From Candidatus Omnitrophota bacterium (GTDB lineage: Bacteria > Omnitrophota > Gorgyraeia > Velamenicoccales > JABMQK01), in assembly GCA_028711115.1 (NCBI GenBank), contig JAQTSV010000001.1, positions 1,432,928 to 1,496,927 of the forward strand: a stretch of 64,000 bases of DNA, written 5' to 3'. How positions within the stretch are numbered: position 1 is the stretch's first letter; every line of letters begins with the position of its first letter. Below the pieces are notes generated by a model. The model did not search any database, was not told the DNA's origin, and saw nothing but the letters and a program-made list of their open reading frames with translations. Below are positions 1 to 64,000 of this stretch, piece by piece. The position numbers were made by a program, and so were the translations under genes.

Positions 1-1110
1 AAAGTGTTCCAAAAGATAATCGATATCTTCTGGCTGGGTGAATCTGCCTATGGTAAAACGCATTGAACCATGGCACAATTCATGAGGACGGCCAATCGCC
101 AGTAAAACATGAGACGGTTCCAGGTCCCCGGAAGTACAAGCCGAACCTGTGGAAGCAGCAATGCCTACCATATCTAAATTTAGCAGCATGGCTTCGCCTT
201 CGATATATTCCACAGAAAAATTAACATTGTTAGGAAGCCTGTTTTGCCGGTGGCCGTTTAAATAAAGATGTTCTATTTTATCCTCCAATCCCTTGATTAG
301 GCGATCCCGCATTACAATCTGTTCTTTTGCTTCTTTGGCCATTTTATCTTTGCATAATTCAATGGCCTTGCCCAAACCTACGATGCCAGGCACATTTTCT
401 GTGGAAGCCCGACGATGTTTTTCCTGACCGCCGCCACGTAAGAATGGAACAATTTTAGTACCCTTTCTTACATATAGCGCACCCACGCCTTTGGGGCCGT
501 AAAATTTATGCGCTGACAGACTTAACAAATCCACCCCCAGTTCATCAACATTAACAGGAATATGGCCGACAGTCTGGACAGCGTCAGAATGAAAATATAT
601 GCCTTTTTCTTTGCTGATTTTGGCTATCTCTTTTATGGGCTGGATTGTGCCGATTTCATTATTGGCATGCATAATGGAAATTAAAATAGTTTTATCCGTA
701 ATTGCGCTTTTAATATCTTCCGGAGAAACCATACCGAACTCATCAACTTTTACATAAGTTACTTTAAAACCCCTGCTCTCCAAAAATTTCAGTGGTTCTA
801 AAATAGCGTGGTGTTCAATGGCTGAGGTGATGATATGGTTTCCTTTTTTCTCATTGGCGTAGGCAATACCTTCCAGTGCAAAATTATTTGACTCTGTGCC
901 GCCGGAAGTAAATATGATTTCTTCCTCTTTTGCGCCTAAGAACTCTGCCAATTTAGAACGTGCCTCCTCCATGGCCTTTCTTGCCTGCTGGCCAAAATAA
1001 TGCAAACTCGAGGGGTTGCCGAATTTGTCGTAAAAATACGGCTGCATTGCCTCTATAACTTCCGGGTCGGCAGGCGTTGTCCCTGCATAATCAAAGTAAT
1101 AACGTTTCAT
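1..1110 (-). CDS. nifS: Cysteine desulfurase (NifS/IscS, class V aminotransferase); C-terminus runs off the left edge
   Basis: Absent from the ORF track because it is edge-truncated. My minus-strand translation from the ATG at 1108-1110 reads MKRYYFDYAGTTPADPEVIEAMQPYF... It contains the PLP-lysine motif SAHKFYGPKG (about 490-520) and the active-site loop STGSACTSG (about 125-155). Confidence 0.85.
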   Translation of the reverse strand, partial: MKRYYFDYAGTTPADPEVIEAMQPYFYDKFGNPSSLHYFGQQARKAMEEARSKLAEFLGAKEEEIIFTSGGTESNNFALEGIAYANEKKGNHIITSAIEHHAILEPLKFLESRGFKVTYVKVDEFGMVSPEDIKSAITDKTILISIMHANNEIGTIQPIKEIAKISKEKGIYFHSDAVQTVGHIPVNVDELGVDLLSLSAHKFYGPKGVGALYVRKGTKIVPFLRGGGQEKHRRASTENVPGIVGLGKAIELCKDKMAKEAKEQIVMRDRLIKGLEDKIEHLYLNGHRQNRLPNNVNFSVEYIEGEAMLLNLDMVGIAASTGSACTSGDLEPSHVLLAIGRPHELCHGSMRFTIGRFTQPEDIDYLLEHF

Positions 1111-1113
1111 ACT

Positions 1114-1911
1114 TCACTCTCCATTCATACTGCCTGTGCGATATCCTTCTAAATCCACAGTGATATATTTAAAGCCGAGCCGCTTAAACCTCATCATATA
1201 GCCATTTGCTTTAATCAGTAAAGGTATATTGGGTTTATCCACTTCAATTCTTGCTAATTCGCCGTAATCCCTTACCCTAATATTACCATTTATGCCTAAA
1301 TTTTCCTTTAGAAAATTCTCGGCTTTCTCTATTCTTTCCAAACGCCCCTTGGTAATCTTGCTACCATATTGTATCCGTGAAGCCAGACACGCCATCTGCG
1401 GTTTGTCCCAACTAGGCAAATTAAATCTTCTGCTCAAAGAACGGATTTCCTCTTTGGCTATACCAGCTTCGTCTAAAGGCGAACGTACTTTAAGTTCTTT
1501 TTTTGCCTTTGCGCCCGGACGAAAATCAAATCTGTCGTCGGAATTTGTGGCGTCAATTACATTTTTTATGCTATTTTTTCTGGCGATTTCTTTTAACCTT
1601 GTGAATAACTCTTTTTTACAAAAATAACAACGGTCTTTGGAATTTGAGTTAAAGTTTTTATTTTCTAATTCATGGGTATTGATTATCTTATGTTTAATGT
1701 TAAATTGTCTGCAAAATTTGCTGGCAAATTCCAGTTCTTTTCTTGTATAAGTCTCGGATACAGCCGTAACTGCAAGCACTTTTTCGTCTAAACAATCCTT
1801 TGCTATTTTAAGCAGGAAACTGCTGTCTAATCCTCCGGAATAAGCCACCAATACCGACTCCATATTGCTGATAATATTCTTTAGAAGAATTAGTTTTTTG
1901 TCCGTAGACAT
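1114..1911 (-). CDS. larE: LarE-type ATP-dependent sulfur transferase (PP-loop ATP pyrophosphatase)
   Basis: 265 aa. N-terminal PP-loop AYSGGLDSS and conserved Cys loop PQMACLASRIQYG, typical of the LarE/TIGR00268 family. The stop lies 3 nt from the nifS start. Confidence 0.7.
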   Translation of the reverse strand: MSTDKKLILLKNIISNMESVLVAYSGGLDSSFLLKIAKDCLDEKVLAVTAVSETYTRKELEFASKFCRQFNIKHKIINTHELENKNFNSNSKDRCYFCKKELFTRLKEIARKNSIKNVIDATNSDDRFDFRPGAKAKKELKVRSPLDEAGIAKEEIRSLSRRFNLPSWDKPQMACLASRIQYGSKITKGRLERIEKAENFLKENLGINGNIRVRDYGELARIEVDKPNIPLLIKANGYMMRFKRLGFKYITVDLEGYRTGSMNGE

Positions 1912-1940
1912 ATTTATATAGACTGCTGCCTTATTTTAAT

Positions 1941-2171
1941 CTATGCAGATACAACTTGTTTAACTTCGGGAACGCGCTGCTTGAGCATCTTTTCGATTCC
2001 CATCTTTAAAGTCATCTGCGACATGGGACAACATCCGCATGCACCGGTGAGTTTCACGGTTACCGTGCCGTCCTTAGTAACGCTAACGAGTTCCACATCT
2101 CCGCCATCAGCCTGCAAAGAACCCCTTATTTCCTTTAATACCTCTTCCACTTTATTTTTTAAATCTGCCAT
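1941..2171 (-). CDS. NifU C-terminal (Nfu-type) Fe-S cluster carrier domain protein
   Basis: 76 aa. GGDVELV...VKLTGACGCCPMSQMTLKMGIE carries the Nfu CxxC signature. Confidence 0.75.
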   Translation of the reverse strand: MADLKNKVEEVLKEIRGSLQADGGDVELVSVTKDGTVTVKLTGACGCCPMSQMTLKMGIEKMLKQRVPEVKQVVSA

Positions 2172-2293
2172 GATTAAAACCTCCTTTAATGATTATACAG
2201 CCTCTGTTTGTAATAATATAAAAATAAAGACATATTCGAGCGGCTGCTTTAAAAATCTAAAGTAACCGCTCTTTTAGTAAAATTAACGAAAGT

Positions 2294-2344
2294 TTACTTT
2301 CTTTTTTTCTTCTTCTTTTTCGTCCCGCATCTTCCGCAACTCAT
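2294..2344 (-). CDS. Candidate micro-ORF, 16 aa, MSCGRCGTKKKKKKRK (CxxC plus poly-Lys tail)
   Basis: Below the track size cutoff. The minus strand reads GGAGGcagatATG, a strong Shine-Dalgarno with 5-nt spacing, followed by 16 codons and TAA. It sits between the TrxB-like and Nfu genes. Confidence 0.3.
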   Translation of the reverse strand: MSCGRCGTKKKKKKRK

Positions 2345-2381
2345 ATCTGCCTCCTTTTTGGTTTTTCTATAATAAAATAAT

Positions 2382-3284
2382 TTATTTATGCGTAGCTAAA
2401 TACCGAAAAGCGCTAAGCGCAGCCTTCGCCCCTTCTCCCGCCGCAATAATAATCTGTTTTTCCGGTATGTTAGTTACGTCTCCTGCTGCAAAGATGCCTG
2501 CAATATTGGTCTCATTATAAGAATTTACCTTGATTTCTCCGTTTTCATTTCTCTCTAATTCTTTAGTAAATTCTGAATTAGGGATAAGGCCTATTTCCAC
2601 AAAAATACCCTGTACCGCTAAAGTTTCTTCTTTATTTTGTTTCTTTATTTTAATAGCTGTAACCATTCTATCGCCAATAATAGCTGTTACCTTGGTATTG
2701 TTTAATATGGATACCTTGGCATTATTAGTTACCTTGTCCTTCATTACGGCATCGCCACCCAATTCTGCTGTAACATTAATAAGATAAATATGCCTTGCTA
2801 TATTTATTAATTGCAAAGTTGCATCTAATGCTGAGTTTCCTCCGCCGATTACAGCTACATCTTTTTCGGCAAATAAAGGTCCATCGCAAGTAGCGCAATA
2901 AGTAAGACCTCTGTTTTTAAATTCTTCTTCTCCCGGTACGCTGAGCTCTTTCGATCTCTTGCCCGAGGCTATTATCGCTGTCTTTGTTTGGTATGCGCTT
3001 CTATTCGTATTGACAAATATCTCGTTATTTTTTCTGATAATCTCTTTTACTTCTTCATTTTCTTTCAATTGAATATTATATTTTCGCATGTGTTCTTCAA
3101 ACTTAATTGCTAATTCCGGACCGGTTATGAATTGATATCCGGTATAATTTTCTATATCTCCGCTCCAGGCTGCCTGACCGCCGATGTCTTTAGTAATGAC
3201 TAAAACGTTCATTCTTTTGCGTACGGCATACACACTGGCAGTTATACCAGCTGGACCAGCTCCGATAATAATCAAATCCCACAT
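2382..3284 (-). CDS. trxB: Thioredoxin-reductase-like FAD-dependent pyridine nucleotide-disulfide oxidoreductase
   Basis: 300 aa. FAD motif IIGAGPAG, redox-active CATCDG, second dinucleotide motif VIGGGNSA, C-terminal GIFAAGD. Confidence 0.75.
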   Translation of the reverse strand: MWDLIIIGAGPAGITASVYAVRKRMNVLVITKDIGGQAAWSGDIENYTGYQFITGPELAIKFEEHMRKYNIQLKENEEVKEIIRKNNEIFVNTNRSAYQTKTAIIASGKRSKELSVPGEEEFKNRGLTYCATCDGPLFAEKDVAVIGGGNSALDATLQLINIARHIYLINVTAELGGDAVMKDKVTNNAKVSILNNTKVTAIIGDRMVTAIKIKKQNKEETLAVQGIFVEIGLIPNSEFTKELERNENGEIKVNSYNETNIAGIFAAGDVTNIPEKQIIIAAGEGAKAALSAFRYLATHK

Positions 3285-3312
3285 AAGCTTCTTAAAGTTA
3301 ATTTATTTCAAA

Positions 3313-3789
3313 CTATAGCTCTTTCTTTAAGCCGGACAACTGTTTCAAATGATTCTTTTCCTGTGCAATCAGGCTATCAATTACCTTATGTTCGTATTCC
3401 CGTACTACCTTTTTCATGCCTTCATAAAAAGTAATGGAATCTTTTTCAAAACCTATACCCAAATCCACCGCCTGCTTATCGCCTTTTGCGTCTTTTGCTA
3501 TACGGCTGCCTTGATTTTTCTGGGTAAACACATATTCATTGGACAGGGCATTCATATACGAAAAATATTCGCCAGGATACGACTCTGTAGACTCATTTTT
3601 TTCCGTACTGTCCAGAATCTTTCGAAAAACAGCAATATGCCTTTCTTCTTCGCCTGCCAAAAATTTGAAAATTTCTTCGGCTTTCTTGCTTTTGGTCCTC
3701 TCCAACAAGGTTTTGTAAAAATCCCTGCCGTTTTCCTCTATCCTTATCCCGATTTCCACTATTTCGCTCGCCGTAAATACGCCGGGCAT
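3313..3789 (-). CDS. Rubrerythrin/ferritin-like diiron protein
   Basis: 158 aa. Two ExxH motifs (GEEERHIA, AQEKNHLK) in a four-helix-bundle-like sequence. Confidence 0.6.
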   Translation of the reverse strand: MPGVFTASEIVEIGIRIEENGRDFYKTLLERTKSKKAEEIFKFLAGEEERHIAVFRKILDSTEKNESTESYPGEYFSYMNALSNEYVFTQKNQGSRIAKDAKGDKQAVDLGIGFEKDSITFYEGMKKVVREYEHKVIDSLIAQEKNHLKQLSGLKKEL

Positions 3790-3801
3790 AATTATTGCCT
3801 C

Positions 3802-4236
3802 CTATATATTCTCTTCGCCAATCCAGGCTCCATGTATATTGCACAGTTCAACCACAGAAAGTTTCCCTGATACTGCCTTAAAGTGCAACGCACCTGCGGG
3901 ATGCAGTTTCTCGGGAGTCAGTATTATCCTGGAGATAAACTCATTATCCAAATAAAAATCAAGATGCATAATATGATGTTCCGGCAACGTAGGGTGCTCG
4001 ACGCTGCCTATCTTGACATGCACATCTGTGCAGCCTTCGCCAAGCAAACCACATTTTCTTTCCATGACTATTACCGGCGTATGTTTTTCCGATAATTTCA
4101 CTTCGTCTTTCGCAGTCTTTATGGCATTCTGATTTTCTACAAAAGATGTCTTAGGTGCACCGCATACAGGACATTTATCTGGCGCGCTGCCATTTATAGA
4201 TACAAAACCACAAACCTTGCATACAAAACCTTTCAT
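3802..4236 (-). CDS. Superoxide reductase (desulfoferrodoxin/neelaredoxin family) with N-terminal rubredoxin-like zinc ribbon
   Basis: N-terminal CKVCG...CPVCG. SOR centre-II signatures are EKHTPVI, HPTLPEHHIMH and CNIHGAW. The start was moved to M13 (MKGFVCK) because AAAGGAGGtaaatATG precedes it. Confidence 0.7.
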   Translation of the reverse strand: MKGFVCKVCGFVSINGSAPDKCPVCGAPKTSFVENQNAIKTAKDEVKLSEKHTPVIVMERKCGLLGEGCTDVHVKIGSVEHPTLPEHHIMHLDFYLDNEFISRIILTPEKLHPAGALHFKAVSGKLSVVELCNIHGAWIGEENI

Positions 4237-4276
4237 ATTTACCTCCTTTGTTAAAATATTTGAGTTAAACAATAAC

Positions 4277-4738
4277 CTATTTTAATCTTCGCGGAGTAAG
4301 ATTAACTATTTCCTCTACCTTCAGAGAGATAAGGTATTGCGGCCGGGGTAAGAGTATTTCTGGATGACGAGAATGCCCCTTTTCTCCACGAACATTCTTA
4401 AGAACTCTCTGGGTTATTCTACTTGTAATCCTATCTTCCCAAGCCTTCAAAAGATCGGGTTTGATTCTGTCTTTACCTATTAATTCCGCCTTACCTTTCA
4501 GGCAATAACCTATAAATTTATGTTCATCGACGGCTGTAATGCTTATTCTAGGACTGCGCTTTAAGTTTTGAGAAGTCCTTGCCTTATAAACATCCAATAA
4601 ATAAACTCTGCCATCTGGTTCTAACCTGACTATGCCTTTACAGGAATTATGCGGAGTCCCGTTTTTATCAATGGTAGAAACAATAACAAAACTTTGATTC
4701 TGAAAAAAATTAACTATTTTTTGAGTTAATTTAGCCAT
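4277..4738 (-). CDS. Pyridoxamine 5'-phosphate oxidase-like FMN-binding split-barrel protein
   Basis: 153 aa. The N-terminal FVIVSTIDKNGTPHNS...VYLLD pattern is typical of the PNPOx-like family. Confidence 0.5.
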   Translation of the reverse strand: MAKLTQKIVNFFQNQSFVIVSTIDKNGTPHNSCKGIVRLEPDGRVYLLDVYKARTSQNLKRSPRISITAVDEHKFIGYCLKGKAELIGKDRIKPDLLKAWEDRITSRITQRVLKNVRGEKGHSRHPEILLPRPQYLISLKVEEIVNLTPRRLK

Positions 4739-4889
4739 AAAATTTCAAGAAAACTTCGTGAAGCAAACCTAAATTCTTCTAATCAGGAATAAATTTAGAC
4801 CCTGTCTTCATCGAAGAAAAATAAGAAGTTAACGCAAAAATAATTTGGGATTGCCGAATCTAGAATATATTTAAATTATCTCTCTTGCG

Positions 4890-5366
4890 TTATCCTTTGA
4901 GATTTTCAAACATTTCTTCGTGAGTTATTTCCTCGCCAAGTATATGCGTAACCAGCTGATACGTATCGTGGTCTTTGCCGAATGTCTTCTTGGCAATCTT
5001 GTCATAGACCTCGATGGCACCGGCTTCTGCAGCTGCAACTATCTTCATAATCTCAGCATAATCCGCAAGCTTTTTCATAACCCCAGGATATGCAGCATTG
5101 GCATTGCCTTCTAATTTAGAAGGCGCATTCGTGGGCAGTCCGCCTAACTCGATAATTCTTTCTGCTACTTCTCCGGCATGCTCGAGTTCGTCTTTTGCTA
5201 TCTTATTTAGAAACTCAGCCATATCTTCGTATCCTAGTCCTTCTACTGCCTGGGCCATATACCAATATGCGTAAAATGCAAGCCACTCATCACAATATGC
5301 CCTGTCCAAATCCTTAATGAGATCTTTTAAATCCACGCCTGCGATTTCTCTCGCTTTCTTTCCCAT
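4890..5366 (-). CDS. Ferritin/Dps-like (DpsL/bacterioferritin-type) diiron protein
   Basis: 158 aa. Ferroxidase-type ExxH motifs KDELEHAG and GEEITHEE. Confidence 0.6.
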   Translation of the reverse strand: MGKKAREIAGVDLKDLIKDLDRAYCDEWLAFYAYWYMAQAVEGLGYEDMAEFLNKIAKDELEHAGEVAERIIELGGLPTNAPSKLEGNANAAYPGVMKKLADYAEIMKIVAAAEAGAIEVYDKIAKKTFGKDHDTYQLVTHILGEEITHEEMFENLKG

Positions 5367-5499
5367 TTCCTACCTCCTTATTTGTTTGGGGTTTATCTTT
5401 GGTTTAATTTGCTCATTATGTTAGATTATACTATCTGCATCCATATTGTTTCTTTGTTATTATCCACTCACCTCCTTTAAGGCTATACTGGTATTATTT

Positions 5500-5661
5500 C
5501 TATTCGATCTTTTCAAAATTATCTTTACTCACGCCGCATTCAGGGCACACCCAGTCACCGGGCAAATCTGCAAAAGCAGTGCCAGGCTTTATTCCATTGT
5601 CAGGATCGCCAATTGCTGGATCATACACATAACCACAGACTATACAACGATACTTATCCAT
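5500..5661 (-). CDS. rub: Rubredoxin
   Basis: Not in the track (53 aa). My translation is [53 protein letters not shown]. It has the two canonical CxxCG knuckles and the conserved DLPDDW-like segment. Confidence 0.9.
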
Positions 5662-5675
5662 ATTTTATCCCCCGT

Positions 5676-5861
5676 TTACTCAGTTTTCAATTCGCTAATC
5701 TTTTTCTCAATTAAATTTCTGTGTTTTTGTTCTTCATTTGCTAAAAATAAGAAAATATCCTTGGCTGCTGCAAATTCTCTATAAAATTTCTGATATAATT
5801 CTATGGCTTCTTTTTCCTTAGACAATGCTAACTCTAATGCCTCTACCGGTCCCATTTGCAT
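5676..5861 (-). CDS. Small ferritin-like/rubrerythrin-like helical protein (single ExxH)
   Basis: 61 aa. EALELALSKEKEAIELY...LANEEQKHRNLIE resembles half of a diiron four-helix bundle. Confidence 0.4.
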   Translation of the reverse strand: MQMGPVEALELALSKEKEAIELYQKFYREFAAAKDIFLFLANEEQKHRNLIEKKISELKTE

Positions 5862-5874
5862 CTCCTCCTTGATA

Positions 5875-7065
5875 TTACTTATTAATTATTCTGGCAAAGC
5901 TCTTGCCATATTCATAACAACTTTTAAGTTCATTGCCGTCGGGGACGTATCTGACAGAAAGCGAAGGCTGGGCTATTTCTATGCCTGCCTCTTTTAAGGT
6001 ATCTTCTATATTTTTTACTGCGCCTCCTGCCCAGCCATACGAACCAAACACGGCTGCAATTCTTTCTTTGGGCTTCAACCCTTTTAAAAAGTGTAAAAAA
6101 CCCGCCATATTGGGAAGCATATCGTTATCATGCGTGGAAGAACCGATAATATAACCCTTGCTGTCCAGCATCTCTTTTATGATTTCTGTGCGGTCAGATT
6201 GAGTTACGTCAAAAAGTTTCACATTCAGTCCTGCATCTGTAATTCCTTCGACTATTTTTCTGGCCATCTTTTCTGTGGCCTGCCACATTGTTTCATATAT
6301 GACCGCGACTTTCGGTTTTGTTTCATTTTTTGCCCAGCTCAAATAGGCATTTACTATTTTCATGGGATCTTTGCGCCAAATGATTCCGTGGCTGGGTGCA
6401 ATAATCTTAATAGGAATATTCGCTTTTATGAGCTCCTGAATCTTTTTTAAAACCAGGGGGCTTAACGGCCAAAGTATATTGCCATAGTATTTCGCTGCCT
6501 CCTCCATAAGCGCATATCCGTCGACTTCGTCATCGAACCTCTGGTTCGTCGCATAGTGCTGGCCAAAGGCATCGTTAGGCAGAAGAATCTGGTCTTCTAT
6601 CAAATAGCTGAACATGCTGTCTGGCCAATGCAGCATCGGCGCCTCATTAAAAGTCAAAGTCTTTTTGCCTAATTTTAATTTATCGCCGGTTTTTACGACC
6701 TGAAAATCCCAGTTGCCATAGTAGTGTTTATCCAATCCCTCTTTGCATTTAGCCGTGCCAAAAACCTTTGCCTTGGGGCATAATTTAAGTATAGCGGGCA
6801 ATGCGCCTGAATGGTCTGTCTCCACATGATTGGCAATAATATAATCAATCTTTTCTGGGACAATTATTTGTTTTATATTCTCAATCATCTCAGCTGCAAA
6901 AGGCCCGTAAACGGTATCCACTAACGCAACTTTATCGTCTATAATTAGGTAGGCATTGTAAGTTGTACCTCTGCTCGTAGAATAAGTATGGCCGTGAAAA
7001 TTTCTCACATTCCAATCCACAGCTCCCACCCAATAAACATCCGGAATTACTTTTAGAGCAGACAT
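5875..7065 (-). CDS. fprA: Flavodiiron protein (A-type flavoprotein, O2/NO reductase)
   Basis: 396 aa. Metallo-beta-lactamase-like domain with diiron motif NHVETDHSGA, followed by a C-terminal flavodoxin-like domain (VAVIYETMWQATEKMA...). Confidence 0.85.
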   Translation of the reverse strand: MSALKVIPDVYWVGAVDWNVRNFHGHTYSTSRGTTYNAYLIIDDKVALVDTVYGPFAAEMIENIKQIIVPEKIDYIIANHVETDHSGALPAILKLCPKAKVFGTAKCKEGLDKHYYGNWDFQVVKTGDKLKLGKKTLTFNEAPMLHWPDSMFSYLIEDQILLPNDAFGQHYATNQRFDDEVDGYALMEEAAKYYGNILWPLSPLVLKKIQELIKANIPIKIIAPSHGIIWRKDPMKIVNAYLSWAKNETKPKVAVIYETMWQATEKMARKIVEGITDAGLNVKLFDVTQSDRTEIIKEMLDSKGYIIGSSTHDNDMLPNMAGFLHFLKGLKPKERIAAVFGSYGWAGGAVKNIEDTLKEAGIEIAQPSLSVRYVPDGNELKSCYEYGKSFARIINK

Positions 7066-7159
7066 AACTTTCTCCTATGTTTTAAACTTTATCAAAATCT
7101 TTATTTAAGGTAATATTATACCTCAAAAATGCTTAATAAGACTATTTAAAAATATGCTG

Positions 7160-7864
7160 CTAATAACCGATAAAATTCTCGGTCTTTACATTTTCTTTAT
7201 TAAAACCCGCCTCTAAACATAAATTTTTCATCGCCTCTACCATCTTGGGAGGGCCAAAAATAAAAAATATCCTCTCATCTAAAGCCTTGAATTTCTCCGT
7301 CAATAAATCTTTATTTATCTGTCCGAAGATACAGCGTTTATCTTTGGGCTCGCATTCAGTAACTGTATAAAATACCTTTATATTGCTGTTTGCGGATGCC
7401 CATAGGTCTAATTCTTTTCGAAAAGCGATGTCTTCTTCTGTTTTATTGGAATAAAGCAATGTAACATCTGTGTCCAATTTCTTATCCATTATATATTCGA
7501 TAATAGAAATTACCGGTGTTATGCCTATGCCGCCGATTAGAAATCCTATTTTCTTATACTCGTCTTTGAAAACGCAGCTGCCCAAAGGCGCCTTGAATAA
7601 AATCTCGTCGCCTTCCTCTAAATTCTTCAATCTCTGCGAGAATTGGCTGGCACTCAATCTCTTGGTTACCTCGATATAATCTTTTGTGGGAGAAGAAGAA
7701 AAAGAAAGATACTTATTTAACTCCTGATTGGACACATTGGTTTCATCAAAGATAATTTGTAAAAACTGTCCGGCTGTAAACTGTATCTTTTCCTCAGGAA
7801 GAAACCTAAAGCTCTCTATGCCGGCAGTCCTTTTTATCCTTTCGGTTAATTTTCCTCTTGCCAT
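7160..7864 (-). CDS. Ferredoxin-NADP reductase-like FAD/NAD(P)-binding oxidoreductase
   Basis: 234 aa. FAD-binding RxYS-like KYLSFSSSP and NAD-binding GGIGITPV, with FNR-like module order. Confidence 0.65.
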   Translation of the reverse strand: MARGKLTERIKRTAGIESFRFLPEEKIQFTAGQFLQIIFDETNVSNQELNKYLSFSSSPTKDYIEVTKRLSASQFSQRLKNLEEGDEILFKAPLGSCVFKDEYKKIGFLIGGIGITPVISIIEYIMDKKLDTDVTLLYSNKTEEDIAFRKELDLWASANSNIKVFYTVTECEPKDKRCIFGQINKDLLTEKFKALDERIFFIFGPPKMVEAMKNLCLEAGFNKENVKTENFIGY

Positions 7865-7886
7865 CTGAAATCCGCCTAGTTTTATC

Positions 7887-8438
7887 TTAAATATTATGCG
7901 CTACAAATTCGGCTAAAACCACAATATCTTCTGTGCTAAAAATATCCTTTATGCTTCTGTCAAAAAGTACATTAACCTCGGTTCCGAATTCCTCGTCCGC
8001 TCTCCATAATTCAATCAGCATAGGCACTTTCTCAAATATTTCCAAAACCACACTAACATCTGCCAAGTCAGCTTTTTGAGCCTTAAAACGTTTGGTTAAT
8101 TCTAAAAGCGCATCCGGATTTGCGCTATATTTTCTAGCGATTGTCCCGATGACACGCTTCTTAAATGTAGGATAATAACCCTGGCCGCCTTCCAATTGCC
8201 TGAAGGTAATCCACTCCCCGCTTAAAGAAGGCAATCCTTTAAATTTCTGAATAAGATAGTGCAATATCAAAATACTGAGATATTCTTTTGCGGGTACATT
8301 ACAGGATAAAGACAAAACACCTCTATTTTCCAGATTAACGCTGTATTCGTCAGCTAAAAATCTTACTGATAAACTTTTATCATTTGTAAGATTACTTAGT
8401 TCTGACCATGCCTTGGAAAGCGCAACTTCATATGTCAT
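7887..8438 (-). CDS. Hypothetical protein (DUF3786-like?)
   Basis: ORF 7887..8471. The start was placed at M12 (MTYEVAL), which is preceded by AAGAGGA. I found no catalytic motif. Family assignment is from memory only. Confidence 0.3.
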   Translation of the reverse strand: MTYEVALSKAWSELSNLTNDKSLSVRFLADEYSVNLENRGVLSLSCNVPAKEYLSILILHYLIQKFKGLPSLSGEWITFRQLEGGQGYYPTFKKRVIGTIARKYSANPDALLELTKRFKAQKADLADVSVVLEIFEKVPMLIELWRADEEFGTEVNVLFDRSIKDIFSTEDIVVLAEFVAHNI

Positions 8439-8511
8439 ATTATATCCTCTTATATTAGCCAAACCTGGCAATCCAGCGATTACTTATTAATCCCACAGAC
8501 AATTATTATTG

Positions 8512-8790
8512 TCAAGTTTTATTATCAACCTCTATGGTAACTTTGTCCTGGCCAATGTGTTTATTGTTCAGGTATTTTTCGTACAGTTGTCCGCCAACGC
8601 ATTCTTTGGCAAATTTACACCAATCCAGACAGCTCTGTGTTTGTTCGCGGGTGAGAATTTCTCCGCAGCTGGGGCAGACTGCCTTGACTTCATCTGTCCA
8701 AATCTCCACCTCGCCACAACAAAATGAACATTTAATAATTTCCGGCTGTGGTTGTTTAAATAATTTTGCGCCTGGGCATTCGAAAATCAC
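8512..8790 (-). CDS. Small cysteine-rich (zinc-ribbon-like) protein
   Basis: 92 aa with CPG...CSFCC...CPSCG...C..WC...C. It overlaps the upstream gene by 4 nt, which suggests coupled translation. Confidence 0.45.
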   Translation of the reverse strand: MIFECPGAKLFKQPQPEIIKCSFCCGEVEIWTDEVKAVCPSCGEILTREQTQSCLDWCKFAKECVGGQLYEKYLNNKHIGQDKVTIEVDNKT

Positions 8791-9623
8791 TTTAGTCTCT
8801 CTCCTTTCATGCTTATAACTACTTCCTGAAACGGAATTTCCTTATTACAAGAATCAATCGCTGATTTAATAATATTTACAAATCCAAAACAGCATGGCAC
8901 TTCCATATGGGCATACGTTACAGATTTTATGTCATTCTCCTTAAAAATCTGAGTAATTTTTTCTTTGTAAACCTCGATGTCGTCCAATTTAGGACAACCT
9001 ACTAATAAAACTTTGCCTTTTAATAAATCGCTGTGAAAGTCTGCATAAGCAAAAGGGACACAATCGGCAGCAATCAATAAATCAGAATTATTTAAATAAG
9101 AAGCTGCTGTTGGAACAAGCATAATCTGCACAGGCCATTGCCGAAGTTCGGACCGGCTGGGAATAGTTTTTTCTGTTTGTTTTTCGCTCTTTTTCTCGGG
9201 GCGAAAATCTTTAACCATTGTGCCTGGGCACCCGCAAGGCAAAGGACCTTGGACAGAAGAAATTATTTCTTTTGGCACGTCGATATTATTTTCTTTTAAA
9301 AATTCAATGGCTTGATTAAAATATCTGGTCTGACTGTGTTCTTTAAGGTGTTTTAGATGGGCTATAATGACATTTTTCCCTTGTTTTGCGATATTTGCCA
9401 TAACTTTTCTTTCGTCGTATTCTTCTGCTTCGCGTTCTTCGATTGTAATGGCACCCTCGGGGCAGTGGCCGATACAGGCGCCCAGTCCGTCGCAGAATAA
9501 ATCGCTAATAAGCCGGGCTTTACCATCTATCATCTGCATTGCTCCCTCGGGACAGTTAGGAATGCACAAACCGCATCCTGTGCATTTATCATCATTAATC
9601 TTAATTATCTTTCTCTTTGCCAT
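8787..9623 (-). CDS. 4Fe-4S dicluster ferredoxin-domain protein with uncharacterised C-terminal domain
   Basis: 278 aa. CTGCGLCIPNCP and CDGLGACIGHCP cluster motifs. The C-terminal half is Cys-containing and unassigned. Confidence 0.65.
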   Translation of the reverse strand: MAKRKIIKINDDKCTGCGLCIPNCPEGAMQMIDGKARLISDLFCDGLGACIGHCPEGAITIEEREAEEYDERKVMANIAKQGKNVIIAHLKHLKEHSQTRYFNQAIEFLKENNIDVPKEIISSVQGPLPCGCPGTMVKDFRPEKKSEKQTEKTIPSRSELRQWPVQIMLVPTAASYLNNSDLLIAADCVPFAYADFHSDLLKGKVLLVGCPKLDDIEVYKEKITQIFKENDIKSVTYAHMEVPCCFGFVNIIKSAIDSCNKEIPFQEVVISMKGERLK

Positions 9624-9629
9624 ATATTG

Positions 9630-10031
9630 TTATCCCCTTAACAACGAAGCTATGGTAATTGACTTTAATTCAGTTGTTACATATTTTTCTATGCTGTCGA
9701 TTTTTTTCTTCAAAGGACACGTATTAGTATTGGGACAATCCTTCTTTTTGAAAAAACATTCATTTAATTTAAATGCACCTTGAAATATCTCAATTAAATC
9801 TACAAGGAATATTTTCTCTGGGCGGCGTGCCAAGGTAAAACCTCCTCCCTGGCCTTTATATGAGTTAAGGATCCCTTCCGTATTTAATGCCTGGAGTATC
9901 TTTCTTAAAAAAGGCCCGGGTATTTTTAATCTTTTTACCAAATCAGAAACTGAAACGACTTCTTGATTTTCTTTTACTATAAAACAAAGCGCTCTTACAG
10001 CATAGTCGGTATATCTGGTTATTAACTTCAT
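9630..10031 (-). CDS. Rrf2 family transcriptional regulator
   Basis: 133 aa. N-terminal wHTH MKLITRYTDYAVRALCFI... and C-terminal Cys residues (C..C....C) that could ligate a cluster. Confidence 0.8.
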   Translation of the reverse strand: MKLITRYTDYAVRALCFIVKENQEVVSVSDLVKRLKIPGPFLRKILQALNTEGILNSYKGQGGGFTLARRPEKIFLVDLIEIFQGAFKLNECFFKKKDCPNTNTCPLKKKIDSIEKYVTTELKSITIASLLRG

Positions 10032-10085
10032 TCTACACTCCTTTAGAATTTTTATTAATCTTGATAACGGACGGGCAGTTTAACG

Positions 10086-10163
10086 TCATGCCCGGGACAA
10101 GATACTACAGCCTTCTTTACAATGCGCTACCGGCCTTAACATATATTTGATTGTTATGTCCAT
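10086..10163 (-). CDS. Candidate leader micro-ORF, 25 aa, MDITIKYMLRPVAHCKEGCSILSRA
   Basis: The minus strand reads GGAAAGGAGaagaagctATG. The ORF lies between the predicted promoter (10190-10217) and the Rrf2 start, and it contains CxxxC. Confidence 0.3.
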   Translation of the reverse strand: MDITIKYMLRPVAHCKEGCSILSRA

Positions 10164-10187
10164 AGCTTCTTCTCCTTTCCAATAGCT

Positions 10188-10217
10188 AAATGATACCACG
10201 TTGGTATCATTTGTCAA
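10188..10217 (-). promoter_or_regulatory. Sigma70-like promoter overlapped by a 10-5-10 inverted repeat (candidate Rrf2 operator)
   Basis: Minus strand: TTGACA (10212-10217), 16-nt spacer, TATCAT (10190-10195). The plus strand at 10188-10212 reads AAATGATACC-acgtt-GGTATCATTT, with perfect 10-bp arms that cover the spacer and the -10 box. Confidence 0.5.
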
Positions 10218-10314
10218 GAAAAAAAGTTAAAAACCTTATATTTCTTTATAAAAAGGGATTTTAAAAGATAACGGGCTTGCTTTTGGATAAAGGATAAATC
10301 CCGGTCTTATTCTA

Positions 10315-10668
10315 TTACTGGCCAGATACCTTGATTTCTTTTTTCAACGCTCCGCTTATGCTACAGTAAGCTTCAACCGAAAGTACATCTCCTTCTTTTG
10401 CGTCGGGGATAAGATAACTTACAGTCTGAGTGGTATTATTATCCTGCCGTGAGATTTCCTGGCTGATTATTTCTTTGTCATTTAAACCTACATCGACCTT
10501 TTTAATAAAGTGGTTTTGCGGATTGACGACCTGGTGGGTGATAACTGCCTTCAATATCTTACTCGCTGGATCAAAAGTTATAGTTATATCCGATGGGGGA
10601 TGGGCATAAGCTGTGGAGCAAAATAAAACAAAGAAGCAAAAAACGATAAACAGACTTAATCTTCTCAT
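10315..10668 (-). CDS. Small secreted protein, unknown function
   Basis: 117 aa. Signal peptide MRRLSLFIVFCFFVLFCSTAYA, no recognisable motif. Confidence 0.4.
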   Translation of the reverse strand: MRRLSLFIVFCFFVLFCSTAYAHPPSDITITFDPASKILKAVITHQVVNPQNHFIKKVDVGLNDKEIISQEISRQDNNTTQTVSYLIPDAKEGDVLSVEAYCSISGALKKEIKVSGQ

Positions 10669-10670
10669 AG

Positions 10671-11417
10671 CTAAGCTCCTTTCTTGCGGGTTAACTTATC
10701 TAATAAGGGCACAGCCGCATTTAAAACTAACAAACTGCAAAGTTCAACATCAAACCTGGCACCCGTTTCTGTTAAAATAAATATAAGAATGCAAAGGCAC
10801 ATGCCAAACATAAATTTTACTGGCGGCCTTATGGGCGTCGTCTTTGGTTCAATCACCATAATAAAAACATAGAAATAACTTAAATATCCGAATATATTAA
10901 AGAAATTTATCCTCTGGATGAATGCCTGAGTACCGAATAATACTAGAAAAGCAAGAAAATAGCCTGCGATTATTTCTATTTTCCTAATTTTGTAGACAAA
11001 ATAAACTCCGACTGGAACGAGAATATACCAAAGGTAAGTTCCCTTCCATTGCGTCGTGGCATGAAATAATAAAATAGAAACAAATATTCCCAAAGCCGCG
11101 GGGTTGAACAAATGTTTTTTATTTACGGCTATAAAATATTTTGAACCAATTGCCAATAAAGAAGCCAGTAAAAATATCCATAAACTCTGCTGGCTATAAA
11201 GTACATAACCAATAATTAATCCCGTAATAACAGAGCTTTCCGTTATAAAAAATTTTTTTTCTTTCAGATATATGATAACTGAATCTAAAACTACGGCTGA
11301 AACAACACTAACGACAGTGCTGAGCAAAAACATTACGTCTTTATCTGCAATGTATAAGTAAAATGCAAAAACCGTTAAAAATAGTATCAATTGAGTCTTT
11401 ATGGAATTTAATTTCAT
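10671..11417 (-). CDS. Polytopic membrane protein (weak RnfD/NqrB-like FNPAA motif)
   Basis: 248 aa with about 7 hydrophobic helices. KHLFNPAALGIF resembles the RnfD/NqrB family. The assignment is weak. Confidence 0.3.
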   Translation of the reverse strand: MKLNSIKTQLILFLTVFAFYLYIADKDVMFLLSTVVSVVSAVVLDSVIIYLKEKKFFITESSVITGLIIGYVLYSQQSLWIFLLASLLAIGSKYFIAVNKKHLFNPAALGIFVSILLFHATTQWKGTYLWYILVPVGVYFVYKIRKIEIIAGYFLAFLVLFGTQAFIQRINFFNIFGYLSYFYVFIMVIEPKTTPIRPPVKFMFGMCLCILIFILTETGARFDVELCSLLVLNAAVPLLDKLTRKKGA

Positions 11418-11594
11418 ATTACAGGAAAGAATTGGTTGAATTAATCTGAACGGAAATCATCTGATATAGATATCAGTTTAATATATTCCCTATGCCTCTG
11501 CTACCAGGAATATTCTTCTGTTAATTCACTATAGCATAGAATATATTGCTGGAAAATATAAAAATTATATTTTTTAAAAGCCATATTTGTTATA

Positions 11595-13934
11595 ATGGTT
11601 ACCGTGAATGATTCAAAGATAAATCCTGTTACAAATAACCGTAAAACCTCCTTCTTCTTTTTTGCGGCTGTTCTCTTCGTGCTTACGCTGGCGATGTTTG
11701 GCCAAGTCTTATTCAGTTTCCAAAACAGAGTCTTTTCCAGGCCGGATGCAGACCTTGCGCTACAATTTATACCATGGAGAGAATTTGGTTTTGGTGAACT
11801 GCGCAAAGGAAATCTTGCGCTATGGAATCCTTATATATTTTCTGGTATGCCTTATCTGGGAGAATCCCAATCGGCGCTGCTCTACCCTCTGAATCTAATA
11901 TACATATTCACTCCCTTAGCCAAAGCAATCAATATCAGCATAGTTCTGCATATTTTTCTTGGTGGGATATTTATGTATCTGTGGGTTTCCCGTAGAAAAC
12001 TTCATCCCTTGGCTTGTTTTCTTTCATCTTCATTATTTATGTTTTGCGGTGCACACTTCTTGCATATTTATGTAGGCCATCTTCCTAATCTTTGTGCAAT
12101 AATTTGGGTGCCGCTTATTTTCTTGGCAATCGACGGATTATATGAAGACAATTCTTTTAAATGGTGCCTTTTGGGCATATTCGCCATCGCCATGCAAATA
12201 CTTGCTGGCCATCCACAATATGTCTTCTATACTGCTGTGGCTGTCTTAATTTATTCTGTATTTTGTTTAATCAATACAAAACAGCGTTTAAAATTGGCTT
12301 TGGGGATTTTTATTATGTATGCCGGTGCCTTTATGCTTACGGCTGTCCAGATCTTAAGCACGACGGAAGCCACGGCAGAGAGTGTGCGCAGAGGCGGCAT
12401 ACCATTTGAATTTGCCTCCATGTTCTCATTCCCTCCGGAAAATCTTATTACGTTACTTACGCCGAACTTTTTCGGAGACAATATCTCGTTTCCTTATTGG
12501 GGCCGTTGCTATCTCTGGGAAATGTCTTTATTTATAAGCGTGACGGCGTTGATTTTGGCTATCTATGGCGCTATTTATGGCAATAAAAATCTCAGGCGTT
12601 TTTCTTTGGCCATGGCAATTATCTTAATCTTGTTTTCTCTGGGCTCGCATACTCCTCTATTTCGCTTTTTATATAATTTTATTCCGGGTTTTAATTTATT
12701 CCGCGGTAATTCCAAATTTATATTGCTGGCCTCCTTGTTTATAATTTTACTTAGCGGCATTGGTATGGATAAGATTATCCGTTCGAAATCAATACCCAAA
12801 GCAATAATTATAGCCCTCTTCCTTGCAGGAATTTCTTTATTGGCGGCAACATTCTGTCTTCAAAATCCAGCAGCCGTAAAAACTAATGGAGGTCTCTGGA
12901 GCCACATTCTAAAAGCAATACAAACGACACACGAATCTTATCTCCTTATGCCCGGATACAATATAAATCCTGATTTTATTCGAAAGGCCGCAATGTTCGC
13001 AACTAAGAATTTATTTATTACGGCGAGCATATTGTTAGTATTGGCGTTATTATTTATTCTGCGCAGGCTATCTCATCGTATTGCTTATGTAATAGCGATA
13101 ATGGCTGTCATAGAAATATTTTTATTTGCAAAACATTCTCTTCCATATTTTGACCCTGCATCAATACAGAATCATAACCTGAATAAATTTCTTGCAGAAT
13201 ATCCTGGCGACTATCGTATCATAGACCCTAATAATCCGAATAATGCTATGCAACTTAAAATAGCGAATGTATGGGGATATGACCCGGGCGTATTAAAACG
13301 ATATGCCGAATTTATGGCATTTACACAAGGCATAAACCCTGACCAGGCAAACCAATATCTTGATTTTCATTATTTTCACCCTTTATACAATATGCTGCGC
13401 TGCCGTTACTTTGTTTCTTACAGTGATAACGGGATGCAGATTGTAGATAATAATTATATGCCGCATTGTGTATTAATCCATGACTGGCTGCTTATTACAA
13501 AGCGCGATGATATATTGCGAACTATGCAAAAACCTGGTTTTAATCCTGCTGAAACCGTCATTCTGGAAAAACAACCTAATCCTTTGCCTGTAAAATATAC
13601 TGAATCAGAAACAGTGCAAATAACTGATTCCTCCACAGACCATCTGATTCTTGAAGCAGATCTGCCTTCGCCTGCGATATTACTTGTTACCGATGCGTAC
13701 AGTAAAGGTTGGCGGGCAAAATCCCTAAAAGGAAGTGTACAGAAAAATTATGAAGTTATGCCTGCTAATTATATTTTACGTGCCATTCCTCTCTCGGCAG
13801 GACACCATCACCTTCGCCTGGAATATATGCCTTTAGGATTTCAGGTGGGAAAATGGATATCGCTTGTATCGCTATTTATCTATATTGGTTTACTGGGATG
13901 GTATTTTCGAAAAACACTGCGTCTAAAATCCTAA
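11595..13934 (+). CDS. Large YfhO-like integral membrane protein (putative glycosyl/lipid-linked glycan transferase)
   Basis: 779 aa. It has more than 12 N-terminal TM helices, a soluble C-terminal region and a final TM helix, as in the YfhO family. It is the only long plus-strand gene. Confidence 0.45.
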   Translation: MVTVNDSKINPVTNNRKTSFFFFAAVLFVLTLAMFGQVLFSFQNRVFSRPDADLALQFIPWREFGFGELRKGNLALWNPYIFSGMPYLGESQSALLYPLNLIYIFTPLAKAINISIVLHIFLGGIFMYLWVSRRKLHPLACFLSSSLFMFCGAHFLHIYVGHLPNLCAIIWVPLIFLAIDGLYEDNSFKWCLLGIFAIAMQILAGHPQYVFYTAVAVLIYSVFCLINTKQRLKLALGIFIMYAGAFMLTAVQILSTTEATAESVRRGGIPFEFASMFSFPPENLITLLTPNFFGDNISFPYWGRCYLWEMSLFISVTALILAIYGAIYGNKNLRRFSLAMAIILILFSLGSHTPLFRFLYNFIPGFNLFRGNSKFILLASLFIILLSGIGMDKIIRSKSIPKAIIIALFLAGISLLAATFCLQNPAAVKTNGGLWSHILKAIQTTHESYLLMPGYNINPDFIRKAAMFATKNLFITASILLVLALLFILRRLSHRIAYVIAIMAVIEIFLFAKHSLPYFDPASIQNHNLNKFLAEYPGDYRIIDPNNPNNAMQLKIANVWGYDPGVLKRYAEFMAFTQGINPDQANQYLDFHYFHPLYNMLRCRYFVSYSDNGMQIVDNNYMPHCVLIHDWLLITKRDDILRTMQKPGFNPAETVILEKQPNPLPVKYTESETVQITDSSTDHLILEADLPSPAILLVTDAYSKGWRAKSLKGSVQKNYEVMPANYILRAIPLSAGHHHLRLEYMPLGFQVGKWISLVSLFIYIGLLGWYFRKTLRLKS

Positions 13935-13943
13935 AGCAAATAT

Positions 13944-14666
13944 TTAAATCCGGACAATATTTACATTTCCCCAAGCGCCCATCTTATCGTCTTTAATAAT
14001 AACCACGCCTGTAATTCCTTTTACGCCTTGAGCGAATTTTATTCCCTGAGGGATATCGTCTTTATTTTTAACAATATTGCCTATGGCCGTGGCTCCTGCA
14101 TCAGCTAAAAAAGCAGAGGAAGAAAGCACAACTGCTGCATCGGCCTTGCCGAAACTCAAAGAATGTCCTATTGTCCCGGCTGAAGTACAAATCCCCATCG
14201 GCGTGTCTTTTGCCTCTATCTCCAGAGCTATCTTTTTATTAAATGAAGATGTCCCGGAATATATTGCCACACGCCTCTTAAGAGAACTCTTAATAAAAAT
14301 ATCTCCGCCGTTTTCTATGATTATATCTTTGGTATATTTAAGTAAATCTTTACCTACACACTCTGCTATGGCGCCGGCCACAGCAGCAAAAGGTCCTACG
14401 CCAACCAGGGCCGCAGCCTTAGCCATTTCCCTGACGATGAAAGGGGCTTTGCCGTTAACCTTGTAAGGCTTAAGCGTAGTCTGGAATTCAGGGTCTGTCC
14501 TGACATATTCTTCTATCTGAGCCCTGTATTCCGTCACCAAATCCACTGTCTCAATTGATAAATCCCGTTCGGCCTTGACAAAGAGGTCTGTCTCTTTAAC
14601 CATGACCTGGAATCCCATCAAATCATCCTCTTTAACCCAATCGCGATAAACCCTTTGTTCGTACAT
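13944..14666 (-). CDS. UPF0280/COG2122 (ApbE-like) protein associated with sulfide assimilation
   Basis: 240 aa. The N-terminal YRDWVKEDDLMGFQVMVKETDL pattern fits UPF0280. It directly abuts the NIL-ferredoxin gene. Confidence 0.55.
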   Translation of the reverse strand: MYEQRVYRDWVKEDDLMGFQVMVKETDLFVKAERDLSIETVDLVTEYRAQIEEYVRTDPEFQTTLKPYKVNGKAPFIVREMAKAAALVGVGPFAAVAGAIAECVGKDLLKYTKDIIIENGGDIFIKSSLKRRVAIYSGTSSFNKKIALEIEAKDTPMGICTSAGTIGHSLSFGKADAAVVLSSSAFLADAGATAIGNIVKNKDDIPQGIKFAQGVKGITGVVIIKDDKMGAWGNVNIVRI

Positions 14667-15074
14667 CTAGAAATGCACCTCCATTGCCCGCACAGGGCAG
14701 GCCTTGATGCAAAGTTCGCAGGCAATACACTTATCGTTATAAAAATTAACCTTTCTTGTCAAAGGATCAACTACTAAAGCGGCTGTGGGACATATCGGCA
14801 CACATACGCCGCAATGCGTACATTTTGCCTCATTACGGACAACATCCCGCGACAAAGGCTGCACCTTTACGCCGGATTCTTTTAAATAGTTTACACCCTG
14901 CTTATAATCTTTTTCCTCGCCGTTCAACTCCAATACCAACAAACCTTCTTCTTTGGGAGTTATGGAGGCCTTGAGAATATTAAATTTCAGATTATAATCT
15001 TTGACTAATTTGTAAACTATAGGCTGATCCACCAGCTTATTAGGAAAATGCAAAACAATTTTTTTGGAAACCAT
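14667..15074 (-). CDS. NIL domain - 4Fe-4S ferredoxin fusion (homocysteine-biosynthesis partner, MA1822-type)
   Basis: 135 aa. N-terminal NIL-like domain followed by CTHCGVCVPICP and CIACELCIKACP. Confidence 0.65.
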   Translation of the reverse strand: MVSKKIVLHFPNKLVDQPIVYKLVKDYNLKFNILKASITPKEEGLLVLELNGEEKDYKQGVNYLKESGVKVQPLSRDVVRNEAKCTHCGVCVPICPTAALVVDPLTRKVNFYNDKCIACELCIKACPVRAMEVHF

Positions 15075-15104
15075 GTTTGTGCCTCCTGTATTTACTGAAA
15101 ATAA

Positions 15105-16313
15105 TTATTTATCCAACGGCCTTTCCTTAAGCGGCTTAAATGTATAGCCGGATTCTTCTCCGGGTAAAGATGCTACCGGTTCTGTAAGCAGGAAATCTCC
15201 TTTTTTAATCCAGGTTTTTAATGTGTTGGCGATTTCTACAGCCTTGGAATAACTGGAAATGCCGCCCGTAGGCACATCCTTATCCTGCACTTTGATATGC
15301 CCGCTCTTTAGCTGGGCGTAATTTACTTCTCCCAAGCTTGAACCTTTTCCTTGCGGATAATTCTCGCTATAGTCGATAATCTGCGTCCATATATCTTCAT
15401 CTTTTATCGCCGTGTATTTGCATATCTGTTCATTTAATATAGGAATGGGTATGCCAATTCCCACGGTAAGCGTAACGCCGTAGCCGTGGAATGTTGCGCC
15501 TCTTAACCACTCCGGTTTCATCTGTTTTAAATCCCCTATGACAGCCAAAGTCCCGGCCGGCGCCTGCGTAACGCCGCTTTCTTTGCGTTTAACGGTAGGA
15601 TTATGCTGCGTCCCGTGCCAGGCAACATAGCCAATGCCTCCGCCCAAAAAAATCCGCGTGCCGATGCCTATGGTTTTATAGTAAGGATCGTTTAAAAGCG
15701 GAGATAATTGTCCTGCGCTGCAGTAATTAGCGTTCCCCAGATGCGGCTTGAGCGTACCCATATAGGTATATATAACCCTGTCGGATAAATTTACCGCAAC
15801 ATTATAATTTTGATAAACGTTTCTGGGATTAAATAAAACCGCTTCATTTAAATCCTTGATATTTACCCAGGTTTCTAATTTTTTACGCGGATAACAATCT
15901 GTGCCGTAAGCTGAGGCTACTAACTTTACGTCTTTACCGGCCACCAGGTCTTCAATCACATGCCCGCCGCCGTATTCGAAATCCCCCGGATATAATTTAT
16001 TGCGCGGATCTTCGTCCGGCAAAGCCGTTGCGCCCAGATAAATATCCACCGCGGCAAAACCCGCGTATACAGGCACGTCGTTTAAAGTGGCTTTTCCGCC
16101 GCCGATTTTTATCTTTGGCTTTGTGTGCCCCACATTTATATACGCACCTGATGAACACATCGGTCCAAACGTGGCCGTAGTTACCACATCGACTTCTTCT
16201 GCGGCTTTCGCCAGGCCTTTTTTATCGACGATATCAATAATTTCCTCGGCAGTGACTACAACCGCTTTTCCTTTCTTAATTTTTTCATTAATCTCTTTAA
16301 TCGTCTTCGCCAT
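15105..16313 (-). CDS. COG1900/DUF39 homocysteine biosynthesis protein (sulfide-dependent, MA1821-type, no CBS domains)
   Basis: 402 aa. The N-terminus KTIKEINEKIKKGKAVVVTAEEI and the overall pattern are typical of DUF39. It is adjacent to NIL-ferredoxin, as in methanogens. Confidence 0.65.
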   Translation of the reverse strand: MAKTIKEINEKIKKGKAVVVTAEEIIDIVDKKGLAKAAEEVDVVTTATFGPMCSSGAYINVGHTKPKIKIGGGKATLNDVPVYAGFAAVDIYLGATALPDEDPRNKLYPGDFEYGGGHVIEDLVAGKDVKLVASAYGTDCYPRKKLETWVNIKDLNEAVLFNPRNVYQNYNVAVNLSDRVIYTYMGTLKPHLGNANYCSAGQLSPLLNDPYYKTIGIGTRIFLGGGIGYVAWHGTQHNPTVKRKESGVTQAPAGTLAVIGDLKQMKPEWLRGATFHGYGVTLTVGIGIPIPILNEQICKYTAIKDEDIWTQIIDYSENYPQGKGSSLGEVNYAQLKSGHIKVQDKDVPTGGISSYSKAVEIANTLKTWIKKGDFLLTEPVASLPGEESGYTFKPLKERPLDK

Positions 16314-16357
16314 TTTCCCTCCAAACTTAATATTCTCTATAATATTTTTTGATTTGA

Positions 16358-17326
16358 TTATTTCTCATCAAAATAATCTTTAAATAATACCGACGATAAA
16401 TATCTTTCCCCTGAATCCGGTAAAATCACTACGAATGTTTTTTCTTTAAACTCCGGTAATTTGCTTAATCTGTCGGCTGCTGCCACTGCCGCGCCGCAGG
16501 AAATTCCCGAAAGTATTCCCTCTTCTGTGGCTAACCTCCTGGCGTAATCAATTGCATCGTCGTCAGAAACCTGCTCAACTCTATCCACCAGTGATAAATC
16601 TAAAACCTCGGGGATAAAACCCGCGCCGATTCCCTGTATCTTATGAGGCTTGGGCAAAAGCGCCTGTCCATTTAATTTTTGGCTGATTACCGGGCTCTCT
16701 TTGGGCTCAACCGCGACTGAAATAATCTTTTTCTTCATTTTGTTTTTTATAAATCTCGATATGCCGGTGATAGTACCTCCTGTGCCGACTCCGGAAATTA
16801 AAACATCTATTTCGCCGTTTGTATCCTGCCAGATTTCAGGCCCGGTTGTCTCTTCGTGAATTTTGGGATTTGCCGGATTATTAAATTGCTGCAGTAACAC
16901 ATATTTATCAGGATATTTTTTAGCCAATTCTTCGGCCTTGTCCACTGCACCTTTCATCCCTTTAGCGCCGTCTGTCAATATCAAATTTGCTCCGAGAATC
17001 TTTAAGATTTTTCTTCTTTCAAGGCTCATTGTATCCGGCATAGTCAAATTGACTTTATATCCTCTGGCAGCTCCCACAAAAGCCAAAGCGATGCCGGTAT
17101 TTCCGCTGGTAGGTTCAATTATTTCTTTTCCTGATTTTAAAATCCCTTTATTCTCGGCATCCCAGATCATGCTCGCGCCAATACGGCATTTGACTGAATA
17201 AGACGGATTTCTCCCTTCTATTTTTGCCAAGACTTTGGCATTTTTATCTGCTATTACCTTTTTTAAACGCACCAAAGGAGTATTGCCGATAGAAAACGAA
17301 TTATCGTCATAAATTCTTCCCATCAC
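16358..17326 (-). CDS. cysK: Cysteine synthase A (O-acetylserine sulfhydrylase)
   Basis: 322 aa. PLP-lysine motif [19 protein letters not shown], and the GTGGTITG loop. Confidence 0.85.
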
Positions 17327-17387
17327 TCCCGCCTTTCTTAAATTACAACTATCCCCACTAAACTAATTATCTAAATTTTATATGATA

Positions 17388-18182
17388 TTATTTTCTTTTA
17401 ATAATACCTTTGACTACTTCTGCGGCTTTTCTGCCGGAAATAAACATTCCGCCGAAAATCGCTCCCATCCTGGGTGAACCCAAAACCGCATTCGCCGCCA
17501 TGCCGCAAACCACCAATCCTGGATAAACCTCTTTGGTATTGGCTACTATCTGGCCTTCGCCTACTTCAACCCACATGGATTTTTCTCCCATTATTTTGCC
17601 TGTCTCTGTCTTAAGCTTGGGGCCGATTTTTCTTTCTACGATTTTGCATACCTCGGTATCGTGCCCTGTGGCATCCACCACTGCCTTTGATTTTATGGCT
17701 AACGGATCCACATGAAGCTTCGACCACGAAACCGCGCTCCAGTTTAAAACTAAACCTGTAATTTTATCTTTTCTTATTACCACGTCCTCCACATTTATAA
17801 GATTGAATATCTTTACGCCTTGTTTTATGGTTTTGGAACACATAGTAGAAATTGTCTCCAAAGAATCGGCAACATAAAGATCGTCTTTATATTTTTTAAT
17901 ATTTATATCAAACTCCTCCATAATACCTTTGGCTTCCTCCTGGATTACAATGCGGTTAAACATCATTCCACCGCCGGGCAATCCGCCCCCCACACGCAAT
18001 TGTCTTTCAAATATTGCTACCTTGAAACCCTGTTTGGCTAAATAATAGGCACAGATAAGCCCTGATGGCCCTGCGCCGGCAATTGCCACGTCAACGCTAA
18101 GAGCGTCGAGCAAATCCTTGTTGAAACTTTCTATGATTGCCCGCGAGATAATTACTTCATCCATTTCCTGCTCCTTTTTCAT
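17388..18182 (-). CDS. thi4: Thiazole synthase Thi4, His-type (sulfide-dependent, non-suicidal form)
   Basis: 264 aa. DVAIAGAGPSGL dinucleotide motif and GGGMMFN. DATGHD occurs where eukaryotic THI4 carries the sacrificial Cys. Confidence 0.75.
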   Translation of the reverse strand: MKKEQEMDEVIISRAIIESFNKDLLDALSVDVAIAGAGPSGLICAYYLAKQGFKVAIFERQLRVGGGLPGGGMMFNRIVIQEEAKGIMEEFDINIKKYKDDLYVADSLETISTMCSKTIKQGVKIFNLINVEDVVIRKDKITGLVLNWSAVSWSKLHVDPLAIKSKAVVDATGHDTEVCKIVERKIGPKLKTETGKIMGEKSMWVEVGEGQIVANTKEVYPGLVVCGMAANAVLGSPRMGAIFGGMFISGRKAAEVVKGIIKRK

Positions 18183-18184
18183 TG

Positions 18185-18628
18185 TTAAATATAATAATTA
18201 AGCTGTTCCTGTTGTTTAAATTTACTGCAAAGATCCTCAAAGGTTACTTTATCCACAATATCAGAAATAGATTCGGATACTTTGTTCCATATATTTCTGA
18301 ACACACACTTCTGCATATCGCTGCAGCCTTTGTATGGCTTATTTTTATTTGCGCAGGCAATGGGCTCAATAGGACCATCGACAAACCTGACCACATCTCC
18401 TAGCTTAATATTCTTTGGTTGTTTTGCTAAATAGTATCCGCCTTTTATGCCGCGCTTGCTCTCCACGAAACCACCTCTTTTTAACTCCAGTAGAATCTGT
18501 TCTAAGAATTTCACCGGTATATCTAATCTTTCCGCAAGCTCATTAATCGTCACTACATCTTTATTATACTGTATAGCTAAATATAAAATTGCTTTTAGCG
18601 AATAATCTCCCTTATAGGTTATCTGCAT
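18185..18628 (-). CDS. Rrf2 family transcriptional regulator (CymR/IscR-like)
   Basis: 147 aa. wHTH YSLKAILYLAIQYNKDVVTINELAERLDIP plus C-terminal Cys residues. It is the first gene of the sulfur operon. Confidence 0.8.
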   Translation of the reverse strand: MQITYKGDYSLKAILYLAIQYNKDVVTINELAERLDIPVKFLEQILLELKRGGFVESKRGIKGGYYLAKQPKNIKLGDVVRFVDGPIEPIACANKNKPYKGCSDMQKCVFRNIWNKVSESISDIVDKVTFEDLCSKFKQQEQLNYYI

Positions 18629-18669
18629 ACAATCTCCATAATGTCTATAGTATTAGTAGTGTTTCTGAA

Positions 18670-18698
18670 AGTATACTTTATCGCGCTTAATATGTCAA
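18670..18698 (-). promoter_or_regulatory. Sigma70-like promoter for the Rrf2/thi4/cysK operon
   Basis: Minus strand: TTGACA (18693-18698), 17-nt spacer, TATACT (18670-18675). GGAG lies 5 nt upstream of the ATG at 18628. Confidence 0.5.
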
Positions 18699-18759
18699 GT
18701 ATTTTTTATCTTTGGTGGGTTTTATCTGAGGAAGTTATTAAAAATTGAAGAGTGACCGT

Positions 18760-19755
18760 CTATATCCTGAATGCAAAGGCTTCTGAGTCTTTAAAAGGAG
18801 CACAGCGAATATTTTTCTGGGAATCATCGCCATATTGTTTTACTCTTATTTCCAAATCACTTTTGTTTTCATCGCAATACCTGGCAACAATCCGGCAGGA
18901 TTGCTCAATCTGTGCTTCGCCTTGGGGTTCTCCCCTGCCAAGGGCAACCGGGCCTCTTATTTCTTCCTGGGGCTCATAAATCCAGTCACCTTTTTTAGCC
19001 AGGGCGAATAATTGAATGTTTTCTTTCTCATCTCTTCCTACTATTAATTTATGCTGCGGACTCAACCTAAAGTGCCTGCCAATCTTAAGCAGGAAAACAT
19101 TATCTAAAGTAAGTTGATTATGCTTTATGAGGTCATCGACTTTCTTGGCATAGCCCTGGTAAGTCAAAAGACATCCGCCTGCAGGCGTGGAATAATCGCT
19201 TATATCGAACGTTTTTGCTAAAAATATCTGTTCAGTCCTGCCCCTGCCGGATATACCCAATAATTTCCCCCTGTCAATTAAGCCATTTTTCTCCGGCTCT
19301 GTGGCATCCAATACTTTTGCCGATAAAGGCCTGACCAGAATGCCTTCTACGCCGGCTTTTTTCTCAATTAAACCGAGTGTCGGCCTTTTTTGAGACATCG
19401 GCCTCTGGCCTAAAACTTCTCCTGTAACAATAAATTTTGCGCCTGTATTTTCCATCGCTTCTTTTGCTTTTTTAAGCATTAAAATCTTGCAATCAATGCA
19501 GGGATTCATATTTTTTCCGTAACCGTAAGAAGGATTTTTCAATATCTCTAAGAATTCTTCGCCCAGATTAACAACCTTCAATTCTATGCCGAGCTTATTA
19601 GCGGCTCTTTTTACTACGCAATTGCAATTATTATGCGTGCAGGACGAAAAAGGTGTGACACAATTTAATCCGATGACATCTATTCCCTGGTCTAAAATTA
19701 ATTTCGTAGCCAAGACGCTGTCAAGGCCACCCGAGATTAATGATATGGCTTTCAT
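18760..19755 (-). CDS. PP-loop ATP pyrophosphatase, ThiI/MnmA-like (putative tRNA/thio-cofactor sulfurtransferase)
   Basis: 331 aa. N-terminal ISLISGGLDSVLA PP-loop and conserved Cys residues (NPCIDCK). The exact subfamily is not resolved. Confidence 0.5.
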   Translation of the reverse strand: MKAISLISGGLDSVLATKLILDQGIDVIGLNCVTPFSSCTHNNCNCVVKRAANKLGIELKVVNLGEEFLEILKNPSYGYGKNMNPCIDCKILMLKKAKEAMENTGAKFIVTGEVLGQRPMSQKRPTLGLIEKKAGVEGILVRPLSAKVLDATEPEKNGLIDRGKLLGISGRGRTEQIFLAKTFDISDYSTPAGGCLLTYQGYAKKVDDLIKHNQLTLDNVFLLKIGRHFRLSPQHKLIVGRDEKENIQLFALAKKGDWIYEPQEEIRGPVALGRGEPQGEAQIEQSCRIVARYCDENKSDLEIRVKQYGDDSQKNIRCAPFKDSEAFAFRI

Positions 19756-19767
19756 ATTCGGGATATT

Positions 19768-21072
19768 TTAATGATAGGGATAAAAAATATAAAACAATAA
19801 AGACAATGCCGCCAATACCCATCCTCCGGGATGGATTTCTCTGACCCTTCCTGAAATTATCTTAAAGAAAGGATACAAAATAAAACCTGCGGTTATGCCT
19901 ATACCTAAATTATAAGTAAAGCTCATCAGTACTATCGTGCAGAATGAAGGAATTAATTCCGTGTAGTCCTTAAAATTAATCTTTGTAATCGGCTCAATCA
20001 TCAATATTCCCACAACTATCAAAGCCGGCCCGTAGGCAACACTGGGCACGGCGGAAAATAACGGCGCAAAAAATAACGCCAAGAGAAATAATATCGCCGT
20101 TACCACGGCGCTAAAACCGGTCCTTCCTCCTTCTTCTATGCCGGCTGCGGATTCGATAAAAACTCCGGCTGTGGTTGTGCCGCAAACCGCGGCAACCACC
20201 GTAGAAAATGCGTCGCAGAGCATAGGCTTTTCTATCTCGGGTAAATTTCCGTTTTTATCCAGAAATCCTGCCCGCGACGAAACGCCGATCAAAGTCCCCA
20301 TGGTATCCACAAAATCCATTACGAACACCGTAAGTATCACCGAGAAAAATCCCCAATGCAACGCGCCCATAATATCCATTTTGAAAAATATCGGCGCAAT
20401 CGAAGGCGGCATACTTATCAATTTATCCGGCAAAGGACGCAATCCCACCAACACCGAAAGCCCTGTAATAGTAAGCATTCCCAGAAGTATCGCACCTTTT
20501 ACTTTTTTAACCATAAGCGCGGCTATCAAAAGAAAACCTATGATTGCCAGAATTACAGAAGGATCTCTTATATCGCCGACTTTCAAAGGCGCGTCGCTTA
20601 CGCCGATAGAAATAATCCCTGAGCCGTGCAAACCTATAAAAGTTATAAATAATCCTATGCCTACGGCGAAACTGTATTTCAAACTCTGCGGTATGGCGTT
20701 ACCCAGCCAGCTTCTTATCCTGAATAAAGTGAACAAAACAAATAATACTCCGCCGATAAATATTGCGCCCAGCGCTGTCTGCCAGCTATAACCCAATACA
20801 CCAACAACTGTGAAAGCGATAAACGCATTCTCTCCCATATACGGGGCTATGGCAAAAGGCCTGTTGGAGTAAATGCCTATTAAAACTGTCCCCAGGAACG
20901 CTACCAGTATAGTCGCCACCATCGACGGACCAAAAGGAATCCCGGCAAATTCCAATATCTTGGGGTTTACGATGATAATGTAAGCCATCGTCATAAAAGT
21001 CGTGACGCCGGCGATGACTTCTCTTATAAATGTCGTATCGTGTTTTTTGAATTCAAAAAATTCGGCGAGCAT
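19768..21072 (-). CDS. NCS2 family purine (adenine/guanine/hypoxanthine) permease, AzgA/PbuG-like
   Basis: 434 aa. N-terminal FEFKKHDTTFIREVIAGVTTFMTMAYIIIVNP is typical of the family. About 12-13 TM helices. Confidence 0.75.
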   Translation of the reverse strand: MLAEFFEFKKHDTTFIREVIAGVTTFMTMAYIIIVNPKILEFAGIPFGPSMVATILVAFLGTVLIGIYSNRPFAIAPYMGENAFIAFTVVGVLGYSWQTALGAIFIGGVLFVLFTLFRIRSWLGNAIPQSLKYSFAVGIGLFITFIGLHGSGIISIGVSDAPLKVGDIRDPSVILAIIGFLLIAALMVKKVKGAILLGMLTITGLSVLVGLRPLPDKLISMPPSIAPIFFKMDIMGALHWGFFSVILTVFVMDFVDTMGTLIGVSSRAGFLDKNGNLPEIEKPMLCDAFSTVVAAVCGTTTAGVFIESAAGIEEGGRTGFSAVVTAILFLLALFFAPLFSAVPSVAYGPALIVVGILMIEPITKINFKDYTELIPSFCTIVLMSFTYNLGIGITAGFILYPFFKIISGRVREIHPGGWVLAALSLLFYIFYPYH

Positions 21073-21288
21073 AATTTATCTTTCTCGTTCAAACTCAACT
21101 ACCTGTTTATTTTACCAAAAATAAACCAAAAGTAAAAACCTAATTTTAAGGGGAATTTTCCAGAATAGAAGGCAAGATTAATCCCTTGTTTAGACATCAT
21201 AAAAATCTCTTATGATATTTTTGTGATAAACTTCGGGATAAATTCAGCCAACTAACTTATGTTGACTTACGTTCCATAAGTTAGGACT

Positions 21289-23385
21289 TCATTTAAAGAA
21301 ACTGTTTCTTATAACAAACGAGGCAAATACTATGGAGACCATGGACATTAGTTTAATTAAGATATTCAACGACGGACCCGAAGTATCTTTGAAAGGATCG
21401 CCTACTGTGTCACCTACAACGCCGGCTTTATGCGCCGGAGAACCTTTACCGCCGTGATTTCCTTCTTCGATATATTTCTTGGCATTATCCCAGGCGCCGC
21501 CTGAATTCGCCATCATTATCGCCAAAACAAAACCCGCGGCTGTTGCGCCGCATAAAAGCCCTACTTCTGCTTCAACTCCGGCAAGAATGCCTACTAAAAT
21601 CGGCGCGATAATCGCCAAAAGCGACGGAGCAATCATTTCTTTTTGCGCGGCGGCTGTGGCGATGATTACGCAATTTGCGTAATCGGGTTTGGCTTTGCCT
21701 TCCATAAGCCCGATTATTTCTTTAAATTGCCGGCGTACTTCCATAACAATTTTACCAGCTGCTCTTCCCACTGCGCGCATAGTCATGGAGCAGAAGAAAA
21801 ATGGCAGCATTGCTCCGATAAACAAACCCACCAATACGTTCGGCGACATTAAACTCAAATTCATTTCTTTGCCATATAAGAACACCTGATCTTTGTAAGC
21901 GGCAATTAATGCCAAAGCAGTTAGCGCTGCCGAACCAATGGCAAAACCTTTGCCTGTGGCAGCTGTGGTGTTTCCCAATGAATCCAATGCATCAGTTCTC
22001 TTTCTTACTTCGGGTGGTAGATGAGACATTTCGGCGTTTCCGCCGGCATTATCCGCAACCGGACCGTAAGCGTCGGTTGCCAAAGTTATGCCTAAAGTTG
22101 AAAGCATACCAACCGCGGAAATTGATATTCCGTAAATACCCATATTTGGATTAGCTGCGCCGCCTGCCAGAAAATAACTGGCAAGTATGGCAGTGCCTAC
22201 AATTACAACCGGAATCGCCGTAGACATCATACCCACAGCCATTCCTGCGATAATTACAGTTGCCGGGCCGGTCAAAGATTGCTCGGCGATAAAACGCGTG
22301 GGCTTAAAACCGCTGGAGGTATAATACTCGGTAGACAAACCGATTAAAACACCGGCTACCAACCCCACAAGCACCGACCAGTAAACTCCTAAATGTTCTA
22401 CGCCTAAAGTACTCTTTACTAAAAAATAAGAAATCACAGCAACTAAGAAAGAACTTACGAATACGCCTTTTCTTAATGCTGCCAATAATACACTCTGTGA
22501 CGCCTCTTCTCTACTCTTTACAAAAAATGTTCCTATGATCGAAGAAACAACACCCACCGCTGCCATAACCATTGGCACTGTTACGCCTGCTAAACCCAGG
22601 CCCGCAGCCACGCCTAACGCAGAAGTAGCCACGATTGAGCCCACATATGATTCATAAAGGTCAGCTCCCATTCCGGCAACATCGCCCACATTATCTCCCA
22701 CATTATCGGCGATAACAGCGGGGTTGCGCGGATCGTCTTCGGGAATTCCTGCTTCAACTTTGCCGACCAAATCCGCGCCTACATCTGCAGCCTTGGTAAA
22801 AATTCCGCCGCCAACTCTGGCGAATAGTGCCTGAGAACTTGCGCCCATACCAAAACAAAGCATTGTGGAGGTTATAGCGCCAATTTTATCAATTCCCATG
22901 GGCGTAGGATGGCCTGTATAATACCAATTAAGAAAATAATACCAGATACTTAAATCCAATAATCCCAAACCTACGACTACCAAACCCATTACCGCGCCGC
23001 TGGAAAATGCAACGCGCAGCCCGGAATTTAAGCTCTTCATGGCGGCGGCTGCCGTGCGGTTGGAAGATTGCGTAGCAATAGACATTCCGATAAACCCGGA
23101 TAAGCCGGAGAAGAAACCACCGGTTAAAAAAGCAAAAGGCACAAACATAACCAGATAGCCTTTAAACGCCATAAATAACAAAATAAAAAACACGGCTATG
23201 AAGAATATGGCTACGCCTAAATACTGCCTCTTTAAATACGCCTGCGCGCCGATTCGTACTGCCTGGGCAATCTCTCTCATTTTTTCGTTACCCTGGTCTT
23301 TCCTTAATATGGAAAGTGCCAAATATAAAGCAAACCCTAAAGCCAGTATTGAACCTACGGGTGCAAGTAGTAGTGGGTCAAACAT
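21289..23385 (-). CDS. hppA: Membrane-bound ion-translocating pyrophosphatase
   Basis: 698 aa. [26 protein letters not shown] and [17 protein letters not shown] signatures. Confidence 0.9.
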
Positions 23386-23484
23386 TTCTTACCTCCATGA
23401 TTTAAACTCAAATACAGTTTAAAGCAAAACAATTGGAGCTATAATAGAATATTTTCTGAGAAAAGTAAAGGAAAATTATGCGGG

Positions 23485-23898
23485 TTAGGTTATTTTAGCC
23501 GAGATAACCAGGCGTATCAATTCATACTTCATATTATTCGTCAGAATATATACCACCTCTTGCACATCCCCATCCATACCGCTATCGTCAAATGTAATCT
23601 CTGCTTCAAATATGCCGCCTTTTTCTACTATTTGGGGCGTAACGCTTAGCTTAACGCAGTCGCAAGTAGAACGGGCATCAGAAATATCTATGGCCTCGGT
23701 TAATTTATTTCTAATCCTGATAACCCTATTGATAATCTGGCCTTTACCTATATTACCTATATTATATTCTAAATTGGAGGTTTCTAAATTTATAACCTCA
23801 TCTTTTGCGGAGTTTTCTTTTTTCTCCTCTGAGTGCAGGATATTAACGCAAAATACCAAAATAAATAAACAGGGCAGGAAGAAAATTAATCTTTTCAT
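23485..23898 (-). CDS. Secreted DUF1573-like protein
   Basis: Start set at MKRLIFFLPCLF (ATG 23896-23898), 2 nt after the upstream TAA. The track start is a GTG inside the upstream gene end. Signal peptide plus a CDC-containing beta-rich domain. Confidence 0.4.
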   Translation of the reverse strand: MKRLIFFLPCLFILVFCVNILHSEEKKENSAKDEVINLETSNLEYNIGNIGKGQIINRVIRIRNKLTEAIDISDARSTCDCVKLSVTPQIVEKGGIFEAEITFDDSGMDGDVQEVVYILTNNMKYELIRLVISAKIT

Positions 23899-23900
23899 AA

Positions 23901-25061
23901 TTATATTTCCCACAGTAAAAATATTCCTAATCCCAGGAATAAAATAAACATCAGTATTTTTATCAATCCTAACTTCTCTTTAAAAAATCCCTCCAACTTT
24001 TTTGAACTCACGCCTAGAACACCCAATAAAAGAATCAATAATAACGGGGCTATAAACATAAAATTATAAAGCAAAAGGTAAGATAATGCTTTGATGCGTA
24101 ACGACGATTCTTTCAGAATAAATATTATTGTAGGTAGATAAACCTGTCCCGTGCAGATAGCTTCCAGCAGAGAGATCAGAAATCCCACGATAAATGTAGC
24201 TGTGATTAAACTCAGCTTGGCAACAGGTTCACCCTGGGGATCCTTACGGTAAAACTTGGCAATAATGGAATTGATGCGCAGCCTCACCGGCTTGGGTAAT
24301 TTTACTTTCAAAGAATCTGTATTTTTAGTTTTATTGTATTCGATAAAATCCCTTAAATTCCCGTAGGCCAAAAGAAAACAGAACGCGGCTATGGCATAAT
24401 ATATGCCTTTAAGAAATGTATAAAAATGTTTCAATTGATATAGGCCTTTAAATAATCCCAGGCCTATGGCCAAGTAGGTTAAAAATACAGATGAAATAAA
24501 TATCAATCCTATAACCGCCAAGTCTCTTTTTCTGTAGCCCATAAGCGTGAGAAAAGAAATAAAAAATATGAGCACGGTAAAGGCGCAGGGGTTTATCCCG
24601 TCGATTAAACCCGCGATAATTACGGTCAGCGGAGAGAAAGAGCGGAATTTCTGCAGAAGATCCTCTTGTGTCACGGGAACGGTAGGTATGACGGGTTTTA
24701 AAATATATTCTTTTAATATGGGCTCCAGGCTGTTTCTTATCTGCCGTGAACCGACTAAAAAGTGATTGCCCACCAATATGGCCGGCACCCGTACTCCTGT
24801 ATTAAAAACCTTGGTTAATGCACTGTAGGATTTAAAAATTTCTTCCTCAGTTATATCTAAATACTCTATCTCTATTTTATCTTTGTATCTGGAAATAATC
24901 CCGGGAATGTATTCTGCCTTTAAGACAATACAGGCCTTGCAGTGGGGTGAATAGAAAAGCTTTAGCTTTACCTTCTCAACAGCGAAAACGCTACTATTGC
25001 AGAAAACAGAGAGAAAAAGAGATAATGCTACGCCAAAAAATAAAAGCCTTCTTTTCATCAT
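23901..25061 (-). CDS. Thioredoxin-like domain fused to CcdA/DsbD-type thiol-disulfide transporter
   Basis: 386 aa. Signal peptide, periplasmic CxxC (SPHCKAC), then 6-8 TM helices with GINPCAF, characteristic of DsbD/CcdA. Confidence 0.6.
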   Translation of the reverse strand: MMKRRLLFFGVALSLFLSVFCNSSVFAVEKVKLKLFYSPHCKACIVLKAEYIPGIISRYKDKIEIEYLDITEEEIFKSYSALTKVFNTGVRVPAILVGNHFLVGSRQIRNSLEPILKEYILKPVIPTVPVTQEDLLQKFRSFSPLTVIIAGLIDGINPCAFTVLIFFISFLTLMGYRKRDLAVIGLIFISSVFLTYLAIGLGLFKGLYQLKHFYTFLKGIYYAIAAFCFLLAYGNLRDFIEYNKTKNTDSLKVKLPKPVRLRINSIIAKFYRKDPQGEPVAKLSLITATFIVGFLISLLEAICTGQVYLPTIIFILKESSLRIKALSYLLLYNFMFIAPLLLILLLGVLGVSSKKLEGFFKEKLGLIKILMFILFLGLGIFLLWEI

Positions 25062-25095
25062 ATACTAGATACGAATAGAAATAATCTATCGAACT

Positions 25096-25176
25096 TTATC
25101 CTAAATTAGGTTTTCTTCCGTGGTTAGCCCTTTTGGAACGCCAGCGTAACTTGCCTCTTCTATGTCTCTTACCCAT
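25096..25176 (-). CDS. Candidate 26-aa highly basic protein, MGKRHRRGKLRWRSKRANHGRKPNLG (resembles ribosomal protein bL37)
   Basis: Below the track cutoff. The minus strand reads GGAGAGGaaaacATG. The ANHG(K/R)(R/K)PN tail matches my recollection of actinobacterial bL37. Confidence 0.35.
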   Translation of the reverse strand: MGKRHRRGKLRWRSKRANHGRKPNLG

Positions 25177-25214
25177 GTTTTCCTCTCCTTGCTAAGTTAG
25201 AAAAATTATTTTTG

Positions 25215-26186
25215 TTATTCTTTTAATACAAGTTTGGTGCTGTAGACTATTTCCTCGATTAAATCCTCCATGGTAAGTATACCTATGGGAGAATTATCTT
25301 TCAATACCACTACCATTGCCTCTTTGTTAGGCTGCATCACAGAAAATACATAATCCAGGCGCTCATCAAAGGCAACAGACCTTAAGGGACGAATAAATCC
25401 GTGCCAATCCTTATCTTTCTCATTATAGAAGATATCGAATATATTAACCACGCCTTTTATATTCTTGCCTTCAAAAACCGGCAGGCGCGTAAAACCAAAA
25501 CTTTTGGATTTCTCCAGTATTTCTTCCTTGGGCTGCTTACAATCAATACATGCCACATTTTTTATGGGGACCATAATATCTGCCGCCTTGGTAAGCGTAA
25601 AATCAAAAATCCTGTCGATAACCTCCCTTTCGTAATCTTCTATTATGCCTTCTTTGGTAACATCGCGGATAATCAACTTAATTTCGTCCTTGGTGAGAAA
25701 AGGGTTTTTCTTTATTGTGCGCGGGCCGATTACATTTAATAAAGATGTTGTGATTACGCTGATTATTGCATTCAAAGGCGAAAATATTTTCTGGCTAAAC
25801 ATTATTAAAGGCGCTATTTTAAGCGAAATCTGGTTTGATTTATTCTGACAAATTGTTTTAGGTACGATTTCTCCAAAAATAAGGATAAACGGCACCATAA
25901 AAAAAGTTGCTATTGTAGACGCATATTGCGGGCTGAATTGAAAAAATAGATTCGTAGCCAAGGCAGAGGCCACAACAACCGCTATATTGGTTCCGACTAA
26001 TGTCGTAGTCAATAACTTATCGGGGCGTTTAAGTATATTGTGTACCAAAAGGGCGGATTTATCCTTTTTCTCGATTAGATGCATAAGTTTCATAAATTTA
26101 ACCGAGGTAAAAGCAGTCTCGCCGCCCGCAAAGAACGCCACAAGCACTACCGATAAAATAATGTAGAGAATATACGCTGCTATCAT
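25215..26186 (-). CDS. CNNM/DUF21 - CBS pair membrane protein (no CorC_HlyC tail)
   Basis: 323 aa. N-terminal DUF21 TM region (GEIVPKT) followed by a CBS pair. Confidence 0.65.
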   Translation of the reverse strand: MIAAYILYIILSVVLVAFFAGGETAFTSVKFMKLMHLIEKKDKSALLVHNILKRPDKLLTTTLVGTNIAVVVASALATNLFFQFSPQYASTIATFFMVPFILIFGEIVPKTICQNKSNQISLKIAPLIMFSQKIFSPLNAIISVITTSLLNVIGPRTIKKNPFLTKDEIKLIIRDVTKEGIIEDYEREVIDRIFDFTLTKAADIMVPIKNVACIDCKQPKEEILEKSKSFGFTRLPVFEGKNIKGVVNIFDIFYNEKDKDWHGFIRPLRSVAFDERLDYVFSVMQPNKEAMVVVLKDNSPIGILTMEDLIEEIVYSTKLVLKE

Positions 26187-27400
26187 AATTTTTCCAGAAT
26201 AATATATTTTATTCTTCTGCCTGCCAATTTTTCGATACGAAAAGAAAGATTTCCCTTTTTGATTGACTCTGCCTCCTGAGGGATATTTTTGAAAAGGAAC
26301 AACATATACCCCGCGATTGTGTCATAATCTCCCGACGGGATATTTGTATCCAATTCATCATTTACGAGGTACACCGGAGTTTTACCGCTTACCCTGAAAG
26401 TTTTATCGTTTATTTTCTCCACAAACTTCTCGGCAGTTTCAAATTCATCGTATATTTCGCCGACTATCTCTTCCAAAATATCCTCAAATGTAACCAAACC
26501 ATAAGTATTGCCGTATTCGTCGACCACGATAGCCACTTTTGAATTCTGTTTCTGGAAATCCTTCAGCAATTCGTCTATCTTCTTGGTGGCGGGAACAAAA
26601 AGAACATTCTTTATCATAGTTTTAAAATCTTTTTCCGGAAAGAAAAATAAATCCTTAGAATACAAAACACCTGTAATGTTATCTCTATTATCTTTATAGA
26701 CGGGTATTTTTGAATGTTTTATATTTTGTAAGAACTTTAATGCCTCTTCCTGGAAACTGTCCAGGGAAAGTGCTTTTATATCCGGACGGGGAGTCATAAT
26801 TTCCTGAACTGATGTCTGCGTAAGCTCCAGGACTGAGCGGATCATTTCTTTTTCGTTCTCTTTGACTACGCCGTGGCGGTGGCTTACCTCAATTACGGAT
26901 TTTAATTCTTCCTGTGTAAGGGTTGGCTCTTTGGTCAAGTGCACGCCTATTGCCTTTATAAACATATCTGATGCACCGTTAAATACAAACCTTAAGGGGA
27001 AAATTATCCTAGTAAATATTTCCAAGGGCCTGGCGATATTATAAGCAAAATCTTCCGGCTTCTTGATAGCGAAAATCTTGGGCGTAATCTCGCCGAAGAT
27101 TAACAAAAGCCCGGTGGCAACGCCTATGGATACAGCCAGACCTTTATCGCCCAGGGTTTTGATTAAGATCGACGTTAATATTGTAGAGAGCGTAATATTT
27201 ACCAGGGTATTGCCCACGAGAATAGTTGTGAGGAACCTCGTGGGATTGGATAAAAGCCCCTGCAGGTACTTCGTATCTTTGTTCTGCTTCTGTATCCTTT
27301 TCAGTTTTATGGAATCCAAAGATACAAGCGCAGTTTCGCTGCCCGAAAAAAGCGCCGAGAAGAATAAAAGTATGGCTAATAAAATAATATCTTGCAACAT
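26183..27400 (-). CDS. CNNM/DUF21 - CBS - CorC_HlyC family divalent-cation efflux/hemolysin-like protein
   Basis: 405 aa. DUF21 (GEITPKI), CBS pair, and a C-terminal CorC/HlyC transporter-associated domain. It overlaps its paralogue by 4 nt. Confidence 0.7.
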   Translation of the reverse strand: MLQDIILLAILLFFSALFSGSETALVSLDSIKLKRIQKQNKDTKYLQGLLSNPTRFLTTILVGNTLVNITLSTILTSILIKTLGDKGLAVSIGVATGLLLIFGEITPKIFAIKKPEDFAYNIARPLEIFTRIIFPLRFVFNGASDMFIKAIGVHLTKEPTLTQEELKSVIEVSHRHGVVKENEKEMIRSVLELTQTSVQEIMTPRPDIKALSLDSFQEEALKFLQNIKHSKIPVYKDNRDNITGVLYSKDLFFFPEKDFKTMIKNVLFVPATKKIDELLKDFQKQNSKVAIVVDEYGNTYGLVTFEDILEEIVGEIYDEFETAEKFVEKINDKTFRVSGKTPVYLVNDELDTNIPSGDYDTIAGYMLFLFKNIPQEAESIKKGNLSFRIEKLAGRRIKYIILEKL

Positions 27401-27402
27401 AG

Positions 27403-28041
27403 TTAAAGGATTTTGAATAATTTGGCTAAATTATTGCTTATAAAATCCGGGTGTTCTTTTCTTAATTCCCATGCATAACTCGATCCCGTGCTGACTGCGA
27501 ATGTTTTTACTCTCGCCCGCTTGCCTGTTTTTACGTCTATGGCCATATCGCCTACATAGAGCGTCTGCGCGCTTGAAGCATCCAGCCTATTCATAATCTT
27601 TTTTAATATGCTGGGGTGAGGCTTGCCGAATTTTATCTGGTCCTTACATAAAATATAATCGAAAAATCTTTTTATGTTCATATGCCTTAGCAATAAATGG
27701 GAAAACTTTTTCGGCCTGTTGCTGGCTACAGCCAATTTGTAGCCTTTTTTATTTAAATAAACCAAAAGCCTTTTTGCATAAGGCATAAACCTGCTTTTTT
27801 CTATTAAGGATTTTCTGTGGTGACGGCGATAAATTTCTAAGGCGAAATCCACATTTTTATTTCCTACAAATGGCGCAAGTAGCGCCTTATCGCCCCAGCC
27901 TACTGCTCTTTTTATTTCAATTGCGCTGCGTTTTTTTATATTCAACTTACGTAAAGTGTAATTTAGGCTGGAGATAATCGCCGGATAACTGTTTATCAGA
28001 GTTCCGTCGATGTCAAAGATAATGAGTTTAAGTTTAGTCAA
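27403..28041 (-). CDS. HAD superfamily hydrolase (phosphoglycolate phosphatase-like)
   Basis: 212 aa. Motif I FDIDGTL, motif II ASN, motif IV GDMAIDV. Confidence 0.7.
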   Translation of the reverse strand: MTKLKLIIFDIDGTLINSYPAIISSLNYTLRKLNIKKRSAIEIKRAVGWGDKALLAPFVGNKNVDFALEIYRRHHRKSLIEKSRFMPYAKRLLVYLNKKGYKLAVASNRPKKFSHLLLRHMNIKRFFDYILCKDQIKFGKPHPSILKKIMNRLDASSAQTLYVGDMAIDVKTGKRARVKTFAVSTGSSYAWELRKEHPDFISNNLAKLFKIL

Positions 28042-28043
28042 TT

Positions 28044-29063
28044 TTATTCAAAGCCTGCAAGGCTTTCGGCAATCTTTATCGTTAATAAATGGATTTTTTT
28101 GGCCGTGTCTTCTCCAAGCGTGCCGCAGCCGCAACTGGGCGTAATAATGGCGCCGTTTTTCAAAAGCAAAGGTTCATTTTTGAGAATCTTCACAGCTTTT
28201 TCTGCGTAACCTTCCAAATTATAATCCTGACGATTGGGCACTATACCCAAAGACAATACCCCGCCTCTCTGAACAAATTTATTCAGACTATCTCTGTAAA
28301 TCAATAAACTGTCCATAAATCCAAAGGCATCAAAACTTAATATATCAATATCTGTCTCTAAGATAATGGACCAGTCGGTATTGCCGCAACAGTGAATCCC
28401 TGCCAGGGCATTTTCTTTATGGATAACGCCTACCACAGAATTTATCTGTGAGATTATCGTGGATTTATCGAAACTGGAAAATTGGTCTGTGCCCACTGCC
28501 ACCAGATAAGGCTCGTCGATAAAAATGATTATTTCTGCCTTTGTCGCTTTTTTAAACTCGTTTATCTGCCACTTCGCCTTAAAACTTAAAAACTGGGGAA
28601 TGATTTCTTTGAGTTCCCTGTTAAATAACAACGGCTTTTTCTTCTCGTCTAATAAAGTCATTCCAAAAGTTATGGGACCAACGACCTGGCCTTTGACGAA
28701 TTTAAGATTTTTCCCGGCAATCTGTTTTATAAATTCATGGAAACCTGCGGCATAATTTTGGCTGATAGCAAAATAATCTGATTGATTAGTGCTGAAGGAA
28801 TTGTAACAGGCTTCGAATTCCTCCACAAAAGAACTTCTTTGTGTGTCGATATAGATATTTTTCCTGGAAAGATCCACGCTCAAGCCGGGAAATTTCTCCG
28901 AAAATTGCACGTGCATACTTTCCAGAAAAGAAGTCTTTGGCAGCTGTGGCCAAAAAGGAATATGGTTCTTAAAATTGCTAAGAATAAACTCCACCGCTTC
29001 CTTTTTGTCCAAAAAAGGCAGACTTCCTATACCGCTAGCTAGTAAATTATTTCTAATATTCAT
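28044..29063 (-). CDS. MetE-like (cobalamin-independent methionine synthase C-terminal / core-MetE-like) protein
   Basis: 339 aa. Candidate Zn-ligand pattern HCCGNTDW ... PSCGCGT near the C-terminus, as in the MetE/URO-D-like TIM barrel family. Confidence 0.4.
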   Translation of the reverse strand: MNIRNNLLASGIGSLPFLDKKEAVEFILSNFKNHIPFWPQLPKTSFLESMHVQFSEKFPGLSVDLSRKNIYIDTQRSSFVEEFEACYNSFSTNQSDYFAISQNYAAGFHEFIKQIAGKNLKFVKGQVVGPITFGMTLLDEKKKPLLFNRELKEIIPQFLSFKAKWQINEFKKATKAEIIIFIDEPYLVAVGTDQFSSFDKSTIISQINSVVGVIHKENALAGIHCCGNTDWSIILETDIDILSFDAFGFMDSLLIYRDSLNKFVQRGGVLSLGIVPNRQDYNLEGYAEKAVKILKNEPLLLKNGAIITPSCGCGTLGEDTAKKIHLLTIKIAESLAGFE

Positions 29064-29067
29064 CGGA

Positions 29068-30066
29068 TTAAATCTGACGACAAGAATCCCGAATAATTAA
29101 TTCAGTGGGTAAAATTATCTTTGTGGAAGTTTTAGCGGCCTTGGTTGACATAATTTTATGCAATAAAGAAGTTGCCTTGGCAGCCATCTCGATTAAAGGT
29201 TGTTTTACAGTGGTTAAACCGACTGATCCGTAAAGACAAATGGGGTTATCATCGAAACCTACTACCGAGATATCGCCGGGAACTTTTAATTTGTTTTCCA
29301 AGATAACGGATATTGCCTCCTGTGCCATATCGTCAGAAGCAACAAAAACAGCCGTGGGAACGGAATTTAACTTTAACAGCGCTGACATGGCCTTCCTTGC
29401 AGATGGACGGGAATAATCACCTTTTTTGATAAAATCCTCCTCAATGTTAATATTATTTTTCTCCAGCGCCTGTTTATATCCTTCCAATCTGTCCGCTGCT
29501 GCCTGGCTTACCAGATTTCCGCTGATATGGGCGATATTACGGTGGCCCAGATGAATCAAATACTCTACTGCGTTTTTTGCGCCTGTTTTATTATCTATAG
29601 CCACATAATCCGTATCTAAATCATCGGCCTTATAATTCATTACCACGCACGGCGTGCCAGATTCTAAAACACTATCCAGCTCTTCTTTGTTGGATATGAT
29701 ATCCGCAAATAACACGCCGCCGACTGAGGCGGTATCGAGCGAGCTCTTTTCAGTACTTAAATGCAGGAGCAAATCCAGCTTCAGGCTTTCGCTGGCCACA
29801 CCTACTCCGCGGATAATCTGATTGGCGTAGAAAGAAAAGAATATGCCTTCGTATCTGGGAATAACCAAAGCGATTGTATCGCTCTTTCCCTTGGCTAATC
29901 TCTGGGCAATAACATTGGGTTTAAATTTTAACTTGCGGATTGCCTCTTCTACTTTGAGACGATTGGCTTCCTGGACTGTGGGAAGTTTATTTATTACGCG
30001 GGAGACGGTGGTGGGAGAAACACCAGCTAATTTTGCGACTTCTTCTATTCTTATTTTTTCAGCCAC
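29068..30066 (-). CDS. LacI family transcriptional regulator
   Basis: 332 aa. N-terminal HTH IEEVAKLAGVSPTTVSRVIN and a periplasmic-binding-protein-like sugar-binding core. Confidence 0.85.
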   Translation of the reverse strand: MAEKIRIEEVAKLAGVSPTTVSRVINKLPTVQEANRLKVEEAIRKLKFKPNVIAQRLAKGKSDTIALVIPRYEGIFFSFYANQIIRGVGVASESLKLDLLLHLSTEKSSLDTASVGGVLFADIISNKEELDSVLESGTPCVVMNYKADDLDTDYVAIDNKTGAKNAVEYLIHLGHRNIAHISGNLVSQAAADRLEGYKQALEKNNINIEEDFIKKGDYSRPSARKAMSALLKLNSVPTAVFVASDDMAQEAISVILENKLKVPGDISVVGFDDNPICLYGSVGLTTVKQPLIEMAAKATSLLHKIMSTKAAKTSTKIILPTELIIRDSCRQI

Positions 30067-30125
30067 TTCATTAAGCTAAGGTCGATAAAATTTTGACGAT
30101 TTTCTGCTTATGTGCAATAAAAAAA

Positions 30126-31376
30126 TTAATTAACTAATTTAACAACGTCCCCTACTTTTACCTCTTCGTTAACAGCGCTCTCTTTGATATCCGCAGCCGA
30201 GATATCCTTGCGCATCAATATGACTTCCAGGCTGGCTATATATTTATTATCTCGGGAAACGCTGAATTTATCGCCGACTTTTACGCCGGCATTTTCACCC
30301 AAATCAACAATCACGAAATCGTTCTGCTTATTTAATGAGAGCACTCTGCCGGTAAGTGTCGGCTTGTCCGATTCCTGTTTGCCACGCACAACAATCGGTG
30401 ACAATTCTACCGTGCGGGAACCCGGGACGACCGCAGGCATCTCTTTATTCTGAAAGTCTCCTAAATCTTTCTTTATCTTGACAATCTCGTCGACTCTTTC
30501 TGAGACGATATTCTCTGTCTGGCCTAATTTCTTCACCAGTGCACCGCGCTCCTGCTCCAAATTATCCAGCTTTCTGTAAAGGGTGGATTTTGTATTTTCC
30601 AAATCTTTAATGCGGGCGCGCATCTGGGTATTGTCTGTTCTTATTTTATCCAACTGTTCAAGCAGCGCTTCCTTATCGCTTTTTTCCCTTACCAGGTCTT
30701 CGGATAAGGAATTTGCCAATTTTTCGTTATAGGCGGCGCGCCTGTCCAAATCATCTTTCTGCTGAATGACATTCTTTAATTCCATCTCAAATGAATTTCT
30801 TTCTTTCAGCAACTCATCTGCCTTAAAGGTGATTTCTTTCAATTGTGTCTTGGCATTTTCTAATTCGAGTTCTGCGGCGGCTTTCTGCCTTAATACCTCT
30901 GCCCAGAATGCCTCTTGCGGGTTTGCGGGAGAATAAGTCGAAGGGGCATTGGCTGGTGTTTCTTGCTCCTTCTTGGCTTCTTTTTCCTTGGCAGACTTTA
31001 CTTTATCTATGTCCTGCTGAAGCTTACTTTTTTCTTCTATAAGGCTTTGGACTTTGGTGATAAGGCTGTCGCGCTCCTTGGAGGTTAAGTCCAATCTTTC
31101 CTTGACTCTTGCGATTTCATCCTGGAGACCCTTGCCTTTGGCTTCTATTTCCGAGAGATTGCTGGTGAGGGATTTATTTTTTGCCAAAACATTGGCGAGT
31201 TCTGCGGTGAGCTTATCGTTTTCTTTACTTACCTGAGCCAATTCCTGTTCAACAGCTTCTTTACGTAACTGTATTTTCCTGCTGGTGATATTTAATTGGA
31301 AGGCGATAAGTAAACTTATAGCCGACAAAACTCCTAGTCCTACAACTAAGAGCTTAATCTTATTATCCATTACCAC
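30126..31376 (-). CDS. Membrane-anchored long coiled-coil protein, unknown function
   Basis: 416 aa. One N-terminal TM helix, about 280 aa of heptad-rich E/K/L sequence, and a C-terminal beta-rich domain (GRVLSLNKQNDFVIVDLGENAGVKVGD). Confidence 0.4.
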   Translation of the reverse strand: MVMDNKIKLLVVGLGVLSAISLLIAFQLNITSRKIQLRKEAVEQELAQVSKENDKLTAELANVLAKNKSLTSNLSEIEAKGKGLQDEIARVKERLDLTSKERDSLITKVQSLIEEKSKLQQDIDKVKSAKEKEAKKEQETPANAPSTYSPANPQEAFWAEVLRQKAAAELELENAKTQLKEITFKADELLKERNSFEMELKNVIQQKDDLDRRAAYNEKLANSLSEDLVREKSDKEALLEQLDKIRTDNTQMRARIKDLENTKSTLYRKLDNLEQERGALVKKLGQTENIVSERVDEIVKIKKDLGDFQNKEMPAVVPGSRTVELSPIVVRGKQESDKPTLTGRVLSLNKQNDFVIVDLGENAGVKVGDKFSVSRDNKYIASLEVILMRKDISAADIKESAVNEEVKVGDVVKLVN

Positions 31377-31478
31377 CCCCTTTTACTCAATATAGCATAA
31401 TATAATATATGTATGAGTTCAAGAAAAAAACCAAAAATATTTTAATTATAAACTTTATATATTTAATATAATAAAAAA

Positions 31479-32714
31479 TTATTCTTTAACACCTGCGAAT
31501 ACTTCACGCACAATAAAATTTGCTGCCCCCAAGGCTATGGCATTCTCTCCTAACCGCGACGGAATAATTCTTACAGCGCTGCTGGATTCTTCAAACGCCC
31601 ACTCGCCAACACTGCGCTTTATCTCCTCGATAAAAGGCATACCGGCTTCTTCCAAACCGCCGCCGATAATCACTACTTGAGGATTGAGCAAATTTACCAA
31701 AAAAGCGACCTTGATACCAAGACGCCTTGCAGCACCCTTTACTATATCTAAAGCCAAATGGTCATCTGATTTTACTGCCTCAAATATATTCCTCAAATTT
31801 AATTTATCCAGAGAACCGCCGCAAAGCTCCCAAATCTTGGAACTTTTATTTGAAGGCAGTTCTTTGCGCGCAGCATCCAGCATTCCTATATCAAGTTCCC
31901 AGCGTTTTAAAAAACACGGCTGCCCCGCTTCGCAAGAAAAACTCTGTTGCTCCCTGGGATTATATATTGATATTTCTCCGGCACAACCATTTGCGCCTCT
32001 GTATATCTCACCATTAATCATAATCCCGCAGCCTACGCCGGAAAACATATACAAGAGATTCTGTATCTCCACATCTTGGCTCAGCCACTGCTCGCCAAAA
32101 CAGGCCATTGTGGCATCATTATCCACAATCACGGGATAATTAAATTCCTTTTCTACAATATCTTTCAGGGGAAGAGTAATCAGTGAATAAGTATGATTCT
32201 TTTTGTCCATTATTTCCGGCCAGCGCACAGTCTCTCTTTTATCATCCACAATACCCGCTATGGCGATGCCTACTCCTTTAATTTTATCTTTGTAATCTTT
32301 GGCTTGCGCCAATAAATCCCTGGTAAGCTTTAATATCGATTCCACGATATCGGCCGCCCTGTTTTGTGTCCTCTCATTCTTAACCCTTAAGATTAATTTT
32401 CCTCTCATATCCACCAATACCGCGATGGTGTTTAAAAGATTAAATCCGATGCCAATGGCATAGCCGCAATCGCTGTTTAAATCCAATAACACTGGCCTTC
32501 TGCCGCCTTTGGAGACATCTAATTCCTTCTCGAAGATTAATTTCTGGCGCAGAAATTCCTCCACGTAATTAGAAACAGTAACCACGTTTACTCCGATAAG
32601 GCCGGAAATATCCGTCTTAGAAATCGGGCCGACACGCCTAATGGTATCCAAAATAGAAAGGTTCTTTCTGGAACGCTCAGATAATGTTTCGCCTTTAATG
32701 GCTAATTCTTTCAT
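31479..32714 (-). CDS. ROK family transcriptional regulator (NagC/XylR-like)
   Basis: 411 aa. N-terminal wHTH, then a ROK sugar-kinase-like fold (GIGFNL..., DNDATMA, CGCGxxGC-like CGIMINGEIYRGANGCAGEI). Confidence 0.8.
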   Translation of the reverse strand: MKELAIKGETLSERSRKNLSILDTIRRVGPISKTDISGLIGVNVVTVSNYVEEFLRQKLIFEKELDVSKGGRRPVLLDLNSDCGYAIGIGFNLLNTIAVLVDMRGKLILRVKNERTQNRAADIVESILKLTRDLLAQAKDYKDKIKGVGIAIAGIVDDKRETVRWPEIMDKKNHTYSLITLPLKDIVEKEFNYPVIVDNDATMACFGEQWLSQDVEIQNLLYMFSGVGCGIMINGEIYRGANGCAGEISIYNPREQQSFSCEAGQPCFLKRWELDIGMLDAARKELPSNKSSKIWELCGGSLDKLNLRNIFEAVKSDDHLALDIVKGAARRLGIKVAFLVNLLNPQVVIIGGGLEEAGMPFIEEIKRSVGEWAFEESSSAVRIIPSRLGENAIALGAANFIVREVFAGVKE

Positions 32715-32775
32715 TTTAAACTCTGCATTCTCCGTGGCTTTTAATAATCCGTGGCATTTATTGCAAAATTGCTGG

Positions 32776-34959
32776 CTACTTTGTTTTTACCTGTAAAACT
32801 TCTTTTTTAAATTTATTCAGGAAATTTTCTATATTTTTATCTTTCTTGGAAAGGGCAAATAATATCGCCCAGATAGCTAGATTGCGCATATAGTGGTCGC
32901 CGAATAAGTAATCGCCTTTGGAGCTGGAATAAATATCCGGCTGATTCCAGACATTTTTCTCCTTCTCGCAAATATTGGACCAGATTCTCTTGCCTATCTC
33001 CTGCGCTTCTTTGCTGAAACCTTCGTAAATCGCTAAACTTAAAAAACTATAATTTATTCCTACCCAGATGTTTGCGGAATGCAAACAGCTGTTGTCTCTT
33101 TCGCCGTCAGGATACACAGAATTGGTCAGGCCATAAGGAGAATCCTTGGCGTTTAATTCCAATATTGTGTGTATTGCTTTTTTTACTTTCTCTTTAGAAA
33201 CTATGTAGCCCAGGTCCAACAGATGCGCATACCACTGGCCTGTGAGCTGAGCCACAGTACAAGCAATACTAATCTTGGGAAGCCCTTTAGAGCTCCTGTT
33301 ATTTCTATTATTATACTCTATAAAATGTGTTTTTTGCCACAATTTTTTTTCAAAATTCTTTTTGCCTTTCTTGAAATATTCGGCTGCAACTTGTTCTGTG
33401 TCTTTATCTTCCATAATCTGGCCTATCTTTATAAGAGAAAGCAGCGCCGCCAGGAATATGCTGGAGGTATAGGAACTTGCTCCGTAACAATACCAGAGGT
33501 CAAACGTATGGTCTGCGCCTTCATTATCAGGCAGGCCGTCTTTATTTTTATCTGTTTCCACCAGCCAATAAAACGCCTTCTTTATAAAAGGATAAAGTTT
33601 TTTCAAAAACTCCAAATCTTTCGTCCAGAGATAATCCCTGTAGACCATAAGTATAAATTTGGAATTTAAATCCTTCCAATAAAAGCGATTGGTGCTGACG
33701 CTGGCTAAATCCAAGCGCATTCTGCCTAAATCATGCATGATATATCCGTCGGCACGCTGTGTCTGGGCGAATTCCATTAATTCTTTTAATTCTAATTGAG
33801 GAAAAAGTAAAGCCAGGGCTACCGAAGAATAGAAACGCACATCCAGCGTCCCCGTCAGAGGACAGACCTGCGGTCCTTCCAGAAAAGCAAAGCTCATCCT
33901 CTTGGTCCAGATTGTCGAAGAAAAGAATGTATATAAATTATTGAGCAGAGCGTCTCTTAACCATTCCGGTATATTTAATTGTTTAAGCTGCCCTACGAAC
34001 GCATCTGTCTTTTCCGAAAGTTCTTTTTTATTATTGTAAAAATAATGGACTGCCTCGCGCGAACTCTTGAAATAATTGCTGTAGACATGCCCGTCCAGGC
34101 ATAAGGGGAAATTCCACGCCAAGATTACAGGTATCTTTATTCTTGATTTTGGTTTTAATTTGAATTTTACAGAAAACGCCCCGGCCAACTCCACACTCTC
34201 AGAACTTACAGGTATCTCTGAATTGATATTGGGGAGTTCGCCTTCCTGCGAAAATAACTCAAACGCCTCCAGCCTCATTTCTTCTTTATTAAAAGCGAAC
34301 GGCTTGGGCATCAGATTATATTCGCCCAGATAACTTACCGCATATTTATCCGATTTTACGACGGCAATACTCATATTTCCCTGAGCCTGATCCATGGGCG
34401 AGTGTTTCTTCAAAAGCATATTCAGGGAAATTAAATCAGCTTCGTCTATTACTTGATTAAACCTGCCCACGCACCACTCACCTATGATATTCCTCACATT
34501 TACCAGCAAGGCTGCCTCAATATAACGGCTGGTGGGATTATTAATCTTAAACTGCAATTCTGTTACCGGCAGACAGGAATTTTTCTCTTCACCTGGTATA
34601 AACGGAGAGTATGCCTCTAAGGAAATTTCCAAAGGAATATCTTTGTCCTCATAATCTAAATAAACAAAAGGAAATTCGCCTTTATATTTAATATTTTCTA
34701 TCGCAGGATACTGGGAAATCTTTACGGTCTGCAGCAATTTGGCTGTCTTTTTCTTATTGTCCCTGCAATAAATGCCGAAATGATAACCTAATAGCCCGAT
34801 TATTTCATTTTCCGTGGAATTAGTCAGCGGCTTTTGAAAATTATTCAGAATGGTAAAATTATCCAAAACGCCCGAAGGCATTATCTCAAGCTTTCCTGCC
34901 CCGATACCTCCCAGCGGAACACCGGATTTTACAAATTGCGTAGAATCAAAATTTGCCAT
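32776..34959 (-). CDS. Glycoside hydrolase family 116-like (GBA2-type beta-glucosidase)
   Basis: 727 aa. N-terminal GVPLGGIGAGKLEI motif of the GH116 N-domain, followed by an (alpha/alpha)6-like C-terminal half. Confidence 0.6.
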   Translation of the reverse strand: MANFDSTQFVKSGVPLGGIGAGKLEIMPSGVLDNFTILNNFQKPLTNSTENEIIGLLGYHFGIYCRDNKKKTAKLLQTVKISQYPAIENIKYKGEFPFVYLDYEDKDIPLEISLEAYSPFIPGEEKNSCLPVTELQFKINNPTSRYIEAALLVNVRNIIGEWCVGRFNQVIDEADLISLNMLLKKHSPMDQAQGNMSIAVVKSDKYAVSYLGEYNLMPKPFAFNKEEMRLEAFELFSQEGELPNINSEIPVSSESVELAGAFSVKFKLKPKSRIKIPVILAWNFPLCLDGHVYSNYFKSSREAVHYFYNNKKELSEKTDAFVGQLKQLNIPEWLRDALLNNLYTFFSSTIWTKRMSFAFLEGPQVCPLTGTLDVRFYSSVALALLFPQLELKELMEFAQTQRADGYIMHDLGRMRLDLASVSTNRFYWKDLNSKFILMVYRDYLWTKDLEFLKKLYPFIKKAFYWLVETDKNKDGLPDNEGADHTFDLWYCYGASSYTSSIFLAALLSLIKIGQIMEDKDTEQVAAEYFKKGKKNFEKKLWQKTHFIEYNNRNNRSSKGLPKISIACTVAQLTGQWYAHLLDLGYIVSKEKVKKAIHTILELNAKDSPYGLTNSVYPDGERDNSCLHSANIWVGINYSFLSLAIYEGFSKEAQEIGKRIWSNICEKEKNVWNQPDIYSSSKGDYLFGDHYMRNLAIWAILFALSKKDKNIENFLNKFKKEVLQVKTK

Positions 34960-34979
34960 AATTAAAATCCTGTTTTGGT

Positions 34980-36605
34980 TTATTCGTTATAAATATTGGC
35001 CATCTCTATAGTACCGCTGATTGCACTGGAGGGCGCAACCAACACCACATTGACCACCTTTGTGCCTGGATCTTTGTATTTAGTCTCGAATTTATAATCA
35101 TTAAGCGGATTCTGGTTAGTACCTAATTGCCCTGACCAGAGATACGTAAACTCCTGCTGCAGGCAGGCAGTGTCTGTAAAATACGATATGGTCTCAAACA
35201 GCACATTTTTATCCAGATAATCTTTTGCATGCCTGGCAAACAGCGCCAACCTGAGGTATGGCTTTTCTTCCTTCTGGTTTAATACTGCCTCTAAAAACAT
35301 CCTCAAGTTATATTCGATTTCTTTTGCCTCGGTTATCTCTTTAAGCCTGGTTTCGGCTAAAGGCACTATGTCGGGTTTGTCTTTTAAATCTTTTGTCTTT
35401 TCTAAAATTGTGTTGTAGAATTCCTTTGCTTTTTCTAAATTTCCCTGCCAGTGATCCAATAAACCCAAATGGTATATACTATTAAGGTAATCTACGCTTT
35501 GCGGAAATTCATTCACTACTTTTAAAAAATAAACTCTTGCCTGGTCTATATTGTCAAATATATAGGCGCTAAAAATGCCCAGCCGGAAATAAATCCTGTC
35601 TTTGTCCTGATAATTCGGGAAAAGGTCGATTAATTTGCGGTATTCGGAATAAGAGGATTCAAATTCCTTTATGCGCTCCAGATTATACGCCCTTCTGTAC
35701 TGATTGATCTCATCAAAATCTTCCAGACCATACGAGGATTCTATTTCTTTGTAAACGTTTTCGGCAAAAAACGGGTCTATCCCCTCCTGCCATCCTGGAT
35801 GGATAAATTCCGTGGCGATATCGAACATCTTCTTTGCAATAATTCCTTTATCCTGTTTTGTGTCGCTGCTGATTTTCTCCAGGTAAGCCCCATACAGAGA
35901 AACAGCCAAATCTGTCTTGTTTTCCTTCAAAAACTCCTCTGCTAATTTCTTTAATTCATCCTGGCTTATATCGCTCTGGGAAATTTTCGAAACATAAATA
36001 CTGTAGAATTTCCTGGCGTAGCTAACTTTCTTTTCTCTGTATAATTCGTCGGCAATATCTCTTATAACCTGTGTGTCGCTTCCTGTCTTTAAGTATTCCC
36101 TGGCTGATCTAAACAAATTTTCCAGGCTGACAATCCAGGCCTTTTCATCGTCCTGATTTATGCGGCACTGTAAAAATTCCAGCCTCAAAGCCAGAGGATT
36201 TAGTGTGGTGTTTAATTTTTGCGCCTTATCCAGAGCCCTGCCCAAATCGGCAAGATAGACTTCCTTATTATCAAACAGCTCCTGCCATACTTTATTTTCT
36301 TCCAGAAATTGTATCTGCCTGAATATCGCCAACGCCCTGTAATAGTAGAAAACCGGGCTTCTTTTAAATAATTTGTTTTTCTCCAAAGTCTTTAGAAAAT
36401 CAAAGAAATCCGTAAATTTATTATCCTTGGTACATATATTCAATAATTCCGCAAGCAACGGCTCTGCATTTTCAATAGTCTTTGCCTTTTTTATCTCCTG
36501 CTTAAGCAAATCGGTTCTTGACGGCTCCTGCTGCGCCAGACAGAAATTTCCCGTTACAAAAAATATAAAAACTAACGCGATTATTTTATTTCTTAGGCTT
36601 ATCAT
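34980..36605 (-). CDS. Secreted TPR-like repeat protein
   Basis: 541 aa. Signal peptide IIALVFIFFVTGNFCLAQQ, then helical repeats with Y/F/A spacing typical of TPR. Confidence 0.45.
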   Translation of the reverse strand: MISLRNKIIALVFIFFVTGNFCLAQQEPSRTDLLKQEIKKAKTIENAEPLLAELLNICTKDNKFTDFFDFLKTLEKNKLFKRSPVFYYYRALAIFRQIQFLEENKVWQELFDNKEVYLADLGRALDKAQKLNTTLNPLALRLEFLQCRINQDDEKAWIVSLENLFRSAREYLKTGSDTQVIRDIADELYREKKVSYARKFYSIYVSKISQSDISQDELKKLAEEFLKENKTDLAVSLYGAYLEKISSDTKQDKGIIAKKMFDIATEFIHPGWQEGIDPFFAENVYKEIESSYGLEDFDEINQYRRAYNLERIKEFESSYSEYRKLIDLFPNYQDKDRIYFRLGIFSAYIFDNIDQARVYFLKVVNEFPQSVDYLNSIYHLGLLDHWQGNLEKAKEFYNTILEKTKDLKDKPDIVPLAETRLKEITEAKEIEYNLRMFLEAVLNQKEEKPYLRLALFARHAKDYLDKNVLFETISYFTDTACLQQEFTYLWSGQLGTNQNPLNDYKFETKYKDPGTKVVNVVLVAPSSAISGTIEMANIYNE

Positions 36606-37887
36606 TTTTCTCGTTTAACTTACGATTAGGATTCTTCCAAAATTCCCTAAGACTATAGTAACTTTTGCGCGGCATTCTTTTATTCAAACCATTTTCCAAT
36701 TCATTGGATAAAGCTACCAGGCCAAACCACTCTTCATTCATATTTTTATTGCCGGGTACCTTGATATCAAAATAATAGGCGCCGTTAGACCAATTCGATT
36801 CGGTGTCGTGCACGGACCAGCCTTGCGGTGCGTATTCTTTATGTTTCCACCATTCGTCCGTCCATTCAAATGTGGTGCCGCCCAGGCAATTGCCGACTCC
36901 TTCTGGATTTTTAGCTAAATTCTGGTAAATATGAACCCACTGCGATTCCAGAAATTCCGCCTGGGAATCCTGATCCTCTTGTTTTGTATATGCGTTGTAG
37001 GCATCGCAACCAAACTCGATAAATACTAAAGGCCTGTCAAATACATTGCGCAAACTCTTGAATATATTTCCGAATGTTTTTCCGCGGTAAATAATACAGG
37101 CCACTATATCTACATCAGGGCATACTTTGTTGGCAATATCCAAAGTCATAAGCTCGCCGTTTCCCATCGCCACAGGATGATTGGGGTCGATGGCGTGAAT
37201 TTCCCTGGCTAATTCATTTACAAAAGAATAATAAATGCGCGCGCGCTCATTTATCTGGGCAGACGGTTCACACAATGCGTCTATTTCCGCCGAGGACCAG
37301 GCATTCACTCTTCCTGAAAAAGAATAATTATTTTCATTTCCTAAAACCCAGAATAAAATCCCGGGTTCGTCTTTATATTCGCGCACCATGGCCAAGACGT
37401 CTTTCTTTACGTTATCTCTGAATTCAGCATCGGCGTAGAAAGGCATGGGATAATTCCAAAACCCCAGCCAATGCCCCATAATCGTGCGTATGCCGTACAG
37501 TTTATAGAGGTCGTTCATCACTTTTTTTACGCTGGCCGGATTCTGGCCTGGTTGGTAAAACCTTACGGTATTGACACCCATATCCTTCATAAGTTTACCG
37601 TCGAGCTTCCAGGGTTCGCTGGCATCTCCCCAGAAATCATAATCATGAGTTGCGCCTATGGGTATGGGATTATAACAGACGCCTTTAATAATATAAGGTT
37701 TCTTATTTACCAGCAGCTGGTAATGGCCATTCTTAAGCTTTCTGATTCCTACCTTAGTAGCTGAAGGCTGAGAGAAAGCAGTGTAGCCTAAGAAAACAAT
37801 GCCTAAGAATAAAATAGTTATTGCTCGTTTCATAAATTTCGCATTATGCCAATAGCGGGCTGCAAGAAAAAACTTCCAGCTCACCAT
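36586..37887 (-). CDS. Secreted clan GH-A (TIM-barrel) glycoside hydrolase, paralogue of the C-terminal half of 39216..41495
   Basis: 433 aa. KPYIIKGVCYNP, MGVNTVRFY and WVLGNENNY (NE acid/base motif). A signal peptide begins at M19 (alternative start 37833). Confidence 0.55.
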   Translation of the reverse strand: MVSWKFFLAARYWHNAKFMKRAITILFLGIVFLGYTAFSQPSATKVGIRKLKNGHYQLLVNKKPYIIKGVCYNPIPIGATHDYDFWGDASEPWKLDGKLMKDMGVNTVRFYQPGQNPASVKKVMNDLYKLYGIRTIMGHWLGFWNYPMPFYADAEFRDNVKKDVLAMVREYKDEPGILFWVLGNENNYSFSGRVNAWSSAEIDALCEPSAQINERARIYYSFVNELAREIHAIDPNHPVAMGNGELMTLDIANKVCPDVDIVACIIYRGKTFGNIFKSLRNVFDRPLVFIEFGCDAYNAYTKQEDQDSQAEFLESQWVHIYQNLAKNPEGVGNCLGGTTFEWTDEWWKHKEYAPQGWSVHDTESNWSNGAYYFDIKVPGNKNMNEEWFGLVALSNELENGLNKRMPRKSYYSLREFWKNPNRKLNEKNDKPKK

Positions 37888-37927
37888 GGTATTTTAATCG
37901 CCGGCAAAATTACCGGTGGAATCAGTA

Positions 37928-39067
37928 TTACTCGTATTTTATGTCGTCCAGATAGAATACAATACCGTTTGGATTAACGTCTATATTCGTTGACCAGCAG
38001 AAACCGCCGACAATATAAGTAAGGTCTTTTCCTGTGAGGTCAATCGTATACTGTTTCCACTCTTTGGTTAGAATTACAGGGCCGATACCTGCGGAATCAC
38101 TGTCAGGGTATTCGCCCATGATGCCGCCCATTTTGAACTCTTCAATGCGCTCGCCACCTTTCTCGCCTCTGGCCCAAAAAGTAAGCTTGGTCGCCTTGAA
38201 AAGGTTGTAACCGGCGTCTATGCCGCCCCAGTTATTGGCGGGATTCTGCCAGTATATACCTGCCCAGCGCGCACCCTGAGATACTTTATTATTGTATTCG
38301 ATCTTGATACAGGTAGCGCCGGCATAAGGATCTTCCAATGAGCCGACATCTATCTTCATATCAGCATAATCCCCCATCCAGCCGGAAGGAATAAAATGAT
38401 TGGAGATAGCCCCTTTGTCTTCATAAACATAAAAAGGCATATCTTCTACTTTTCTGGTCTCAGGCTGCACACTGGGATCTGATTCAAATTTTATATCATC
38501 AATATAAAAAGTAGCTCCGTTAGGATTGGAATCAGCATTCGCCACCCAGCCAAAACCGCCGGATATATAAGAAATATCTTTTCCTACGAGACTAATAGTA
38601 TATTGTTTCCATGTATCAGTAAGCTGTATCGGACCAGAGGAAACCTCGGCGGAATCAGGATATGTCCCCTTAATTCCTCCTATCATAATTTTGTCTATAA
38701 TTTCTCCGCCTTTGGCGCCTTTCATCCACACGCTTAGCTTGGTCATACCGGTAAGGTCAAAACCGCCCTTATTGGAACCCCAATTATTCGGAGGATTTTG
38801 CCAATATACGCCTGCCCAACCCTGGCCTTGCGACCTTTTGGCGGTGTAGATTACTTTAATGCAGGTCGAACCTGAATTAGGAGAATCCATATGTTTATCA
38901 TCCATAGAAATATCCGAATAATCCCCCATCCAGCCGGAAGGAATATAATGGTTATCCGGAGAATTGGCATCTGTGTATACCTTAAACATTGCATTGTCTT
39001 TTGCCAGGACAATGCCGCTAACCATAACTAAACCCAGAATCAAAATTAAACTCACAAACCTCTTCAT
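37928..39067 (-). CDS. Secreted protein made of two tandem ~175-aa CBM-like repeats
   Basis: The start was moved to MKRFVSLIL because AAAGGAGGcagtATG precedes it. The two halves align residue by residue (YIPSGWMGDY...STCIKV.Y...WAG.YWQNP.NNWG...FY.DDIK.E). Confidence 0.55.
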   Translation of the reverse strand: MKRFVSLILILGLVMVSGIVLAKDNAMFKVYTDANSPDNHYIPSGWMGDYSDISMDDKHMDSPNSGSTCIKVIYTAKRSQGQGWAGVYWQNPPNNWGSNKGGFDLTGMTKLSVWMKGAKGGEIIDKIMIGGIKGTYPDSAEVSSGPIQLTDTWKQYTISLVGKDISYISGGFGWVANADSNPNGATFYIDDIKFESDPSVQPETRKVEDMPFYVYEDKGAISNHFIPSGWMGDYADMKIDVGSLEDPYAGATCIKIEYNNKVSQGARWAGIYWQNPANNWGGIDAGYNLFKATKLTFWARGEKGGERIEEFKMGGIMGEYPDSDSAGIGPVILTKEWKQYTIDLTGKDLTYIVGGFCWSTNIDVNPNGIVFYLDDIKYE

Positions 39068-39215
39068 ACTGCCTCCTTTCAATGTTTTAACATTTTATGT
39101 TATAAATATTTGTTACTGCTTTTTGTTTATAAATACCTGTGAATTAATTTTATTGTTGAACTTTATAAATTACTTCACCTCCTTCGAATCAAACATGCCC
39201 TATAAAATTATTTGA

Positions 39216-41495
39216 TTATTTATTCCAAATTTCCTTATAAGCGTAATAGCTCTTTCTTGGTTGTCTCAGGAATGGGCTTAAACCTCCATCGCCCTGGCCG
39301 CATAGGCCCAGCCACTCCTCATGCATGAATCCGTCGGGAAAAGGCCCGGTGAATAATCCTTTGGTATCGTGGAATGATGGCTCATAAGCCTTCCACCACT
39401 CATCTAAATATTCGAAGGCAATAGCTCCGACTGCATTACCTTCGCCGGTACTATCAGCCATGTTGTCCTGGACATCCTGCCAGGCACCTACAAGATAATC
39501 TGCCTGGGCCTGTTCTGCCTCTTCCTGAGTCATTCCTTTAGAAAAAGCCGGGCAGCCGTATTCGGTAATAAATGCCGGTTTGCCGGCAAGCTCTTTTACC
39601 TCTTGCCAAAATGCGCCAAAACCATACTCTCCTCTATACGCATTTGCCCCGAACACATCTACCTCGTCGGCATATTTGGCGAACCTATCCAGAAACAATA
39701 CATCTCCGTTGACCACAGCCACGGGATGATCGCTATCTAATGTCTTTATCAGCGTGGCTGCCTGATTGCAAAATTTAAAAAACGCCTCGGGGTTTTTGTC
39801 TGCATTGCAGGCAACGCCATAAACGTTTTCATTGCCCAATAGCCACATTAAAATATAGGGTTCATCTTTAAATTCCAAAACCATCTTCTTTACAGACTCA
39901 AGCATATTTTTCTGATGCAAGGGATTGGAATAATCCGTACCTTTATCCCATTCAGCGCCGGAGCCCAAGGCATATTTACCCAAAAAATCTCCCATAATTA
40001 CCATAATTCCGTATTCATTATACAGCCGCCTTAAAAGTTCCTTATTCACCTTAAACGGCTGCTGATAAATTCTTATGGTATTTATGCCCATTTCTTTCAT
40101 CAGTTTAAAATCTCCCGTTGCCGGCTCATTCACATCTTGTTTATTGTTGCGATTCCTGTCCACGAAGGCATCATAAGGACCGTCGCATTTGCCGTTCTTG
40201 TTAAAATCGTATTCCATCCAACTAGTCAATGATCCGTCGTCGGGACTTTGCCCTACTTTTGTAGGCGCATAAGTTATGCCTTTGATTACAAACGGCTTGT
40301 CATCAACGAACAGCTGCCAGCCTCCATTTTCGTATTGCACCAACCGCACCCTGCCCCAGCCTTTTACTTTAACTATTTTCTTTTTCTGCATCTTCTGCTT
40401 TAAAAATTCTTTGGCTTTATCCAAAAAACTCTCATGCAGGCCATTAGTGATAAGTTTTCCTGGATTAACTATAAAAATATCATTGGAGATATCATGGTCA
40501 TAACCATTGACTATATTAATTTTTGCATCCAATAATTTCATCTTTAGTTCCGGATGTTTCTTGCATAAATATTTTATCTTGGCAATGGCAACCTGGCCCA
40601 CATACCAGGGCGTGCGCCAATAAGTCCAGCCCACGGCATTGGGGAAATGCACCACAATCGCATAATATGCCTTGATGGCATGTTTGTATAAACCTGCCTT
40701 TTCTAAAATTAAACCTAAATAAAATAAACTTACGCCCTTGGGCTCAGGATATAATGCCCATTTGAAAAATGCCGCTTCCAAATCTTTGGAATGAACCAAA
40801 TCCCAGTGGCTTTCTTTTAATCTGCCTTCTTCTTTTGCCTTATTGAAATTAGGATTCCAGCGCACGCTGGTAGTGTTAGGGTAGATGCCTTCGCCCGCAG
40901 CCTGCGCCAAACCTTCCTGGTTCTTTATTATATATTTATAATCGGCTGTGCCTATGCCTGTAAACTCACCGTATTTTTCATAATTAATAATTTCCTCTTT
41001 GCCGGGATCGTGCAAAACCACCGTGGTCTTTCTTTCTTCTTTTTGCGGTTCTAATTGCGCCTCTTCGATTGCTGCAATGCCTTTTTCCAGTTTATCCAAA
41101 GTGGATTGCGCCTTTTCCGCAACCTTCCAATACCATCCCCGCGGATCCCATGCCTGCGCAAAAGGATATTTGTTGATGAGGTCTCTGCACGCCTGTTTTG
41201 CCTCTTCGTTCTTAGCCTGCCTTACCAAGGCCTCAATCCGCACAAACAAACACGTGGCTACGTCATTTAAACTCTGATAAAGACTGATTTTATCCTGCGC
41301 AGGAAAATCCTTTAAAGAAGCTTCCTGGCTGTCTGCTTCCTGACCATATTTATCCACGCATTCTTTAACTAACTTATCAAGCGAATCATAATCTTTCTTG
41401 CTTAAGATTTTCCAGGCTTGCGCCACATATTCTTTGGAAGAAATCTCCTGAGCAAAACAAGAAAAAGTAAATATAAAAACACACACTAAACACAT
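39216..41495 (-). CDS. Secreted helical-repeat + clan GH-A TIM-barrel glycoside hydrolase
   Basis: The C-terminal half carries KPFVIKGITYAP, MGINTIRIY and WLLGNENVY. The start was placed at M51 of the track ORF (MCLVCVFIFTFSCFAQE, signal/lipobox-like). The upstream 50 codons are simple-sequence DNA. Confidence 0.55.
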   Translation of the reverse strand: MCLVCVFIFTFSCFAQEISSKEYVAQAWKILSKKDYDSLDKLVKECVDKYGQEADSQEASLKDFPAQDKISLYQSLNDVATCLFVRIEALVRQAKNEEAKQACRDLINKYPFAQAWDPRGWYWKVAEKAQSTLDKLEKGIAAIEEAQLEPQKEERKTTVVLHDPGKEEIINYEKYGEFTGIGTADYKYIIKNQEGLAQAAGEGIYPNTTSVRWNPNFNKAKEEGRLKESHWDLVHSKDLEAAFFKWALYPEPKGVSLFYLGLILEKAGLYKHAIKAYYAIVVHFPNAVGWTYWRTPWYVGQVAIAKIKYLCKKHPELKMKLLDAKINIVNGYDHDISNDIFIVNPGKLITNGLHESFLDKAKEFLKQKMQKKKIVKVKGWGRVRLVQYENGGWQLFVDDKPFVIKGITYAPTKVGQSPDDGSLTSWMEYDFNKNGKCDGPYDAFVDRNRNNKQDVNEPATGDFKLMKEMGINTIRIYQQPFKVNKELLRRLYNEYGIMVIMGDFLGKYALGSGAEWDKGTDYSNPLHQKNMLESVKKMVLEFKDEPYILMWLLGNENVYGVACNADKNPEAFFKFCNQAATLIKTLDSDHPVAVVNGDVLFLDRFAKYADEVDVFGANAYRGEYGFGAFWQEVKELAGKPAFITEYGCPAFSKGMTQEEAEQAQADYLVGAWQDVQDNMADSTGEGNAVGAIAFEYLDEWWKAYEPSFHDTKGLFTGPFPDGFMHEEWLGLCGQGDGGLSPFLRQPRKSYYAYKEIWNK

Positions 41496-41500
41496 AAAAA

Positions 41501-41528
41501 TCCGAAATCCGAAATCCGAAATCCGAAA
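41501..41528. repeat. Perfect heptanucleotide tandem repeat (TCCGAAA)x4, followed by degenerate ATTTAGR repeats to about 41640
   Basis: Read directly: tccgaaatccgaaatccgaaatccgaaa, starting 6 nt upstream (in gene orientation) of the proposed ATG at 41495. Confidence 0.9.
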
Positions 41529-41641
41529 CAAATCCCAATGTTTAAAATTCCAAATTCCAAACTTAAGTGTTTGGAACATTAAAAAATTAGAATTTAGAAA
41601 TTGTTTAGGATTTAGATATTTAGATTTAGGATTTATCATAA

Positions 41642-42586
41642 TCATCCCACCACTGCCCCGGCAGTCATACCCTTAATAATATACTTCTGCAGTATAAGAT
41701 AAACTATCAATATAGGTATGACCGTCATTGTCAGACCTGCCATAAGCAAAGGATACTGCGTTACATAAACCCCCTGAAAAACCATAAGCCCTCTTTGCAA
41801 AGGCATTGTGCTTTTTTCCGACAAAATCAATTGCGCCAATATATATTCATTCCAGACATTGAGCGTATTAAATATAACGATTACGGCAATCGCCGGCCTG
41901 GACAAAGGCAGGGCCACGTTCCACCAGATACCCAATTTAGAACATCCGTCGATGCGCGCCGCGTCTTCTAACTCCGAAGGCATCTTGTCAAAAAATGTTT
42001 TCAAAATATAAATGCTCAGCGACAACCCCACGTTTATCATGCAGAAAATATAAGCCACGCGGGGATAAAGCTGCTGTTCTGTAAATGCGAACAATTGATC
42101 GACGGAGGCCTGCGATAAAAATTTCAAAAGAAAAGGATTGGAGTTATTTAAAAATACCATCAACACCTTGCGGATATTATTTACCAGGACATACAAAGGT
42201 ACAAAACTACCGGGCAGAGGAATCATCATCGCTGCCAGAAACATATTAAATGCAAGAATACTCCCGGGAAATTTCAGGCGGGAAAACGAATAAGCAGCCC
42301 AGGAAGAAACAATTACAATACCGAACACCACCACTGCTGTATAAAACAAACTATTCAAAAAGTAAATGCCGAACCCGCCTTTGGTCCAGGCAATATAATA
42401 ATTCTTCCACTGCGGCTGGTCAGGAATGATGCTCATATTGGAAAAAATTGTGGATTGTGTCTTAAGGCTGGAACTAAACATCCAGACCAATGGGAATATG
42501 CAGGTCAGAGCTATTATGCTTAAGAATATATAAATGATAAATCCTTTTGCCCTGCGTTTAATTCTATAAGTTCTGCCGTCTCTCAT
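41642..42586 (-). CDS. Sugar ABC transporter permease (MalG/CUT1 type)
   Basis: 314 aa. EAA-loop region LEDAARIDGCSKLGIWWNVALPLSRPA and 6 TM helices. Confidence 0.8.
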   Translation of the reverse strand: MRDGRTYRIKRRAKGFIIYIFLSIIALTCIFPLVWMFSSSLKTQSTIFSNMSIIPDQPQWKNYYIAWTKGGFGIYFLNSLFYTAVVVFGIVIVSSWAAYSFSRLKFPGSILAFNMFLAAMMIPLPGSFVPLYVLVNNIRKVLMVFLNNSNPFLLKFLSQASVDQLFAFTEQQLYPRVAYIFCMINVGLSLSIYILKTFFDKMPSELEDAARIDGCSKLGIWWNVALPLSRPAIAVIVIFNTLNVWNEYILAQLILSEKSTMPLQRGLMVFQGVYVTQYPLLMAGLTMTVIPILIVYLILQKYIIKGMTAGAVVG

Positions 42587-42598
42587 ATCTTATTCCTG

Positions 42599-43582
42599 CT
42601 AAACTTGTTTTACCCGTTCGGAAATCTTTTTCTGTGTAAAAGATAAAACCAAAAGCACCAGGCCGAATATTATACCTTCTGCACAGGCATAACCAAAACG
42701 CGACGAGGCAACCATAGAAGCGAGAATCCTGGTCACAGGAACTTCTGTGTGATAACCAGGCCCGCCGCCTGTCATTGTGTATATCAAAATAAAAACCTGC
42801 ATCGAACCCAATATCGTCAGAATCGAAACCAAGACAAACACGGGAATCATCAGAGGGATAGTCACATTCCTGAATATCTGCCAGGAACTGGCGCCATCCA
42901 CCTTGGCAGCCTCGTATAGCTGGCGCGGAATTGTCTGTAATCCCGCCAATAAAATAATAAATCCCCAGCCAAAACCTTTCCAGGAATGCACAATAGCAAC
43001 ACAGGTCAAAGCCGTATTGGGATCTGAAAGCCAGTTATGTATTAAATTACTCAATCCGAAATTATTTAACGCATAGTTCAACAAACCGTAATTTCCGTCG
43101 TAAATCCACTGCCAAATCAAACCCACAACTACCTCGGATAATACAGGCGGAATAAAAAATATCACACGATAAAAATTGCGCGCCTTGATTTCCTTGTCGC
43201 AAGCCAGCGCCAGTGCCAGGGCCAGTGCATTCTGAAGAGTAAGCGCGATTATGGTAATGTATGCGGCGTGCCACATCGAACGCCACCAGATTCCGTCTCG
43301 CAATATCTCTTTAAAATTTGTAAAACCAGTATAGAACTTGCCGAAAGAAAATGCATCGATGCCGTTCCAGCTGCATACCGACAATTGGAATACTTTTAAA
43401 AAAGGATAGATATAAAAAACAGAAAAGATCAATATTGCAGGGAAGGCAAAAGAAAAGTTCTCCAGATAAGACTTTGCCCTGGCAATTTTCATCTTTCTCT
43501 TCAGTACAGCTGTTTCTGGAATTTTATCGGTCATAGCCGGGTTAATTTTAATTTTCTTTTTTCCTGGCTTTAGCCAGTTCAT
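42599..43582 (-). CDS. Sugar ABC transporter permease (MalF/UgpA CUT1 type)
   Basis: 327 aa. EAA loop YEAAKVDGASSWQIFRNVTIPLM. An alternative start at M17 (43534) would remove the 35-nt overlap with the binding-protein gene. Confidence 0.8.
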   Translation of the reverse strand: MNWLKPGKKKIKINPAMTDKIPETAVLKRKMKIARAKSYLENFSFAFPAILIFSVFYIYPFLKVFQLSVCSWNGIDAFSFGKFYTGFTNFKEILRDGIWWRSMWHAAYITIIALTLQNALALALALACDKEIKARNFYRVIFFIPPVLSEVVVGLIWQWIYDGNYGLLNYALNNFGLSNLIHNWLSDPNTALTCVAIVHSWKGFGWGFIILLAGLQTIPRQLYEAAKVDGASSWQIFRNVTIPLMIPVFVLVSILTILGSMQVFILIYTMTGGGPGYHTEVPVTRILASMVASSRFGYACAEGIIFGLVLLVLSFTQKKISERVKQV

Positions 43583-44993
43583 TTTCTTTTATGGATTGGA
43601 TTTCACGGCTTAATTCTTCCGGAGTCTTTTCACCGATGATTATGGACTGTACACCTTTATCCATCCTTTCGATTACTGCGGGAAATTCCTGTACAGGCCA
43701 GACATTGGGATGCGTAGTCTGATTCATCTTTTTGGCGAATTCTGAAAGAATATCCGGTATGGAAGAAATACAATTTTTGTTTGCCGGAAGATTATTTGTC
43801 CCTCTGGAAAGATATATCTGCTGCGCATCAGCGGTAAGCCATTTCAGGAATTTAACCGCTTCATCTTTATTCTGCGAGCGGTCATTTACAATAAAAGAAG
43901 AACCTGCCCCTCCCCAAATCATCATGGGATATTTACTGGATACGCTTGGCGGAAACATCGCGCCGTATTCCAAACCGGGATTCATTCCTTCATACACATT
44001 CACGCACCAGGAGCCATTAAAAGCAAAAGCTGCGCGCTCGTTGGCAAAATTCTGCTCGGCATTCTTATTAATCATAGTTACGATTCCGCTGGCCAACATT
44101 CCTTCATCAGCCAATTGTTTAAATAAACCAAACACCTTAACCCAATCCAGGTCCGTATAAGGCACTTCTCCTCTTATGGTGGCAAAAACTTTTTGCTCGC
44201 CCATAATATTAAACGCGTAATTGGAGATAAAACAATCAATCATCCAGGTCTCTCCCCAGCCGCTGACCAAGCCCTGAATGCCGGCCTGCTTTAACTTCCT
44301 GCCAGCCTGGAGAAATTCCTCCCAGGTCTGCGGCGGTTTGTTGGGATCCAATCCGGCTTTTTTAAACAGGCTCTTGTTATAGAGCATCTGGATGTTCATT
44401 ACATCTATGGGCACGCCATAAATACCCGGCGTGACGCCGAATTTATTATCCGGCAAAAATTCGTTTACCGCAATGGCCTTGCTGAAGAAACTATTACTCC
44501 AAGCGCCGTTATCCTTGGCCATCTCCTGCGACAGATTGGCTGCATGTCCGGCTTTGATGAAAGAGGCAAAATCTCTCTTGTCTGCCAAAATTCCGTAGAT
44601 ATCCGGCAGCGTCTCTGCCTGGGCTGCAGCGCGTACTTTCTGCGAATAGGCATCGGAAGGCGCGTAAAGTTCAAATACTACTCTTATACCGGTAAGTGCT
44701 TCATACTTTCTGGCGAGCTCCTGGAAGATTTCCTCTCGGTCTGTCATCCAGTGCCAGATTGTAATCTTCTTGGCACGGGGATTTGCTTTGGAGATATTAT
44801 AGGATGAGTTTTGTTGCGCACAACTAAAAAAACTTAAACATACCAGACTAAAAATAAAACATACGGTATAAATCTTGAGTCTTGACAGGAAAACCATATT
44901 TTGTGTCGGCGAGTGAAATCGAGGCGCAGAGGCTTGCTTGTTAGATTGATTGCGATTGGCAAACCGGGAAGGTCTGAAATTCGGCCTGTCCAT
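43548..44993 (-). CDS. Extracellular solute-binding protein family 1 (sugar ABC transporter), probable lipoprotein
   Basis: 481 aa. The lipobox-like LSFFSC comes after a long basic N-region. The ATG at 44993 is preceded by AGAAGGAGGaaa. The alternative start M33 (44897) lacks a Shine-Dalgarno. Confidence 0.75.
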   Translation of the reverse strand: MDRPNFRPSRFANRNQSNKQASAPRFHSPTQNMVFLSRLKIYTVCFIFSLVCLSFFSCAQQNSSYNISKANPRAKKITIWHWMTDREEIFQELARKYEALTGIRVVFELYAPSDAYSQKVRAAAQAETLPDIYGILADKRDFASFIKAGHAANLSQEMAKDNGAWSNSFFSKAIAVNEFLPDNKFGVTPGIYGVPIDVMNIQMLYNKSLFKKAGLDPNKPPQTWEEFLQAGRKLKQAGIQGLVSGWGETWMIDCFISNYAFNIMGEQKVFATIRGEVPYTDLDWVKVFGLFKQLADEGMLASGIVTMINKNAEQNFANERAAFAFNGSWCVNVYEGMNPGLEYGAMFPPSVSSKYPMMIWGGAGSSFIVNDRSQNKDEAVKFLKWLTADAQQIYLSRGTNNLPANKNCISSIPDILSEFAKKMNQTTHPNVWPVQEFPAVIERMDKGVQSIIIGEKTPEELSREIQSIKENELAKARKKEN

Positions 44994-45447
44994 TTTCCTC
45001 CTTCTGTGAGCTGTCTATATCAGCTATAATAATTAATTATAAACTCATAGATTAAAAGACTTCCCTAATAAAAAAGATTTGAAAAAGTCTATCATAACTG
45101 GCAAGAATAATCAAGCGAATTATGTTATATTTTCCAAACCTTCTCTATTAGGGATTATCGGGATTAAGCTCGTCGCTGTCTTAAAGGATATCAGCTGGTA
45201 TAGCAGACTGCCTCGTAAGACACTTGCCTTAGTGATATTTACTACCAAATTTACCGTGGCTATTTGGATAAAGACAACTGACTATAAAACTTCTCTTATT
45301 GATTGGCCCTATATGTAGAGATACGCAGCCCCTCAGGCGATTTCTCTGCGTTCACATAAACTCTACAAATCTAACCTTACCAACACCTTCTGTCTTCTCT
45401 TAAACAACTAAAATAGTGATTTAGAGGTTAGAACAGGTGGGTAATTA

Positions 45448-45837
45448 TTATTGTCTGAGCATCTTCAAAACTCTTGAAAATGCAATCAGCCGTGGGCAAT
45501 CGAAAACAACGCCTGTCCTACAATTTTCCGCACCAACCTTCTGTGACCAAACTACTCTTCCCTTTAAGTTGATAGGCTCAAAACCATCTGAGACGTCTAT
45601 CCACATTTCTAAGGGAGTTCTGGGCTCCAGCTCTTGTTCTGTCTCAATGCCGACCCCTCCGGCACCGATATCTGTGCATTTGCCTTCGCCCCTTCTGCCG
45701 ACATTTAGGTTGCGAAAACGAGTCGGAAAATTCACTCTAAATCTACTGAACATGCGTTGTTCTTTCTGCGTGTCAGTCTTTTTAGAATCACTGTCTTCCC
45801 GTGGCACTTCATTAGATTTAAAGCGGGGGTATATCAT
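45448..45837 (-). CDS. PilZ domain protein (putative c-di-GMP receptor)
   Basis: The start was moved to MIYPRFK because AAAGGAGGTGaaaaaATG precedes it. RxxxR (QRMFSRFR) and D-x-S/G-x-x-G (DIGAGGVGI) PilZ motifs are present. Confidence 0.6.
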   Translation of the reverse strand: MIYPRFKSNEVPREDSDSKKTDTQKEQRMFSRFRVNFPTRFRNLNVGRRGEGKCTDIGAGGVGIETEQELEPRTPLEMWIDVSDGFEPINLKGRVVWSQKVGAENCRTGVVFDCPRLIAFSRVLKMLRQ

Positions 45838-46182
45838 TTTTTCACCTCCTTTTCTAGTATAAGTATAACACAAGAAAGCGCTTTCTGCAAGTTTATTTTA
45901 GTCTGTAACCCATTTATTTCCAATGGGTAGCGCATATTTTCATTATTTTTTTAAATGCTGCTTGTTATTAAGCAAAATAGCGGGTTTTATGCTGCTATTT
46001 TAAAGAACAAATTCTTCGCACAACAAAACTTTCTAAAAGGATTTATAATACCCACAAAATAAAAAAGAAATTACCATTTCCCGGTGATTATTGTAACCCT
46101 AATCTCAGTGGTTATTATAACTCTAATAATATTCTTTGCAACTATTTTTTTATCAAACTGCATTTCTGTAATTAAGTTATAT

Positions 46183-49100
46183 TTACCTGGGATAACCAAG
46201 TAATTCCTCATTTATCGGCCTTGCTGGCGCCATAATAAAGCCATCAAATCCCAAACCGTTTCTTTCCAAACCAATAATTCCTAATCTGTTGGAAAAATTA
46301 AACCCGGGCTTTCTCAATCTGTTAGCCAATGGCGAGGAGGCGGAAATATTTTTAGTTAAAAATACGTAACTTATTTGCGTGGCTGTCTTGGACTCAACTA
46401 TTCTGGTCTTTCCCACAAAAGGCCTTAAGGCATTTTCCAGATTTTGGATAGTCATTGTAGGTGCTATATTAAATATAGTATGGACTACTGTCGCGCCACG
46501 ATTAAGATGATCTGCAATAAAATTAACCACAGCATCAAAATGCATCTGGTCAGCTTCCGTCCATAGCAAAGGAATAGTGGAAAGATAAACGAGATCATAT
46601 TTCTTACGGCTGGTATTTCCTAAAATAATATCTTCTTGCTCAATTTGAAGTCTACCATCTCTTATTTTTTTCGCAATCTGTCTCCTTCTTTCTTCAGCTA
46701 AAAGAAAACCGTAAGAATAAGCAATATCTTCCCGAATATATCGGCGAGCCACCGGGTCAATAATAAAATCATCAACAATTCTCTGGAATATTCCCAGAAA
46801 TTCTTCTGCTTTATTATCCAAAATAGAACCAACAACGTCTTGGGTATATTTAACCTGGTCAGGATTAATATCGATTGCTTGGACAAAACCCGCTTTCTCC
46901 AAGAATAAAAATGGAATCGCAACAGTCCCTACAGTTAATATCCGATCATCTGCGCTTATCTCTAGCTCATCTATTATTTCCTGCGGCGTCTCCATTTGCG
47001 GCACCCAAGTAAAAGAAAAAGGCAGCATTTCTTGTATTTGGTGAATCGCATTATAAATTACATCTTTGCGGAATACAGCCGCGGTTTGCAGTTGAGCGGC
47101 CATATAAACTCCCATCATTATCGCTGTATAGATTTCATCACTAAGCAATCTTAAATCAAAAACCTGCATAAAATCTGGGGCTATAACTATTAATCCTTCG
47201 GGACCGTAATTTATAGCGGTTTCAATCCAATTTTCTACCATTCTAGCAGTAAGCCGGTCTCCTTCCATTTCCTTAAATCCGGGTATTTCTTGACGGAAGG
47301 TGTCTAATAGTTCTTGAGCTGTAGGTTTATCGCTTAAAACTGGCGAGGAGGCAGAGGGCTTTATCCGCTCGCTAACATCAAAGAAATCTCTTCTGACCAA
47401 AACTTGACTTTTTGAGCTCTCTACAATAATATCAGCCTGTTTAATCTGGCTTCTTACGATAGGAGCCTCTGTATGCTGAAGCTCTATATTCTTCCAAATG
47501 GCTTCTTGCAGAGTATAACCACGCTCTCTCATATCGCGTTGAATTTGTCTTTCAAAACAAATATCAAATGATTCATCCATGTATATCTTGATATCCAATA
47601 AATCTTTTAACTGCTCTAGGGCATAGGCGTATTGTCCCTCAATAATAACTATATCTAATTGATTGGGATCAATAAGCTCTCCTTGTCCAATTTCACCGCT
47701 TGAAGGTATATAAATAGCTGGCCTAAATGTTTGGTGTTCCTGTAAATTACGGATATGCTCTTCTAATAAATCTAAATTTAATTTATCTAATCCCCGAAGA
47801 TTTTTAGCGCGTCTTTCTGCACGGGATTTCAGATAAGCATCTATTCTCATGATGAGAACGTGCAGTCTTTTATCTTTCATAAACAATCTTCTCAATTCTT
47901 CCGCCATCGTGGTTTTACCTGCTCCAGCTTCACCAGTAATACCCACGAATAATAAATGACCTTTCTTTTGTTTTTGAAGAAGCAAATGCTCTATTTGTCT
48001 TGCTACGGGCAAGACTACATCTGTTACTCTTTGATATTCCTCACTGATTTCTGAAAATAGAGACGGATAATGAGGAACAATAATTTCATAACCGCTATGA
48101 AAATAGAAATATGAATCGAAAGTTTCCCTATCAATCTCATCTTGATCTCTTGCTTCAATAAGTCTCTTGGTTAGCTTTTGTATTGCGGCCATAGGGTCAT
48201 CATTGATTGCCTTGGACAAAGACATAACTTTTCCATGCCATTTAATGAGCGCCTCGCCATCTAGATTTTTAAGACTTTGTTTAAGTAATTTATCAATGTT
48301 ATCCACCGGCGAGGAGGCGGGGGCTGCCGGGTTTTCATCTCCGGAAACACTTGACTTTTCTGTTATCAACTCTTCTAAAATCTGTCGTTTTTGCCTAAAG
48401 ATATTGTTTTTAAAATAATGTTTCTTATTAACAAAATCAAAAATCTCCCGAAGCTCTTCAGAGTTAAAATAATTGAAGAATTCTCTAAATAACTTATTCC
48501 TCACAAGAGAAAACAGAACTTTTAATGCTCGTTCATTTCTTTTCATTCCCTCTTTTGCCATATTGTCTCGGAATATCAAAACAAGATCTGTCAATCTTCT
48601 ATTTCGGATAAGAAATGAAGTAATAAAAGCCTCCCGCTCAGGGGTTTTTGTTTCTAATTTAATTATTATTAGAATATGGACGGATCGAGGATTAAATTGC
48701 GAAGTAATTAAATCATTCATATATCTCACCGTTGTGCCTGTATTAAAAAGGTCGTCGAATAAAATAATATTCAAATCGCTCAAGTCAACACCTGGAGGAA
48801 AATATTGCTTTTGTTGTTCTATCTTTTCTCTTCGCTTTTCCTGAGACGGAATACCAGAATAAACAGCATAAGATGGTTTCTGGGCATATGAAGAAATATA
48901 TAAAATGCCTAAATCTTGGGCAATCTGTTTAGCCAATTCCCCCGCCGCTGTCAAAGTGTCCCTATTGGGGGACCCTGTAATAATGACCCAACGGACAGGA
49001 TCTCGTTCTATCTCTTCTCCATAGACTTCTTTAATTTTCCTTATAATAAGTTGCCTAAAATATTGTTCCGCTTGACGTGAACGAAACTTAAAGCCTGAAA

Positions 49101-52100
49101 ACATTTCCAAAAGTTCGGATTGCGACGATATATTTTCATCATTTACAAAGAATATATATTCCTCTCTTGGTGCCGTCACAGCTTGGAGCGGCGAGGAGGC
49201 GGTAGCGCCGGATATAGATATCCTTCTGGCAATATCTTCTATCGCCGATTCAATTTGCGATAATAATCGCGGGTTGGTGAAATACTGTTTTAATGTCGAG
49301 GTAAACTCGATTTCTTCATAGCCTTTATTTAAATCTCTGTTTAACGATTCTTTTAATTCCGCTACAGTAATATAGTTTACCTGTGCGACTGCCAATATGC
49401 CGCGTTCTCTTATACGCCTGTTTATTTCATCGGCAGCCAATGAAACAACAATTAGATATAAATTGCTGTTCTCTCTGTTATTTAGCTGACTCTGGTAATA
49501 ATACGCACCGTCTGTACCATAACCTTCGGCGTCAGGAGATATATCGGGCCTGCCTATTTTTCTGGAATCAATATTAATTCTCGTGGGCTCAAGCATCATA
49601 TCCTTTCTCATTATCGCCACTTCGTCCTCCGCCTCCGATAAAATCGTAGACATCTCATCAATAACCAAAGGAACGTGGCCGGCAATCGAAATATCCCATT
49701 TGTCGGGGGAAGAGCCCACGTGTTCCTTGCCGCCTCTTTTCTGCAGAAGAATTTCTCCTTTTGGATTTATTACAAAAACGTGCACTGTCCTGTGCCAATC
49801 ACCGTCCACATGCACAGCTCTTCTTTGTTTAAATAAACCCGTCGCCAAGCCTTGTTCGTCCAGTAATTCCAAATAAGCCCAAACTCTGACTTTGCCGCCT
49901 TCGTCGTATTTTAAGCGGCTCAAGGCCTCGCCCAATTCTTCTTCGCTTGTATTTAACCCTTGGCACATATCAACTTTAGAAACAACAATTCTCCCCAATT
50001 CCAACTTATAATCATCGGGCAAAGTTGCGACTGCTTTGGCTTCTTTAATCTCCATTAAATATCTGATTAACTCAACCGGATTATTCCTAAAATAATTTAT
50101 ACGTTCTTCATAGGAATTCCTGTTCCCCACCGGCGAGGAGGCGGAAGGCAAATAAATACCCTCAGGAGTCAATTTCACAACACCAAAAAAGACTTCACTG
50201 CTAATGGTGCATCCCGGATGAACCGGTAAACATCTACAGTCAAGCATATCGCTTTCTAACCCTGCTTTCCTTAATAAAGGATCCCAGCATCCATTATAAA
50301 AATCCTTGCTAAAGACAGCAAATCCACTTGGCTTTAGGTGATTATAAAGGTCATTTAAAATAGGCTGCATTTTGCTGGTATGGATGTTATATCGCGGGTT
50401 GTAAACTTGCTCGCTTGTCGGTTCAGGGCAGTGCCACATAATAACATTATAATCCATATCTAATCCTTCAATTCCATCGTGCAGAAATACCCTTGTATTA
50501 TCTACCAAGCCCAACCTTTTAAGATTGTAACGTGTAAGCCAAATGCATTTTTCGTCTATGTCAATAGCGTCGACTCTGGCTCCTTTTAACCTAGCAGCGA
50601 TAGTATCTAAGCCGTTACCGCAACCGATAACCAAAACCTTGTCCCCTGGTTTTACAAAATTAGCTTTCCCCATAGCCAAAACCATACGCATACACTCGTA
50701 TTTGCGTATCTCGCTTATATAGGGCTGTGTTTTTGTCGAGTAAATTCCCGGATAATTATAAATTTGATAATTTTCGCCAAAAATCGTCACATTGATCAAC
50801 CATAGGTTGTCAGCATTAAAACCTTCGAATTCTGCATCTTCACCATTCACTGATTCTGTATTCAATCCAGCGAGAGATGGGTCTGAAATGGAAAGATTTG
50901 TTAATCCCAACACCGGCGAGGAGGCGGATTCCTCGAATAATTCTGGAATCTTTTCCCCAAGCAAACCAAGAACTCTCTCGTTGTCAGCAAATATAATTCC
51001 GAGGCGTTCTCCGCCGATTTTTCTTAATTCTAGCGATAGTTTGTTTCTCTCCAAAGAACCCATAAAACCTTCAAAATATTCAGAGCCAATAGCTAGCCTT
51101 AACGAATCATCGCTCAAATACTCGCCCATACCGTTAGCCCAAACCATATACCATAATATGGCCGCAGCAACAGTATGGCAGGCGTGTTCGTTGGATTCAG
51201 ATTCCGTAAGGAGATTGTTTTCGGTAACGCAGACATTAAACATGTTCGCTGTCAAATCAGGAGAAATGTTAAATAACGCTGTTTGCAGACCGCCATGCCA
51301 TCCCCTCGCCTCATTCATAATACGAAATGTAATGCGGTGATTGACAAAATAACATGCTGTTAGCAAGTCACATGCGCTGCAGTAAGGATCCCAAACAATA
51401 TACATAAGTATGTCGTGTGCGGAAACATCTGGTTTATCAAAATGTTCCAAAATTTCTTTTGCTTTATCTAAATGTTTTTGCGAAGGCACCGGCCATTTCC
51501 ATACTCCGTTTTGCTTCCAATGAATATCCATATATCTTTCCGCATCAAATTCCTCCACCGGCGAGGAGGCGACTTCTCTATCAACGATTTCAAAACCTAT
51601 TACACAACCCAAACCGCCTCCGCCAGCCGGTAAAATCTCAATTGGCGAAAGCAGTTCTACAAGTCTATCTGACTTAACGCCTCTTTCGAGTAAAAGCGTT
51701 TTTGTCCTGTGAGCATTATTTATAACAATAATGAAATCGCTGCCATCTGGTATTTTGCTTAAGCAAGCCACATTAAGATAGGCTTCTTCTTCTGGTATTA
51801 TGACTAAATCTTGCCATAATCCTTGTTCTGTTAACAGGCGCTCAAATTCAGGATGTTTTTTAACTTCCTGATAATATATGGGGTCAATTATAATAAGAGG
51901 CCTTCCCGTAGTTACGCAGCCTCCAGGAATAATTTCCATAACAGTATTTAGATGCCTATTTTGTAAAAATATTTCTCTGCCTCCGGGCAATCTTAAAGTA
52001 ACATAGCCGGAAGGTAACTGATAAAATGATAGATCGGTAAATGAATTCCTTAATATATCTACCGCTTCTTCATCAACGGAATCGGCAAATACCATAAAAG

Positions 52101-55100
52101 GAGTCTTGGCTATTCCTGATATTACCGCTCCCTGCTCTCCGGCAGAAATAGCATCATCAAATCTAGACACATTCCAAATAACCCATTTCTCATCAGGGGA
52201 AATAACCATTCTATCTTGCGGCCACTCAACGGAATTTCCCCACTGCTTTTTGTCTTCTTCGGAGAGGACTCTAAAATTGATTTTATTCTGCCTTAACGTA
52301 TTTTCTATTATAGAGAATTCTGTTCCTGGTGCTTGCTCGGCCAAGCTGAAAAATAGACGGGCAAAGTAAACAGGTATAAAGCCCTTTCTTAACTTCTCTG
52401 ATTTCCAAATAGAATCTCTTTGCTGCCATTGCTCAAAAGCAGAATCTATCATCCCAACGCTTCCTGCCAGCATGGTTAATCTTTCTCTAACTAGGGCTTT
52501 TAACTGTTCGCGCTGAACAACATCATTCATGCGAGATTCAATAGCCATAAACAGATCAGCATAATTAGATAAATTAACATCCCATGAGTTATTTCTTCCG
52601 ACTACTGCGGATAACTTCTTTTGTGGTGGTATCTGTTCAATACGGCCACCATAAACAGATAAATCATTGTCTTTGCCTTTTTTTCCCACCGGCGAGGAGG
52701 CATATTCAGTCTTCCGATTTTCAGTTGGGGCTAAATCCTGAGTTTCGTCTCGAAGCTGTATGTGATAATTCCAATAATGAGGCGTTGAGTATGGAAATTC
52801 TTCTCTTTCAAAAGACAAAAGACCTTCCTTTCTTAATCTTTCTATTAATCTTAGGGACGACTCATTATCACAGGCAATTGTTAATTCTAATTTTTCGATG
52901 CCATTGTTTCTCAGCTTATTAATTAAATAGGTATAAAGACATCTTCCGATACCTTGATTTCTATTGTCATTTTTTACTGCTATAAATAACAACTCACCAA
53001 CACCCTCAGAGAAGATAATGCGGAATATACAATAGGCTATAGTCTTTCTTTTTTCTTTGACCAATATAATATTCCCCTGAAATTTCTCTGAAAACTGGCG
53101 TTCCTCATTGGCAAATCTGGCTATTAACTGTTTCCATTCATTGAAAAGTTTCTTATCTACTTTTTTTATTGCGCTGCGTAAATTTGAATAAAAATATTCC
53201 GATAAAGGCGCTTCGTATAACTTAACTCCTTTTAAACTACCTGTATCTGCTAACGTAGTCTCCACTGGAGTTAAGCGCACAATACCTCTACTTAAGCGAT
53301 TTCTAATAAGACGGGGCAAATACGAGATTGCTAATCTATAAGGCTCCCAATTTATCTCCACCGGCGAGGAGGCGGTGCCGTTTTTACTAATTCTAAATCT
53401 GGTTTTAAAAAACTGGTATGTTATACCTTTATGAATTTGGACTTCCATGCCTAACTCATCCAATAAAGCTAAGGCAACCGGCAGATGGGATATTTTGGCT
53501 GCTATTTCTCTGCAGGTTTCTGTGGATAAAACTTCGTCGCCTTGCAACTCCATGCCTTTAATCTGCTCTATCACAGATTCCTCCACAAAAAGCGGAACAT
53601 AAAATACGCCGTTTAATGAAAAGTATTTGGTTTGTGCTTCTTTAAAGCAATCCTGAATATCTCTTTGGCTAAATTCATTCTTAAGAAGGCGAACTATAGC
53701 AGTAATAAAGCGCTTAAATTCTTCAGGATTTAGTTTTGCATAAATTCTTCTGATATCAGAGTGCGTCGGGATATTGCTATCTATTACTAATTCTATAGAA
53801 CCGTTGGGCTTGAACACTATCTTTTGCTCAGGTCTATTAATTTCTGTTTGCTTATCCGCAGATACTGGTGGTTCGACTTTCAACGTTCTGAAAATATTGA
53901 CTGCTCTACCACTATAGATTAACGAAGATATGCCAACTTTTGTCTTTGATTTTAATTCTGGATAGGCACCCTCTAGTTCCGCCCTTAAAATATCTACTAT
54001 TTTCTTTGAGAATGGAAACGCCTTGTCATCATAAATAAAGGAAAGTATAATCTCAACAGAAATAATACTTGTCAATTCCAATAATACTTTAAAAATCTTT
54101 CTGTAATGTTCGATATACTTTTTAATGATACCTTTCTGCCTGAGCGTTTCTATGATTTGGGCATCAAACTTTTCTGAATAACCCTCGCCTCCACAGACTT
54201 CTTCTACCACCTCTATTACATCTGGATAAAATGGATGTATGGAAACTATTACGCTTATTTTAATACCATCTAACTTAAGTTGACGCAGGTACGATACGCC
54301 TCTGCCATAGAATTCTCTAATCAAGACCTGGCTTTCGTATTCGGAAATTCCATGTGTATTCAATACGAAATGATACTGTCCTAAAACTTTATAGCACAGG
54401 AAAATAATTTCTAATAACTTGGGGTGATTAAATGGATCACTGCCAAGATAAAATTGCACTGGATTTACAGTGCTCTGTCGCCACCCAACACTGTTAATTT
54501 GTAGTAATAATTCTTCAATTGTATTAACTCGCATTTGGTTAATAAAGCGGCACATTCTTGAAGGAACACAACAATGTGCGCAAGGATTAAAGCATCCTTC
54601 TGTAATCTGAATTACGATTGCATCTCCTAATCTTAGCAATGCTCTTTTATGCCCCACAGGCATAGATTGAGATAAAAATATATTTTCTTCGCACTCCTCC
54701 ACCGGCGAGGAGGCGGATATTTGGGAATTCTTTCCGGATGAAGATGAATCGGGAAATAATAATTTCAGGGTTTTCTGTTCCCAATATAATAAATCCCAAG
54801 CCAAATATTTTAATCTCAAGAACATAAAAGCAAAAGGAACTCTGCGCATCCCGGCAACTTTTGAATTAGCCGATACATCTTTTCCAATGTAAATTAAAAA
54901 TACATTGCCGTTATTGAAAACCATTATCTTATCTTTACTGGAATCGTATTGCGCCTTTAAAACAATGCTTCTTTCAAAAATTTCCCTTAAAGTCATTCCT
55001 GTATTGATAGGTTGGTTAATTTTATCCGGCGATATCAATACTTTCAGGCTATTGGCAAAGTGATCGGCCTGGCAGGGTTTCACAGGCACAATGTTGGTGA

Positions 55101-58100
55101 AACCATTGCAGTTTAAAACCACGGCCAGAGATGTGTCGATTGATTCAGCAGCCAAATCTCCTCTTCTAGAAGCGCCGCCGACACGCCTGAGTTTATCATC
55201 TGAGCCATTTCTTCCTTTGTTTTCTAATCTGGACACAATGGTTAAATTACTGTATCGGCGAAAATCATTACCTTTTTCCAATACCCCATTGCCTGACATC
55301 TTTACAATTCCATCGCGGATTAATCTTGGAATGTTTGTTTCTGTGACAGAAATCCTTACGAGGTTGCCTTTTTTGATAAATTCCATAATCCGGTTTTCTT
55401 GTCCCTGTGGATACGAGGTGCAAGTAATCATGGAAACAAAATCCATATTGTCAATTTGGTAACGATTAAAAATTTCTTCATAATCAGGGTGATCAAACGG
55501 CTCATTGTCAAAATATAATCCGCTTAATACAAGATATCTTGCGTAATTACCAAAAAGATAAAACAGCGCTTCTTTGGTAAATCTCGCCCTGAGTTTTCCC
55601 GGCCGGGCAGCGCAGAACCAACATCTGACAGAACAACCCAGCGTCGGCTCAATGGCAGCCGTATTCCTAAGGATTAACCTTAAATCTCTCTTATTGAATC
55701 CAGCAAACAATTGTTTCATCTCTTCTAAATCAAAAATATTGATTTCCGAACCCGCAACTGGCGAGGAGGCGGTTTTGTTTATTGTGGGCGTTATTTCTTT
55801 ACGGTGCGCCCTGAGAGAAATATAGGTATTCCATAAAATATCTGTCATATTAAGAATGGCTAGTCGGAAATTATTAATCAAAGATGGGCTTAAATTGAAA
55901 TATCCCACTATAAACGGCAAAACAATGAAGGCAAAAGGATCTACTGTTAAGCCCCAAAATAAAATATCTTTTTTGCAAGTAGGCATAAAATTAACTTTCA
56001 GCGATTCTTTGGCTTGCCTGGCAGCATCTTTCGAAAACAATTCATTCAAAGAACTTTTTGATAGAAATACCATGCCGGGATAATATACCAAATACGCAAA
56101 AGGAGCGAACATAACAGACTGAAGAATAATTTTGAAGACGTTGGATAGTATGCTCGTCCCTAGAATATTCAAGAATGCAAGCCAGTAATGAAGTACTATG
56201 CCGTCGGTCAATACCATAATCGTGACAAAGTTAAACATCCTGCGGAAATTGAATTTTATGTTTTTCGCGGGATTTCCATTGTGTGTAATTTTCTGGGCGA
56301 TAAAATCACCTATCGCAGATAAGAAAAACACCGTACAGATATCGGATAGCAAAGGACTGGTCGCCAATAATAACAAATACAAACGCCAGGCAGATTCCAT
56401 AACAGCCCAAATCGGCAAAAGGAAAATAACCGGGCCAAGAACAAAACTTAAAATGACGATAATTTTAACCCGCCACTTTAAATTATTCGATATCGGCGAA
56501 GAGGCGGTTCGACTTCGTTCACCACTAGCGCGCAACGATGAGGAAACCCCGAGTGAAACGAGGGGCGAGGAGCTGGCGCTACCCGCAGGATAGGCGATTA
56601 CAACTTTCGTGCGGCCGTTTTCGCATACAAACTGGCTTTCGCCGCCAATTTGATTAATAAGATTTTTGATTATGAGTACGCCTCTGCCGTGGGTTTTAAA
56701 AAGATTCTCGTCGAGCGTCGGATCATTTAATCCTGCTACATTAAACTCGCCGTTATTTTCCACGCTGAAGAAAAATTCCCTGCCTTTAATTCCATAAATT
56801 ATTTTTATATCCCCGCCTTCTCTGTGATAAATTGCATTGTTCACTGCTTCGCTGACGCAAAGAGCCACATCAGCAGCCTCGCTTTCCGAAAAACCATTTT
56901 CCATAAGATTTGCCTCGAAAGAATTTACAAAACTTTGCATCTGGACAGACATCTCATTGCAAGATGAATCCTTGATAATAAGAGTTTCTGTATAATGCGC
57001 CGAGCCTTCCACCGGCGAGGAGGAAAATCCTTTCTTCTGAAGAATATAGGCTCCTTCTTTAGGCTCGTTATAAAAAGGACCATTGTAACCAAAAAGAGCC
57101 CCTTGCCTTTCTAATTCTAAAAGTGTCCTATCTTCTACGGAAACCAATAAATCGCGTACTGAACTGGCGCGCTTAATTGCTCTGTCGCTATCGACAATCA
57201 CAAATCCGCCTGGCCTTAAGAATTGTTCAATGACCCGGGCTGGCAATAAAAATTTTCCGTCTTCGATATAAACATCTCCAGCTTTGATTATGATAAAATC
57301 AACACCTTGGGACATCTCTAAATATTTTGCGTAAGCATTGATCTCCAAACCGTCTGTCTTTTCAACAAAAATCAAGGAGCGCTCTCTTCCTTCTACCATA
57401 AAATTCAATTCAAAGGCTTGCGGATTGCCTTCTCTTGTTGCTAAATCAATATTTCCTCGCGCAATAATTTTTAATTCTTCCCTTAAGAAAGGCCATATTC
57501 CTTTACATATTTCTAATAAGTCGCTAGAAACAAAACCCACCAGGCACTTTTCCATCAAGTACAATGTAACGATGCCATCTTCATCTATGCGGGAAGGAGA
57601 ATTAAAGATATCCACCATCTCTCCTTTTATCATCATCATCATCGCCACCATACCATAGTGCTCAAGAAGTTTTTGCTGATACCTCTGGGAAACTGTATGT
57701 AAGTCTGCATGAAAAGGAAGTTTTTCTACAAATATATATCGGGAAGCATTAGTAGCGAAATACGCTGTGGAAATATCTGCGGCAGAACCGATTAAAAGCG
57801 CTGTTTTTTCCCGCCTGTTATCTTGTGCGGCTTTTCCATTAACAACTTCGCAAACGCGCCTTAAATAACGAAGATTCAAACCTCCTCCGACCAATTTATC
57901 TGTGGGCCAATTTATCGGCGAGGAAGATTTGTCTTTTGTCTTTTCGTGGCTGCGGCTTGGTTTTTTGGCGCTATCGCCGTAATGGGTGTGGCGGTCCTTA
58001 ATATTAGCGAAGATGATATAAAGAATGGCACTAACTAATAATATCAAAATAGTTTTTGGCGCCATAGGGTCCCTGAAAGCAATCTTAGACCACTTAATCT

Positions 58101-61100
58101 TATGCAGCCATTGCCAAGATAAAACCAAGAATAAGCCGGCTGCGCCGACGTAAATAAGCGGCAAAAATCTCTTGTATAATTGGCGTGCGGTAACAAACAA
58201 TGATGGCCTGGGCGGAAATTGAGCATCCATTGAATTTCTTATTTGAATTAGGGCTTTGTAGTAATACGTACTTGACTCTTTAGAGAGCCTGATTAATTCT
58301 CTGTAGTAATCTTCCAATACATCCGTCAAAAAGGGATTATCGTGGACAGAACCGTAAAGTTCGTCCATTTCCTGGCTTGTCCCGTCTAGTTCTTCTTCAA
58401 TAAGCATAAGCGATGTATCAAAGCTATGGGAGTTTTTGCCTAAATATTCACTATCTTCAGTCAAAAGCCGCTCTAATAAATATAAAACTCTATTAGAAAT
58501 ATCTAAGCCGTAAGGAACGGTTACAGTAATTCTTAAGTTAATACTCTGCTCTCCTCGAATAAGGCTCAACGCCTCTTCTGTCTTATTTTCACTTTTGAGA
58601 TTCAAAAGATTACCGTTAAGGTAAATCGTTATATCGACTTCAGTATATCCTTCAATAACTTTTACCATCTTGCCAAGATTCAGCAGCGAGTCCGAATCTA
58701 TCTTGGAAGCCAATACGATATTCTTTTCGACAAAGGCGGGTTTAAACCGAACCACCTTGGTGCGGCTGTCTGCGGCGAGCGGCGAAGAGGTGGCATCATT
58801 AATAAAAGGCCTGAAGGTCTGTTTCTGATGAATGATATCAACGATGGCCGACTGCCAATAGGGAGCGATAGACCCTGGCGTTAATATAAAAGCGCTAGCA
58901 CCTAAAATCTGTTCAAGTATGAATTGGTTTATTTTGCTTTGCTCAACACTCAAAAATAATTCTTCGCTTAAATGCGTTACGCCAAATCGTTTCTGCAATA
59001 AATCCCTTGCCCGTATATAGCCATATTTTCCTGGATTATATTCATCGACTAAAATCCTATCTGCATATGCCTTATCATGCTGAACCCTGGTAGGATCAAT
59101 AAGCAGAATCGGCCTGTTTTCATAATAAAAAACAATCCAGACGTGCGCAAAAGGAACACCCGCCTCTTCTGTAAAACCGTACTCAACTTCAAATGTGGTT
59201 TGGGGATAATATTTCCCTTCTCTGTTCAACACATCCATAACATTCCTTGGTTGCGGATTGAATTCATAACAGAAAAGCGAACACAGCGCACAACCAAGTA
59301 TGCAGGCAAAGTCAAAGCATATCTGTCCTTGCGCAACAGCTTCTTCATTCCTGTGTGTAAACTTTGGCGGAATCTTTGCGACATTGCGTCTGACTATCTC
59401 CCAGATACGCTTTGCATTCTCATCGCACAAGAATTCTTTTATACTTGCTACTGATTTTTCCTGTATCGGCGAGGAGGCACCAGAATCAACTTCCTCTGGT
59501 AGTTTAAGATTTGCGATTTCGCCTAACGAGGTCAGTAAACTACAGGTGGGCGAGACAGGTTGTAATGATGACCTGCCGTTACGATGTATACGACTACGCG
59601 ATGACGGTTCAACAGCTAGTGCGCGTATTAAATGGGCTGCACTTGCAGTGTCAAAGGTCAACGTTATATTAGGATCAAGACCGAGCTGCACGGTAAAAAG
59701 ACGAATTATCAATATAATATCCCTACGTAACAGCCGAAAATAGGTAGACTGAAGATTGCCATCAAGGTCGCTAAAAGAAAGTTTTTCTGAAAGGGCGCTA
59801 ATTACTCCCTTTTTATAAAAATAACAACCTATATATGCAGGATCGTATAATTCAATTTCAATTGAATCTCTTCTAGATATATAATGAATATGGCCGCGGA
59901 TGCTCATTTTATAACCTTCTATGCCCAGGTCTTTATGATTGACTTTTCCTATGGCAAAATACGACCCTTCTTTTCCTGCAGTAACGAATATGCTAAAAGG
60001 AACCGATGTGGATTGTGATTCAAGGCATTGAATCAATTGTATCCGTATCTGCCCAACATCAAATCCCATGAAATGAAGATAACCAACATTTGTGTTGTTT
60101 TTTAGCGAATCAATTACAGATTTCCGCGTCACCGGCGAGGAAGCGGAATTTTCCACCGGCGAAGAGACAGCTATATCGCCAAAGGCGCTATTTCCTTCCC
60201 CGAGAACAAAAGCAAATAAATGCTTCTTTTCTACCCTTTCCCTATGTATAACTAAATCATATTGCGGCGTATATCCATATCTTTGTTTGTGCGCTGCCAT
60301 CCTGTATTCAATAACGTCATCAAGTGCTCTTTCTTCGGCTTTTTCATAAATTTCACGCCGTAATTCGTCTCGCGCCCTGATATTAATCTTGATATCAAAA
60401 CCCAGATATTTCCTATGAGAAAAACTTCCAACCCAAGGTTCTGTTTTTAAGGCTTCAAATCCCTCCAATACAACCACGTCATATTTTCTTGAATCAGCAA
60501 GATTAATAATTTCTTGTGCCGCAGCTTCGTGATCCCACTCATCTATCCATTCTGCGGGTCGTTCTGACCACTCCGCTGCGCCAATCACTATGGATGGGCT
60601 CTTAAATTCCTGCCTGAAGAAATCATTTAACCGTACAATAATATAGGTAAACGGTAAATCAAAATGGGTTTCCCAATTATCCAAGAACGTGGATTTGCCG
60701 GTTGCTGCGTCGCCGTCGACAACAACCAAGATAGTCCTTTTCTTATGGACTTTTGATATCCTGTCATAAATAGCGCCTATGGTTTTACGGACTGCATTTC
60801 TAGTAGAACTTGTGCCGCGATGCTCTATCTCCATAAATGAGGTGCGCGACAATTTAACGGTTGCTTTCATTCTAAAGAATTTTTCGTTGTTTAATAATGT
60901 CGTTATTGATTTACGGCGCGCGTCGTCATTCTGCAATCTCTTAAGAAGGCGGCTATGGACGACAAATGTTGACTGTAAAGGATGAATAAGATGGTCAGCT
61001 TCATCGGAGAAAATCATTTCGCGAAGATTCTGAAAATCATTGCTGTAGTGTTTCTCTAAATATGCTGGTGGCCGCACGACATACCAAGAAAGAAATACTT

Positions 61101-64000
61101 TGCCTTCTTTAGTTAAAGCAACATATCCTTTTTGCCCATGAATCGTTAGAGGGAATTCCCTTACACAAGAAACACCAAACCATTCGACTAAATCCTGGAT
61201 ATTTTCCTGCCATTGCTTAACAAAACCGAACTGCAATGCCGCAATAAGCGATTCCTCTTCTGTCCTGTAAAGGCCTTCAGACTCCAATCCTTCTGGCTGA
61301 AGAAAACTTATTTCGAAAGTTCCGTAAGCGTTATTAAATTTCACCCTGACATTTAAATTAAGCGCCCCCATACCGGTTTGCCTAGTCACTTTGGCAGGAA
61401 AAGCCGCAGCGTAATCTAGCAGATGCCATTTGCGGTATTGAGTATTAACTCCGTATAATTCAAGCGGCGAGCTGGAGGCGGAGCCAAGATGTTTTTTAAG
61501 CCAGTATTGCCTGACTTCGTCGGGATATTGGCTTAAAGCAAGTTTCATCGTCTCTATCAAATTCTTGTCATGAATAGATACGCTATATTCAATGAAAGTT
61601 ATAAAGTAATCTGCATCAATATAGCCGCCTTTCGGCTCTGCCTGGAACCTCCAGCTTTTATCAGCAAGTAATTCAGGCATTAATTCATCGAAATGAAGAT
61701 TTATAAAATCCATTACTCTTTTTTCGTGCTCTGCCACAAGCGCATCAAATAAACCTTCTCCCCTGCGGCTGCCTTTATCAAAATATTTCATTCTCTTAAA
61801 GTATCGATGCGGAATATTATCAAAACCTATTGCCACAACAATATCTTTTATTGCAACGGCCAAATGATCTTTTTGACATAAATTAGTTGCATTCTCCAAA
61901 CACCTAAATGCCGCATCTAAAGTGGACAACGGATTCTTCTCAGATTTATAGTAAGAAGCTATGTGGCGTAGCGCTTTGGATAACGCATCCTTCTGTTTTT
62001 CAGTGGTGGCCTCAATAAATAATTTGCCTATATTTCTAAAAAGTTTTGCGGCTTCCTGAGGTTCCAATGCCATGTCTAAAATTACCTCATATATGCACTG
62101 GCTCAATTTTTCTTTGGCTTCGGCGTCTTTCTCGCTTTCGTAACGCCTTAGCAAATCTTTTAACAGGCTGCCTTCTACTTCTACCGCATCGCGGAGAAGT
62201 ATTGACGCTGTTAACGACTCCTCCTCATCCTCGGCGGTTGCAATCGTCTTCAATAATTTAGGATAATCCTTAGCCGCCTCCGGAGGTGTCTTTATAGAGT
62301 GGAAATAATTTAATGCCGGCGGGACAACTTTTGCTTTCACCTTCTCAGGGAATCCTCTAACAGCCGCATCTACGGCATCTAAAAGATTTTCCCGCTGATA
62401 TTTTGTTTGGGCGACCTTAATCCCCCTCCTAAACAAAGTGAATACCTTCGGCGATAAACATTCAGAGGCATCTGCCATAAGGTTAAGGACTAAATAACTT
62501 AGTCGGTCTTTGCGAGACCTGTTTCTTTCCAGAAAATACATGATGCAGATTTCTCTGTAAAATTGCGGGCGTTTTTCCACAATTTTTCTTAAGCTCTCCA
62601 GACAAGAATCTTTTTCTGCTTCATTCTCCGATGTTAAATAATTCGTAAGCAATTCATATTCAAGGCCGCCTCTTACCTGCCTGGGGATTAATTTTATGGC
62701 ATAAACAACATTACTCGCGCCGCCAATTCCTGCCCTGACAAAATATTCATACAAACCAACTATGGTTTTACCATCTAAAACCTTCAGCCGCCGATTTATC
62801 TTTTTCCTGCTTAATCCCGTAACATTTCCTTTTTCGCTAATCCTTACTCTCGGTATCGAAGCGATAATTCCCGAGACAATCTCATACCCCCGAGGATTAT
62901 TTTCCAGTAATTCCTTCCATTCAATCTGCTTTATGCCAGATTTGTTTATCATTTCCGTCAATTCTTCCAAAGTCCTGACTGTCCTGAAAGAAACTCTCGG
63001 TTCAACTAAACCCAAATCCTCCAGCATAAATACGACAACCTTCTTACCTAAATTATCTTCTCTCTCGGTGTGATAAACGGCGTAATATTGATAAAGCCCG
63101 CTTGCCACTTCGCCATTTAAGAATTCTCTCGGTTTTCTAAAATGGGCTTCTTCTAATTTTGTCAGATCATCGCTTATGCCTTCTTCCTGGGCAATAAATT
63201 TCACAGCCTCTGCAACTATATTTTTCCCTTGGGGATTATCTCTTAACAATATCTTCCAGGGTATTTGTTTATACACGCCTCTTTTTAGTAAATCCGTTAA
63301 TTCGCTAAGCGTCGTAATATCCTTTGCGGATTTCTGTTGTTCAATCAATCCTGCATCTTCCAGCATTAATATAATTGCCGGCTTACCGCTATCAGCTGTT
63401 TGCCTGTTATAGAAATCAACCAAGCCGGTCAATTTGCGGTTTCCCAACCAAACTCTGTTCTCCCTGAAGTGATCGTCTGCTAACTTCATAAAATCATCGA
63501 AAGTCAATGGCTCATCCTGGACTTTGCCTGTAATTTCCCGCGTCAGCTTGATAATTATTTCTTTTACTATCTCGCTGGCTTGCGGGTTGTGCTCAAAAAG
63601 CAGCGCCCACCTGAGCGTCTTTCTTAAACGAAATAGATCTACAAATTCAGAATACGTTCTAACCTGACTTATCCGGCTGGAAAATGAGATTGGGCTGGAG
63701 GCACCAGCTAAATTATCAAAGTTGTTTTCCTCCTGGTGCCGACGTCCTAAGCGAAGCGAAGGGCTGGAGGAAGTTTTGCTGCGGGAAGAACGTGGTTTTT
63801 TCAAGTTGAGTATTATTCTGACTTCTGTTCCGTGTGCGTCATTATCAGTCTCTGATACATCCAAACTTCTCACACCTTCTTCGTCCTGAGTGAATACAGA
63901 GTGCTTTCCTTTATGATAAGTTTCATAGGTAATTTCTATGCCGAATTGTCTTGCCCGTTCTAGAACATATAGTTTGACTGTTCGTCCATGGCCGCCCAGA
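46183..64000 (-). CDS. Giant multi-module protein, more than 5,930 aa, N-terminus outside the window
   Basis: Uninterrupted frame from the TAA at 46183-46185 to base 64000. The track start at 63873 is just the first GTG. In-frame translation of 63874-64000 (LGGHGRTVKLYVLERARQFGIEITYETYHKGKHSVFTQDEEG) has no stop. Modules and junctions are listed separately below. Confidence 0.85.
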   Translation of the reverse strand, partial: LGGHGRTVKLYVLERARQFGIEITYETYHKGKHSVFTQDEEGVRSLDVSETDNDAHGTEVRIILNLKKPRSSRSKTSSSPSLRLGRRHQEENNFDNLAGASSPISFSSRISQVRTYSEFVDLFRLRKTLRWALLFEHNPQASEIVKEIIIKLTREITGKVQDEPLTFDDFMKLADDHFRENRVWLGNRKLTGLVDFYNRQTADSGKPAIILMLEDAGLIEQQKSAKDITTLSELTDLLKRGVYKQIPWKILLRDNPQGKNIVAEAVKFIAQEEGISDDLTKLEEAHFRKPREFLNGEVASGLYQYYAVYHTEREDNLGKKVVVFMLEDLGLVEPRVSFRTVRTLEELTEMINKSGIKQIEWKELLENNPRGYEIVSGIIASIPRVRISEKGNVTGLSRKKINRRLKVLDGKTIVGLYEYFVRAGIGGASNVVYAIKLIPRQVRGGLEYELLTNYLTSENEAEKDSCLESLRKIVEKRPQFYREICIMYFLERNRSRKDRLSYLVLNLMADASECLSPKVFTLFRRGIKVAQTKYQRENLLDAVDAAVRGFPEKVKAKVVPPALNYFHSIKTPPEAAKDYPKLLKTIATAEDEEESLTASILLRDAVEVEGSLLKDLLRRYESEKDAEAKEKLSQCIYEVILDMALEPQEAAKLFRNIGKLFIEATTEKQKDALSKALRHIASYYKSEKNPLSTLDAAFRCLENATNLCQKDHLAVAIKDIVVAIGFDNIPHRYFKRMKYFDKGSRRGEGLFDALVAEHEKRVMDFINLHFDELMPELLADKSWRFQAEPKGGYIDADYFITFIEYSVSIHDKNLIETMKLALSQYPDEVRQYWLKKHLGSASSSPLELYGVNTQYRKWHLLDYAAAFPAKVTRQTGMGALNLNVRVKFNNAYGTFEISFLQPEGLESEGLYRTEEESLIAALQFGFVKQWQENIQDLVEWFGVSCVREFPLTIHGQKGYVALTKEGKVFLSWYVVRPPAYLEKHYSNDFQNLREMIFSDEADHLIHPLQSTFVVHSRLLKRLQNDDARRKSITTLLNNEKFFRMKATVKLSRTSFMEIEHRGTSSTRNAVRKTIGAIYDRISKVHKKRTILVVVDGDAATGKSTFLDNWETHFDLPFTYIIVRLNDFFRQEFKSPSIVIGAAEWSERPAEWIDEWDHEAAAQEIINLADSRKYDVVVLEGFEALKTEPWVGSFSHRKYLGFDIKINIRARDELRREIYEKAEERALDDVIEYRMAAHKQRYGYTPQYDLVIHRERVEKKHLFAFVLGEGNSAFGDIAVSSPVENSASSPVTRKSVIDSLKNNTNVGYLHFMGFDVGQIRIQLIQCLESQSTSVPFSIFVTAGKEGSYFAIGKVNHKDLGIEGYKMSIRGHIHYISRRDSIEIELYDPAYIGCYFYKKGVISALSEKLSFSDLDGNLQSTYFRLLRRDIILIIRLFTVQLGLDPNITLTFDTASAAHLIRALAVEPSSRSRIHRNGRSSLQPVSPTCSLLTSLGEIANLKLPEEVDSGASSPIQEKSVASIKEFLCDENAKRIWEIVRRNVAKIPPKFTHRNEEAVAQGQICFDFACILGCALCSLFCYEFNPQPRNVMDVLNREGKYYPQTTFEVEYGFTEEAGVPFAHVWIVFYYENRPILLIDPTRVQHDKAYADRILVDEYNPGKYGYIRARDLLQKRFGVTHLSEELFLSVEQSKINQFILEQILGASAFILTPGSIAPYWQSAIVDIIHQKQTFRPFINDATSSPLAADSRTKVVRFKPAFVEKNIVLASKIDSDSLLNLGKMVKVIEGYTEVDITIYLNGNLLNLKSENKTEEALSLIRGEQSINLRITVTVPYGLDISNRVLYLLERLLTEDSEYLGKNSHSFDTSLMLIEEELDGTSQEMDELYGSVHDNPFLTDVLEDYYRELIRLSKESSTYYYKALIQIRNSMDAQFPPRPSLFVTARQLYKRFLPLIYVGAAGLFLVLSWQWLHKIKWSKIAFRDPMAPKTILILLVSAILYIIFANIKDRHTHYGDSAKKPSRSHEKTKDKSSSPINWPTDKLVGGGLNLRYLRRVCEVVNGKAAQDNRREKTALLIGSAADISTAYFATNASRYIFVEKLPFHADLHTVSQRYQQKLLEHYGMVAMMMMIKGEMVDIFNSPSRIDEDGIVTLYLMEKCLVGFVSSDLLEICKGIWPFLREELKIIARGNIDLATREGNPQAFELNFMVEGRERSLIFVEKTDGLEINAYAKYLEMSQGVDFIIIKAGDVYIEDGKFLLPARVIEQFLRPGGFVIVDSDRAIKRASSVRDLLVSVEDRTLLELERQGALFGYNGPFYNEPKEGAYILQKKGFSSSPVEGSAHYTETLIIKDSSCNEMSVQMQSFVNSFEANLMENGFSESEAADVALCVSEAVNNAIYHREGGDIKIIYGIKGREFFFSVENNGEFNVAGLNDPTLDENLFKTHGRGVLIIKNLINQIGGESQFVCENGRTKVVIAYPAGSASSSPLVSLGVSSSLRASGERSRTASSPISNNLKWRVKIIVILSFVLGPVIFLLPIWAVMESAWRLYLLLLATSPLLSDICTVFFLSAIGDFIAQKITHNGNPAKNIKFNFRRMFNFVTIMVLTDGIVLHYWLAFLNILGTSILSNVFKIILQSVMFAPFAYLVYYPGMVFLSKSSLNELFSKDAARQAKESLKVNFMPTCKKDILFWGLTVDPFAFIVLPFIVGYFNLSPSLINNFRLAILNMTDILWNTYISLRAHRKEITPTINKTASSPVAGSEINIFDLEEMKQLFAGFNKRDLRLILRNTAAIEPTLGCSVRCWFCAARPGKLRARFTKEALFYLFGNYARYLVLSGLYFDNEPFDHPDYEEIFNRYQIDNMDFVSMITCTSYPQGQENRIMEFIKKGNLVRISVTETNIPRLIRDGIVKMSGNGVLEKGNDFRRYSNLTIVSRLENKGRNGSDDKLRRVGGASRRGDLAAESIDTSLAVVLNCNGFTNIVPVKPCQADHFANSLKVLISPDKINQPINTGMTLREIFERSIVLKAQYDSSKDKIMVFNNGNVFLIYIGKDVSANSKVAGMRRVPFAFMFLRLKYLAWDLLYWEQKTLKLLFPDSSSSGKNSQISASSPVEECEENIFLSQSMPVGHKRALLRLGDAIVIQITEGCFNPCAHCCVPSRMCRFINQMRVNTIEELLLQINSVGWRQSTVNPVQFYLGSDPFNHPKLLEIIFLCYKVLGQYHFVLNTHGISEYESQVLIREFYGRGVSYLRQLKLDGIKISVIVSIHPFYPDVIEVVEEVCGGEGYSEKFDAQIIETLRQKGIIKKYIEHYRKIFKVLLELTSIISVEIILSFIYDDKAFPFSKKIVDILRAELEGAYPELKSKTKVGISSLIYSGRAVNIFRTLKVEPPVSADKQTEINRPEQKIVFKPNGSIELVIDSNIPTHSDIRRIYAKLNPEEFKRFITAIVRLLKNEFSQRDIQDCFKEAQTKYFSLNGVFYVPLFVEESVIEQIKGMELQGDEVLSTETCREIAAKISHLPVALALLDELGMEVQIHKGITYQFFKTRFRISKNGTASSPVEINWEPYRLAISYLPRLIRNRLSRGIVRLTPVETTLADTGSLKGVKLYEAPLSEYFYSNLRSAIKKVDKKLFNEWKQLIARFANEERQFSEKFQGNIILVKEKRKTIAYCIFRIIFSEGVGELLFIAVKNDNRNQGIGRCLYTYLINKLRNNGIEKLELTIACDNESSLRLIERLRKEGLLSFEREEFPYSTPHYWNYHIQLRDETQDLAPTENRKTEYASSPVGKKGKDNDLSVYGGRIEQIPPQKKLSAVVGRNNSWDVNLSNYADLFMAIESRMNDVVQREQLKALVRERLTMLAGSVGMIDSAFEQWQQRDSIWKSEKLRKGFIPVYFARLFFSLAEQAPGTEFSIIENTLRQNKINFRVLSEEDKKQWGNSVEWPQDRMVISPDEKWVIWNVSRFDDAISAGEQGAVISGIAKTPFMVFADSVDEEAVDILRNSFTDLSFYQLPSGYVTLRLPGGREIFLQNRHLNTVMEIIPGGCVTTGRPLIIIDPIYYQEVKKHPEFERLLTEQGLWQDLVIIPEEEAYLNVACLSKIPDGSDFIIVINNAHRTKTLLLERGVKSDRLVELLSPIEILPAGGGGLGCVIGFEIVDREVASSPVEEFDAERYMDIHWKQNGVWKWPVPSQKHLDKAKEILEHFDKPDVSAHDILMYIVWDPYCSACDLLTACYFVNHRITFRIMNEARGWHGGLQTALFNISPDLTANMFNVCVTENNLLTESESNEHACHTVAAAILWYMVWANGMGEYLSDDSLRLAIGSEYFEGFMGSLERNKLSLELRKIGGERLGIIFADNERVLGLLGEKIPELFEESASSPVLGLTNLSISDPSLAGLNTESVNGEDAEFEGFNADNLWLINVTIFGENYQIYNYPGIYSTKTQPYISEIRKYECMRMVLAMGKANFVKPGDKVLVIGCGNGLDTIAARLKGARVDAIDIDEKCIWLTRYNLKRLGLVDNTRVFLHDGIEGLDMDYNVIMWHCPEPTSEQVYNPRYNIHTSKMQPILNDLYNHLKPSGFAVFSKDFYNGCWDPLLRKAGLESDMLDCRCLPVHPGCTISSEVFFGVVKLTPEGIYLPSASSPVGNRNSYEERINYFRNNPVELIRYLMEIKEAKAVATLPDDYKLELGRIVVSKVDMCQGLNTSEEELGEALSRLKYDEGGKVRVWAYLELLDEQGLATGLFKQRRAVHVDGDWHRTVHVFVINPKGEILLQKRGGKEHVGSSPDKWDISIAGHVPLVIDEMSTILSEAEDEVAIMRKDMMLEPTRINIDSRKIGRPDISPDAEGYGTDGAYYYQSQLNNRENSNLYLIVVSLAADEINRRIRERGILAVAQVNYITVAELKESLNRDLNKGYEEIEFTSTLKQYFTNPRLLSQIESAIEDIARRISISGATASSPLQAVTAPREEYIFFVNDENISSQSELLEMFSGFKFRSRQAEQYFRQLIIRKIKEVYGEEIERDPVRWVIITGSPNRDTLTAAGELAKQIAQDLGILYISSYAQKPSYAVYSGIPSQEKRREKIEQQKQYFPPGVDLSDLNIILFDDLFNTGTTVRYMNDLITSQFNPRSVHILIIIKLETKTPEREAFITSFLIRNRRLTDLVLIFRDNMAKEGMKRNERALKVLFSLVRNKLFREFFNYFNSEELREIFDFVNKKHYFKNNIFRQKRQILEELITEKSSVSGDENPAAPASSPVDNIDKLLKQSLKNLDGEALIKWHGKVMSLSKAINDDPMAAIQKLTKRLIEARDQDEIDRETFDSYFYFHSGYEIIVPHYPSLFSEISEEYQRVTDVVLPVARQIEHLLLQKQKKGHLLFVGITGEAGAGKTTMAEELRRLFMKDKRLHVLIMRIDAYLKSRAERRAKNLRGLDKLNLDLLEEHIRNLQEHQTFRPAIYIPSSGEIGQGELIDPNQLDIVIIEGQYAYALEQLKDLLDIKIYMDESFDICFERQIQRDMRERGYTLQEAIWKNIELQHTEAPIVRSQIKQADIIVESSKSQVLVRRDFFDVSERIKPSASSPVLSDKPTAQELLDTFRQEIPGFKEMEGDRLTARMVENWIETAINYGPEGLIVIAPDFMQVFDLRLLSDEIYTAIMMGVYMAAQLQTAAVFRKDVIYNAIHQIQEMLPFSFTWVPQMETPQEIIDELEISADDRILTVGTVAIPFLFLEKAGFVQAIDINPDQVKYTQDVVGSILDNKAEEFLGIFQRIVDDFIIDPVARRYIREDIAYSYGFLLAEERRRQIAKKIRDGRLQIEQEDIILGNTSRKKYDLVYLSTIPLLWTEADQMHFDAVVNFIADHLNRGATVVHTIFNIAPTMTIQNLENALRPFVGKTRIVESKTATQISYVFLTKNISASSPLANRLRKPGFNFSNRLGIIGLERNGLGFDGFIMAPARPINEELLGYPR
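46327..46341 (-). repeat. Junction J21 (A-S-S-P-L), last junction before a 47-aa C-terminal tail
   Basis: Plus strand CAATGGCGAGGAGGC. Exact 11-mer. Confidence 0.9.
46342..47337 (-). other. Giant-ORF module M18: Rossmann/SAM-binding-like domain (DUF3419/BtaA-like?)
   Basis: DRILTVGTVAIPF...VQAIDINPDQVKY resembles the SAM-binding start of BtaA-like proteins. Weak. Confidence 0.3.
47338..47352 (-). repeat. Junction J20 (A-S-S-P-V)
   Basis: Plus strand AACTGGCGAGGAGGC. Exact 11-mer. Confidence 0.9.
47353..48303 (-). other. Giant-ORF module M17: uridine kinase/phosphoribulokinase-family P-loop kinase
   Basis: LLFVGITGEAGAGKTT (about 47910-47950), IVIIEGQYA, and RQIQRDMRERGYTLQEAI (Udk-like RD..eRG segment). 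Confidence 0.65.
48304..48318 (-). repeat. Junction J19 (A-S-S-P-V)
   Basis: Plus strand CACCGGCGAGGAGGC followed by GG. Exact 17-mer copy. Confidence 0.95.
48319..49185 (-). other. Giant-ORF module M16: type I phosphoribosyltransferase domain
   Basis: PRPP-binding motif NIILFDDLFNTGTTV at about 48728-48772. Confidence 0.6.
49186..49200 (-). repeat. Junction J18 (A-S-S-P-L)
   Basis: Plus strand GAGCGGCGAGGAGGC. Exact 11-mer. Confidence 0.9.
49201..50127 (-). other. Giant-ORF module M15: Nudix-fold domain with partly degenerate Nudix box
   Basis: HRTVHVFVINPKGEILLQKR...PDKWDISIAGHV fits the Nudix/IDI-like fold. The box GHVPLVIDEMSTILSEAEDEVAI keeps only some of the consensus acidic residues. 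Confidence 0.5.
50128..50142 (-). repeat. Junction J17 (A-S-S-P-V)
   Basis: Plus strand CACCGGCGAGGAGGC followed by GG. Exact 17-mer copy. Confidence 0.95.
50143..50910 (-). other. Giant-ORF module M14: class I SAM-dependent methyltransferase
   Basis: Motif I KVLVIGCGNGLD (about 50605-50640) and motif II VDAIDID. HCPEP occupies the position of the N/D-PP-Y/F motif. Confidence 0.65.
50911..50925 (-). repeat. Junction J16 (A-S-S-P-V)
   Basis: Plus strand CACCGGCGAGGAGGC followed by GG. Exact 17-mer copy. Confidence 0.95.
50926..51555 (-). other. Giant-ORF module M13: unknown (Cys/His-rich)
   Basis: About 210 aa. Contains DPYCSACDLLTACYF and NEHACHTVAAAILWY. No family recognised. Confidence 0.3.
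51556..51570 (-). repeat. Junction J15 (A-S-S-P-V)
   Basis: Plus strand CACCGGCGAGGAGGC. Exact 15-mer copy. Confidence 0.95.
51571..52686 (-). other. Giant-ORF module M12: guanidino-group-modifying-enzyme-like (arginine deiminase/amidinotransferase/DDAH fold)
   Basis: NRHLNTVM resembles the HLDTV motif. The C-terminal EEEAYLNVACL...IVINNAHRTKTLLLERGV...PAGGGGLGCVIGF resembles the GGG-x-x-C catalytic-Cys end of the superfamily. Confidence 0.4.
52687..52701 (-). repeat. Junction J14 (A-S-S-P-V)
   Basis: Plus strand CACCGGCGAGGAGGC. Exact 15-mer copy. Confidence 0.95.
52702..53358 (-). other. Giant-ORF module M11: GNAT N-acetyltransferase domain
   Basis: Acetyl-CoA motif A, FIAVKNDNRNQGIGRCLYTYLINKL, at about 52930-52990. 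Confidence 0.65.
53359..53373 (-). repeat. Junction J13 (A-S-S-P-V)
   Basis: Plus strand CACCGGCGAGGAGGC followed by GG. Exact 17-mer copy. Confidence 0.95.
53374..54699 (-). other. Giant-ORF module M10: radical SAM domain 2
   Basis: CX3CX2C motif in IQITEGCFNPCAHCCVP, encoded at about 54561-54600. Confidence 0.6.
54700..54714 (-). repeat. Junction J12 (A-S-S-P-V)
   Basis: Plus strand CACCGGCGAGGAGGC followed by GG. Exact 17-mer copy. Confidence 0.95.
54715..55755 (-). other. Giant-ORF module M9: radical SAM domain 1
   Basis: CX3CX2C motif in AIEPTLGCSVRCWFCAA, encoded at about 55611-55640. Confidence 0.6.
55756..55770 (-). repeat. Junction J11 (A-S-S-P-V)
   Basis: Plus strand AACTGGCGAGGAGGC. 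Exact 11-mer. Confidence 0.9.
55771..56490 (-). other. Giant-ORF module M8: Mpv17/PMP22-family integral membrane domain
   Basis: LSAIGDFIAQKI resembles MPV17 GLGDIISQQL. QSVMFAPFAY resembles DQGGFAPCF. The C-terminal ILWNTYISLRAHRK resembles MPV17 VIWNSYLSWKAHR. Multiple TM helices. Confidence 0.65.
56491..56505 (-). repeat. Junction J10 (A-S-S-P-I)
   Basis: Plus strand TATCGGCGAAGAGGC. Confidence 0.85.
56560..56577 (-). repeat. Junction J9 (A-S-S-S-P-L)
   Basis: Plus strand GAGGGGCGAGGAGCTGGC. Followed after 18 codons by J10. Confidence 0.8.
56578..57009 (-). other. Giant-ORF module M7: RsbW/SpoIIAB-like HATPase (anti-sigma serine kinase-type) domain
   Basis: N-box VSEAVNNAIYH. A G1-like FSVENNGEF and a G2-like KTHGRGVLIIKNL are followed by GRTKVVIAY. 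Confidence 0.6.
57010..57024 (-). repeat. Junction J8 (S-S-S-P-V)
   Basis: Plus strand CACCGGCGAGGAGGA. Confidence 0.85.
57025..57912 (-). other. Giant-ORF module M6: possible degenerate class I SAM-methyltransferase fold
   Basis: TALLIGSAADIS (motif-I-like) and FLRPGGFVIVD (post-III-like). Weak. Confidence 0.3.
57913..57927 (-). repeat. Junction J7 (S-S-S-P-I)
   Basis: Plus strand TATCGGCGAGGAAGA. Confidence 0.8.
57928..58776 (-). other. Giant-ORF module M5: unknown soluble region + two-TM hairpin
   Basis: Hydrophobic helices FLPLIYVGAAGLFLVLSWQWL and TILILLVSAILYIIFANI lie near the C-terminal end of the module (about 57990-58170). Confidence 0.5.
58777..58794 (-). repeat. Junction J6 (A-T-S-S-P-L)
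   Basis: Plus strand GAGCGGCGAAGAGGTGGC. Confidence 0.75.
58795..59463 (-). other. Giant-ORF module M4: transglutaminase-like / papain-fold cysteine protease-like domain
   Basis: Cys-His-Asp arrangement. GQICFDFACILGCAL (about 59290-59335) is followed by PFAHVWIVFYYENRPILLIDPT (about 59085-59150). This matches the C..F ... HAW.E ... DPT transglutaminase-core pattern. Confidence 0.5.
59464..59478 (-). repeat. Junction J5 (A-S-S-P-I)
   Basis: Plus strand TATCGGCGAGGAGGC. Contains the exact 11-mer GGCGAGGAGGC. Confidence 0.9.
59479..60129 (-). other. Giant-ORF module M3: unknown
   Basis: About 215 aa between junctions, no motif recognised. Confidence 0.3.
60130..60144 (-). repeat. Junction J4b (A-S-S-P-V)
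   Basis: Plus strand CACCGGCGAGGAAGC. Confidence 0.85.
60154..60168 (-). repeat. Junction J4a (V-S-S-P-V)
   Basis: Plus strand CACCGGCGAAGAGAC. Separated from J4b by only 3 codons. Confidence 0.75.
60169..61461 (-). other. Giant-ORF module M2: unknown N-half + P-loop NTPase (uridine kinase/PRK-like)
   Basis: Walker A ILVVVDGDAATGKSTF (about 60690-60735) and Walker-B-like YDVVVLEGFEAL. Confidence 0.45.
61462..61479 (-). repeat. Junction J3 (A-S-S-S-P-L)
   Basis: Plus strand AAGCGGCGAGCTGGAGGC, with one extra Ser codon. Confidence 0.8.
61480..63687 (-). other. Giant-ORF module M1: three tandem ~112-aa repeats, then a ~400-aa alpha-helical (HEAT/ARM-like) region
   Basis: Repeats at aa 71-182, 183-295 and 296-407 share W..LL..NP.G..IV ... 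G.....GL..YY ... V.MLED.GL.E. No catalytic motif seen. Confidence 0.5.
63688..63702 (-). repeat. Junction J2 (A-S-S-P-I)
   Basis: Plus strand GATTGGGCTGGAGGC. Peptide motif kept, codons diverged (AGC, CCA). Confidence 0.75.
63757..63774 (-). repeat. Junction J1 (T-S-S-S-P-S)
   Basis: Plus strand CGAAGGGCTGGAGGAAGT. Peptide motif kept, codons diverged. Confidence 0.7.
63775..64000 (-). other. Giant-ORF module M0 (partial): possible C-terminal part of an HATPase-like domain
   Basis: ...FTQDEEGVRSLDVSETDNDAHGTEVRIILNL resembles the G2-box end of module M7. It is followed by the same double junction with an 18-codon spacer as M7. Confidence 0.3.

Follow-up and report, generated by a model that had tools for sequence, protein, structure and literature searches.

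The Omnitrophota are characterised by giant open reading frames (ORFs; 10,000 to 150,000 codons), and multi-enzyme examples have been described in two studies (West-Roberts et al. 2023, bioRxiv 10.1101/2023.11.21.568195; Nielsen & Lui 2026, bioRxiv 10.64898/2026.06.07.730766). Whether their products act as a single chain or are cut up is a question that the published work itself raises. The 2026 catalogue treats giant products as single inner-membrane-anchored polypeptides, and in one of the two papers the absence of cleavage-point information prevented module-wise analysis. Term searches of both texts retrieved no report of a boundary motif.

We have analyzed a stretch of 64,000 nucleotides (64 kb; hereafter, the window) from a Candidatus Omnitrophota metagenome-assembled genome; proteins adjacent to the gene under study are named “Candidatus Omnitrophota bacterium” at NCBI. 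The ORF at positions 46183..64000 of the minus strand (stop codon at 46183-46185) had been assigned a start at 63873 by the first-pass annotation. In fact, the frame runs on, still open, to the edge of the window; these ca. 5,940 codons are the 3′ third of a giant gene, which a 15,478-residue call on JAQUPK010000001.1 puts at 15,478 codons or more. The gene is a member of the Omnitrophota “multi-enzyme” giant ORF class (class 1 of Nielsen & Lui 2026): its product exceeds 10,000 residues, it resides in an Omnitrophota genome, and its chain is tiled by distinct Pfam families, none of which dominates by copy number. With the published giant ORFs it shares phylum, length class and repertoire (methyltransferase, HATPase, GNAT, radical SAM, NUDIX, PRTase and transmembrane segments). 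What is apparently new, being described in none of the literature searched, is its punctuation: the window part of the chain consists of about 20 unrelated enzyme-sized units in one frame, with a pentapeptide at every boundary.

Several known systems offer partial parallels. The sites of picornavirus 3C and potyvirus NIa proteases are short conserved boundary peptides that vary between lineages and separate unrelated units of one ORF. The giant gene resembles viral polyproteins in having many unrelated units per ORF, a short boundary peptide and a lineage-specific code; it differs from them in being a cellular bacterial gene, known here from sequence alone, with an unrelated motif and no cognate protease found in the parts scanned. 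In MARTX toxins, effector modules are freed by an internal cysteine protease domain that cleaves after Leu, and there is no fixed linker pentapeptide. These are likewise bacterial mega-proteins whose modules are set apart at linker sites, with a module content that varies by strain; however, the pentapeptide described here is fixed, and neither the protease domain nor the RTX repeats, the defining parts of MARTX, turned up in the window part. In polymorphic toxins, VENN (in CdiA) and PxxxxDPxGL (in Rhs, where it is also a self-cleavage site) mark the joint with the variable module. A short conserved peptide and its DNA are found at the module joint in both cases, but a toxin protein has a single junction, with orphan cassettes after it, whereas here there are at least 22 junctions and no orphan copies in the window. 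Finally, multi-core RiPP precursors (e.g., cyanobactin PatE) carry repeated short recognition sequences around each released unit. Repeated flanking marks are common to both, and tandem 20-residue units of another punctuated protein, P0016, look alike; the units here, unlike RiPP cores, are for the most part complete enzymes (150 to 740 residues).

There are 22 in-frame sites on the ORF, spaced by 8 to 742 residues. Twenty-one fit [ASTV]-S-S-P-[VLI], and the N-terminal-most site is degenerate. In the order of the protein chain, the sites are:

63757..63771, minus strand: junction 1, SSSPS, degenerate
63688..63702, minus strand: junction 2, ASSPI
61462..61476, minus strand: junction 3, SSSPL
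60154..60168, minus strand: junction 4a, VSSPV
60130..60144, minus strand: junction 4b, ASSPV, 8 residues past 4a
59464..59478, minus strand: junction 5, ASSPI
58777..58791, minus strand: junction 6, TSSPL
57913..57927, minus strand: junction 7, SSSPI
57010..57024, minus strand: junction 8, SSSPV
56560..56574, minus strand: junction 9, SSSPL
56491..56505, minus strand: junction 10, ASSPI
55756..55770, minus strand: junction 11, ASSPV
54700..54714, minus strand: junction 12, ASSPV, perfect 17-nt consensus
53359..53373, minus strand: junction 13, ASSPV, perfect consensus
52687..52701, minus strand: junction 14, ASSPV
51556..51570, minus strand: junction 15, ASSPV
50911..50925, minus strand: junction 16, ASSPV, perfect consensus
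50128..50142, minus strand: junction 17, ASSPV, perfect consensus
49186..49200, minus strand: junction 18, ASSPL
48304..48318, minus strand: junction 19, ASSPV, perfect consensus
47338..47352, minus strand: junction 20, ASSPV
46327..46341, minus strand: junction 21, ASSPL, last site, followed by a 48-residue tail

As the first-pass annotation had claimed, all 22 sites share one phase, in one frame of one minus-strand ORF. The linker that it gave, [S/T]-A-S-S-P-[V/L/I], holds for the SSP[VLI] core (21 of 22 sites); before the Ala position, S or T is found at no more than 11 of 22 sites, with A or G at another 6. Its oligonucleotide counts were reproduced: the 11-mer GGCGAGGAGGC is present in 12 copies on the plus strand, against 0.02 expected from shuffles (far below one, as had been argued), the 15-mer CACCGGCGAGGAGGC in 7 copies, against 0 expected, and the 17-mer ending in GG in 5, and all copies fall into one reading frame of the same minus-strand ORF. 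In a six-frame search of the 64 kb, [ASTV]SSP[VLI] was confined to the giant-gene frame (21/21), and none of the 23 other large ORFs of the window (10,313 residues) contains the tripeptide SSP. A count beyond the gene, which had been proposed as a check, thus gave nothing elsewhere in the window, and the motif recurs in other giant proteins (see below). The idea that the motif stems from composition alone or from faulty assembly can be regarded as refuted, since no shuffle reached the observed counts, the motif is missing from the other five frames and other genes of the window, the 11-mer occurs in the other fetched loci as a single copy ascribed to chance, and the sequence recurs in NCBI and Logan assemblies that are independent (two further copies, of the 3′ part of the gene, were comparable with the window, and both are identical to it).

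The modules enclosed by the marks are as follows:

61465..63690, minus strand: M02, 742 aa, helical-repeat-like; no Pfam family above threshold, weak INTS7_N match
60157..61464, minus strand: M03, 436 aa, weak P-loop kinase (AAA_18) match
59467..60132, minus strand: M05, 222 aa, no family found
58780..59466, minus strand: M06, 229 aa, no family found
57916..58779, minus strand: M07, 288 aa, two hydrophobic helices near the C-terminus
57013..57915, minus strand: M08, 301 aa, no family found
56563..57012, minus strand: M09, 150 aa, HATPase_c_2 (anti-sigma-kinase-like ATPase), E=1.6e-14
55759..56493, minus strand: M11, 245 aa, polytopic membrane module, weak Mpv17/PMP22 match
54703..55758, minus strand: M12, 352 aa, radical SAM
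53362..54702, minus strand: M13, 447 aa, radical SAM, just under the Pfam cut-off (27.3 vs 29.5 bits)
52690..53361, minus strand: M14, 224 aa, GNAT acetyltransferase
51559..52689, minus strand: M15, 377 aa, neither family nor homologue found
50914..51558, minus strand: M16, 215 aa, neither family nor homologue found
50131..50913, minus strand: M17, 261 aa, class I SAM methyltransferase
49189..50130, minus strand: M18, 314 aa, Nudix-like; weak in Pfam, homologues clear
48307..49188, minus strand: M19, 294 aa, phosphoribosyltransferase (Pribosyltran)
47341..48306, minus strand: M20, 322 aa, PRK/uridine-kinase family with a 120-residue N-terminal extension
46330..47340, minus strand: M21, 337 aa, no family above threshold, weak methyltransferase match

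In the window part, no enzyme-family domain spans a punctuation site, and single whole modules are matched end to end by short proteins of 276-329 residues. None of 2,000 random position sets was as hydrophilic or as rich in disorder-promoting residues as the sequences flanking the junctions. The modules of the window part show no paralogy among themselves; since they are mutually unrelated, an origin of the array by tandem duplication was rejected. Relaxed Pfam scans of the family-less modules yielded nothing reliable. Word-indexed homologue searches with M15-M16, M05-M08 and a synthetic profile of the junction peptides were empty, the index apparently being without the giant protein itself. 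One genome-contig scan gave no relatives and the other ordinary uridine kinases only, and a metagenome-contig scan retrieved 80 loci, all ordinary uridine kinases, with no giant ORFs. Sequence searches of the PDB with M06 and M16 gave chance-level matches only, and the single-sequence AlphaFold models of the two modules were too poor for use (pLDDT of 38 and 44, respectively). A putative Cys...His...Asp pattern resembling a transglutaminase/papain core can be discerned in M06 by eye.

The xSSP[VLI] mark recurs 6 to 11 times in P0005, P0054, P0021, P0016 and across the ORFs of locus L089; 0 of 2,000 shuffles reached the observed mark counts in long relatives. Four relatives (P0005, P0054, P0021 and P0026) are named Omnitrophota. 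Other giant genes carry other marks: at L005, two separate giant genes share one mark, [AV]SS[SA][IVLA] (13 and 6 sites), at L090, both members of an adjacent gene pair carry SS[AS]G (4 and 5 sites), and in P0018 (6,567 residues, taxon unassigned), RAEVR is present 12 times against 0.017 expected. No punctuation was found in the long relatives P0023, P0012 and P0017. Each long relative has just one module type in common with the giant gene, and module sets vary by lineage. The uridine-kinase module is flanked on both sides by marks, ASSPV in the window, SSSPV in P0005, and ASSSI and ASSAV in P0013; in P0121, a free-standing uridine-kinase homologue, the start methionine is found where the module begins. 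Mini-peptides of 8 to 32 residues are enclosed by two marks in the giant gene and in P0016, which has tandem 20-residue units between its marks.

Where xSSP[VLI] recurs in P0005, P0054, P0021, P0016 and the L089 ORFs, its serines are written in a scrambled mixture of TCN and AGY codons, and at L006 and L089 the peptide is encoded by fully scrambled codons. The CCUCC string is missing altogether from other lineages. Because other giant proteins keep the mark in scrambled codons or as variants shared within a contig, the peptide appears to be the selected feature; the comparison of codons indicates that selection acts on the peptide.

In the giant gene itself, the DNA of the junctions is nevertheless more uniform than the peptide requires, and a peptide-only function does not account for this uniformity. 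Alignment of the junctions bore out the conserved oligonucleotide that had been proposed, but restricted it to a stretch of ca. 17 nt (NCC GCC TCC TCG CCG GTG), the flanks being without signal. The G/C-ending junction codons noted in the first-pass annotation are real, with a GC3 of 0.85 at the junctions against 0.36 in the remainder of this AT-rich gene. The second serine is encoded by TCG at 20 of 22 sites, against a background of 13%, and the uniformity of synonymous codons has p values from 2e-6 to 2e-16 per position. Even the variable codon upstream of Ala has its third base fixed (NCC in 13/16). Conservation of nucleotides beyond the need of the peptide was also seen at L003, a relative whose kinase module is only 32% identical and whose junctions have the same TCC-TCG-CCG codons, but not at L006 or L089. 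At 4 of its 10 sites, L004 has a codon “dialect” of its own, AGT-TCT-CCG. Identity to the consensus climbs toward the 3′ end of the gene (rho -0.68, p 5e-4). The near-identical 17-nt junction DNA looks like a secondary, lineage-specific feature, most simply due to shared recent origin or short-tract homogenisation.

These data bear on the proposal that the primary function lies in the DNA, i.e., that identical in-frame junctions of 15-17 nt serve as crossover points for insertion, deletion or exchange of modules and that the peptide is a tolerated by-product. The fixed synonymous positions, the dialect of L004, the rise in identity toward the 3′ end and the single module type shared with each long relative, with module sets that differ by lineage, are all in its favor. 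RecA-dependent exchange, however, usually needs homology longer than 17 nt, and the junctions offer no more than this, without flanking homology; L006 and L089 keep the mark in fully scrambled codons, so identical DNA is not needed for it. No recombinase was found among the scanned neighbour genes, and within the 64-kb window the junction is confined to the ORF, with no spare cassettes beyond it. Strain variants in module content, which together with orphan cassettes would be expected of a polymorphic-toxin-like array, are likewise missing from the small sample of NCBI and Logan 3′-part copies, which are identical to the window. We consider this reading of the junctions quite improbable. Integron arrays have attC-like imperfect inverted repeats at cassette ends and an integrase; an array of this type was rejected, since the 17-mer is non-palindromic, its flanks are silent, and there is no integrase among the scanned neighbours.

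The first-pass annotation had also suggested a role of the element in translation or mRNA structure. Such an element could be a GC-rich rare-codon pause, an anti-Shine-Dalgarno mimic, an internal GUG start or a structured RNA, and the G/C-ending junction codons, uncommon in the giant gene, as well as the GUG that ends 10 sites, would agree with it. The CCUCC string, however, has the same sense in the mRNA as in the 16S rRNA 3′ end and is not complementary to it, so no pairing is possible. In-frame starts with a Shine-Dalgarno-like sequence upstream follow 5 of 22 junctions, against 4.3 expected, which is no enrichment, and no ORF starts after the antisense GGAGG. RNA folding z-scores for 19 junction windows were between -1.1 and +1.3, with no excess over shuffles, no Rfam family matches, and L006 and L089 hold the peptide without these nucleotides. 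The suggestion was therefore abandoned as highly improbable. Two specific candidates were rejected on the same grounds: a Shine-Dalgarno/anti-Shine-Dalgarno element (CCUCC of the same sense, starts not enriched on either strand) and an antisense Shine-Dalgarno sequence followed by an ORF.

Of the three readings in the first-pass annotation, a polyprotein processing site draws the most support, indirectly, from marks in scrambled codons, codes shared within contigs, and hydrophilic linkers at module edges. We tentatively propose that the pentapeptide is a mark on the protein for a trans-acting reader, which is most likely an endoprotease that processes the chain, and that the giant product is a polyprotein; the chance of this seems to us only a little short of even. 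The giant translation product would be cut at each mark by a dedicated endoprotease, on the model of viral polyproteins and MARTX toxins, and individual enzymes, membrane modules and short spacer peptides would be freed. The recognition code would drift between lineages in step with its reader, which would explain xSSP[VLI] in other codons as well as [AV]SS[SA][IVLA], SS[AS]G and RAEVR in other giant genes. As in known polyproteins, independent units are combined with a short conserved boundary motif. The mark is unlike 2A-like skipping peptides, which have a conserved D(V/I)ExNPGP and an upstream nascent-chain context: only 5 or 6 residues are conserved here, there is no NPGP, and there is no upstream conservation. 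To our knowledge, ASSP[VLI] resembles no protease site.

A protease domain was found neither in the 5,940 window residues (two thirds of the gene, ca. 9,500 codons, lie upstream of the window part) nor in the scanned neighbour genes or four other punctuated proteins. This would suit an uncleaved linker, i.e., a hinge or a site of modification (e.g., O-glycosylation or phosphorylation of Ser-Ser) that stiffens or protects the linkers of one tethered multi-enzyme chain. Ser-Ser in a hydrophilic linker is common to three of the four codes, membrane modules within the chain could anchor a tethered assembly, and the 2026 catalogue views the products as single anchored polypeptides. A passive hinge, however, has no need of a strict pentapeptide and a contig-wide code, RAEVR has no serine to be modified, and mini-peptides between two marks make poor sense as hinges; we hold an uncleaved linker to be rather unlikely.

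If the pentapeptide is indeed a processing mark, the view may be extended, and it is possible, if somewhat doubtful, that the multi-enzyme giant genes of Omnitrophota encode genuine polyproteins of cellular life, each genome having a cleavage code of its own. Cutting at every mark would turn a single translation product into dozens of free enzymes, so that the giant ORF would in effect be an operon without promoters and ribosome-binding sites; in the present lineage, junction DNA that is also kept identical would allow in-frame gain and loss of modules. Were cleavage true, no larger polyprotein system would be known from cellular organisms, and gene expression in reduced bacterial genomes would be organised in a new way. 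The boundary mark supplies concrete candidate cut sites that can be tested by semi-specific searches of existing metaproteomes (e.g., PRIDE PXD025008), and the code is a character that can be correlated with protease families over hundreds of genomes. The mark also gives a principled way to split giant proteins for structure prediction and annotation.

One further gene borders the array:

45448..45873, minus strand: PilZ-domain gene, directly downstream of the giant gene

A PilZ-domain gene is also next after the punctuated gene pair at L090.

Translation of the giant ORF (window 46183-64000, minus strand; the 3' part, ca. 5,940 codons, of its gene) revealed 22 x-S-S-P-[V/L/I] sites, the N-terminal-most of which is a degenerate SSSPS. 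When all six frames of the 64-kb window were searched, the pattern [ASTV]SSP[VLI] was matched 21 times, 21/21 in the giant-ORF frame, which confirms the claim of the first-pass annotation that 22 same-phase linkers lie in one ORF. Its oligonucleotide counts were likewise reproduced: the 11-mer GGCGAGGAGGC is present 12 times on the plus strand (0.02 expected) and the 15-mer CACCGGCGAGGAGGC seven times (0 expected), all copies being held by the single minus-strand ORF in one frame. The concern that the motif might be common in unrelated proteins was not borne out in the window, as SSP does not occur among the 10,313 residues that its 23 other large ORFs encode. The repeated boundary mark is thus confirmed.

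An exact-protein look-up of a gene neighbouring the giant ORF led to NCBI contig JAQUPK010000001.1 (GCA_028716625.1), on which the call for the giant gene spans 15,478 residues. By arithmetic, this call stops ca. 14 nt from where the 983,760-bp contig ends, and the true gene is therefore possibly longer; in the window, no in-frame stop is met up to position 64000. The neighbouring proteins, named "Candidatus Omnitrophota bacterium" by NCBI, are present in three assemblies; a sister assembly carries them on a 1,566,446-bp contig. Over the 3' part of the gene, the copies in NCBI and Logan do not differ from the window.

Cutting the giant ORF at its sites gives 23 pieces, three of which are tiny (8, 23 and 23 residues) and sit between paired sites. 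No site is crossed by a Pfam domain. The modules include HATPase_c_2, GNAT, class I methyltransferase, phosphoribosyltransferase and PRK/uridine-kinase families, a polytopic membrane module, a Nudix-like module and two radical SAM modules, one just under Pfam's cut-off; eight have no family even with relaxed Pfam thresholds. Since the modules are not paralogues of each other, tandem duplication is ruled out as the origin of the array. When modules M17-M20 served as queries in an exhaustive HMMER search, proteins of 276-329 residues each matched one module almost end to end, indicating that a module corresponds to a whole protein. Hydrophilicity and disorder-promoting residues at the junction flanks exceeded every one of 2,000 random position sets. 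Module M02 (window 61465-63690, minus strand) shows, by eye, some three internal repeats, each ca. 110 residues long, and weakly matches INTS7_N (Integrator subunit 7), a domain also named in a 71,949-residue Omnitrophota protein (2026 preprint).

For each amino acid of the motif, the junctions draw on a strikingly narrow choice of codons:

Junction codons of the giant ORF (residue; codon and count; background in gene; p)
Ala; GCC 14/15; 0.25; 4e-8
First Ser; TCC 18/22; 0.16; 2e-11
Second Ser; TCG 20/22; 0.13; 2e-16
Pro; CCG 16/22; 0.24; 2e-6
Val; GTG 10/12; 0.15; 4e-7

The variable residue preceding the motif is encoded by NCC in 13/16 NCN codons, and in the junction alignment the information content falls to zero beyond ca. 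17 nt. It follows that DNA conservation beyond the needs of the peptide, as suggested earlier, is real in this gene, and selection on the peptide does not account for it. Consensus identity climbs toward the 3' end of the gene (window 46327-63773; Spearman rho -0.68, p 5e-4), with 0 to 3 mismatches to the 17-nt consensus nearer the 3' end versus 3 to 8 nearer the 5' end; modules at the C-terminal end may be younger or more recently homogenised.

Long relatives retrieved by HMMER each have only one module type in common with the window's gene, and several are also punctuated, i.e., carry a recurring boundary peptide. There are 6 xSSP[VLI] sites in P0005, 10 in P0054, 8 or 9 in P0021 (all three Omnitrophota per NCBI naming) and 11 in P0016, counts attained in 0/2,000 shuffles; at the P0016 locus (L089) every ORF contains the motif. 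Junction codons are mostly TCC-TCG-CCG at the P0005 locus (L003), as in the window; the P0054 locus (L004) has another set, AGT-TCT-CCG at 4/10 sites, and at L089 and the P0021 locus (L006) serine codons are fully mixed, TCN and AGY. Different marks are found elsewhere: [AV]SS[SA][IVLA] 13 times in P0013 and six times in another giant gene that the same contig (L005) carries on the other strand, SS[AS]G four times in P0026 (Omnitrophota) and five times in the adjacent 3,042-residue gene (L090), and RAEVR 12 times (0.017 expected) in P0018 (complete, 6,567 residues). Punctuation is absent from the long relatives P0023, P0012 and P0017. The uridine-kinase module is flanked on both sides by ASSPV in the window, SSSPV in P0005, and ASSSI and ASSAV in P0013. 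As a free-standing protein (P0121), the homologous module opens with a start methionine.

The 3' gradient, the clade-specific codon "dialects" and the absence of uniform DNA in other lineages argue that the codon uniformity of the window's gene reflects lineage-specific history or homogenisation, not a universal nucleic-acid function. The proposal that identical junctions allow in-frame module exchange, which uniform DNA could ease, retains the nucleotide identity of the window's gene in its favour; direct evidence of exchange was not found, and the mixed codons of L006 and L089 speak against it. The proposed RNA or translation element failed every test run (RNA folding, Rfam families, internal starts after junctions, and antisense Shine-Dalgarno sequences with ORFs).

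Retention of the peptide under scrambled codons, a code common to separate genes of one contig, and interchangeable marks at a homologous boundary point to a junction peptide that is read in trans. The most economical reader would be a site-specific protease, in which case the gene would encode a polyprotein cut at the marks, as we infer. A serious rival is that the mark is an uncleaved, possibly modified, linker. The original interpretation is partly supported, its polyprotein reading indirectly by the peptide evidence. Scans of the window's third of the gene, of neighbouring genes and of four other punctuated proteins turned up no protease domain. Module M06 (window 58780-59466, minus strand) is a candidate internal protease: by eye, its G-Q-I-C-F-D-F-A ... 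H-V-W ... D-P-T pattern is reminiscent of the Cys-His-Asp core found in transglutaminase/papain-like enzymes; no Pfam family matches it down to E<5, and AlphaFold models it poorly (pLDDT 38). One module (residues 4550-4905) of the RAEVR-punctuated P0018, with transmembrane helices followed by HETAH and weak, sub-threshold matches to putative metallopeptidase families (DUF6782, SprT-like), is possibly a built-in processing protease of that lineage.

The published work examined on Omnitrophota or giant proteins does not mention a boundary motif, and two of these papers describe cleavage points and recognition motifs as unknown; searching full texts for the pentapeptides or for polyproteins in Omnitrophota returned nothing relevant. 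Within a known class of giant genes, the mark is a new feature that can be tested.

Mark-flanked tandem mini-peptides, reminiscent of multi-core peptide precursors, are present in P0016 (residues 2188-2400 and 3520-3575; L089 10001-21010): seven 20-residue units, each with ASSPI or ASSPL, and about five 11-residue SSSPSRTESLR units. Further punctuation codes may be N-L-A-M-[MR]-S...GGID[FL]T, which stands between modules or a short way behind one in P0004 (~705-735) and P0006 (~980-1010), and L-A-P-x-S, just ahead of a kinase or methyltransferase module in P0007, P0014, P0015 and P0002. A sugar-utilisation cluster (window 31479-44993, minus strand) is encoded downstream of the giant gene; it comprises an ABC sugar transporter with a solute-binding protein and two permeases, a ROK kinase, and glycosidases of the GH2-like and GH116 types. 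A PilZ-domain gene (window 45448-45873, minus strand) directly follows the giant ORF, and one is also present after the two SS[AS]G-punctuated genes in a different Omnitrophota MAG (L090 18300-18662), which may represent conserved synteny.

Follow-up and report, generated by a model that had tools for sequence, protein, structure and literature searches.

A giant gene has its 3' part, punctuated by 22 short junctions, in the window (the whole stretch of 64,000 nucleotides analysed). Unlike those of its relatives, these junctions are nearly identical in DNA, and the best reading of this is that one junction sequence was recently copied or homogenised. In our preferred interpretation, to which we give an even chance, the junctions of this multi-enzyme gene are selected for the peptide they encode, those numbered J4 to J22 were recently copied from a single sequence, and the polarity seen along the array is a gradient of decay among the copies.

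Results

A giant gene made of unrelated modules

The open reading frame lies on the minus strand (46183..64000), where 5,938 codons run stop-free from base 64000, at which the frame is still open, to a stop codon at 46183-46185. In assembly GCA_028716625.1 (contig JAQUPK010000001.1) the product is called as 15,478 aa. The window covers the 3' 38% of this 15,478-codon gene, the remaining 62% being upstream of it; the gene most likely belongs to a member of phylum Omnitrophota. What a first, sequence-only reading had taken for the 5' end is thus mid-gene, because the ORF runs past the window edge. Downstream of the giant gene are genes for a PilZ protein, an ABC sugar transporter, glycoside hydrolases and a ROK kinase.

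Each unrelated enzyme module is the equivalent of a free-standing protein, strung with the others in one frame. Pfam recognised eight modules above threshold (seven families) and three below it, and nine gave no match. The domains found on modules are HATPase_c_2, radical SAM (twice), GNAT, methyltransferase, Nudix-like, PRTase and PRK, and the module enzymes include a uridine kinase. Hydrophobic stretches are present in M7 and in M11, the latter with a weak Mpv17/PMP22 match. In an all-against-all blastp of the modules every E value was above 0.03, while at the nucleotide level matching stretches of at least 24 nt were confined to the junctions.

The 22 sites lie at unit boundaries, and some free-standing homologues have their termini where the modules end: P0002, P0004 and P0005 stop within approximately 4-20 residues of the junction position. 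In an AF2 model of the C-terminal half of M15, mean pLDDT was 88 overall and ~55 across the last ~25 residues before J16, which places this junction in a low-confidence tail.

The junctions are repeated at the nucleotide level

Junctions have the form [A/S/T/V]-S-S-P-[V/L/I/S] (n = 22), with the final Ser in J1 only. The tripeptide S-S-P occurs 23 times in the giant protein, versus 1.1 in shuffles, and a single time in the other ORFs, which total 12,885 aa. The exact 11-mer GGCGAGGAGGC (plus strand; GCC TCC TCG CC on the coding strand) is present in 12 copies where 0.02 are expected by chance, at plus-strand positions 46331, 47342, 48308, 49190, 50132, 50915, 51560, 52691, 53363, 54704, 55760 and 59468. 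All 12 are the Ala-Ser-Ser-Pro codons of junctions in the one minus-strand ORF, and the other 46 kb of the window contain none. This agrees with the first reading, which had placed the exact core at the last 11 junctions and at one further upstream (J6 here). The shorter TCYTCGCC is found at all 19 junctions from J4 to J22 and nowhere else on the same strand.

Three of the codons, TCC, TCG and GTG, are minority codons in the gene (13-16% usage). The second junction Ser is TCG in 20 of 22 cases, against a gene-wide TCG usage of 13% (P = 3×10−16), and the probability of GCC TCC TCG CCR, given ASSP, is 0.0025 per site. At the +1 position, Val is encoded by GTG in 10 of 12 junctions (P = 4×10−7), Leu by the rare CTC in three of six (P = 1×10−3), and Ile by ATA in three of four, J2 having ATC. 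Pairwise codon identity among the junctions is 0.60-0.90, where 0.18-0.29 is expected. An internal control is provided by a non-junction S-S-P (GSSPD) in the Nudix-like module (49705..49713, minus strand), which is written TCT TCC CCC and so shows that the codons of the junctions are not set by the tripeptide alone.

The sites are in-frame direct repeats throughout. Outside about −5..+15 nt there is no conservation, and each junction offers 12-24 nt of alignable identity in otherwise unrelated sequence. Recent segmental duplication, or a set of paralogous modules, was considered and rejected, since the flanks are not conserved and the modules are not paralogues.

Homogeneous and diverged junctions

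All junctions are on the minus strand. The block J12-J22 (46327..55770), which comprises 10 unrelated modules and a 48-aa tail, is homogeneous: its 11 junctions all carry the exact GCC TCC TCG CC. The form GCC TCC TCG CCG GTG (ASSPV) is found at J20 (48304..48318), J18 (50128..50142), J17 (50911..50925), J16 (51556..51570), J15 (52687..52701), J14 (53359..53373) and J13 (54700..54714). J22 (46327..46341) ends differently, with GCC TCC TCG CCA TTG (ASSPL), as does J19 (49186..49200), with GCC TCC TCG CCG CTC (ASSPL). J21 (47338..47352) and J12 (55756..55770), 8.4 kb apart, are identical over the 15-mer and have in common the double variant CCA GTT (GCC TCC TCG CCA GTT, ASSPV).

Upstream, J11 (56491..56505) reads GCC TCT TCG CCG ATA (ASSPI) and is preceded, across a 20-aa spacer, by J10 (56560..56574), which reads (GCC) AGC TCC TCG CCC CTC (A-SSSPL). 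Further upstream are J9 (57010..57024; TCC TCC TCG CCG GTG, SSSPV), J8 (57913..57927; TCT TCC TCG CCG ATA, SSSPI) and J7 (58777..58791; (GCC) ACC TCT TCG CCG CTC, A-TSSPL). J6 (59464..59478; GCC TCC TCG CCG ATA) is the sole exact core upstream of 55.8 kb. J5 (60130..60144; GCT TCC TCG CCG GTG, ASSPV) is 5 aa from J4 (60154..60168; (GCT) GTC TCT TCG CCG GTG, A-VSSPV). Lastly, J3 (61462..61476) is (GCC) TCC AGC TCG CCG CTT (A-SSSPL), J2 (63688..63702) is GCC TCC AGC CCA ATC (ASSPI), its second Ser being AGC, a codon form also found in relative P0007, and J1 (63757..63771), separated from J2 by a 20-aa spacer, is TCC TCC AGC CCT TCG (SSSPS). Sub-variants are interleaved along the gene: CCA GTT at J12/J21, CCG ATA at J6/J8/J11, and CTC at J7/J10/J19.

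Relatives keep the peptide and vary the codons

The search for relatives returned 143 matches, many of them proteins of 2,000-7,600 aa, and in a scan of GTDB genome contigs all three loci with an M15-like module were from Candidatus Omnitrophota MAGs. Giant relatives have reiterated junction peptides of their own: RSE[LIM]R (16-25 times), ASSLG (24 times) and SSP (8-16 times), whereas shuffles gave at most 8. The spacers enclosed by site pairs are 5-20 aa in the giant gene and approximately 20-45 aa in relatives.

Among the relatives with DNA, codons at non-tandem junctions vary in seven of seven. Six were scored, including P0016 (ASSP) together with ASSLG and RSE[LIM]R genes; their pairwise junction codon identity was 0.13-0.73, versus 0.18-0.31 expected (four- and six-fold codons), that is mostly near expectation with a moderate excess at some positions. 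For instance, ASSP-type junctions of P0016 read GCA TCG AGC CCC, GCC AGC TCA CCA or ATT AGT TCG CCT, among others. Codon boxes are kept, Ser being almost always TCN and the first Arg almost always CGN, and third positions vary, as would be expected if the junctions were copied long ago from a single founding sequence.

Protein and contig searches found neither a close orthologue nor another copy of the junction DNA in which the gain or loss of a module, with breakpoints at junctions, could be seen. A metagenome scan with the 17-mer GCCTCCTCGCCGGTGGA gave at least 120 loci, nearly all with one match. Among the loci listed, only the source loci L001 and L002 had the 11-mer core in three or more copies. 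We take the GCCTCCTCGCCGGTGGA matches to be chance rather than relatives, because they sit in high-GC contigs (median GC 0.66).

The first reading had argued for selection on the amino-acid motif, and the relatives offer stronger evidence for this than the window itself, as they retain the same or other junction peptides while codons vary. Amino-acid-level selection on a junction peptide [S/T]-A-S-S-P-[V/L/I] is thus supported by sequence comparison.

The nucleotide sequence might also be functional in itself, for example by making ribosomes pause at rare codons, by attracting an RNA-binding factor or by serving as the DNA site of a dedicated site-specific recombinase. Conservation does lie at the DNA level, in the giant gene alone, and it involves the minority codons mentioned above. 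However, the same peptide is written with other codons in relatives, and likewise in J1-J3; the junctions have no Rfam match; predicted RNA folds differ from site to site and none is consistent (mean z = −0.45, versus −0.09 ± 1.1 in control windows). As for a recombinase, none was recognisable by Pfam in the ten downstream ORFs (30.1-45.0 kb), and the repeats are direct throughout, with no inverted-repeat architecture. A nucleotide-level function therefore appears highly improbable. Recent accretion or homogenisation, as the first reading had proposed, is plausible and favoured over it, because relatives manage without nucleotide identity and neither a consistent RNA structure nor an Rfam match was found. 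That proposal was too narrow in one respect, since near-identity spans J4-J22 and extends beyond the 3' half.

Polarity within the window

The exact core is carried by all of the last 11 junctions, in an uninterrupted run from 46.3 to 55.8 kb, and by one of the first 11 (P = 1.7×10−5 for the last 11 all being exact, given 12 exact among 22). Mismatches correlate with position (Spearman rho = −0.69, p = 4×10−4). The polarity reported by the sequence-only reading is therefore present, but it was overstated, as TCYTCGCC is kept in 8 of the 11 upstream junctions. Conservation there had been described as limited to the peptide, with change by synonymous codons. Instead, with TCYTCGCC at every junction from J4 to J22, true recoding, by AGC, is confined to J1-J3, and most upstream variants differ from the consensus by no more than two substitutions or by the insertion of one codon. 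Differences in J4-J11 are mainly non-synonymous and next to Ala: a replacement before S-S-P, or a one-codon insertion after a retained GCC or GCT. Synonymous changes in these junctions amount to TCC to TCT three times, CCG to CCC once and GCC to GCT once. In a hand count, ~5 of 32 strictly synonymous sites had changed in J4-J11, versus 3 of 44 in J12-J22.

At residue −1, Ala is found in all 11 downstream junctions and in 4 of the 11 upstream; at residue +1, Val is found in 8 and 3 of them, respectively. The −1 residue accounts for much of the polarity, which could thus have to do with function instead of age. There would then be a gradient of site quality, from a strict [S/T]-A-S-S-P-V in the last 10 kb to a looser x-S-S-P-[I/L/V] upstream, selected for instance for ordered or partial processing, and the polarity would have no relation to age. 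The mostly non-synonymous nature of the contrast between blocks, and the small contrast at synonymous sites between J4-J11 and J12-J22, speak for such a gradient. It does not account, however, for identical synonymous codons (TCC, TCG, CCG, GTG) at 19 sites; no positional pattern of peptide variants was seen in relatives; and it presupposes cleavage, which is itself putative. We consider it quite improbable.

The sequence-only reading had suggested growth or turnover of the gene from its 3' end. In its simplest form, modules would be added serially at or near this end, each addition duplicating the neighbouring junction, so that age rises toward the 5' side. The 11 exact cores in a row toward the 3' end, together with the climb of mismatches upstream, are in keeping with this, as is, weakly, a GC3 slightly lower in the downstream block than in the upstream one (0.341 versus 0.385, p = 0.07; a weak break at 56 kb). 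Yet the sub-variants are interleaved rather than contiguous, and the exact core of J6 is surrounded by diverged junctions. The six scored relatives, which are family members and not orthologues, show no polarity (rho −0.32 to +0.10, all non-significant). Word-indexed protein searches with the 3' 3,206 aa, and with M21 and M22 together, gave no matches; as no close homologues were found, there is no sign of a recent capture of 3' modules. Further upstream, a search of this kind with M6 gave no matches either, and module M2, used to scan contigs from genomes and metagenomes, gave no relatives. Moreover, the gradient is read over the 3' 38% of the gene only, which does not tell in what direction the gene as a whole grows. 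Serial growth at the 3' end seems to us unlikely; the data point to recent copying of the junction, and do not establish growth of the gene from this end.

A putative processing site

The junction peptide is most likely a processing (cleavage) or recognition site within a flexible inter-module linker. No peptidase family was found among the modules of the window by Pfam, NCBIfam and PDB sequence searches. By fold search M15 is an enzyme of the guanidino-group-modifying superfamily fold and not a protease, an assignment which sequence-level searches did not support. The candidate module M6 has invariant Cys, His and Asp residues in common with two relatives; it matched no family or structure in Pfam, NCBIfam or PDB, and its AF2 model was unusable (pLDDT 41). 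The N- and C-terminal modules common to relatives have no Pfam family.

Discussion

In the copying model that we prefer, nearly all of J4-J22 would descend recently from GCC TCC TCG CCG GTG, independently of the peptide encoded. A junction would be copied with each insertion, exchange or loss of a module, by recombination within the short direct repeats, and such recombination would always preserve the reading frame. Junctions J12-J22, in the last 9.4 kb (46,327-55,770), would be the most recently copied or homogenised; J4-J11 would have accumulated point mutations and insertions of one codon at positions where the peptide allows change; and J1-J3 would be old, or represent a second codon form. 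An identity of 12-20 bp is short for RecA-dependent recombination, and the ten downstream ORFs offered no Pfam-recognisable candidate for a dedicated enzyme.

Alternatively, the modules could be static, and short-tract gene conversion or template switching could act among the junctions, with greater effect in the 3' block. Islands of 12-24 nt within unrelated sequence, linked double variants common to non-adjacent junctions and a codon identity far above that of the relatives would all follow from such exchanges. But modules are unrelated and identity does not exceed 12-24 nt, so the flanking homology needed to initiate tracts is absent; islands of this size are below the usual minimum length for efficient homologous recombination; and the restriction to one lineage, or to one block, is left unexplained. 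Conversion between static modules is in our opinion rather unlikely.

Combining the copying model with the putative processing role, one may imagine that the multi-enzyme giant genes of Omnitrophota encode true bacterial polyproteins, in which each clade has its own junction peptide (ASSP, ASSLG or RSELR), evolving together with a processing enzyme. In the present lineage the junction would double as a 12-20 nt DNA adapter for the gain, loss or swap of modules, and the gene would be a cassette array, in frame and under continuing remodelling. We regard this extended scenario as doubtful. If junction recombination is responsible, it would be a simple route for moving whole enzymes in frame. The contrast between DNA-identical junctions here and varied codons in relatives would mean very recent copying or ongoing homogenisation.

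Giant proteins of Omnitrophota have been described, including a "multi-enzyme metabolic cluster" class (bioRxiv 10.64898/2026.06.07.730766; West-Roberts et al., bioRxiv 10.1101/2023.11.21.568195). As in these, the product of the giant gene exceeds 10,000 aa (15,478 aa), combines many Pfam families per chain (methyltransferase, HATPase, GNAT, radical SAM, Nudix, kinases) with no dominant repeat, and has hydrophobic modules interspersed; several of its relatives come from Omnitrophota MAGs. A text search of the two papers found no description of a reiterated junction peptide, whereas here a clade-specific motif, nearly identical in DNA, delimits the modules. West-Roberts et al. (bioRxiv 10.1101/2023.11.21.568195) noted that information on cleavage points is absent, which blocks domain-wise analysis. 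Junction peptides make it testable whether such genes, already known, yield one chain or a cut-up product. Clade-specific peptides at the ends of free-standing homologues are concrete candidate boundaries, which can be checked by proteomics and used for splitting giants in structure prediction.

Viral polyproteins (picornavirus 3C and potyvirus NIa sites) similarly have a short peptide recurring at the boundaries of unrelated units, a motif that varies by lineage, and site pairs enclosing short spacers, which are excised as spacer peptides. The present gene differs in being bacterial and chromosomal, with candidate sites known from sequence alone. To our knowledge, cleavage sites identical in nucleotide sequence have not been described in viral polyproteins. 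MARTX-type toxins, in which an internal cysteine protease domain releases the effectors, are likewise huge bacterial proteins with unrelated enzymatic modules. In contrast to them, Pfam scans of the modules gave no cysteine-protease-domain (CPD) family, nor did repeat-containing translocation regions or type I secretion (T1SS) genes come to notice, the content is metabolic and regulatory rather than toxin-like, and the junction is a strict motif of 4-5 residues.

In modular PKS and NRPS genes, which are also giant and multi-module, recombination at conserved sequences homogenises module parts and permits in-frame gain and loss of modules. PKS modules are however paralogous over kilobases, which is real homology, while the modules of the giant gene are unrelated and have only 12-24 nt in common. 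Integron cassette arrays and shufflons resemble the giant gene in having short repeated DNA sites between units of unrelated content, but here, besides the lack of a Pfam-recognisable recombinase in the ten downstream ORFs, there is no attC-like inverted repeat, the sites being direct in-frame repeats inside one ORF, and the relatives keep the peptide and not the DNA.

In the window, exact junction copies are concentrated in the gene's 3' block

The giant gene, a single minus-strand ORF at 46,183-64,000 (5,896 codons counted from the listed GTG, 5,938 if followed open to the window edge), contains 22 junctions between its modules, numbered J1 to J22 in the coding direction and of the form [A/S/T/V]-S-S-P-[V/L/I/S], the final Ser occurring in J1 alone. 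The + strand 11-mer GGCGAGGAGGC, which reads GCC TCC TCG CC (Ala-Ser-Ser-Pro) on the coding strand, has 12 copies in the window versus 0.02 expected. S-S-P itself is present 23 times in the giant protein versus 1.1 in its shuffles, and once in the other window ORFs (12,885 aa). The single non-junction copy lies within a Nudix-like module and uses different codons (TCT TCC CCC).

The exact core was found at all 11 junctions from J12 to J22 (46,327-55,770), and upstream at J6 only. With 12 exact cores among 22 junctions, an unbroken run of exact cores over the final 11 has a probability of 1.7×10−5, and the number of mismatches to the consensus is correlated with junction position (rho = -0.69, p = 4×10−4). 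The polarity proposed by the sequence-only reading is therefore real within the window, a modest observation bounded by the window's extent. Upstream junctions had also been described as conserved in peptide only. This applies to J1-J3, to which recoding with AGC within S-S is confined, and not to J4-J11: the 8-mer TCYTCGCC is kept at 19/19 junctions from J4 to J22 and is absent elsewhere on that strand. The second Ser codon is TCG in 20 of the 22 junctions, versus 13% of the gene's Ser codons (P = 3×10−16).

Changes in J4-J11 are mainly non-synonymous and fall in the codon before S-S-P (GTC, ACC, TCC, TCT, AGC); the synonymous ones are TCC>TCT (three times), CCG>CCC and GCC>GCT (once each). 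GCC or GCT precedes this codon at J3, J4, J7 and J10, which thus appear as one-codon insertions. Similarity extends to the +1 codon, which is GTG in 10/12 Val junctions (P = 4×10−7), the rare CTC in 3/6 Leu junctions (P = 1×10−3) and ATA in 3/4 Ile junctions, J2 having ATC; the stretch in common therefore measures 15 nt or more. Residue -1 is Ala in 11/11 downstream junctions versus 4/11 upstream, and synonymous sites differ little between the two blocks. Because the contrast is mostly in the peptide, a functional gradient of site quality, in which the blocks would differ by peptide function rather than age, stays a rival, albeit in our view a distinctly unlikely one.

Giant-gene modules (46183-63873) have a GC3 of 0.29-0.44, versus 0.445 +/- 0.025 in 21 other large genes (5875-44993), and the GC-rich junction core is conspicuous against this AT-rich background. 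Between modules on either side of the block boundary the GC3 difference is weak (0.385 versus 0.341, p = 0.07), both values being below the 0.445 of the neighbours.

The window holds the 3' part of a longer gene

An exact-protein match of the neighbouring solute-binding protein tied the giant gene to record GCA_028716625.1 (contig JAQUPK010000001.1, approximately 937,310-983,746), where its product is called at 15,478 aa. The window thus covers just 38% of the gene, at its 3' end, polarity was scored within it alone, and the upstream 28.6 kb lie outside, so that what had been taken for the 5' end is mid-gene. As the called start is approximately 14 nt from the contig end, even this call may be truncated. 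Another contig, over 1 Mb long, has this neighbourhood too.

Flanks and modules are unrelated

Around the junctions, conservation fades over some 5 nt on the upstream side and 15 nt on the downstream side. By blastp, modules did not match each other (best E = 0.04), identity between the two radical-SAM modules is 27% across 104 aa, and module-to-module nucleotide matches of at least 24 nt occur at junctions only. Segmental duplication, under which the flanks of the identical junctions should be equally conserved, is thus rejected.

Relatives keep junction peptides with varied codons

Modules M14-M17, searched by full HMMER against 1.84 billion representatives, had 143 matches, many of them proteins of 2,000-7,600 aa. 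The three loci found in species genomes of GTDB all belong to Candidatus Omnitrophota MAGs. In module content the window gene agrees with the “multi-enzyme metabolic cluster” class, which a 2026 preprint (bioRxiv 10.64898/2026.06.07.730766) describes among the giant proteins of Omnitrophota. Many relatives carry their own reiterated junction peptide: R-S-E-[L/I/M]-R at 16-25 copies per protein in P0003, P0036, P0049 and P0060 (loci L130, L006, L132 and L131), A-S-S-L-G at 24 copies in P0055 (L005), and S-S-P at 8-16 copies in P0007 (L004) and P0016 (L003). Shuffled relatives gave at most 8 copies; the five A-S-S-L-G of P0001 (L007) are not above its shuffles (up to 6). The peptides are clade-specific (RSE[LIM]R, ASSLG, ASSP), and several of these giant relatives come from Omnitrophota MAGs. 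A text search of that preprint and of West-Roberts et al. (bioRxiv 10.1101/2023.11.21.568195), who state that cleavage points are not known, found no junction motif, linker or polyprotein. The clade-specific peptides, and the DNA near-identity of the window gene, thus seem not to have been described before, although the gene class is known.

DNA was obtained for seven relatives, of which six were scored for codon identity. In these six the junction peptide is kept and codons are mostly near codon-usage expectation, with a moderate excess of identity at some positions: pairwise identity at four- and six-fold-choice codons was 0.13-0.73 versus 0.18-0.31 expected, many values being at expectation, as compared to 0.60-0.90 versus 0.18-0.29 in the window gene. 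P0016, whose junction peptide is likewise ASSP, uses GCA TCG AGC CCC, GCC AGC TCA CCA and ATT AGT TCG CCT, among others; variation is seen outside the tandem units of P0007. No polarity was detected in the six (rho -0.32 to +0.10, all not significant). That the peptide is kept while codons vary directly supports the selection on the amino-acid motif that had been suggested from the window. Codon boxes are retained (Ser almost always TCN, first Arg almost always CGN), as would be expected of old copies of one founding sequence.

Since relatives keep their junctions without nucleotide identity, such identity is unneeded for junction persistence, which argues against the nucleotide sequence itself being a functional element, RNA signal or recombinase site. 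Rfam matched none of the junctions, local RNA folding was not consistent among them (mean z = -0.45 versus -0.09 +/- 1.1 in controls), and no Pfam-recognisable recombinase was present among ten downstream ORFs scanned. We regard this explanation as very unlikely.

In relatives, junctions are often paired around short spacers, as at J1-J2 (63703-63756, minus strand, 20 aa), J4-J5 (60145-60153, minus strand, 5 aa) and J10-J11 (56506-56559, minus strand, 20 aa). Such spacers, in the window gene and relatives alike, resemble the excised spacer peptides of polyproteins. P0055 has spacers of about 30-45 aa, and P0007 a 20-aa junction-plus-spacer unit in about seven tandem copies. Longer motifs recur about four times in P0032 (GPGAMNIDEP) and P0041 (HRAKPGxNP). 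Termini were compared in P0001, P0003, P0036, P0037, P0049, P0055 and P0060: several share an N-terminal module after a signal/transmembrane segment (...IQDAH...EAQ... and ...GGFH...), and several, a partly different set, a C-terminal module ending ..AA, neither with a Pfam family. The window gene has another ending, a tail of 48 aa beyond J22.

Origin of the junction copies

Judged from the codons, the special feature of the window gene is that its junction copies appear to share recent nucleotide ancestry. Sub-variants are interleaved along the gene without contiguous grouping, the double variant CCA GTT, for instance, being common to J12 and J21 at a distance of 8.4 kb. Such interleaving is better explained if junctions that are not neighbours copy one another, or if a module moves with its junction, than by strict serial addition of modules at one end. 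On the 38% of the gene that was read, we hold the growth from the 3' end first envisaged to be rather unlikely. Equally doubtful is short-tract gene conversion or template switching among junctions without module movement: the flanking homology of classical gene conversion is absent, although template switching over short tracts may still occur. We propose instead that junction copying accompanies the insertion, exchange or loss of modules, which would take place through recombination inside these short in-frame direct repeats. Copies would then decay at peptide-tolerant positions, and the 3' block would be the least decayed set. Word-indexed protein searches and scans of genome and metagenome contigs found no close orthologue, and the metagenome contig matches listed included no other gene sharing this junction DNA.

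Modules and surroundings

Assigned modules are HATPase_c_2, Mpv17-like membrane, two radical-SAM, GNAT, class I methyltransferase, Nudix/IPP-isomerase-like, phosphoribosyltransferase and PRK/uridine kinase; many others had no family match. Free-standing homologues of M15 and M17 (P0004, P0005, P0002) end about 4-20 residues from the junction position, and in the AF2 model of the M15 C-terminal half, which is confident (pLDDT 88), pLDDT falls to about 55 in the tail leading to J16. A module is thus equivalent to a whole protein, the junction being a flexible boundary.

M15 (51568-52689, minus strand), the module most widely common to other giant proteins, had no sequence match in Pfam or PDB. 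Its model (pLDDT 88) matches structures of arginine dihydrolase ArgZ, DDAH, AstB and PAD, which are guanidino-group-modifying enzymes, and the module has an invariant His, Asp and C-terminal Cys. When M6 (58789-59466, minus strand) is aligned with parts of P0068 and P0079, its Cys50, His108 and Asp124 show no variation (G-x-C-F ... H-x-W ... L-L-I-D-P), a pattern which we take to resemble transglutaminase-like cysteine peptidases. Pfam, NCBIfam and PDB gave M6 no support, and its AF2 model was unusable (pLDDT 41). No protease was found among the window modules by Pfam, NCBIfam, PDB sequence or AF2 of M6. M2 starts (approximately 62690-63650, minus strand) with three consecutive repeats of about 105 aa, judged by eye and without family match (...NPQASEIVKEI..., ...NPQGKNIVAEAV..., ...NPRGYEIVSGII...).

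An antisense 182-aa ORF within the giant gene (50792-51340, plus strand) is probably spurious. Immediately downstream lies a small PilZ-domain gene (45448-45837, minus strand), separated from an ABC sugar-transporter operon by about 450 nt without a called gene (44994-45447).

What the first reader, a model, noticed from the sequence alone, without database searches (positions are those of the whole stretch)
46342..50910. Module set points to nucleoside/nucleotide tailoring chemistry fused into one polypeptide
The 3' 5 kb encodes, in order, a class I methyltransferase, a Nudix-fold domain, a type I PRTase (ILFDDLFNTGTTV), a uridine-kinase-like P-loop kinase (GITGEAGAGKTT ... RQIQRDMRERG) and a SAM-binding-like domain. 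A second Udk-like P-loop sits in M2. Together with the two radical SAM modules, GNAT and amidino/deiminase-like modules, this resembles the enzyme repertoire of nucleoside-antibiotic pathways, of nucleobase hypermodification, or of nucleotide-second-messenger systems. That functional reading is inference only. The Nudix box is partly degenerate, so some modules may be binding rather than catalytic.
Basis: inference. Interest (0 to 1): 0.6.

Follow-up and report, generated by a model that had tools for sequence, protein, structure and literature searches.

The report
Punctuated giant multi-enzyme protein, Omnitrophota
The five enzyme domains are real, but they are the tail of a 15,478-residue Omnitrophota giant protein whose modules are separated by a repeated five-residue linker (ASSPV), which may mark where such giants are cut into separate enzymes.

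Summary
Window 46342-50910 (minus strand) encodes, in order, a class I methyltransferase, a Nudix-fold domain, a type I PRTase, a PRK/uridine-kinase-family P-loop kinase and a second class I methyltransferase fold.

These are the last five modules of one ORF that is open to the window edge. The source assembly, labelled Candidatus Omnitrophota, calls it at 15,478 aa. It fits the published "multi-enzyme" class of Omnitrophota giant proteins.

The nucleotide-tailoring reading is only partly supported. Three folds suit ribose-phosphate or nucleotide substrates, and PRTase, Nudix, kinase, radical SAM and methyltransferase domains recur together in other multidomain proteins. But no module reaches any curated family cutoff, module order is not conserved, and there is no defence-system or gene-cluster context.

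The more interesting feature is punctuation. [A/S]SSP[V/I/L] occurs 22 times (0.09 expected), always between modules, mostly as GCC TCC TCG CCG GTG. Related giants carry the same or their own linker (ASSS[AVIL], RAEVR, NHGMSQGED). Two giant genes on one contig share a variant.

My best reading is that these are recognition sites for processing a polyprotein. That is inferred, not shown. The papers I could read do not describe it.

The parts
46183..64000 (-). C-terminal 5,938 codons, plus stop at 46183-46185, of one giant ORF that is open to the window edge. The source assembly calls it at 15,478 aa.
50911..50925 (-). Linker ASSPV (GCCTCCTCGCCGGTG), upstream boundary of M14
50143..50910 (-). 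M14: class I SAM methyltransferase, PrmA/MTS-like (Pfam core 50308-50709)
50128..50142 (-). Linker ASSPV
   Evidence: pLDDT about 34 in the model
49201..50127 (-). M15: poorly modelled N-terminal region plus a Nudix-fold core (49201-49794) with a degenerate Nudix box
49186..49200 (-). Linker ASSPL
   Evidence: pLDDT about 30-34
48319..49185 (-). M16: type I phosphoribosyltransferase with intact PRPP loop (Pfam core 48628-49062)
48304..48318 (-). Linker ASSPV
47353..48303 (-). M17: ~110-aa helical N-terminal extension plus PRK/uridine-kinase-family P-loop kinase (core 47410-47949)
47338..47352 (-). Linker ASSPV
46342..47337 (-). M18: helical N-terminal region plus class I methyltransferase fold (core about 46354-46986). 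No Pfam family; weak DUF3419 hits in relatives.
46327..46341 (-). Last linker, ASSPL
46186..46326 (-). 47-aa C-terminal tail after the last linker; function unknown
51556..63771 (-). Sixteen further in-frame linkers upstream: 63757, 63688, 61462, 60154, 60130, 59464, 58777, 57913, 57010, 56560, 56491, 55756, 54700, 53359, 52687, 51556 (start of each 15-mer). They bound modules that include HATPase_c, a multi-pass membrane module, two radical SAM, a GNAT and several Pfam-dark modules.
45448..45837 (-). PilZ-domain gene directly downstream of the giant ORF. A PilZ gene also adjoins the related giants in L124 and L180.

Best explanation
The region is the last five modules of a giant 'beads-on-a-string' ORF (15,478 aa in the source assembly) in a Candidatus Omnitrophota genome. 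Each module is an enzyme-sized unit of about 150-450 aa. Here they are methyltransferase, Nudix, PRTase, PRK/Udk-type kinase and a second methyltransferase fold. They have no membrane segments and need SAM, PRPP and ATP, so they should work in the cytoplasm, most plausibly on ribose-phosphate or nucleotide-type small molecules.

The modules are joined by a fixed peptide, [A/S]-S-S-P-[V/I/L], in disordered segments. I propose that this peptide is a recognition site for a lineage-specific factor, most likely an endopeptidase. On this view the giant is made as a polyprotein and cut into, or hinged at, individual enzymes, as in viral polyproteins or MARTX toxins.

Shown: the anatomy, the folds, the statistics of the linker, its position at domain boundaries, its conservation across related giants, and its sharing by two giant genes on one contig. 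Inferred: cleavage, the identity of the recogniser, and the substrates.
For: Anatomy and source. The ORF is open for 5,938 codons to the window edge. The gene is called at 15,478 aa in GCA_028716625.1, and the same C-terminus appears in an independent Logan assembly. NCBI labels the window's proteins Candidatus Omnitrophota.

Linker statistics. There are 22 sites against 0.09 expected, with a median spacing of 288 aa. All lie in one frame and only inside this gene: 15 DNA matches against 0.02 expected.

Linkers sit at domain boundaries. No Pfam envelope crosses a linker. Homology to other proteins runs from linker to linker. The linker-containing ends of the M15 model have pLDDT 30-34, and the last residues of the M18 model (NISA, directly before the next linker) have pLDDT 43.

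Generality. In each of the four long hits of at least 4,000 aa, and in the fragment P0005, the commonest 4-mer is a spaced linker. P0002 and P0005 use xSSP[VIL] (16 and 6 sites). P0010 uses ASSS[AVIL] (16). P0013 uses RAEVR (13). P0032 uses NHGMSQGED (13). Expected counts are all below 0.4. Five multidomain relatives of 1.1-2 kaa have no such motif.

Protein-level selection. In L123 and L125 the motif is kept with varied synonymous codons, including both TCN and AGY serine codons.

Shared within a genome. A second giant gene on the opposite strand of the L125 contig uses the same ASSS-type variant: 8 sites against 0.18 expected. This favours a trans-acting recogniser.

Literature. West-Roberts et al. 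propose proteolysis of Omnitrophota giants and state that cleavage points are unknown.
Against: There is no direct evidence of cleavage. No recognisable peptidase domain was found in the visible 5,938 aa or elsewhere in the window, and the N-terminal 9,540 aa could not be read.

In this gene the linker is conserved at codon level (GCC/TCC/TCG/CCG/GTG; per-codon binomial P from 2.6e-5 to 2.8e-14). The linker is also the only DNA similarity to another giant-gene fragment, L126. A peptide signal alone does not need that, so gene conversion or a DNA/RNA-level role may contribute.

Proline next to a scissile bond is unfavourable for many proteases (from general knowledge, not tested).

Substrate assignments rest on superfamily-level similarity only.
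Confidence: 0.5

Rival explanations
1. One reading: the modules form one coherent nucleoside/nucleotide tailoring pathway (antibiotic-like, base hypermodification or second-messenger chemistry) that works as an uncleaved assembly line.
For: Nudix, PRTase and PRK/Udk folds suit nucleotide or ribose-phosphate substrates. PRTase_3, NUDIX, radical SAM, SLOG, ARMT1-like and P-loop kinase domains co-occur in P0109, P0130 and P0093. There are PADLOC domain hits to mad2, PsyrT and ShosT.
Against: No curated family cutoff is reached. No other protein shares two of these modules or their order. There is no carrier or docking logic and no cluster or defence-system partners nearby. The same ORF also carries unrelated modules: HATPase, a membrane module, GNAT and Pfam-dark modules.
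Confidence: 0.2
2. The linkers are mainly DNA-level joints. A short, in-frame, GC-rich sequence is kept uniform by recombination or gene conversion and lets modules be inserted, deleted or swapped between giant genes without breaking the frame. The peptide is a by-product.
For: Codon-level uniformity in this gene, L124, L126 and L180. The linkers are the only DNA similarity between this gene and L126. Module content is mosaic between giants. Very short 'empty' inter-linker segments of 3 to 18 residues could be deletion scars.
Against: In L123 and L125 the peptide motif persists while codons vary, which indicates selection on the peptide. Fifteen bases is short for homologous recombination (general knowledge). 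No recombinase or inverted-repeat structure is associated with the linkers.
Confidence: 0.2
3. It is an uncleaved, membrane-anchored scaffold protein, and the linkers are simply flexible hinges or sites of modification such as phosphorylation or glycosylation of Ser.
For: There are two membrane modules in the visible part (about 2 and about 5-6 hydrophobic helices). The linkers are predicted to be disordered. Published views describe giants as membrane-associated coats.
Against: A hinge needs no fixed five-residue sequence, no hydrophobic residue after Pro, and no sharing between two giant genes on one contig.
Confidence: 0.15
4. It is a MARTX-like multi-effector toxin. The modules are effectors (PRTase, Nudix, GNAT, radical SAM, methyltransferases) delivered into prey and released there.
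For: Omnitrophota include predators, and their giant proteins are linked to predation. PRTase hits PsyrT/ShosT toxin models. The architecture is modular with inter-module sites.
Against: No secretion, translocation or autoprocessing domain was seen in the visible third. The modules need cytoplasmic cofactors, which prey cytoplasm would also supply. No toxin-immunity gene is adjacent.
Confidence: 0.1
5. It is an artefact: an assembly chimera or a run of separate genes misread as one ORF.
For: It is a metagenome-assembled genome, and no self-hit was found in the protein libraries.
Against: 17.8 kb is free of stops in 40% GC DNA. The same sequence occurs in an NCBI MAG and a Logan assembly, and the neighbours occur in three MAGs. 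The linkers contain no stop or Shine-Dalgarno sequence, whereas ordinary genes in the window use GGAGG-type leaders. The linker codons TCG and CCG are used freely inside modules, so a recoded stop is excluded.
Confidence: 0.03

Closest known systems
Omnitrophota giant ORFs: 'Archaeovorin'-type proteins (West-Roberts et al. 2023, bioRxiv 10.1101/2023.11.21.568195) and the 'multi-enzyme metabolic cluster' class of proteins of at least 10 kaa (Nielsen & Lui 2026, bioRxiv 10.64898/2026.06.07.730766)
   Same: Same phylum label. A very long single ORF tiled by many different enzyme domains (methyltransferase, radical SAM, NUDIX, HATPase_c, GNAT, kinases), with scattered membrane segments and domains highly divergent from ordinary homologues.
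   Different: At 15,478 aa it is below the 30,000-aa bar used for Archaeovorins. Glycosyltransferase, glycoside hydrolase, C39/S8 peptidase and SecA-like domains were not seen in the visible third. A text search of these two papers for 'linker', 'motif', 'polyprotein' and 'cleav' found no description of a conserved inter-module linker, and the first states that cleavage points are unknown.
Viral polyproteins (for example picornavirus 3C or potyvirus NIa sites)
   Same: One ORF, many functional units, and a short lineage-specific peptide repeated at every unit boundary.
   Different: This is a cellular chromosome. No protease has been identified and cleavage is not shown. The units are metabolic-type enzymes.
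MARTX toxins
   Same: A very large bacterial protein carrying an array of unrelated enzymatic modules separated by short processing sites.
   Different: No RTX repeats or cysteine protease domain were seen. The linker is a fixed pentapeptide rather than a Leu-containing loop. No secretion context is present.
Uridine kinase-UPRT fusion proteins (UCKL1/UKL type) and the nucleotide-centric conflict-system domains PRTase_3 (ComF-like) and SLOG
   Same: A PRTase sits next to a Udk-family kinase. Relatives of M16 hit PRTase_3 and co-occur with SLOG, Nudix and radical SAM.
   Different: M16 itself reaches only the generic Pribosyltran model. M17 is closer to phosphoribulokinase than to uridine kinase. 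The order is PRTase then kinase. The comparison with UCKL1 rests on my own knowledge and was not tested.
PKS/NRPS megasynthases
   Same: Multi-module giant enzymes with inter-module linkers.
   Different: No carrier proteins, condensation or ketosynthase domains. The modules are unrelated stand-alone-type enzymes.

Membership tests
Class I SAM-dependent methyltransferase (M14) | Rossmann-like fold with motif I GxGxG and an acidic residue ending strand 2 | tested here: met
   VLVIGCGNG and AIDID are present. Pfam PrmA, MTS and Methyltransf_25 score 4e-6 to 3e-5, with PrmA and MTS above their gathering scores.
Class I SAM-dependent methyltransferase (M18) | Methyltransferase fold; motif I glycine-rich loop | tested here: inconclusive
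   The fold is met: AF2 pLDDT 86, and 465 PDB methyltransferase hits at E<1e-3. Motif I is degenerate (LTVGTVAIP where relatives have LTVGGA), while the acidic D in AIDINP is kept. SAM binding was not tested.
Nudix hydrolase (M15) | Nudix fold | tested here: met
   Foldseek: IPP isomerase 7.8e-8, RppH, NUDT22, YfcD, with target-normalised TM-score 0.63-0.77.
Nudix hydrolase (M15) | Nudix box GX5EX7REUXEEXGU | tested here: not met
   Only the acidic cluster survives (SEAEDEVAI). Pfam NUDIX scores 18.1 bits against a cutoff of 21.1.
Type 1 IPP isomerase (M15) | Equivalog score; catalytic Cys in the NSCCGHP motif | tested here: not met
   NCBIfam 30.8 bits against a cutoff of 127. The sequence reads DISIAGHV at that place. 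The position of the catalytic Cys is from my own knowledge.
Type I phosphoribosyltransferase (M16) | PRPP-binding loop (hydrophobic x4, two acidic residues, then T/S-G-x-T) and a Pfam score above cutoff | tested here: met
   IILFDDLFNTGTTV. Pribosyltran scores 28.0 bits against a cutoff of 26.3. The loop aligns to PyrR.
Uridine kinase (Udk) / phosphoribulokinase (M17) | Membership of the PRK/Udk Pfam family with Walker A and lid motifs | tested here: met
   PF00485 scores 99.4 bits against a cutoff of 22. GEAGAGKTT and RQIQRDMRERG are present.
Uridine kinase (Udk) / phosphoribulokinase (M17) | Curated equivalog or subfamily score that would name the substrate | tested here: not met
   udk TIGR00235 scores 90.9 against a cutoff of 220.3. 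The PRK subfamily scores 104.9 against 236. PDB: PRK 1e-19, UCK2 3e-10.
Omnitrophota 'multi-enzyme metabolic cluster' giant protein (Nielsen & Lui 2026) | At least 10 kaa, Omnitrophota, many distinct Pfam families with none dominating by copy number | tested here: met
   15,478 aa. NCBI label Omnitrophota. At least 9 different families and no detectable paralogy between modules in the visible part.
Archaeovorin (West-Roberts 2023) | At least 30,000 aa; glycosyltransferases, glycoside hydrolases and peptidases together with methyltransferase, radical SAM and NUDIX; N-terminal C39 or S8 peptidase; SecA-like domains | tested here: inconclusive
   The length criterion is not met. Methyltransferase, radical SAM and NUDIX are present. 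GT, GH, peptidase and SecA domains were not seen in the visible C-terminal 38%. The N-terminus is outside the window.
Known anti-phage defence systems (PADLOC) | Full set of system genes, not single domains | tested here: not met
   Only domain-level hits (mad2, PsyrT, ShosT), with no partner proteins in the ORF or among the neighbours.
Nucleoside-antibiotic biosynthetic cluster | Similarity to MIBiG clusters and characteristic tailoring or resistance genes | not testable with these tools
   No MIBiG library was available. The neighbours are sugar transport and glycosidase genes.
Proteolytically processed polyprotein | Repeated boundary motif | tested here: met
   22 sites against 0.09 expected, all between modules.
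Proteolytically processed polyprotein | A cognate protease and demonstrated cleavage products | not testable with these tools
   No peptidase domain is recognised in the visible part. Proteome data are needed.

The most novel reading that the evidence does not exclude
Omnitrophota giant ORFs are bacterial polyproteins. Each genome uses its own short punctuation peptide (here ASSPV; elsewhere ASSS[AVIL], RAEVR or NHGMSQGED) as the recognition site of a co-evolving endopeptidase. A 15-150 kaa translation product would then be cut into dozens of ordinary-sized enzymes. The same in-frame linker, kept uniform at DNA level, would also allow modules to be shuffled between giant genes.
Probability: 0.35. 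Interest if true: 0.85.

Novelty: new member of a known kind. Interest (0 to 1): 0.6.

Why it matters
Giant genes of Omnitrophota are published, but their function is poorly understood. The authors of the main survey state that they could not split them into units because cleavage points are unknown.

A statistically unambiguous punctuation motif at every module boundary, shared by giant genes on one contig, gives a concrete hypothesis that can be tested straight away. It offers predicted cut sites for proteomics, natural construct boundaries for structure prediction and enzymology, and a marker for tracing module shuffling.

If cleavage is confirmed, this would be a polyprotein strategy on a scale not known in cellular organisms.

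The nucleotide-chemistry reading of the last five modules is plausible, but it is of ordinary interest on its own.

Tried and rejected
Searches that led nowhere:
- The word-indexed protein search gave nothing twice. I assume 30-39% identity is too distant for its 5-mer index.
- The genome-contig scan found only Lactobacillus uridine kinases; the source genome is not in that collection.
- The metagenome scan with a 3-sequence M17 alignment returned 51 ordinary stand-alone PRK/Udk-like genes (longest ORF 744 aa) and no giants.
- Rfam and tRNA scans of the window were empty.
- PDB sequence searches for M2, M4, M12 and M15 gave nothing useful.
- Accession searches in papers and one supplement were empty.

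Ideas considered and rejected:
- Linkers as internal translation starts. They have no Shine-Dalgarno sequence and are GC-rich, while real genes in the window have GGAGG or AT-rich leaders.
- Linkers as RNA cleavage 'punctuation'. The pieces would lack stop codons (reasoning only).
- A rare-codon pause. TCG (16% of Ser) and CCG (29% of Pro) are not rare in this gene.
- A recoded stop. The same codons are used inside modules.
- Tandem duplication as the source of the repeats. The modules show no paralogy.

Regex hits for HExxH and JAMM-like motifs in P0013, and a C...H.W...D pattern in M4, are unverified leads only.

Full report
**What is at the coordinates.** The window holds one ORF on the minus strand that ends at 46183 and is still open at base 64000, giving 5,938 codons. 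A neighbouring gene places the window on contig JAQUPK010000001.1 of assembly GCA_028716625.1. There the gene is called at 15,478 aa, and an independent Logan assembly carries the same C-terminus. NCBI labels the window's proteins Candidatus Omnitrophota bacterium, and they occur in three MAGs. The finding (46342-50910) is aa 4322-5844 of the ORF, numbered from the GTG at 63873. That is exactly the last five modules.

**Check of the five domain calls.** All five hold at superfamily or fold level.
- M14 is a class I methyltransferase. Pfam gives PrmA 4e-6 and MTS 1e-5, PADLOC mad2 1e-16, and PDB PrmA 1e-4. Motif I and the acidic residue are present.
- M15 is weak by sequence: Pfam NUDIX 0.0027 (below cutoff) and NCBIfam IPP isomerase 2e-7. 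An AlphaFold model built with three homologues has a core of pLDDT 70-92 that matches Nudix structures (IPP isomerase 7.8e-8, RppH, NUDT22). Its Nudix box keeps only the acidic cluster.
- M16 is a type I PRTase with an intact PRPP loop, at 28.0 bits against a cutoff of 26.3.
- M17 is a PRK/Udk-family kinase (Pfam 3e-28) with a ~110-aa N-terminal extension. It is closer to phosphoribulokinase (PDB 1e-19) than to uridine-cytidine kinase (3e-10).
- M18 has no Pfam family, but its model (pLDDT 86, pTM 0.82) is a class I methyltransferase fold.

Upstream, the two radical SAM modules, a GNAT and a HATPase_c are confirmed. The 'second Udk-like P-loop' is only a weak generic P-loop hit, and the 'amidino/deiminase-like' module is unverified.

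**The nucleotide-chemistry reading.** No module reaches a curated NCBIfam cutoff, so no substrate can be named. PADLOC gives only single-domain hits. An exhaustive HMMER search with the last 1,200 aa found 2,337 hits. The best are single modules inside other long proteins at 36-39% identity. No protein shares two modules, and ordinary uridine kinases score much lower. Several of these relatives are labelled Omnitrophota.

At the level of domain families there is a recurring theme. P0109 combines PRTase_3, ARMT1-like phosphatase, NUDIX and radical SAM. P0130 combines methyltransferase, PRTase_3, a P-loop kinase and SLOG. P0093 combines radical SAM with an M15-like Nudix module (the Nudix match is; a P-loop there was seen by eye only). 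P0001 and P0007 join the M17-type kinase to HAD or ARMT1-like domains. So a shared ribose-phosphate or nucleotide substrate class is plausible, but a defined pathway is not shown. The genomic neighbours are a PilZ gene, a sugar ABC transporter, glycosidases, a ROK kinase and housekeeping genes of an anaerobe.

**The punctuation.** The motif [A/S/T/V]-S-S-P-[V/I/L/S] occurs 22 times in the visible ORF against 0.09 expected, with a median spacing of 288 aa. As DNA, GCCTCCTCGCCGGTG (up to 2 mismatches) occurs 15 times, all on the minus strand, all in frame and only inside this gene, against 0.02 expected. No Pfam envelope crosses a linker, and homology with other proteins runs from linker to linker. 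The linker-containing ends of the M15 model are predicted disordered (pLDDT 30-34), and the last residues of the M18 model, directly before the next linker, have pLDDT 43. Conservation is confined to about 17 bases and the flanks are unrelated. The modules show no paralogy to each other, so the repeats are not left over from tandem duplication. The one SSP inside a module (aa 4721) uses different codons.

**The same trait in related giants.** In each of the four long hits of at least 4,000 aa, and in the fragment P0005, the commonest 4-mer is a spaced linker. P0002 and P0005 use xSSP[V/I/L]. P0010 uses ASSS[A/V/I/L]. P0013 uses RAEVR. P0032 uses NHGMSQGED, often with an SSP nearby. Each has 6-16 sites against fewer than 0.4 expected. 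Five multidomain relatives of 1.1-2 kaa have none. On the contig of P0010, a second giant gene on the other strand uses the same ASSS-type variant, with 8 sites against 0.18 expected. In that one case the motif belongs to the genome rather than to a single gene. Pooling 56 SSP sites gives the consensus small-[A/S/V]-S-S-P-[V/I/L]-x.

**Peptide signal or DNA signal.** Both levels show signal.
- In L123 (P0002) and L125 (P0010) the peptide is kept while codons vary, including both TCN and AGY serine codons. That points to selection on the peptide.
- In this gene the codons are nearly fixed: GCC 14 of 15, TCC 18 of 22, TCG 20 of 22, CCG 16 of 22, GTG 10 of 12. The per-codon binomial P ranges from 2.6e-5 to 2.8e-14, although none of these codons is preferred gene-wide.
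- L124 and L180 show the same for their own linkers.
- L126, a giant-gene fragment from another Omnitrophota MAG, shares nothing with this window at DNA level except the linkers.

I read this as a functional peptide plus concerted evolution, or an added nucleic-acid-level constraint, in some lineages. I cannot separate the two.

**Mechanism.** The best-supported model is a polyprotein, or at least a string of autonomous enzymes, in which the linker is recognised by a lineage-specific factor, most simply an endopeptidase. It explains the fixed sequence, the position at every boundary, the disorder, the lineage-specific identity and the sharing between genes of one genome. It also matches the proteolysis proposed, without known sites, for Omnitrophota giants.

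Against it, no cleavage is shown and no peptidase was recognised in the visible part. M4 has a Cys...His-x-Trp...Asp pattern, seen by regex only. The N-terminal 62% of the protein could not be read.

Internal initiation, RNA punctuation, rare-codon pausing and a recoded stop were considered and set aside. The rivals still standing are an uncleaved assembly line for nucleotide chemistry, DNA-level recombination joints, simple hinges or modification sites, and a MARTX-like effector array.

**Comparison with what is known, and novelty.** The object is a new member of a published kind: the giant ORFs of Omnitrophota, and specifically the 'multi-enzyme metabolic cluster' class. It is below the size bar for 'Archaeovorins', and their glycosyl and peptidase content was not seen in the visible third. 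A text search of the two giant-gene papers (West-Roberts 2023; Nielsen & Lui 2026) for 'linker', 'motif', 'polyprotein' and 'cleav' found no description of an inter-module punctuation motif, and the first states that cleavage points are unknown. The passages on giant ORFs in Seymour 2023 do not mention one either. I cannot exclude that it is described elsewhere. The functional claims about substrates and cleavage are inference.

Noticed in passing
window 45448-45837 (-); L124 24113-24427; L180 1254-1988 and 2177-2911: A PilZ-domain gene (c-di-GMP receptor family) lies directly next to the giant gene in three independent loci. In this window and in L124 it is followed by a solute-binding-protein gene. 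This may be conserved synteny or a regulatory link.
   Followed up: partly
window 63703-63756, 60145-60153, 56506-56559 (-): Three pairs of linkers enclose only 3 to 18 residues (motif spacing 8 or 23 aa). These are 'empty' modules that could be deletion scars or released short peptides.
   Followed up: no
window 58792-59460 (-), module M4: The pattern GQICFDFA...(58 aa)...HVW...DPT resembles the Cys-His-Asp core of transglutaminase-like/papain-like peptidases, making it a candidate processing protease.
   Followed up: partly
window 46186-46326 (-): A 47-aa tail follows the last linker (ANRLRKPGFNFSNRLGIIGLERNGLGFDGFIMAPARPINEELLGYPR). It has no recognisable domain and could be a sorting or secretion signal.
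   Followed up: no
L124 10001-23989: The linker of P0032 is conserved as AAC CAC GGC ATG TCG CAG GGG GAG GAT. It contains an in-frame ATG, a GGGGAGG stretch and a GxSxG peptide pattern, and it is usually paired with an xSSP motif about 15 residues away.
   Followed up: partly
L123 (GCA_042576685.1, contig JBHPEX010000108.1): P0002, a 4,511-aa SSP-punctuated fragment with the closest M18 homologue, is labelled 'Thermoproteota archaeon' in NCBI. The 13.7-kb contig may be mis-binned, or such giants may occur outside Omnitrophota.
   Followed up: no
L125 98-12502 (+) and 15004-22502 (-): Two giant genes converge on one JGI contig, with MutL and a MutS-fragment gene between them. Both use the same ASSS-type linker.
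   Followed up: yes
window linkers at 60154, 57010, 54700, 53359, 52687, 51556, 50128, 48304 (-): Eight linkers read GCCGGTGG across the Pro-Val-next codon junction. That is one base from the E. coli Chi sequence GCTGGTGG (recalled from memory). It is probably coincidence, but it bears on the recombination idea.
   Followed up: no
window 2382-7864 (-): A cluster of oxygen-defence genes typical of anaerobes: thioredoxin-reductase-like flavoprotein, rubrerythrin, desulfoferrodoxin, ferritin-like protein, flavodiiron-type protein and an NAD-binding oxidoreductase.
   Followed up: no
window 55771-56487 (-) and 57900-58200 (-): The visible part of the giant has two hydrophobic modules: M8 with about 5-6 helices and a weak Mpv17/PMP22 hit, and the end of M5 with 2 helices. 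They sit between modules that need cytoplasmic cofactors. The topology of an uncleaved chain would be worth modelling.
   Followed up: partly
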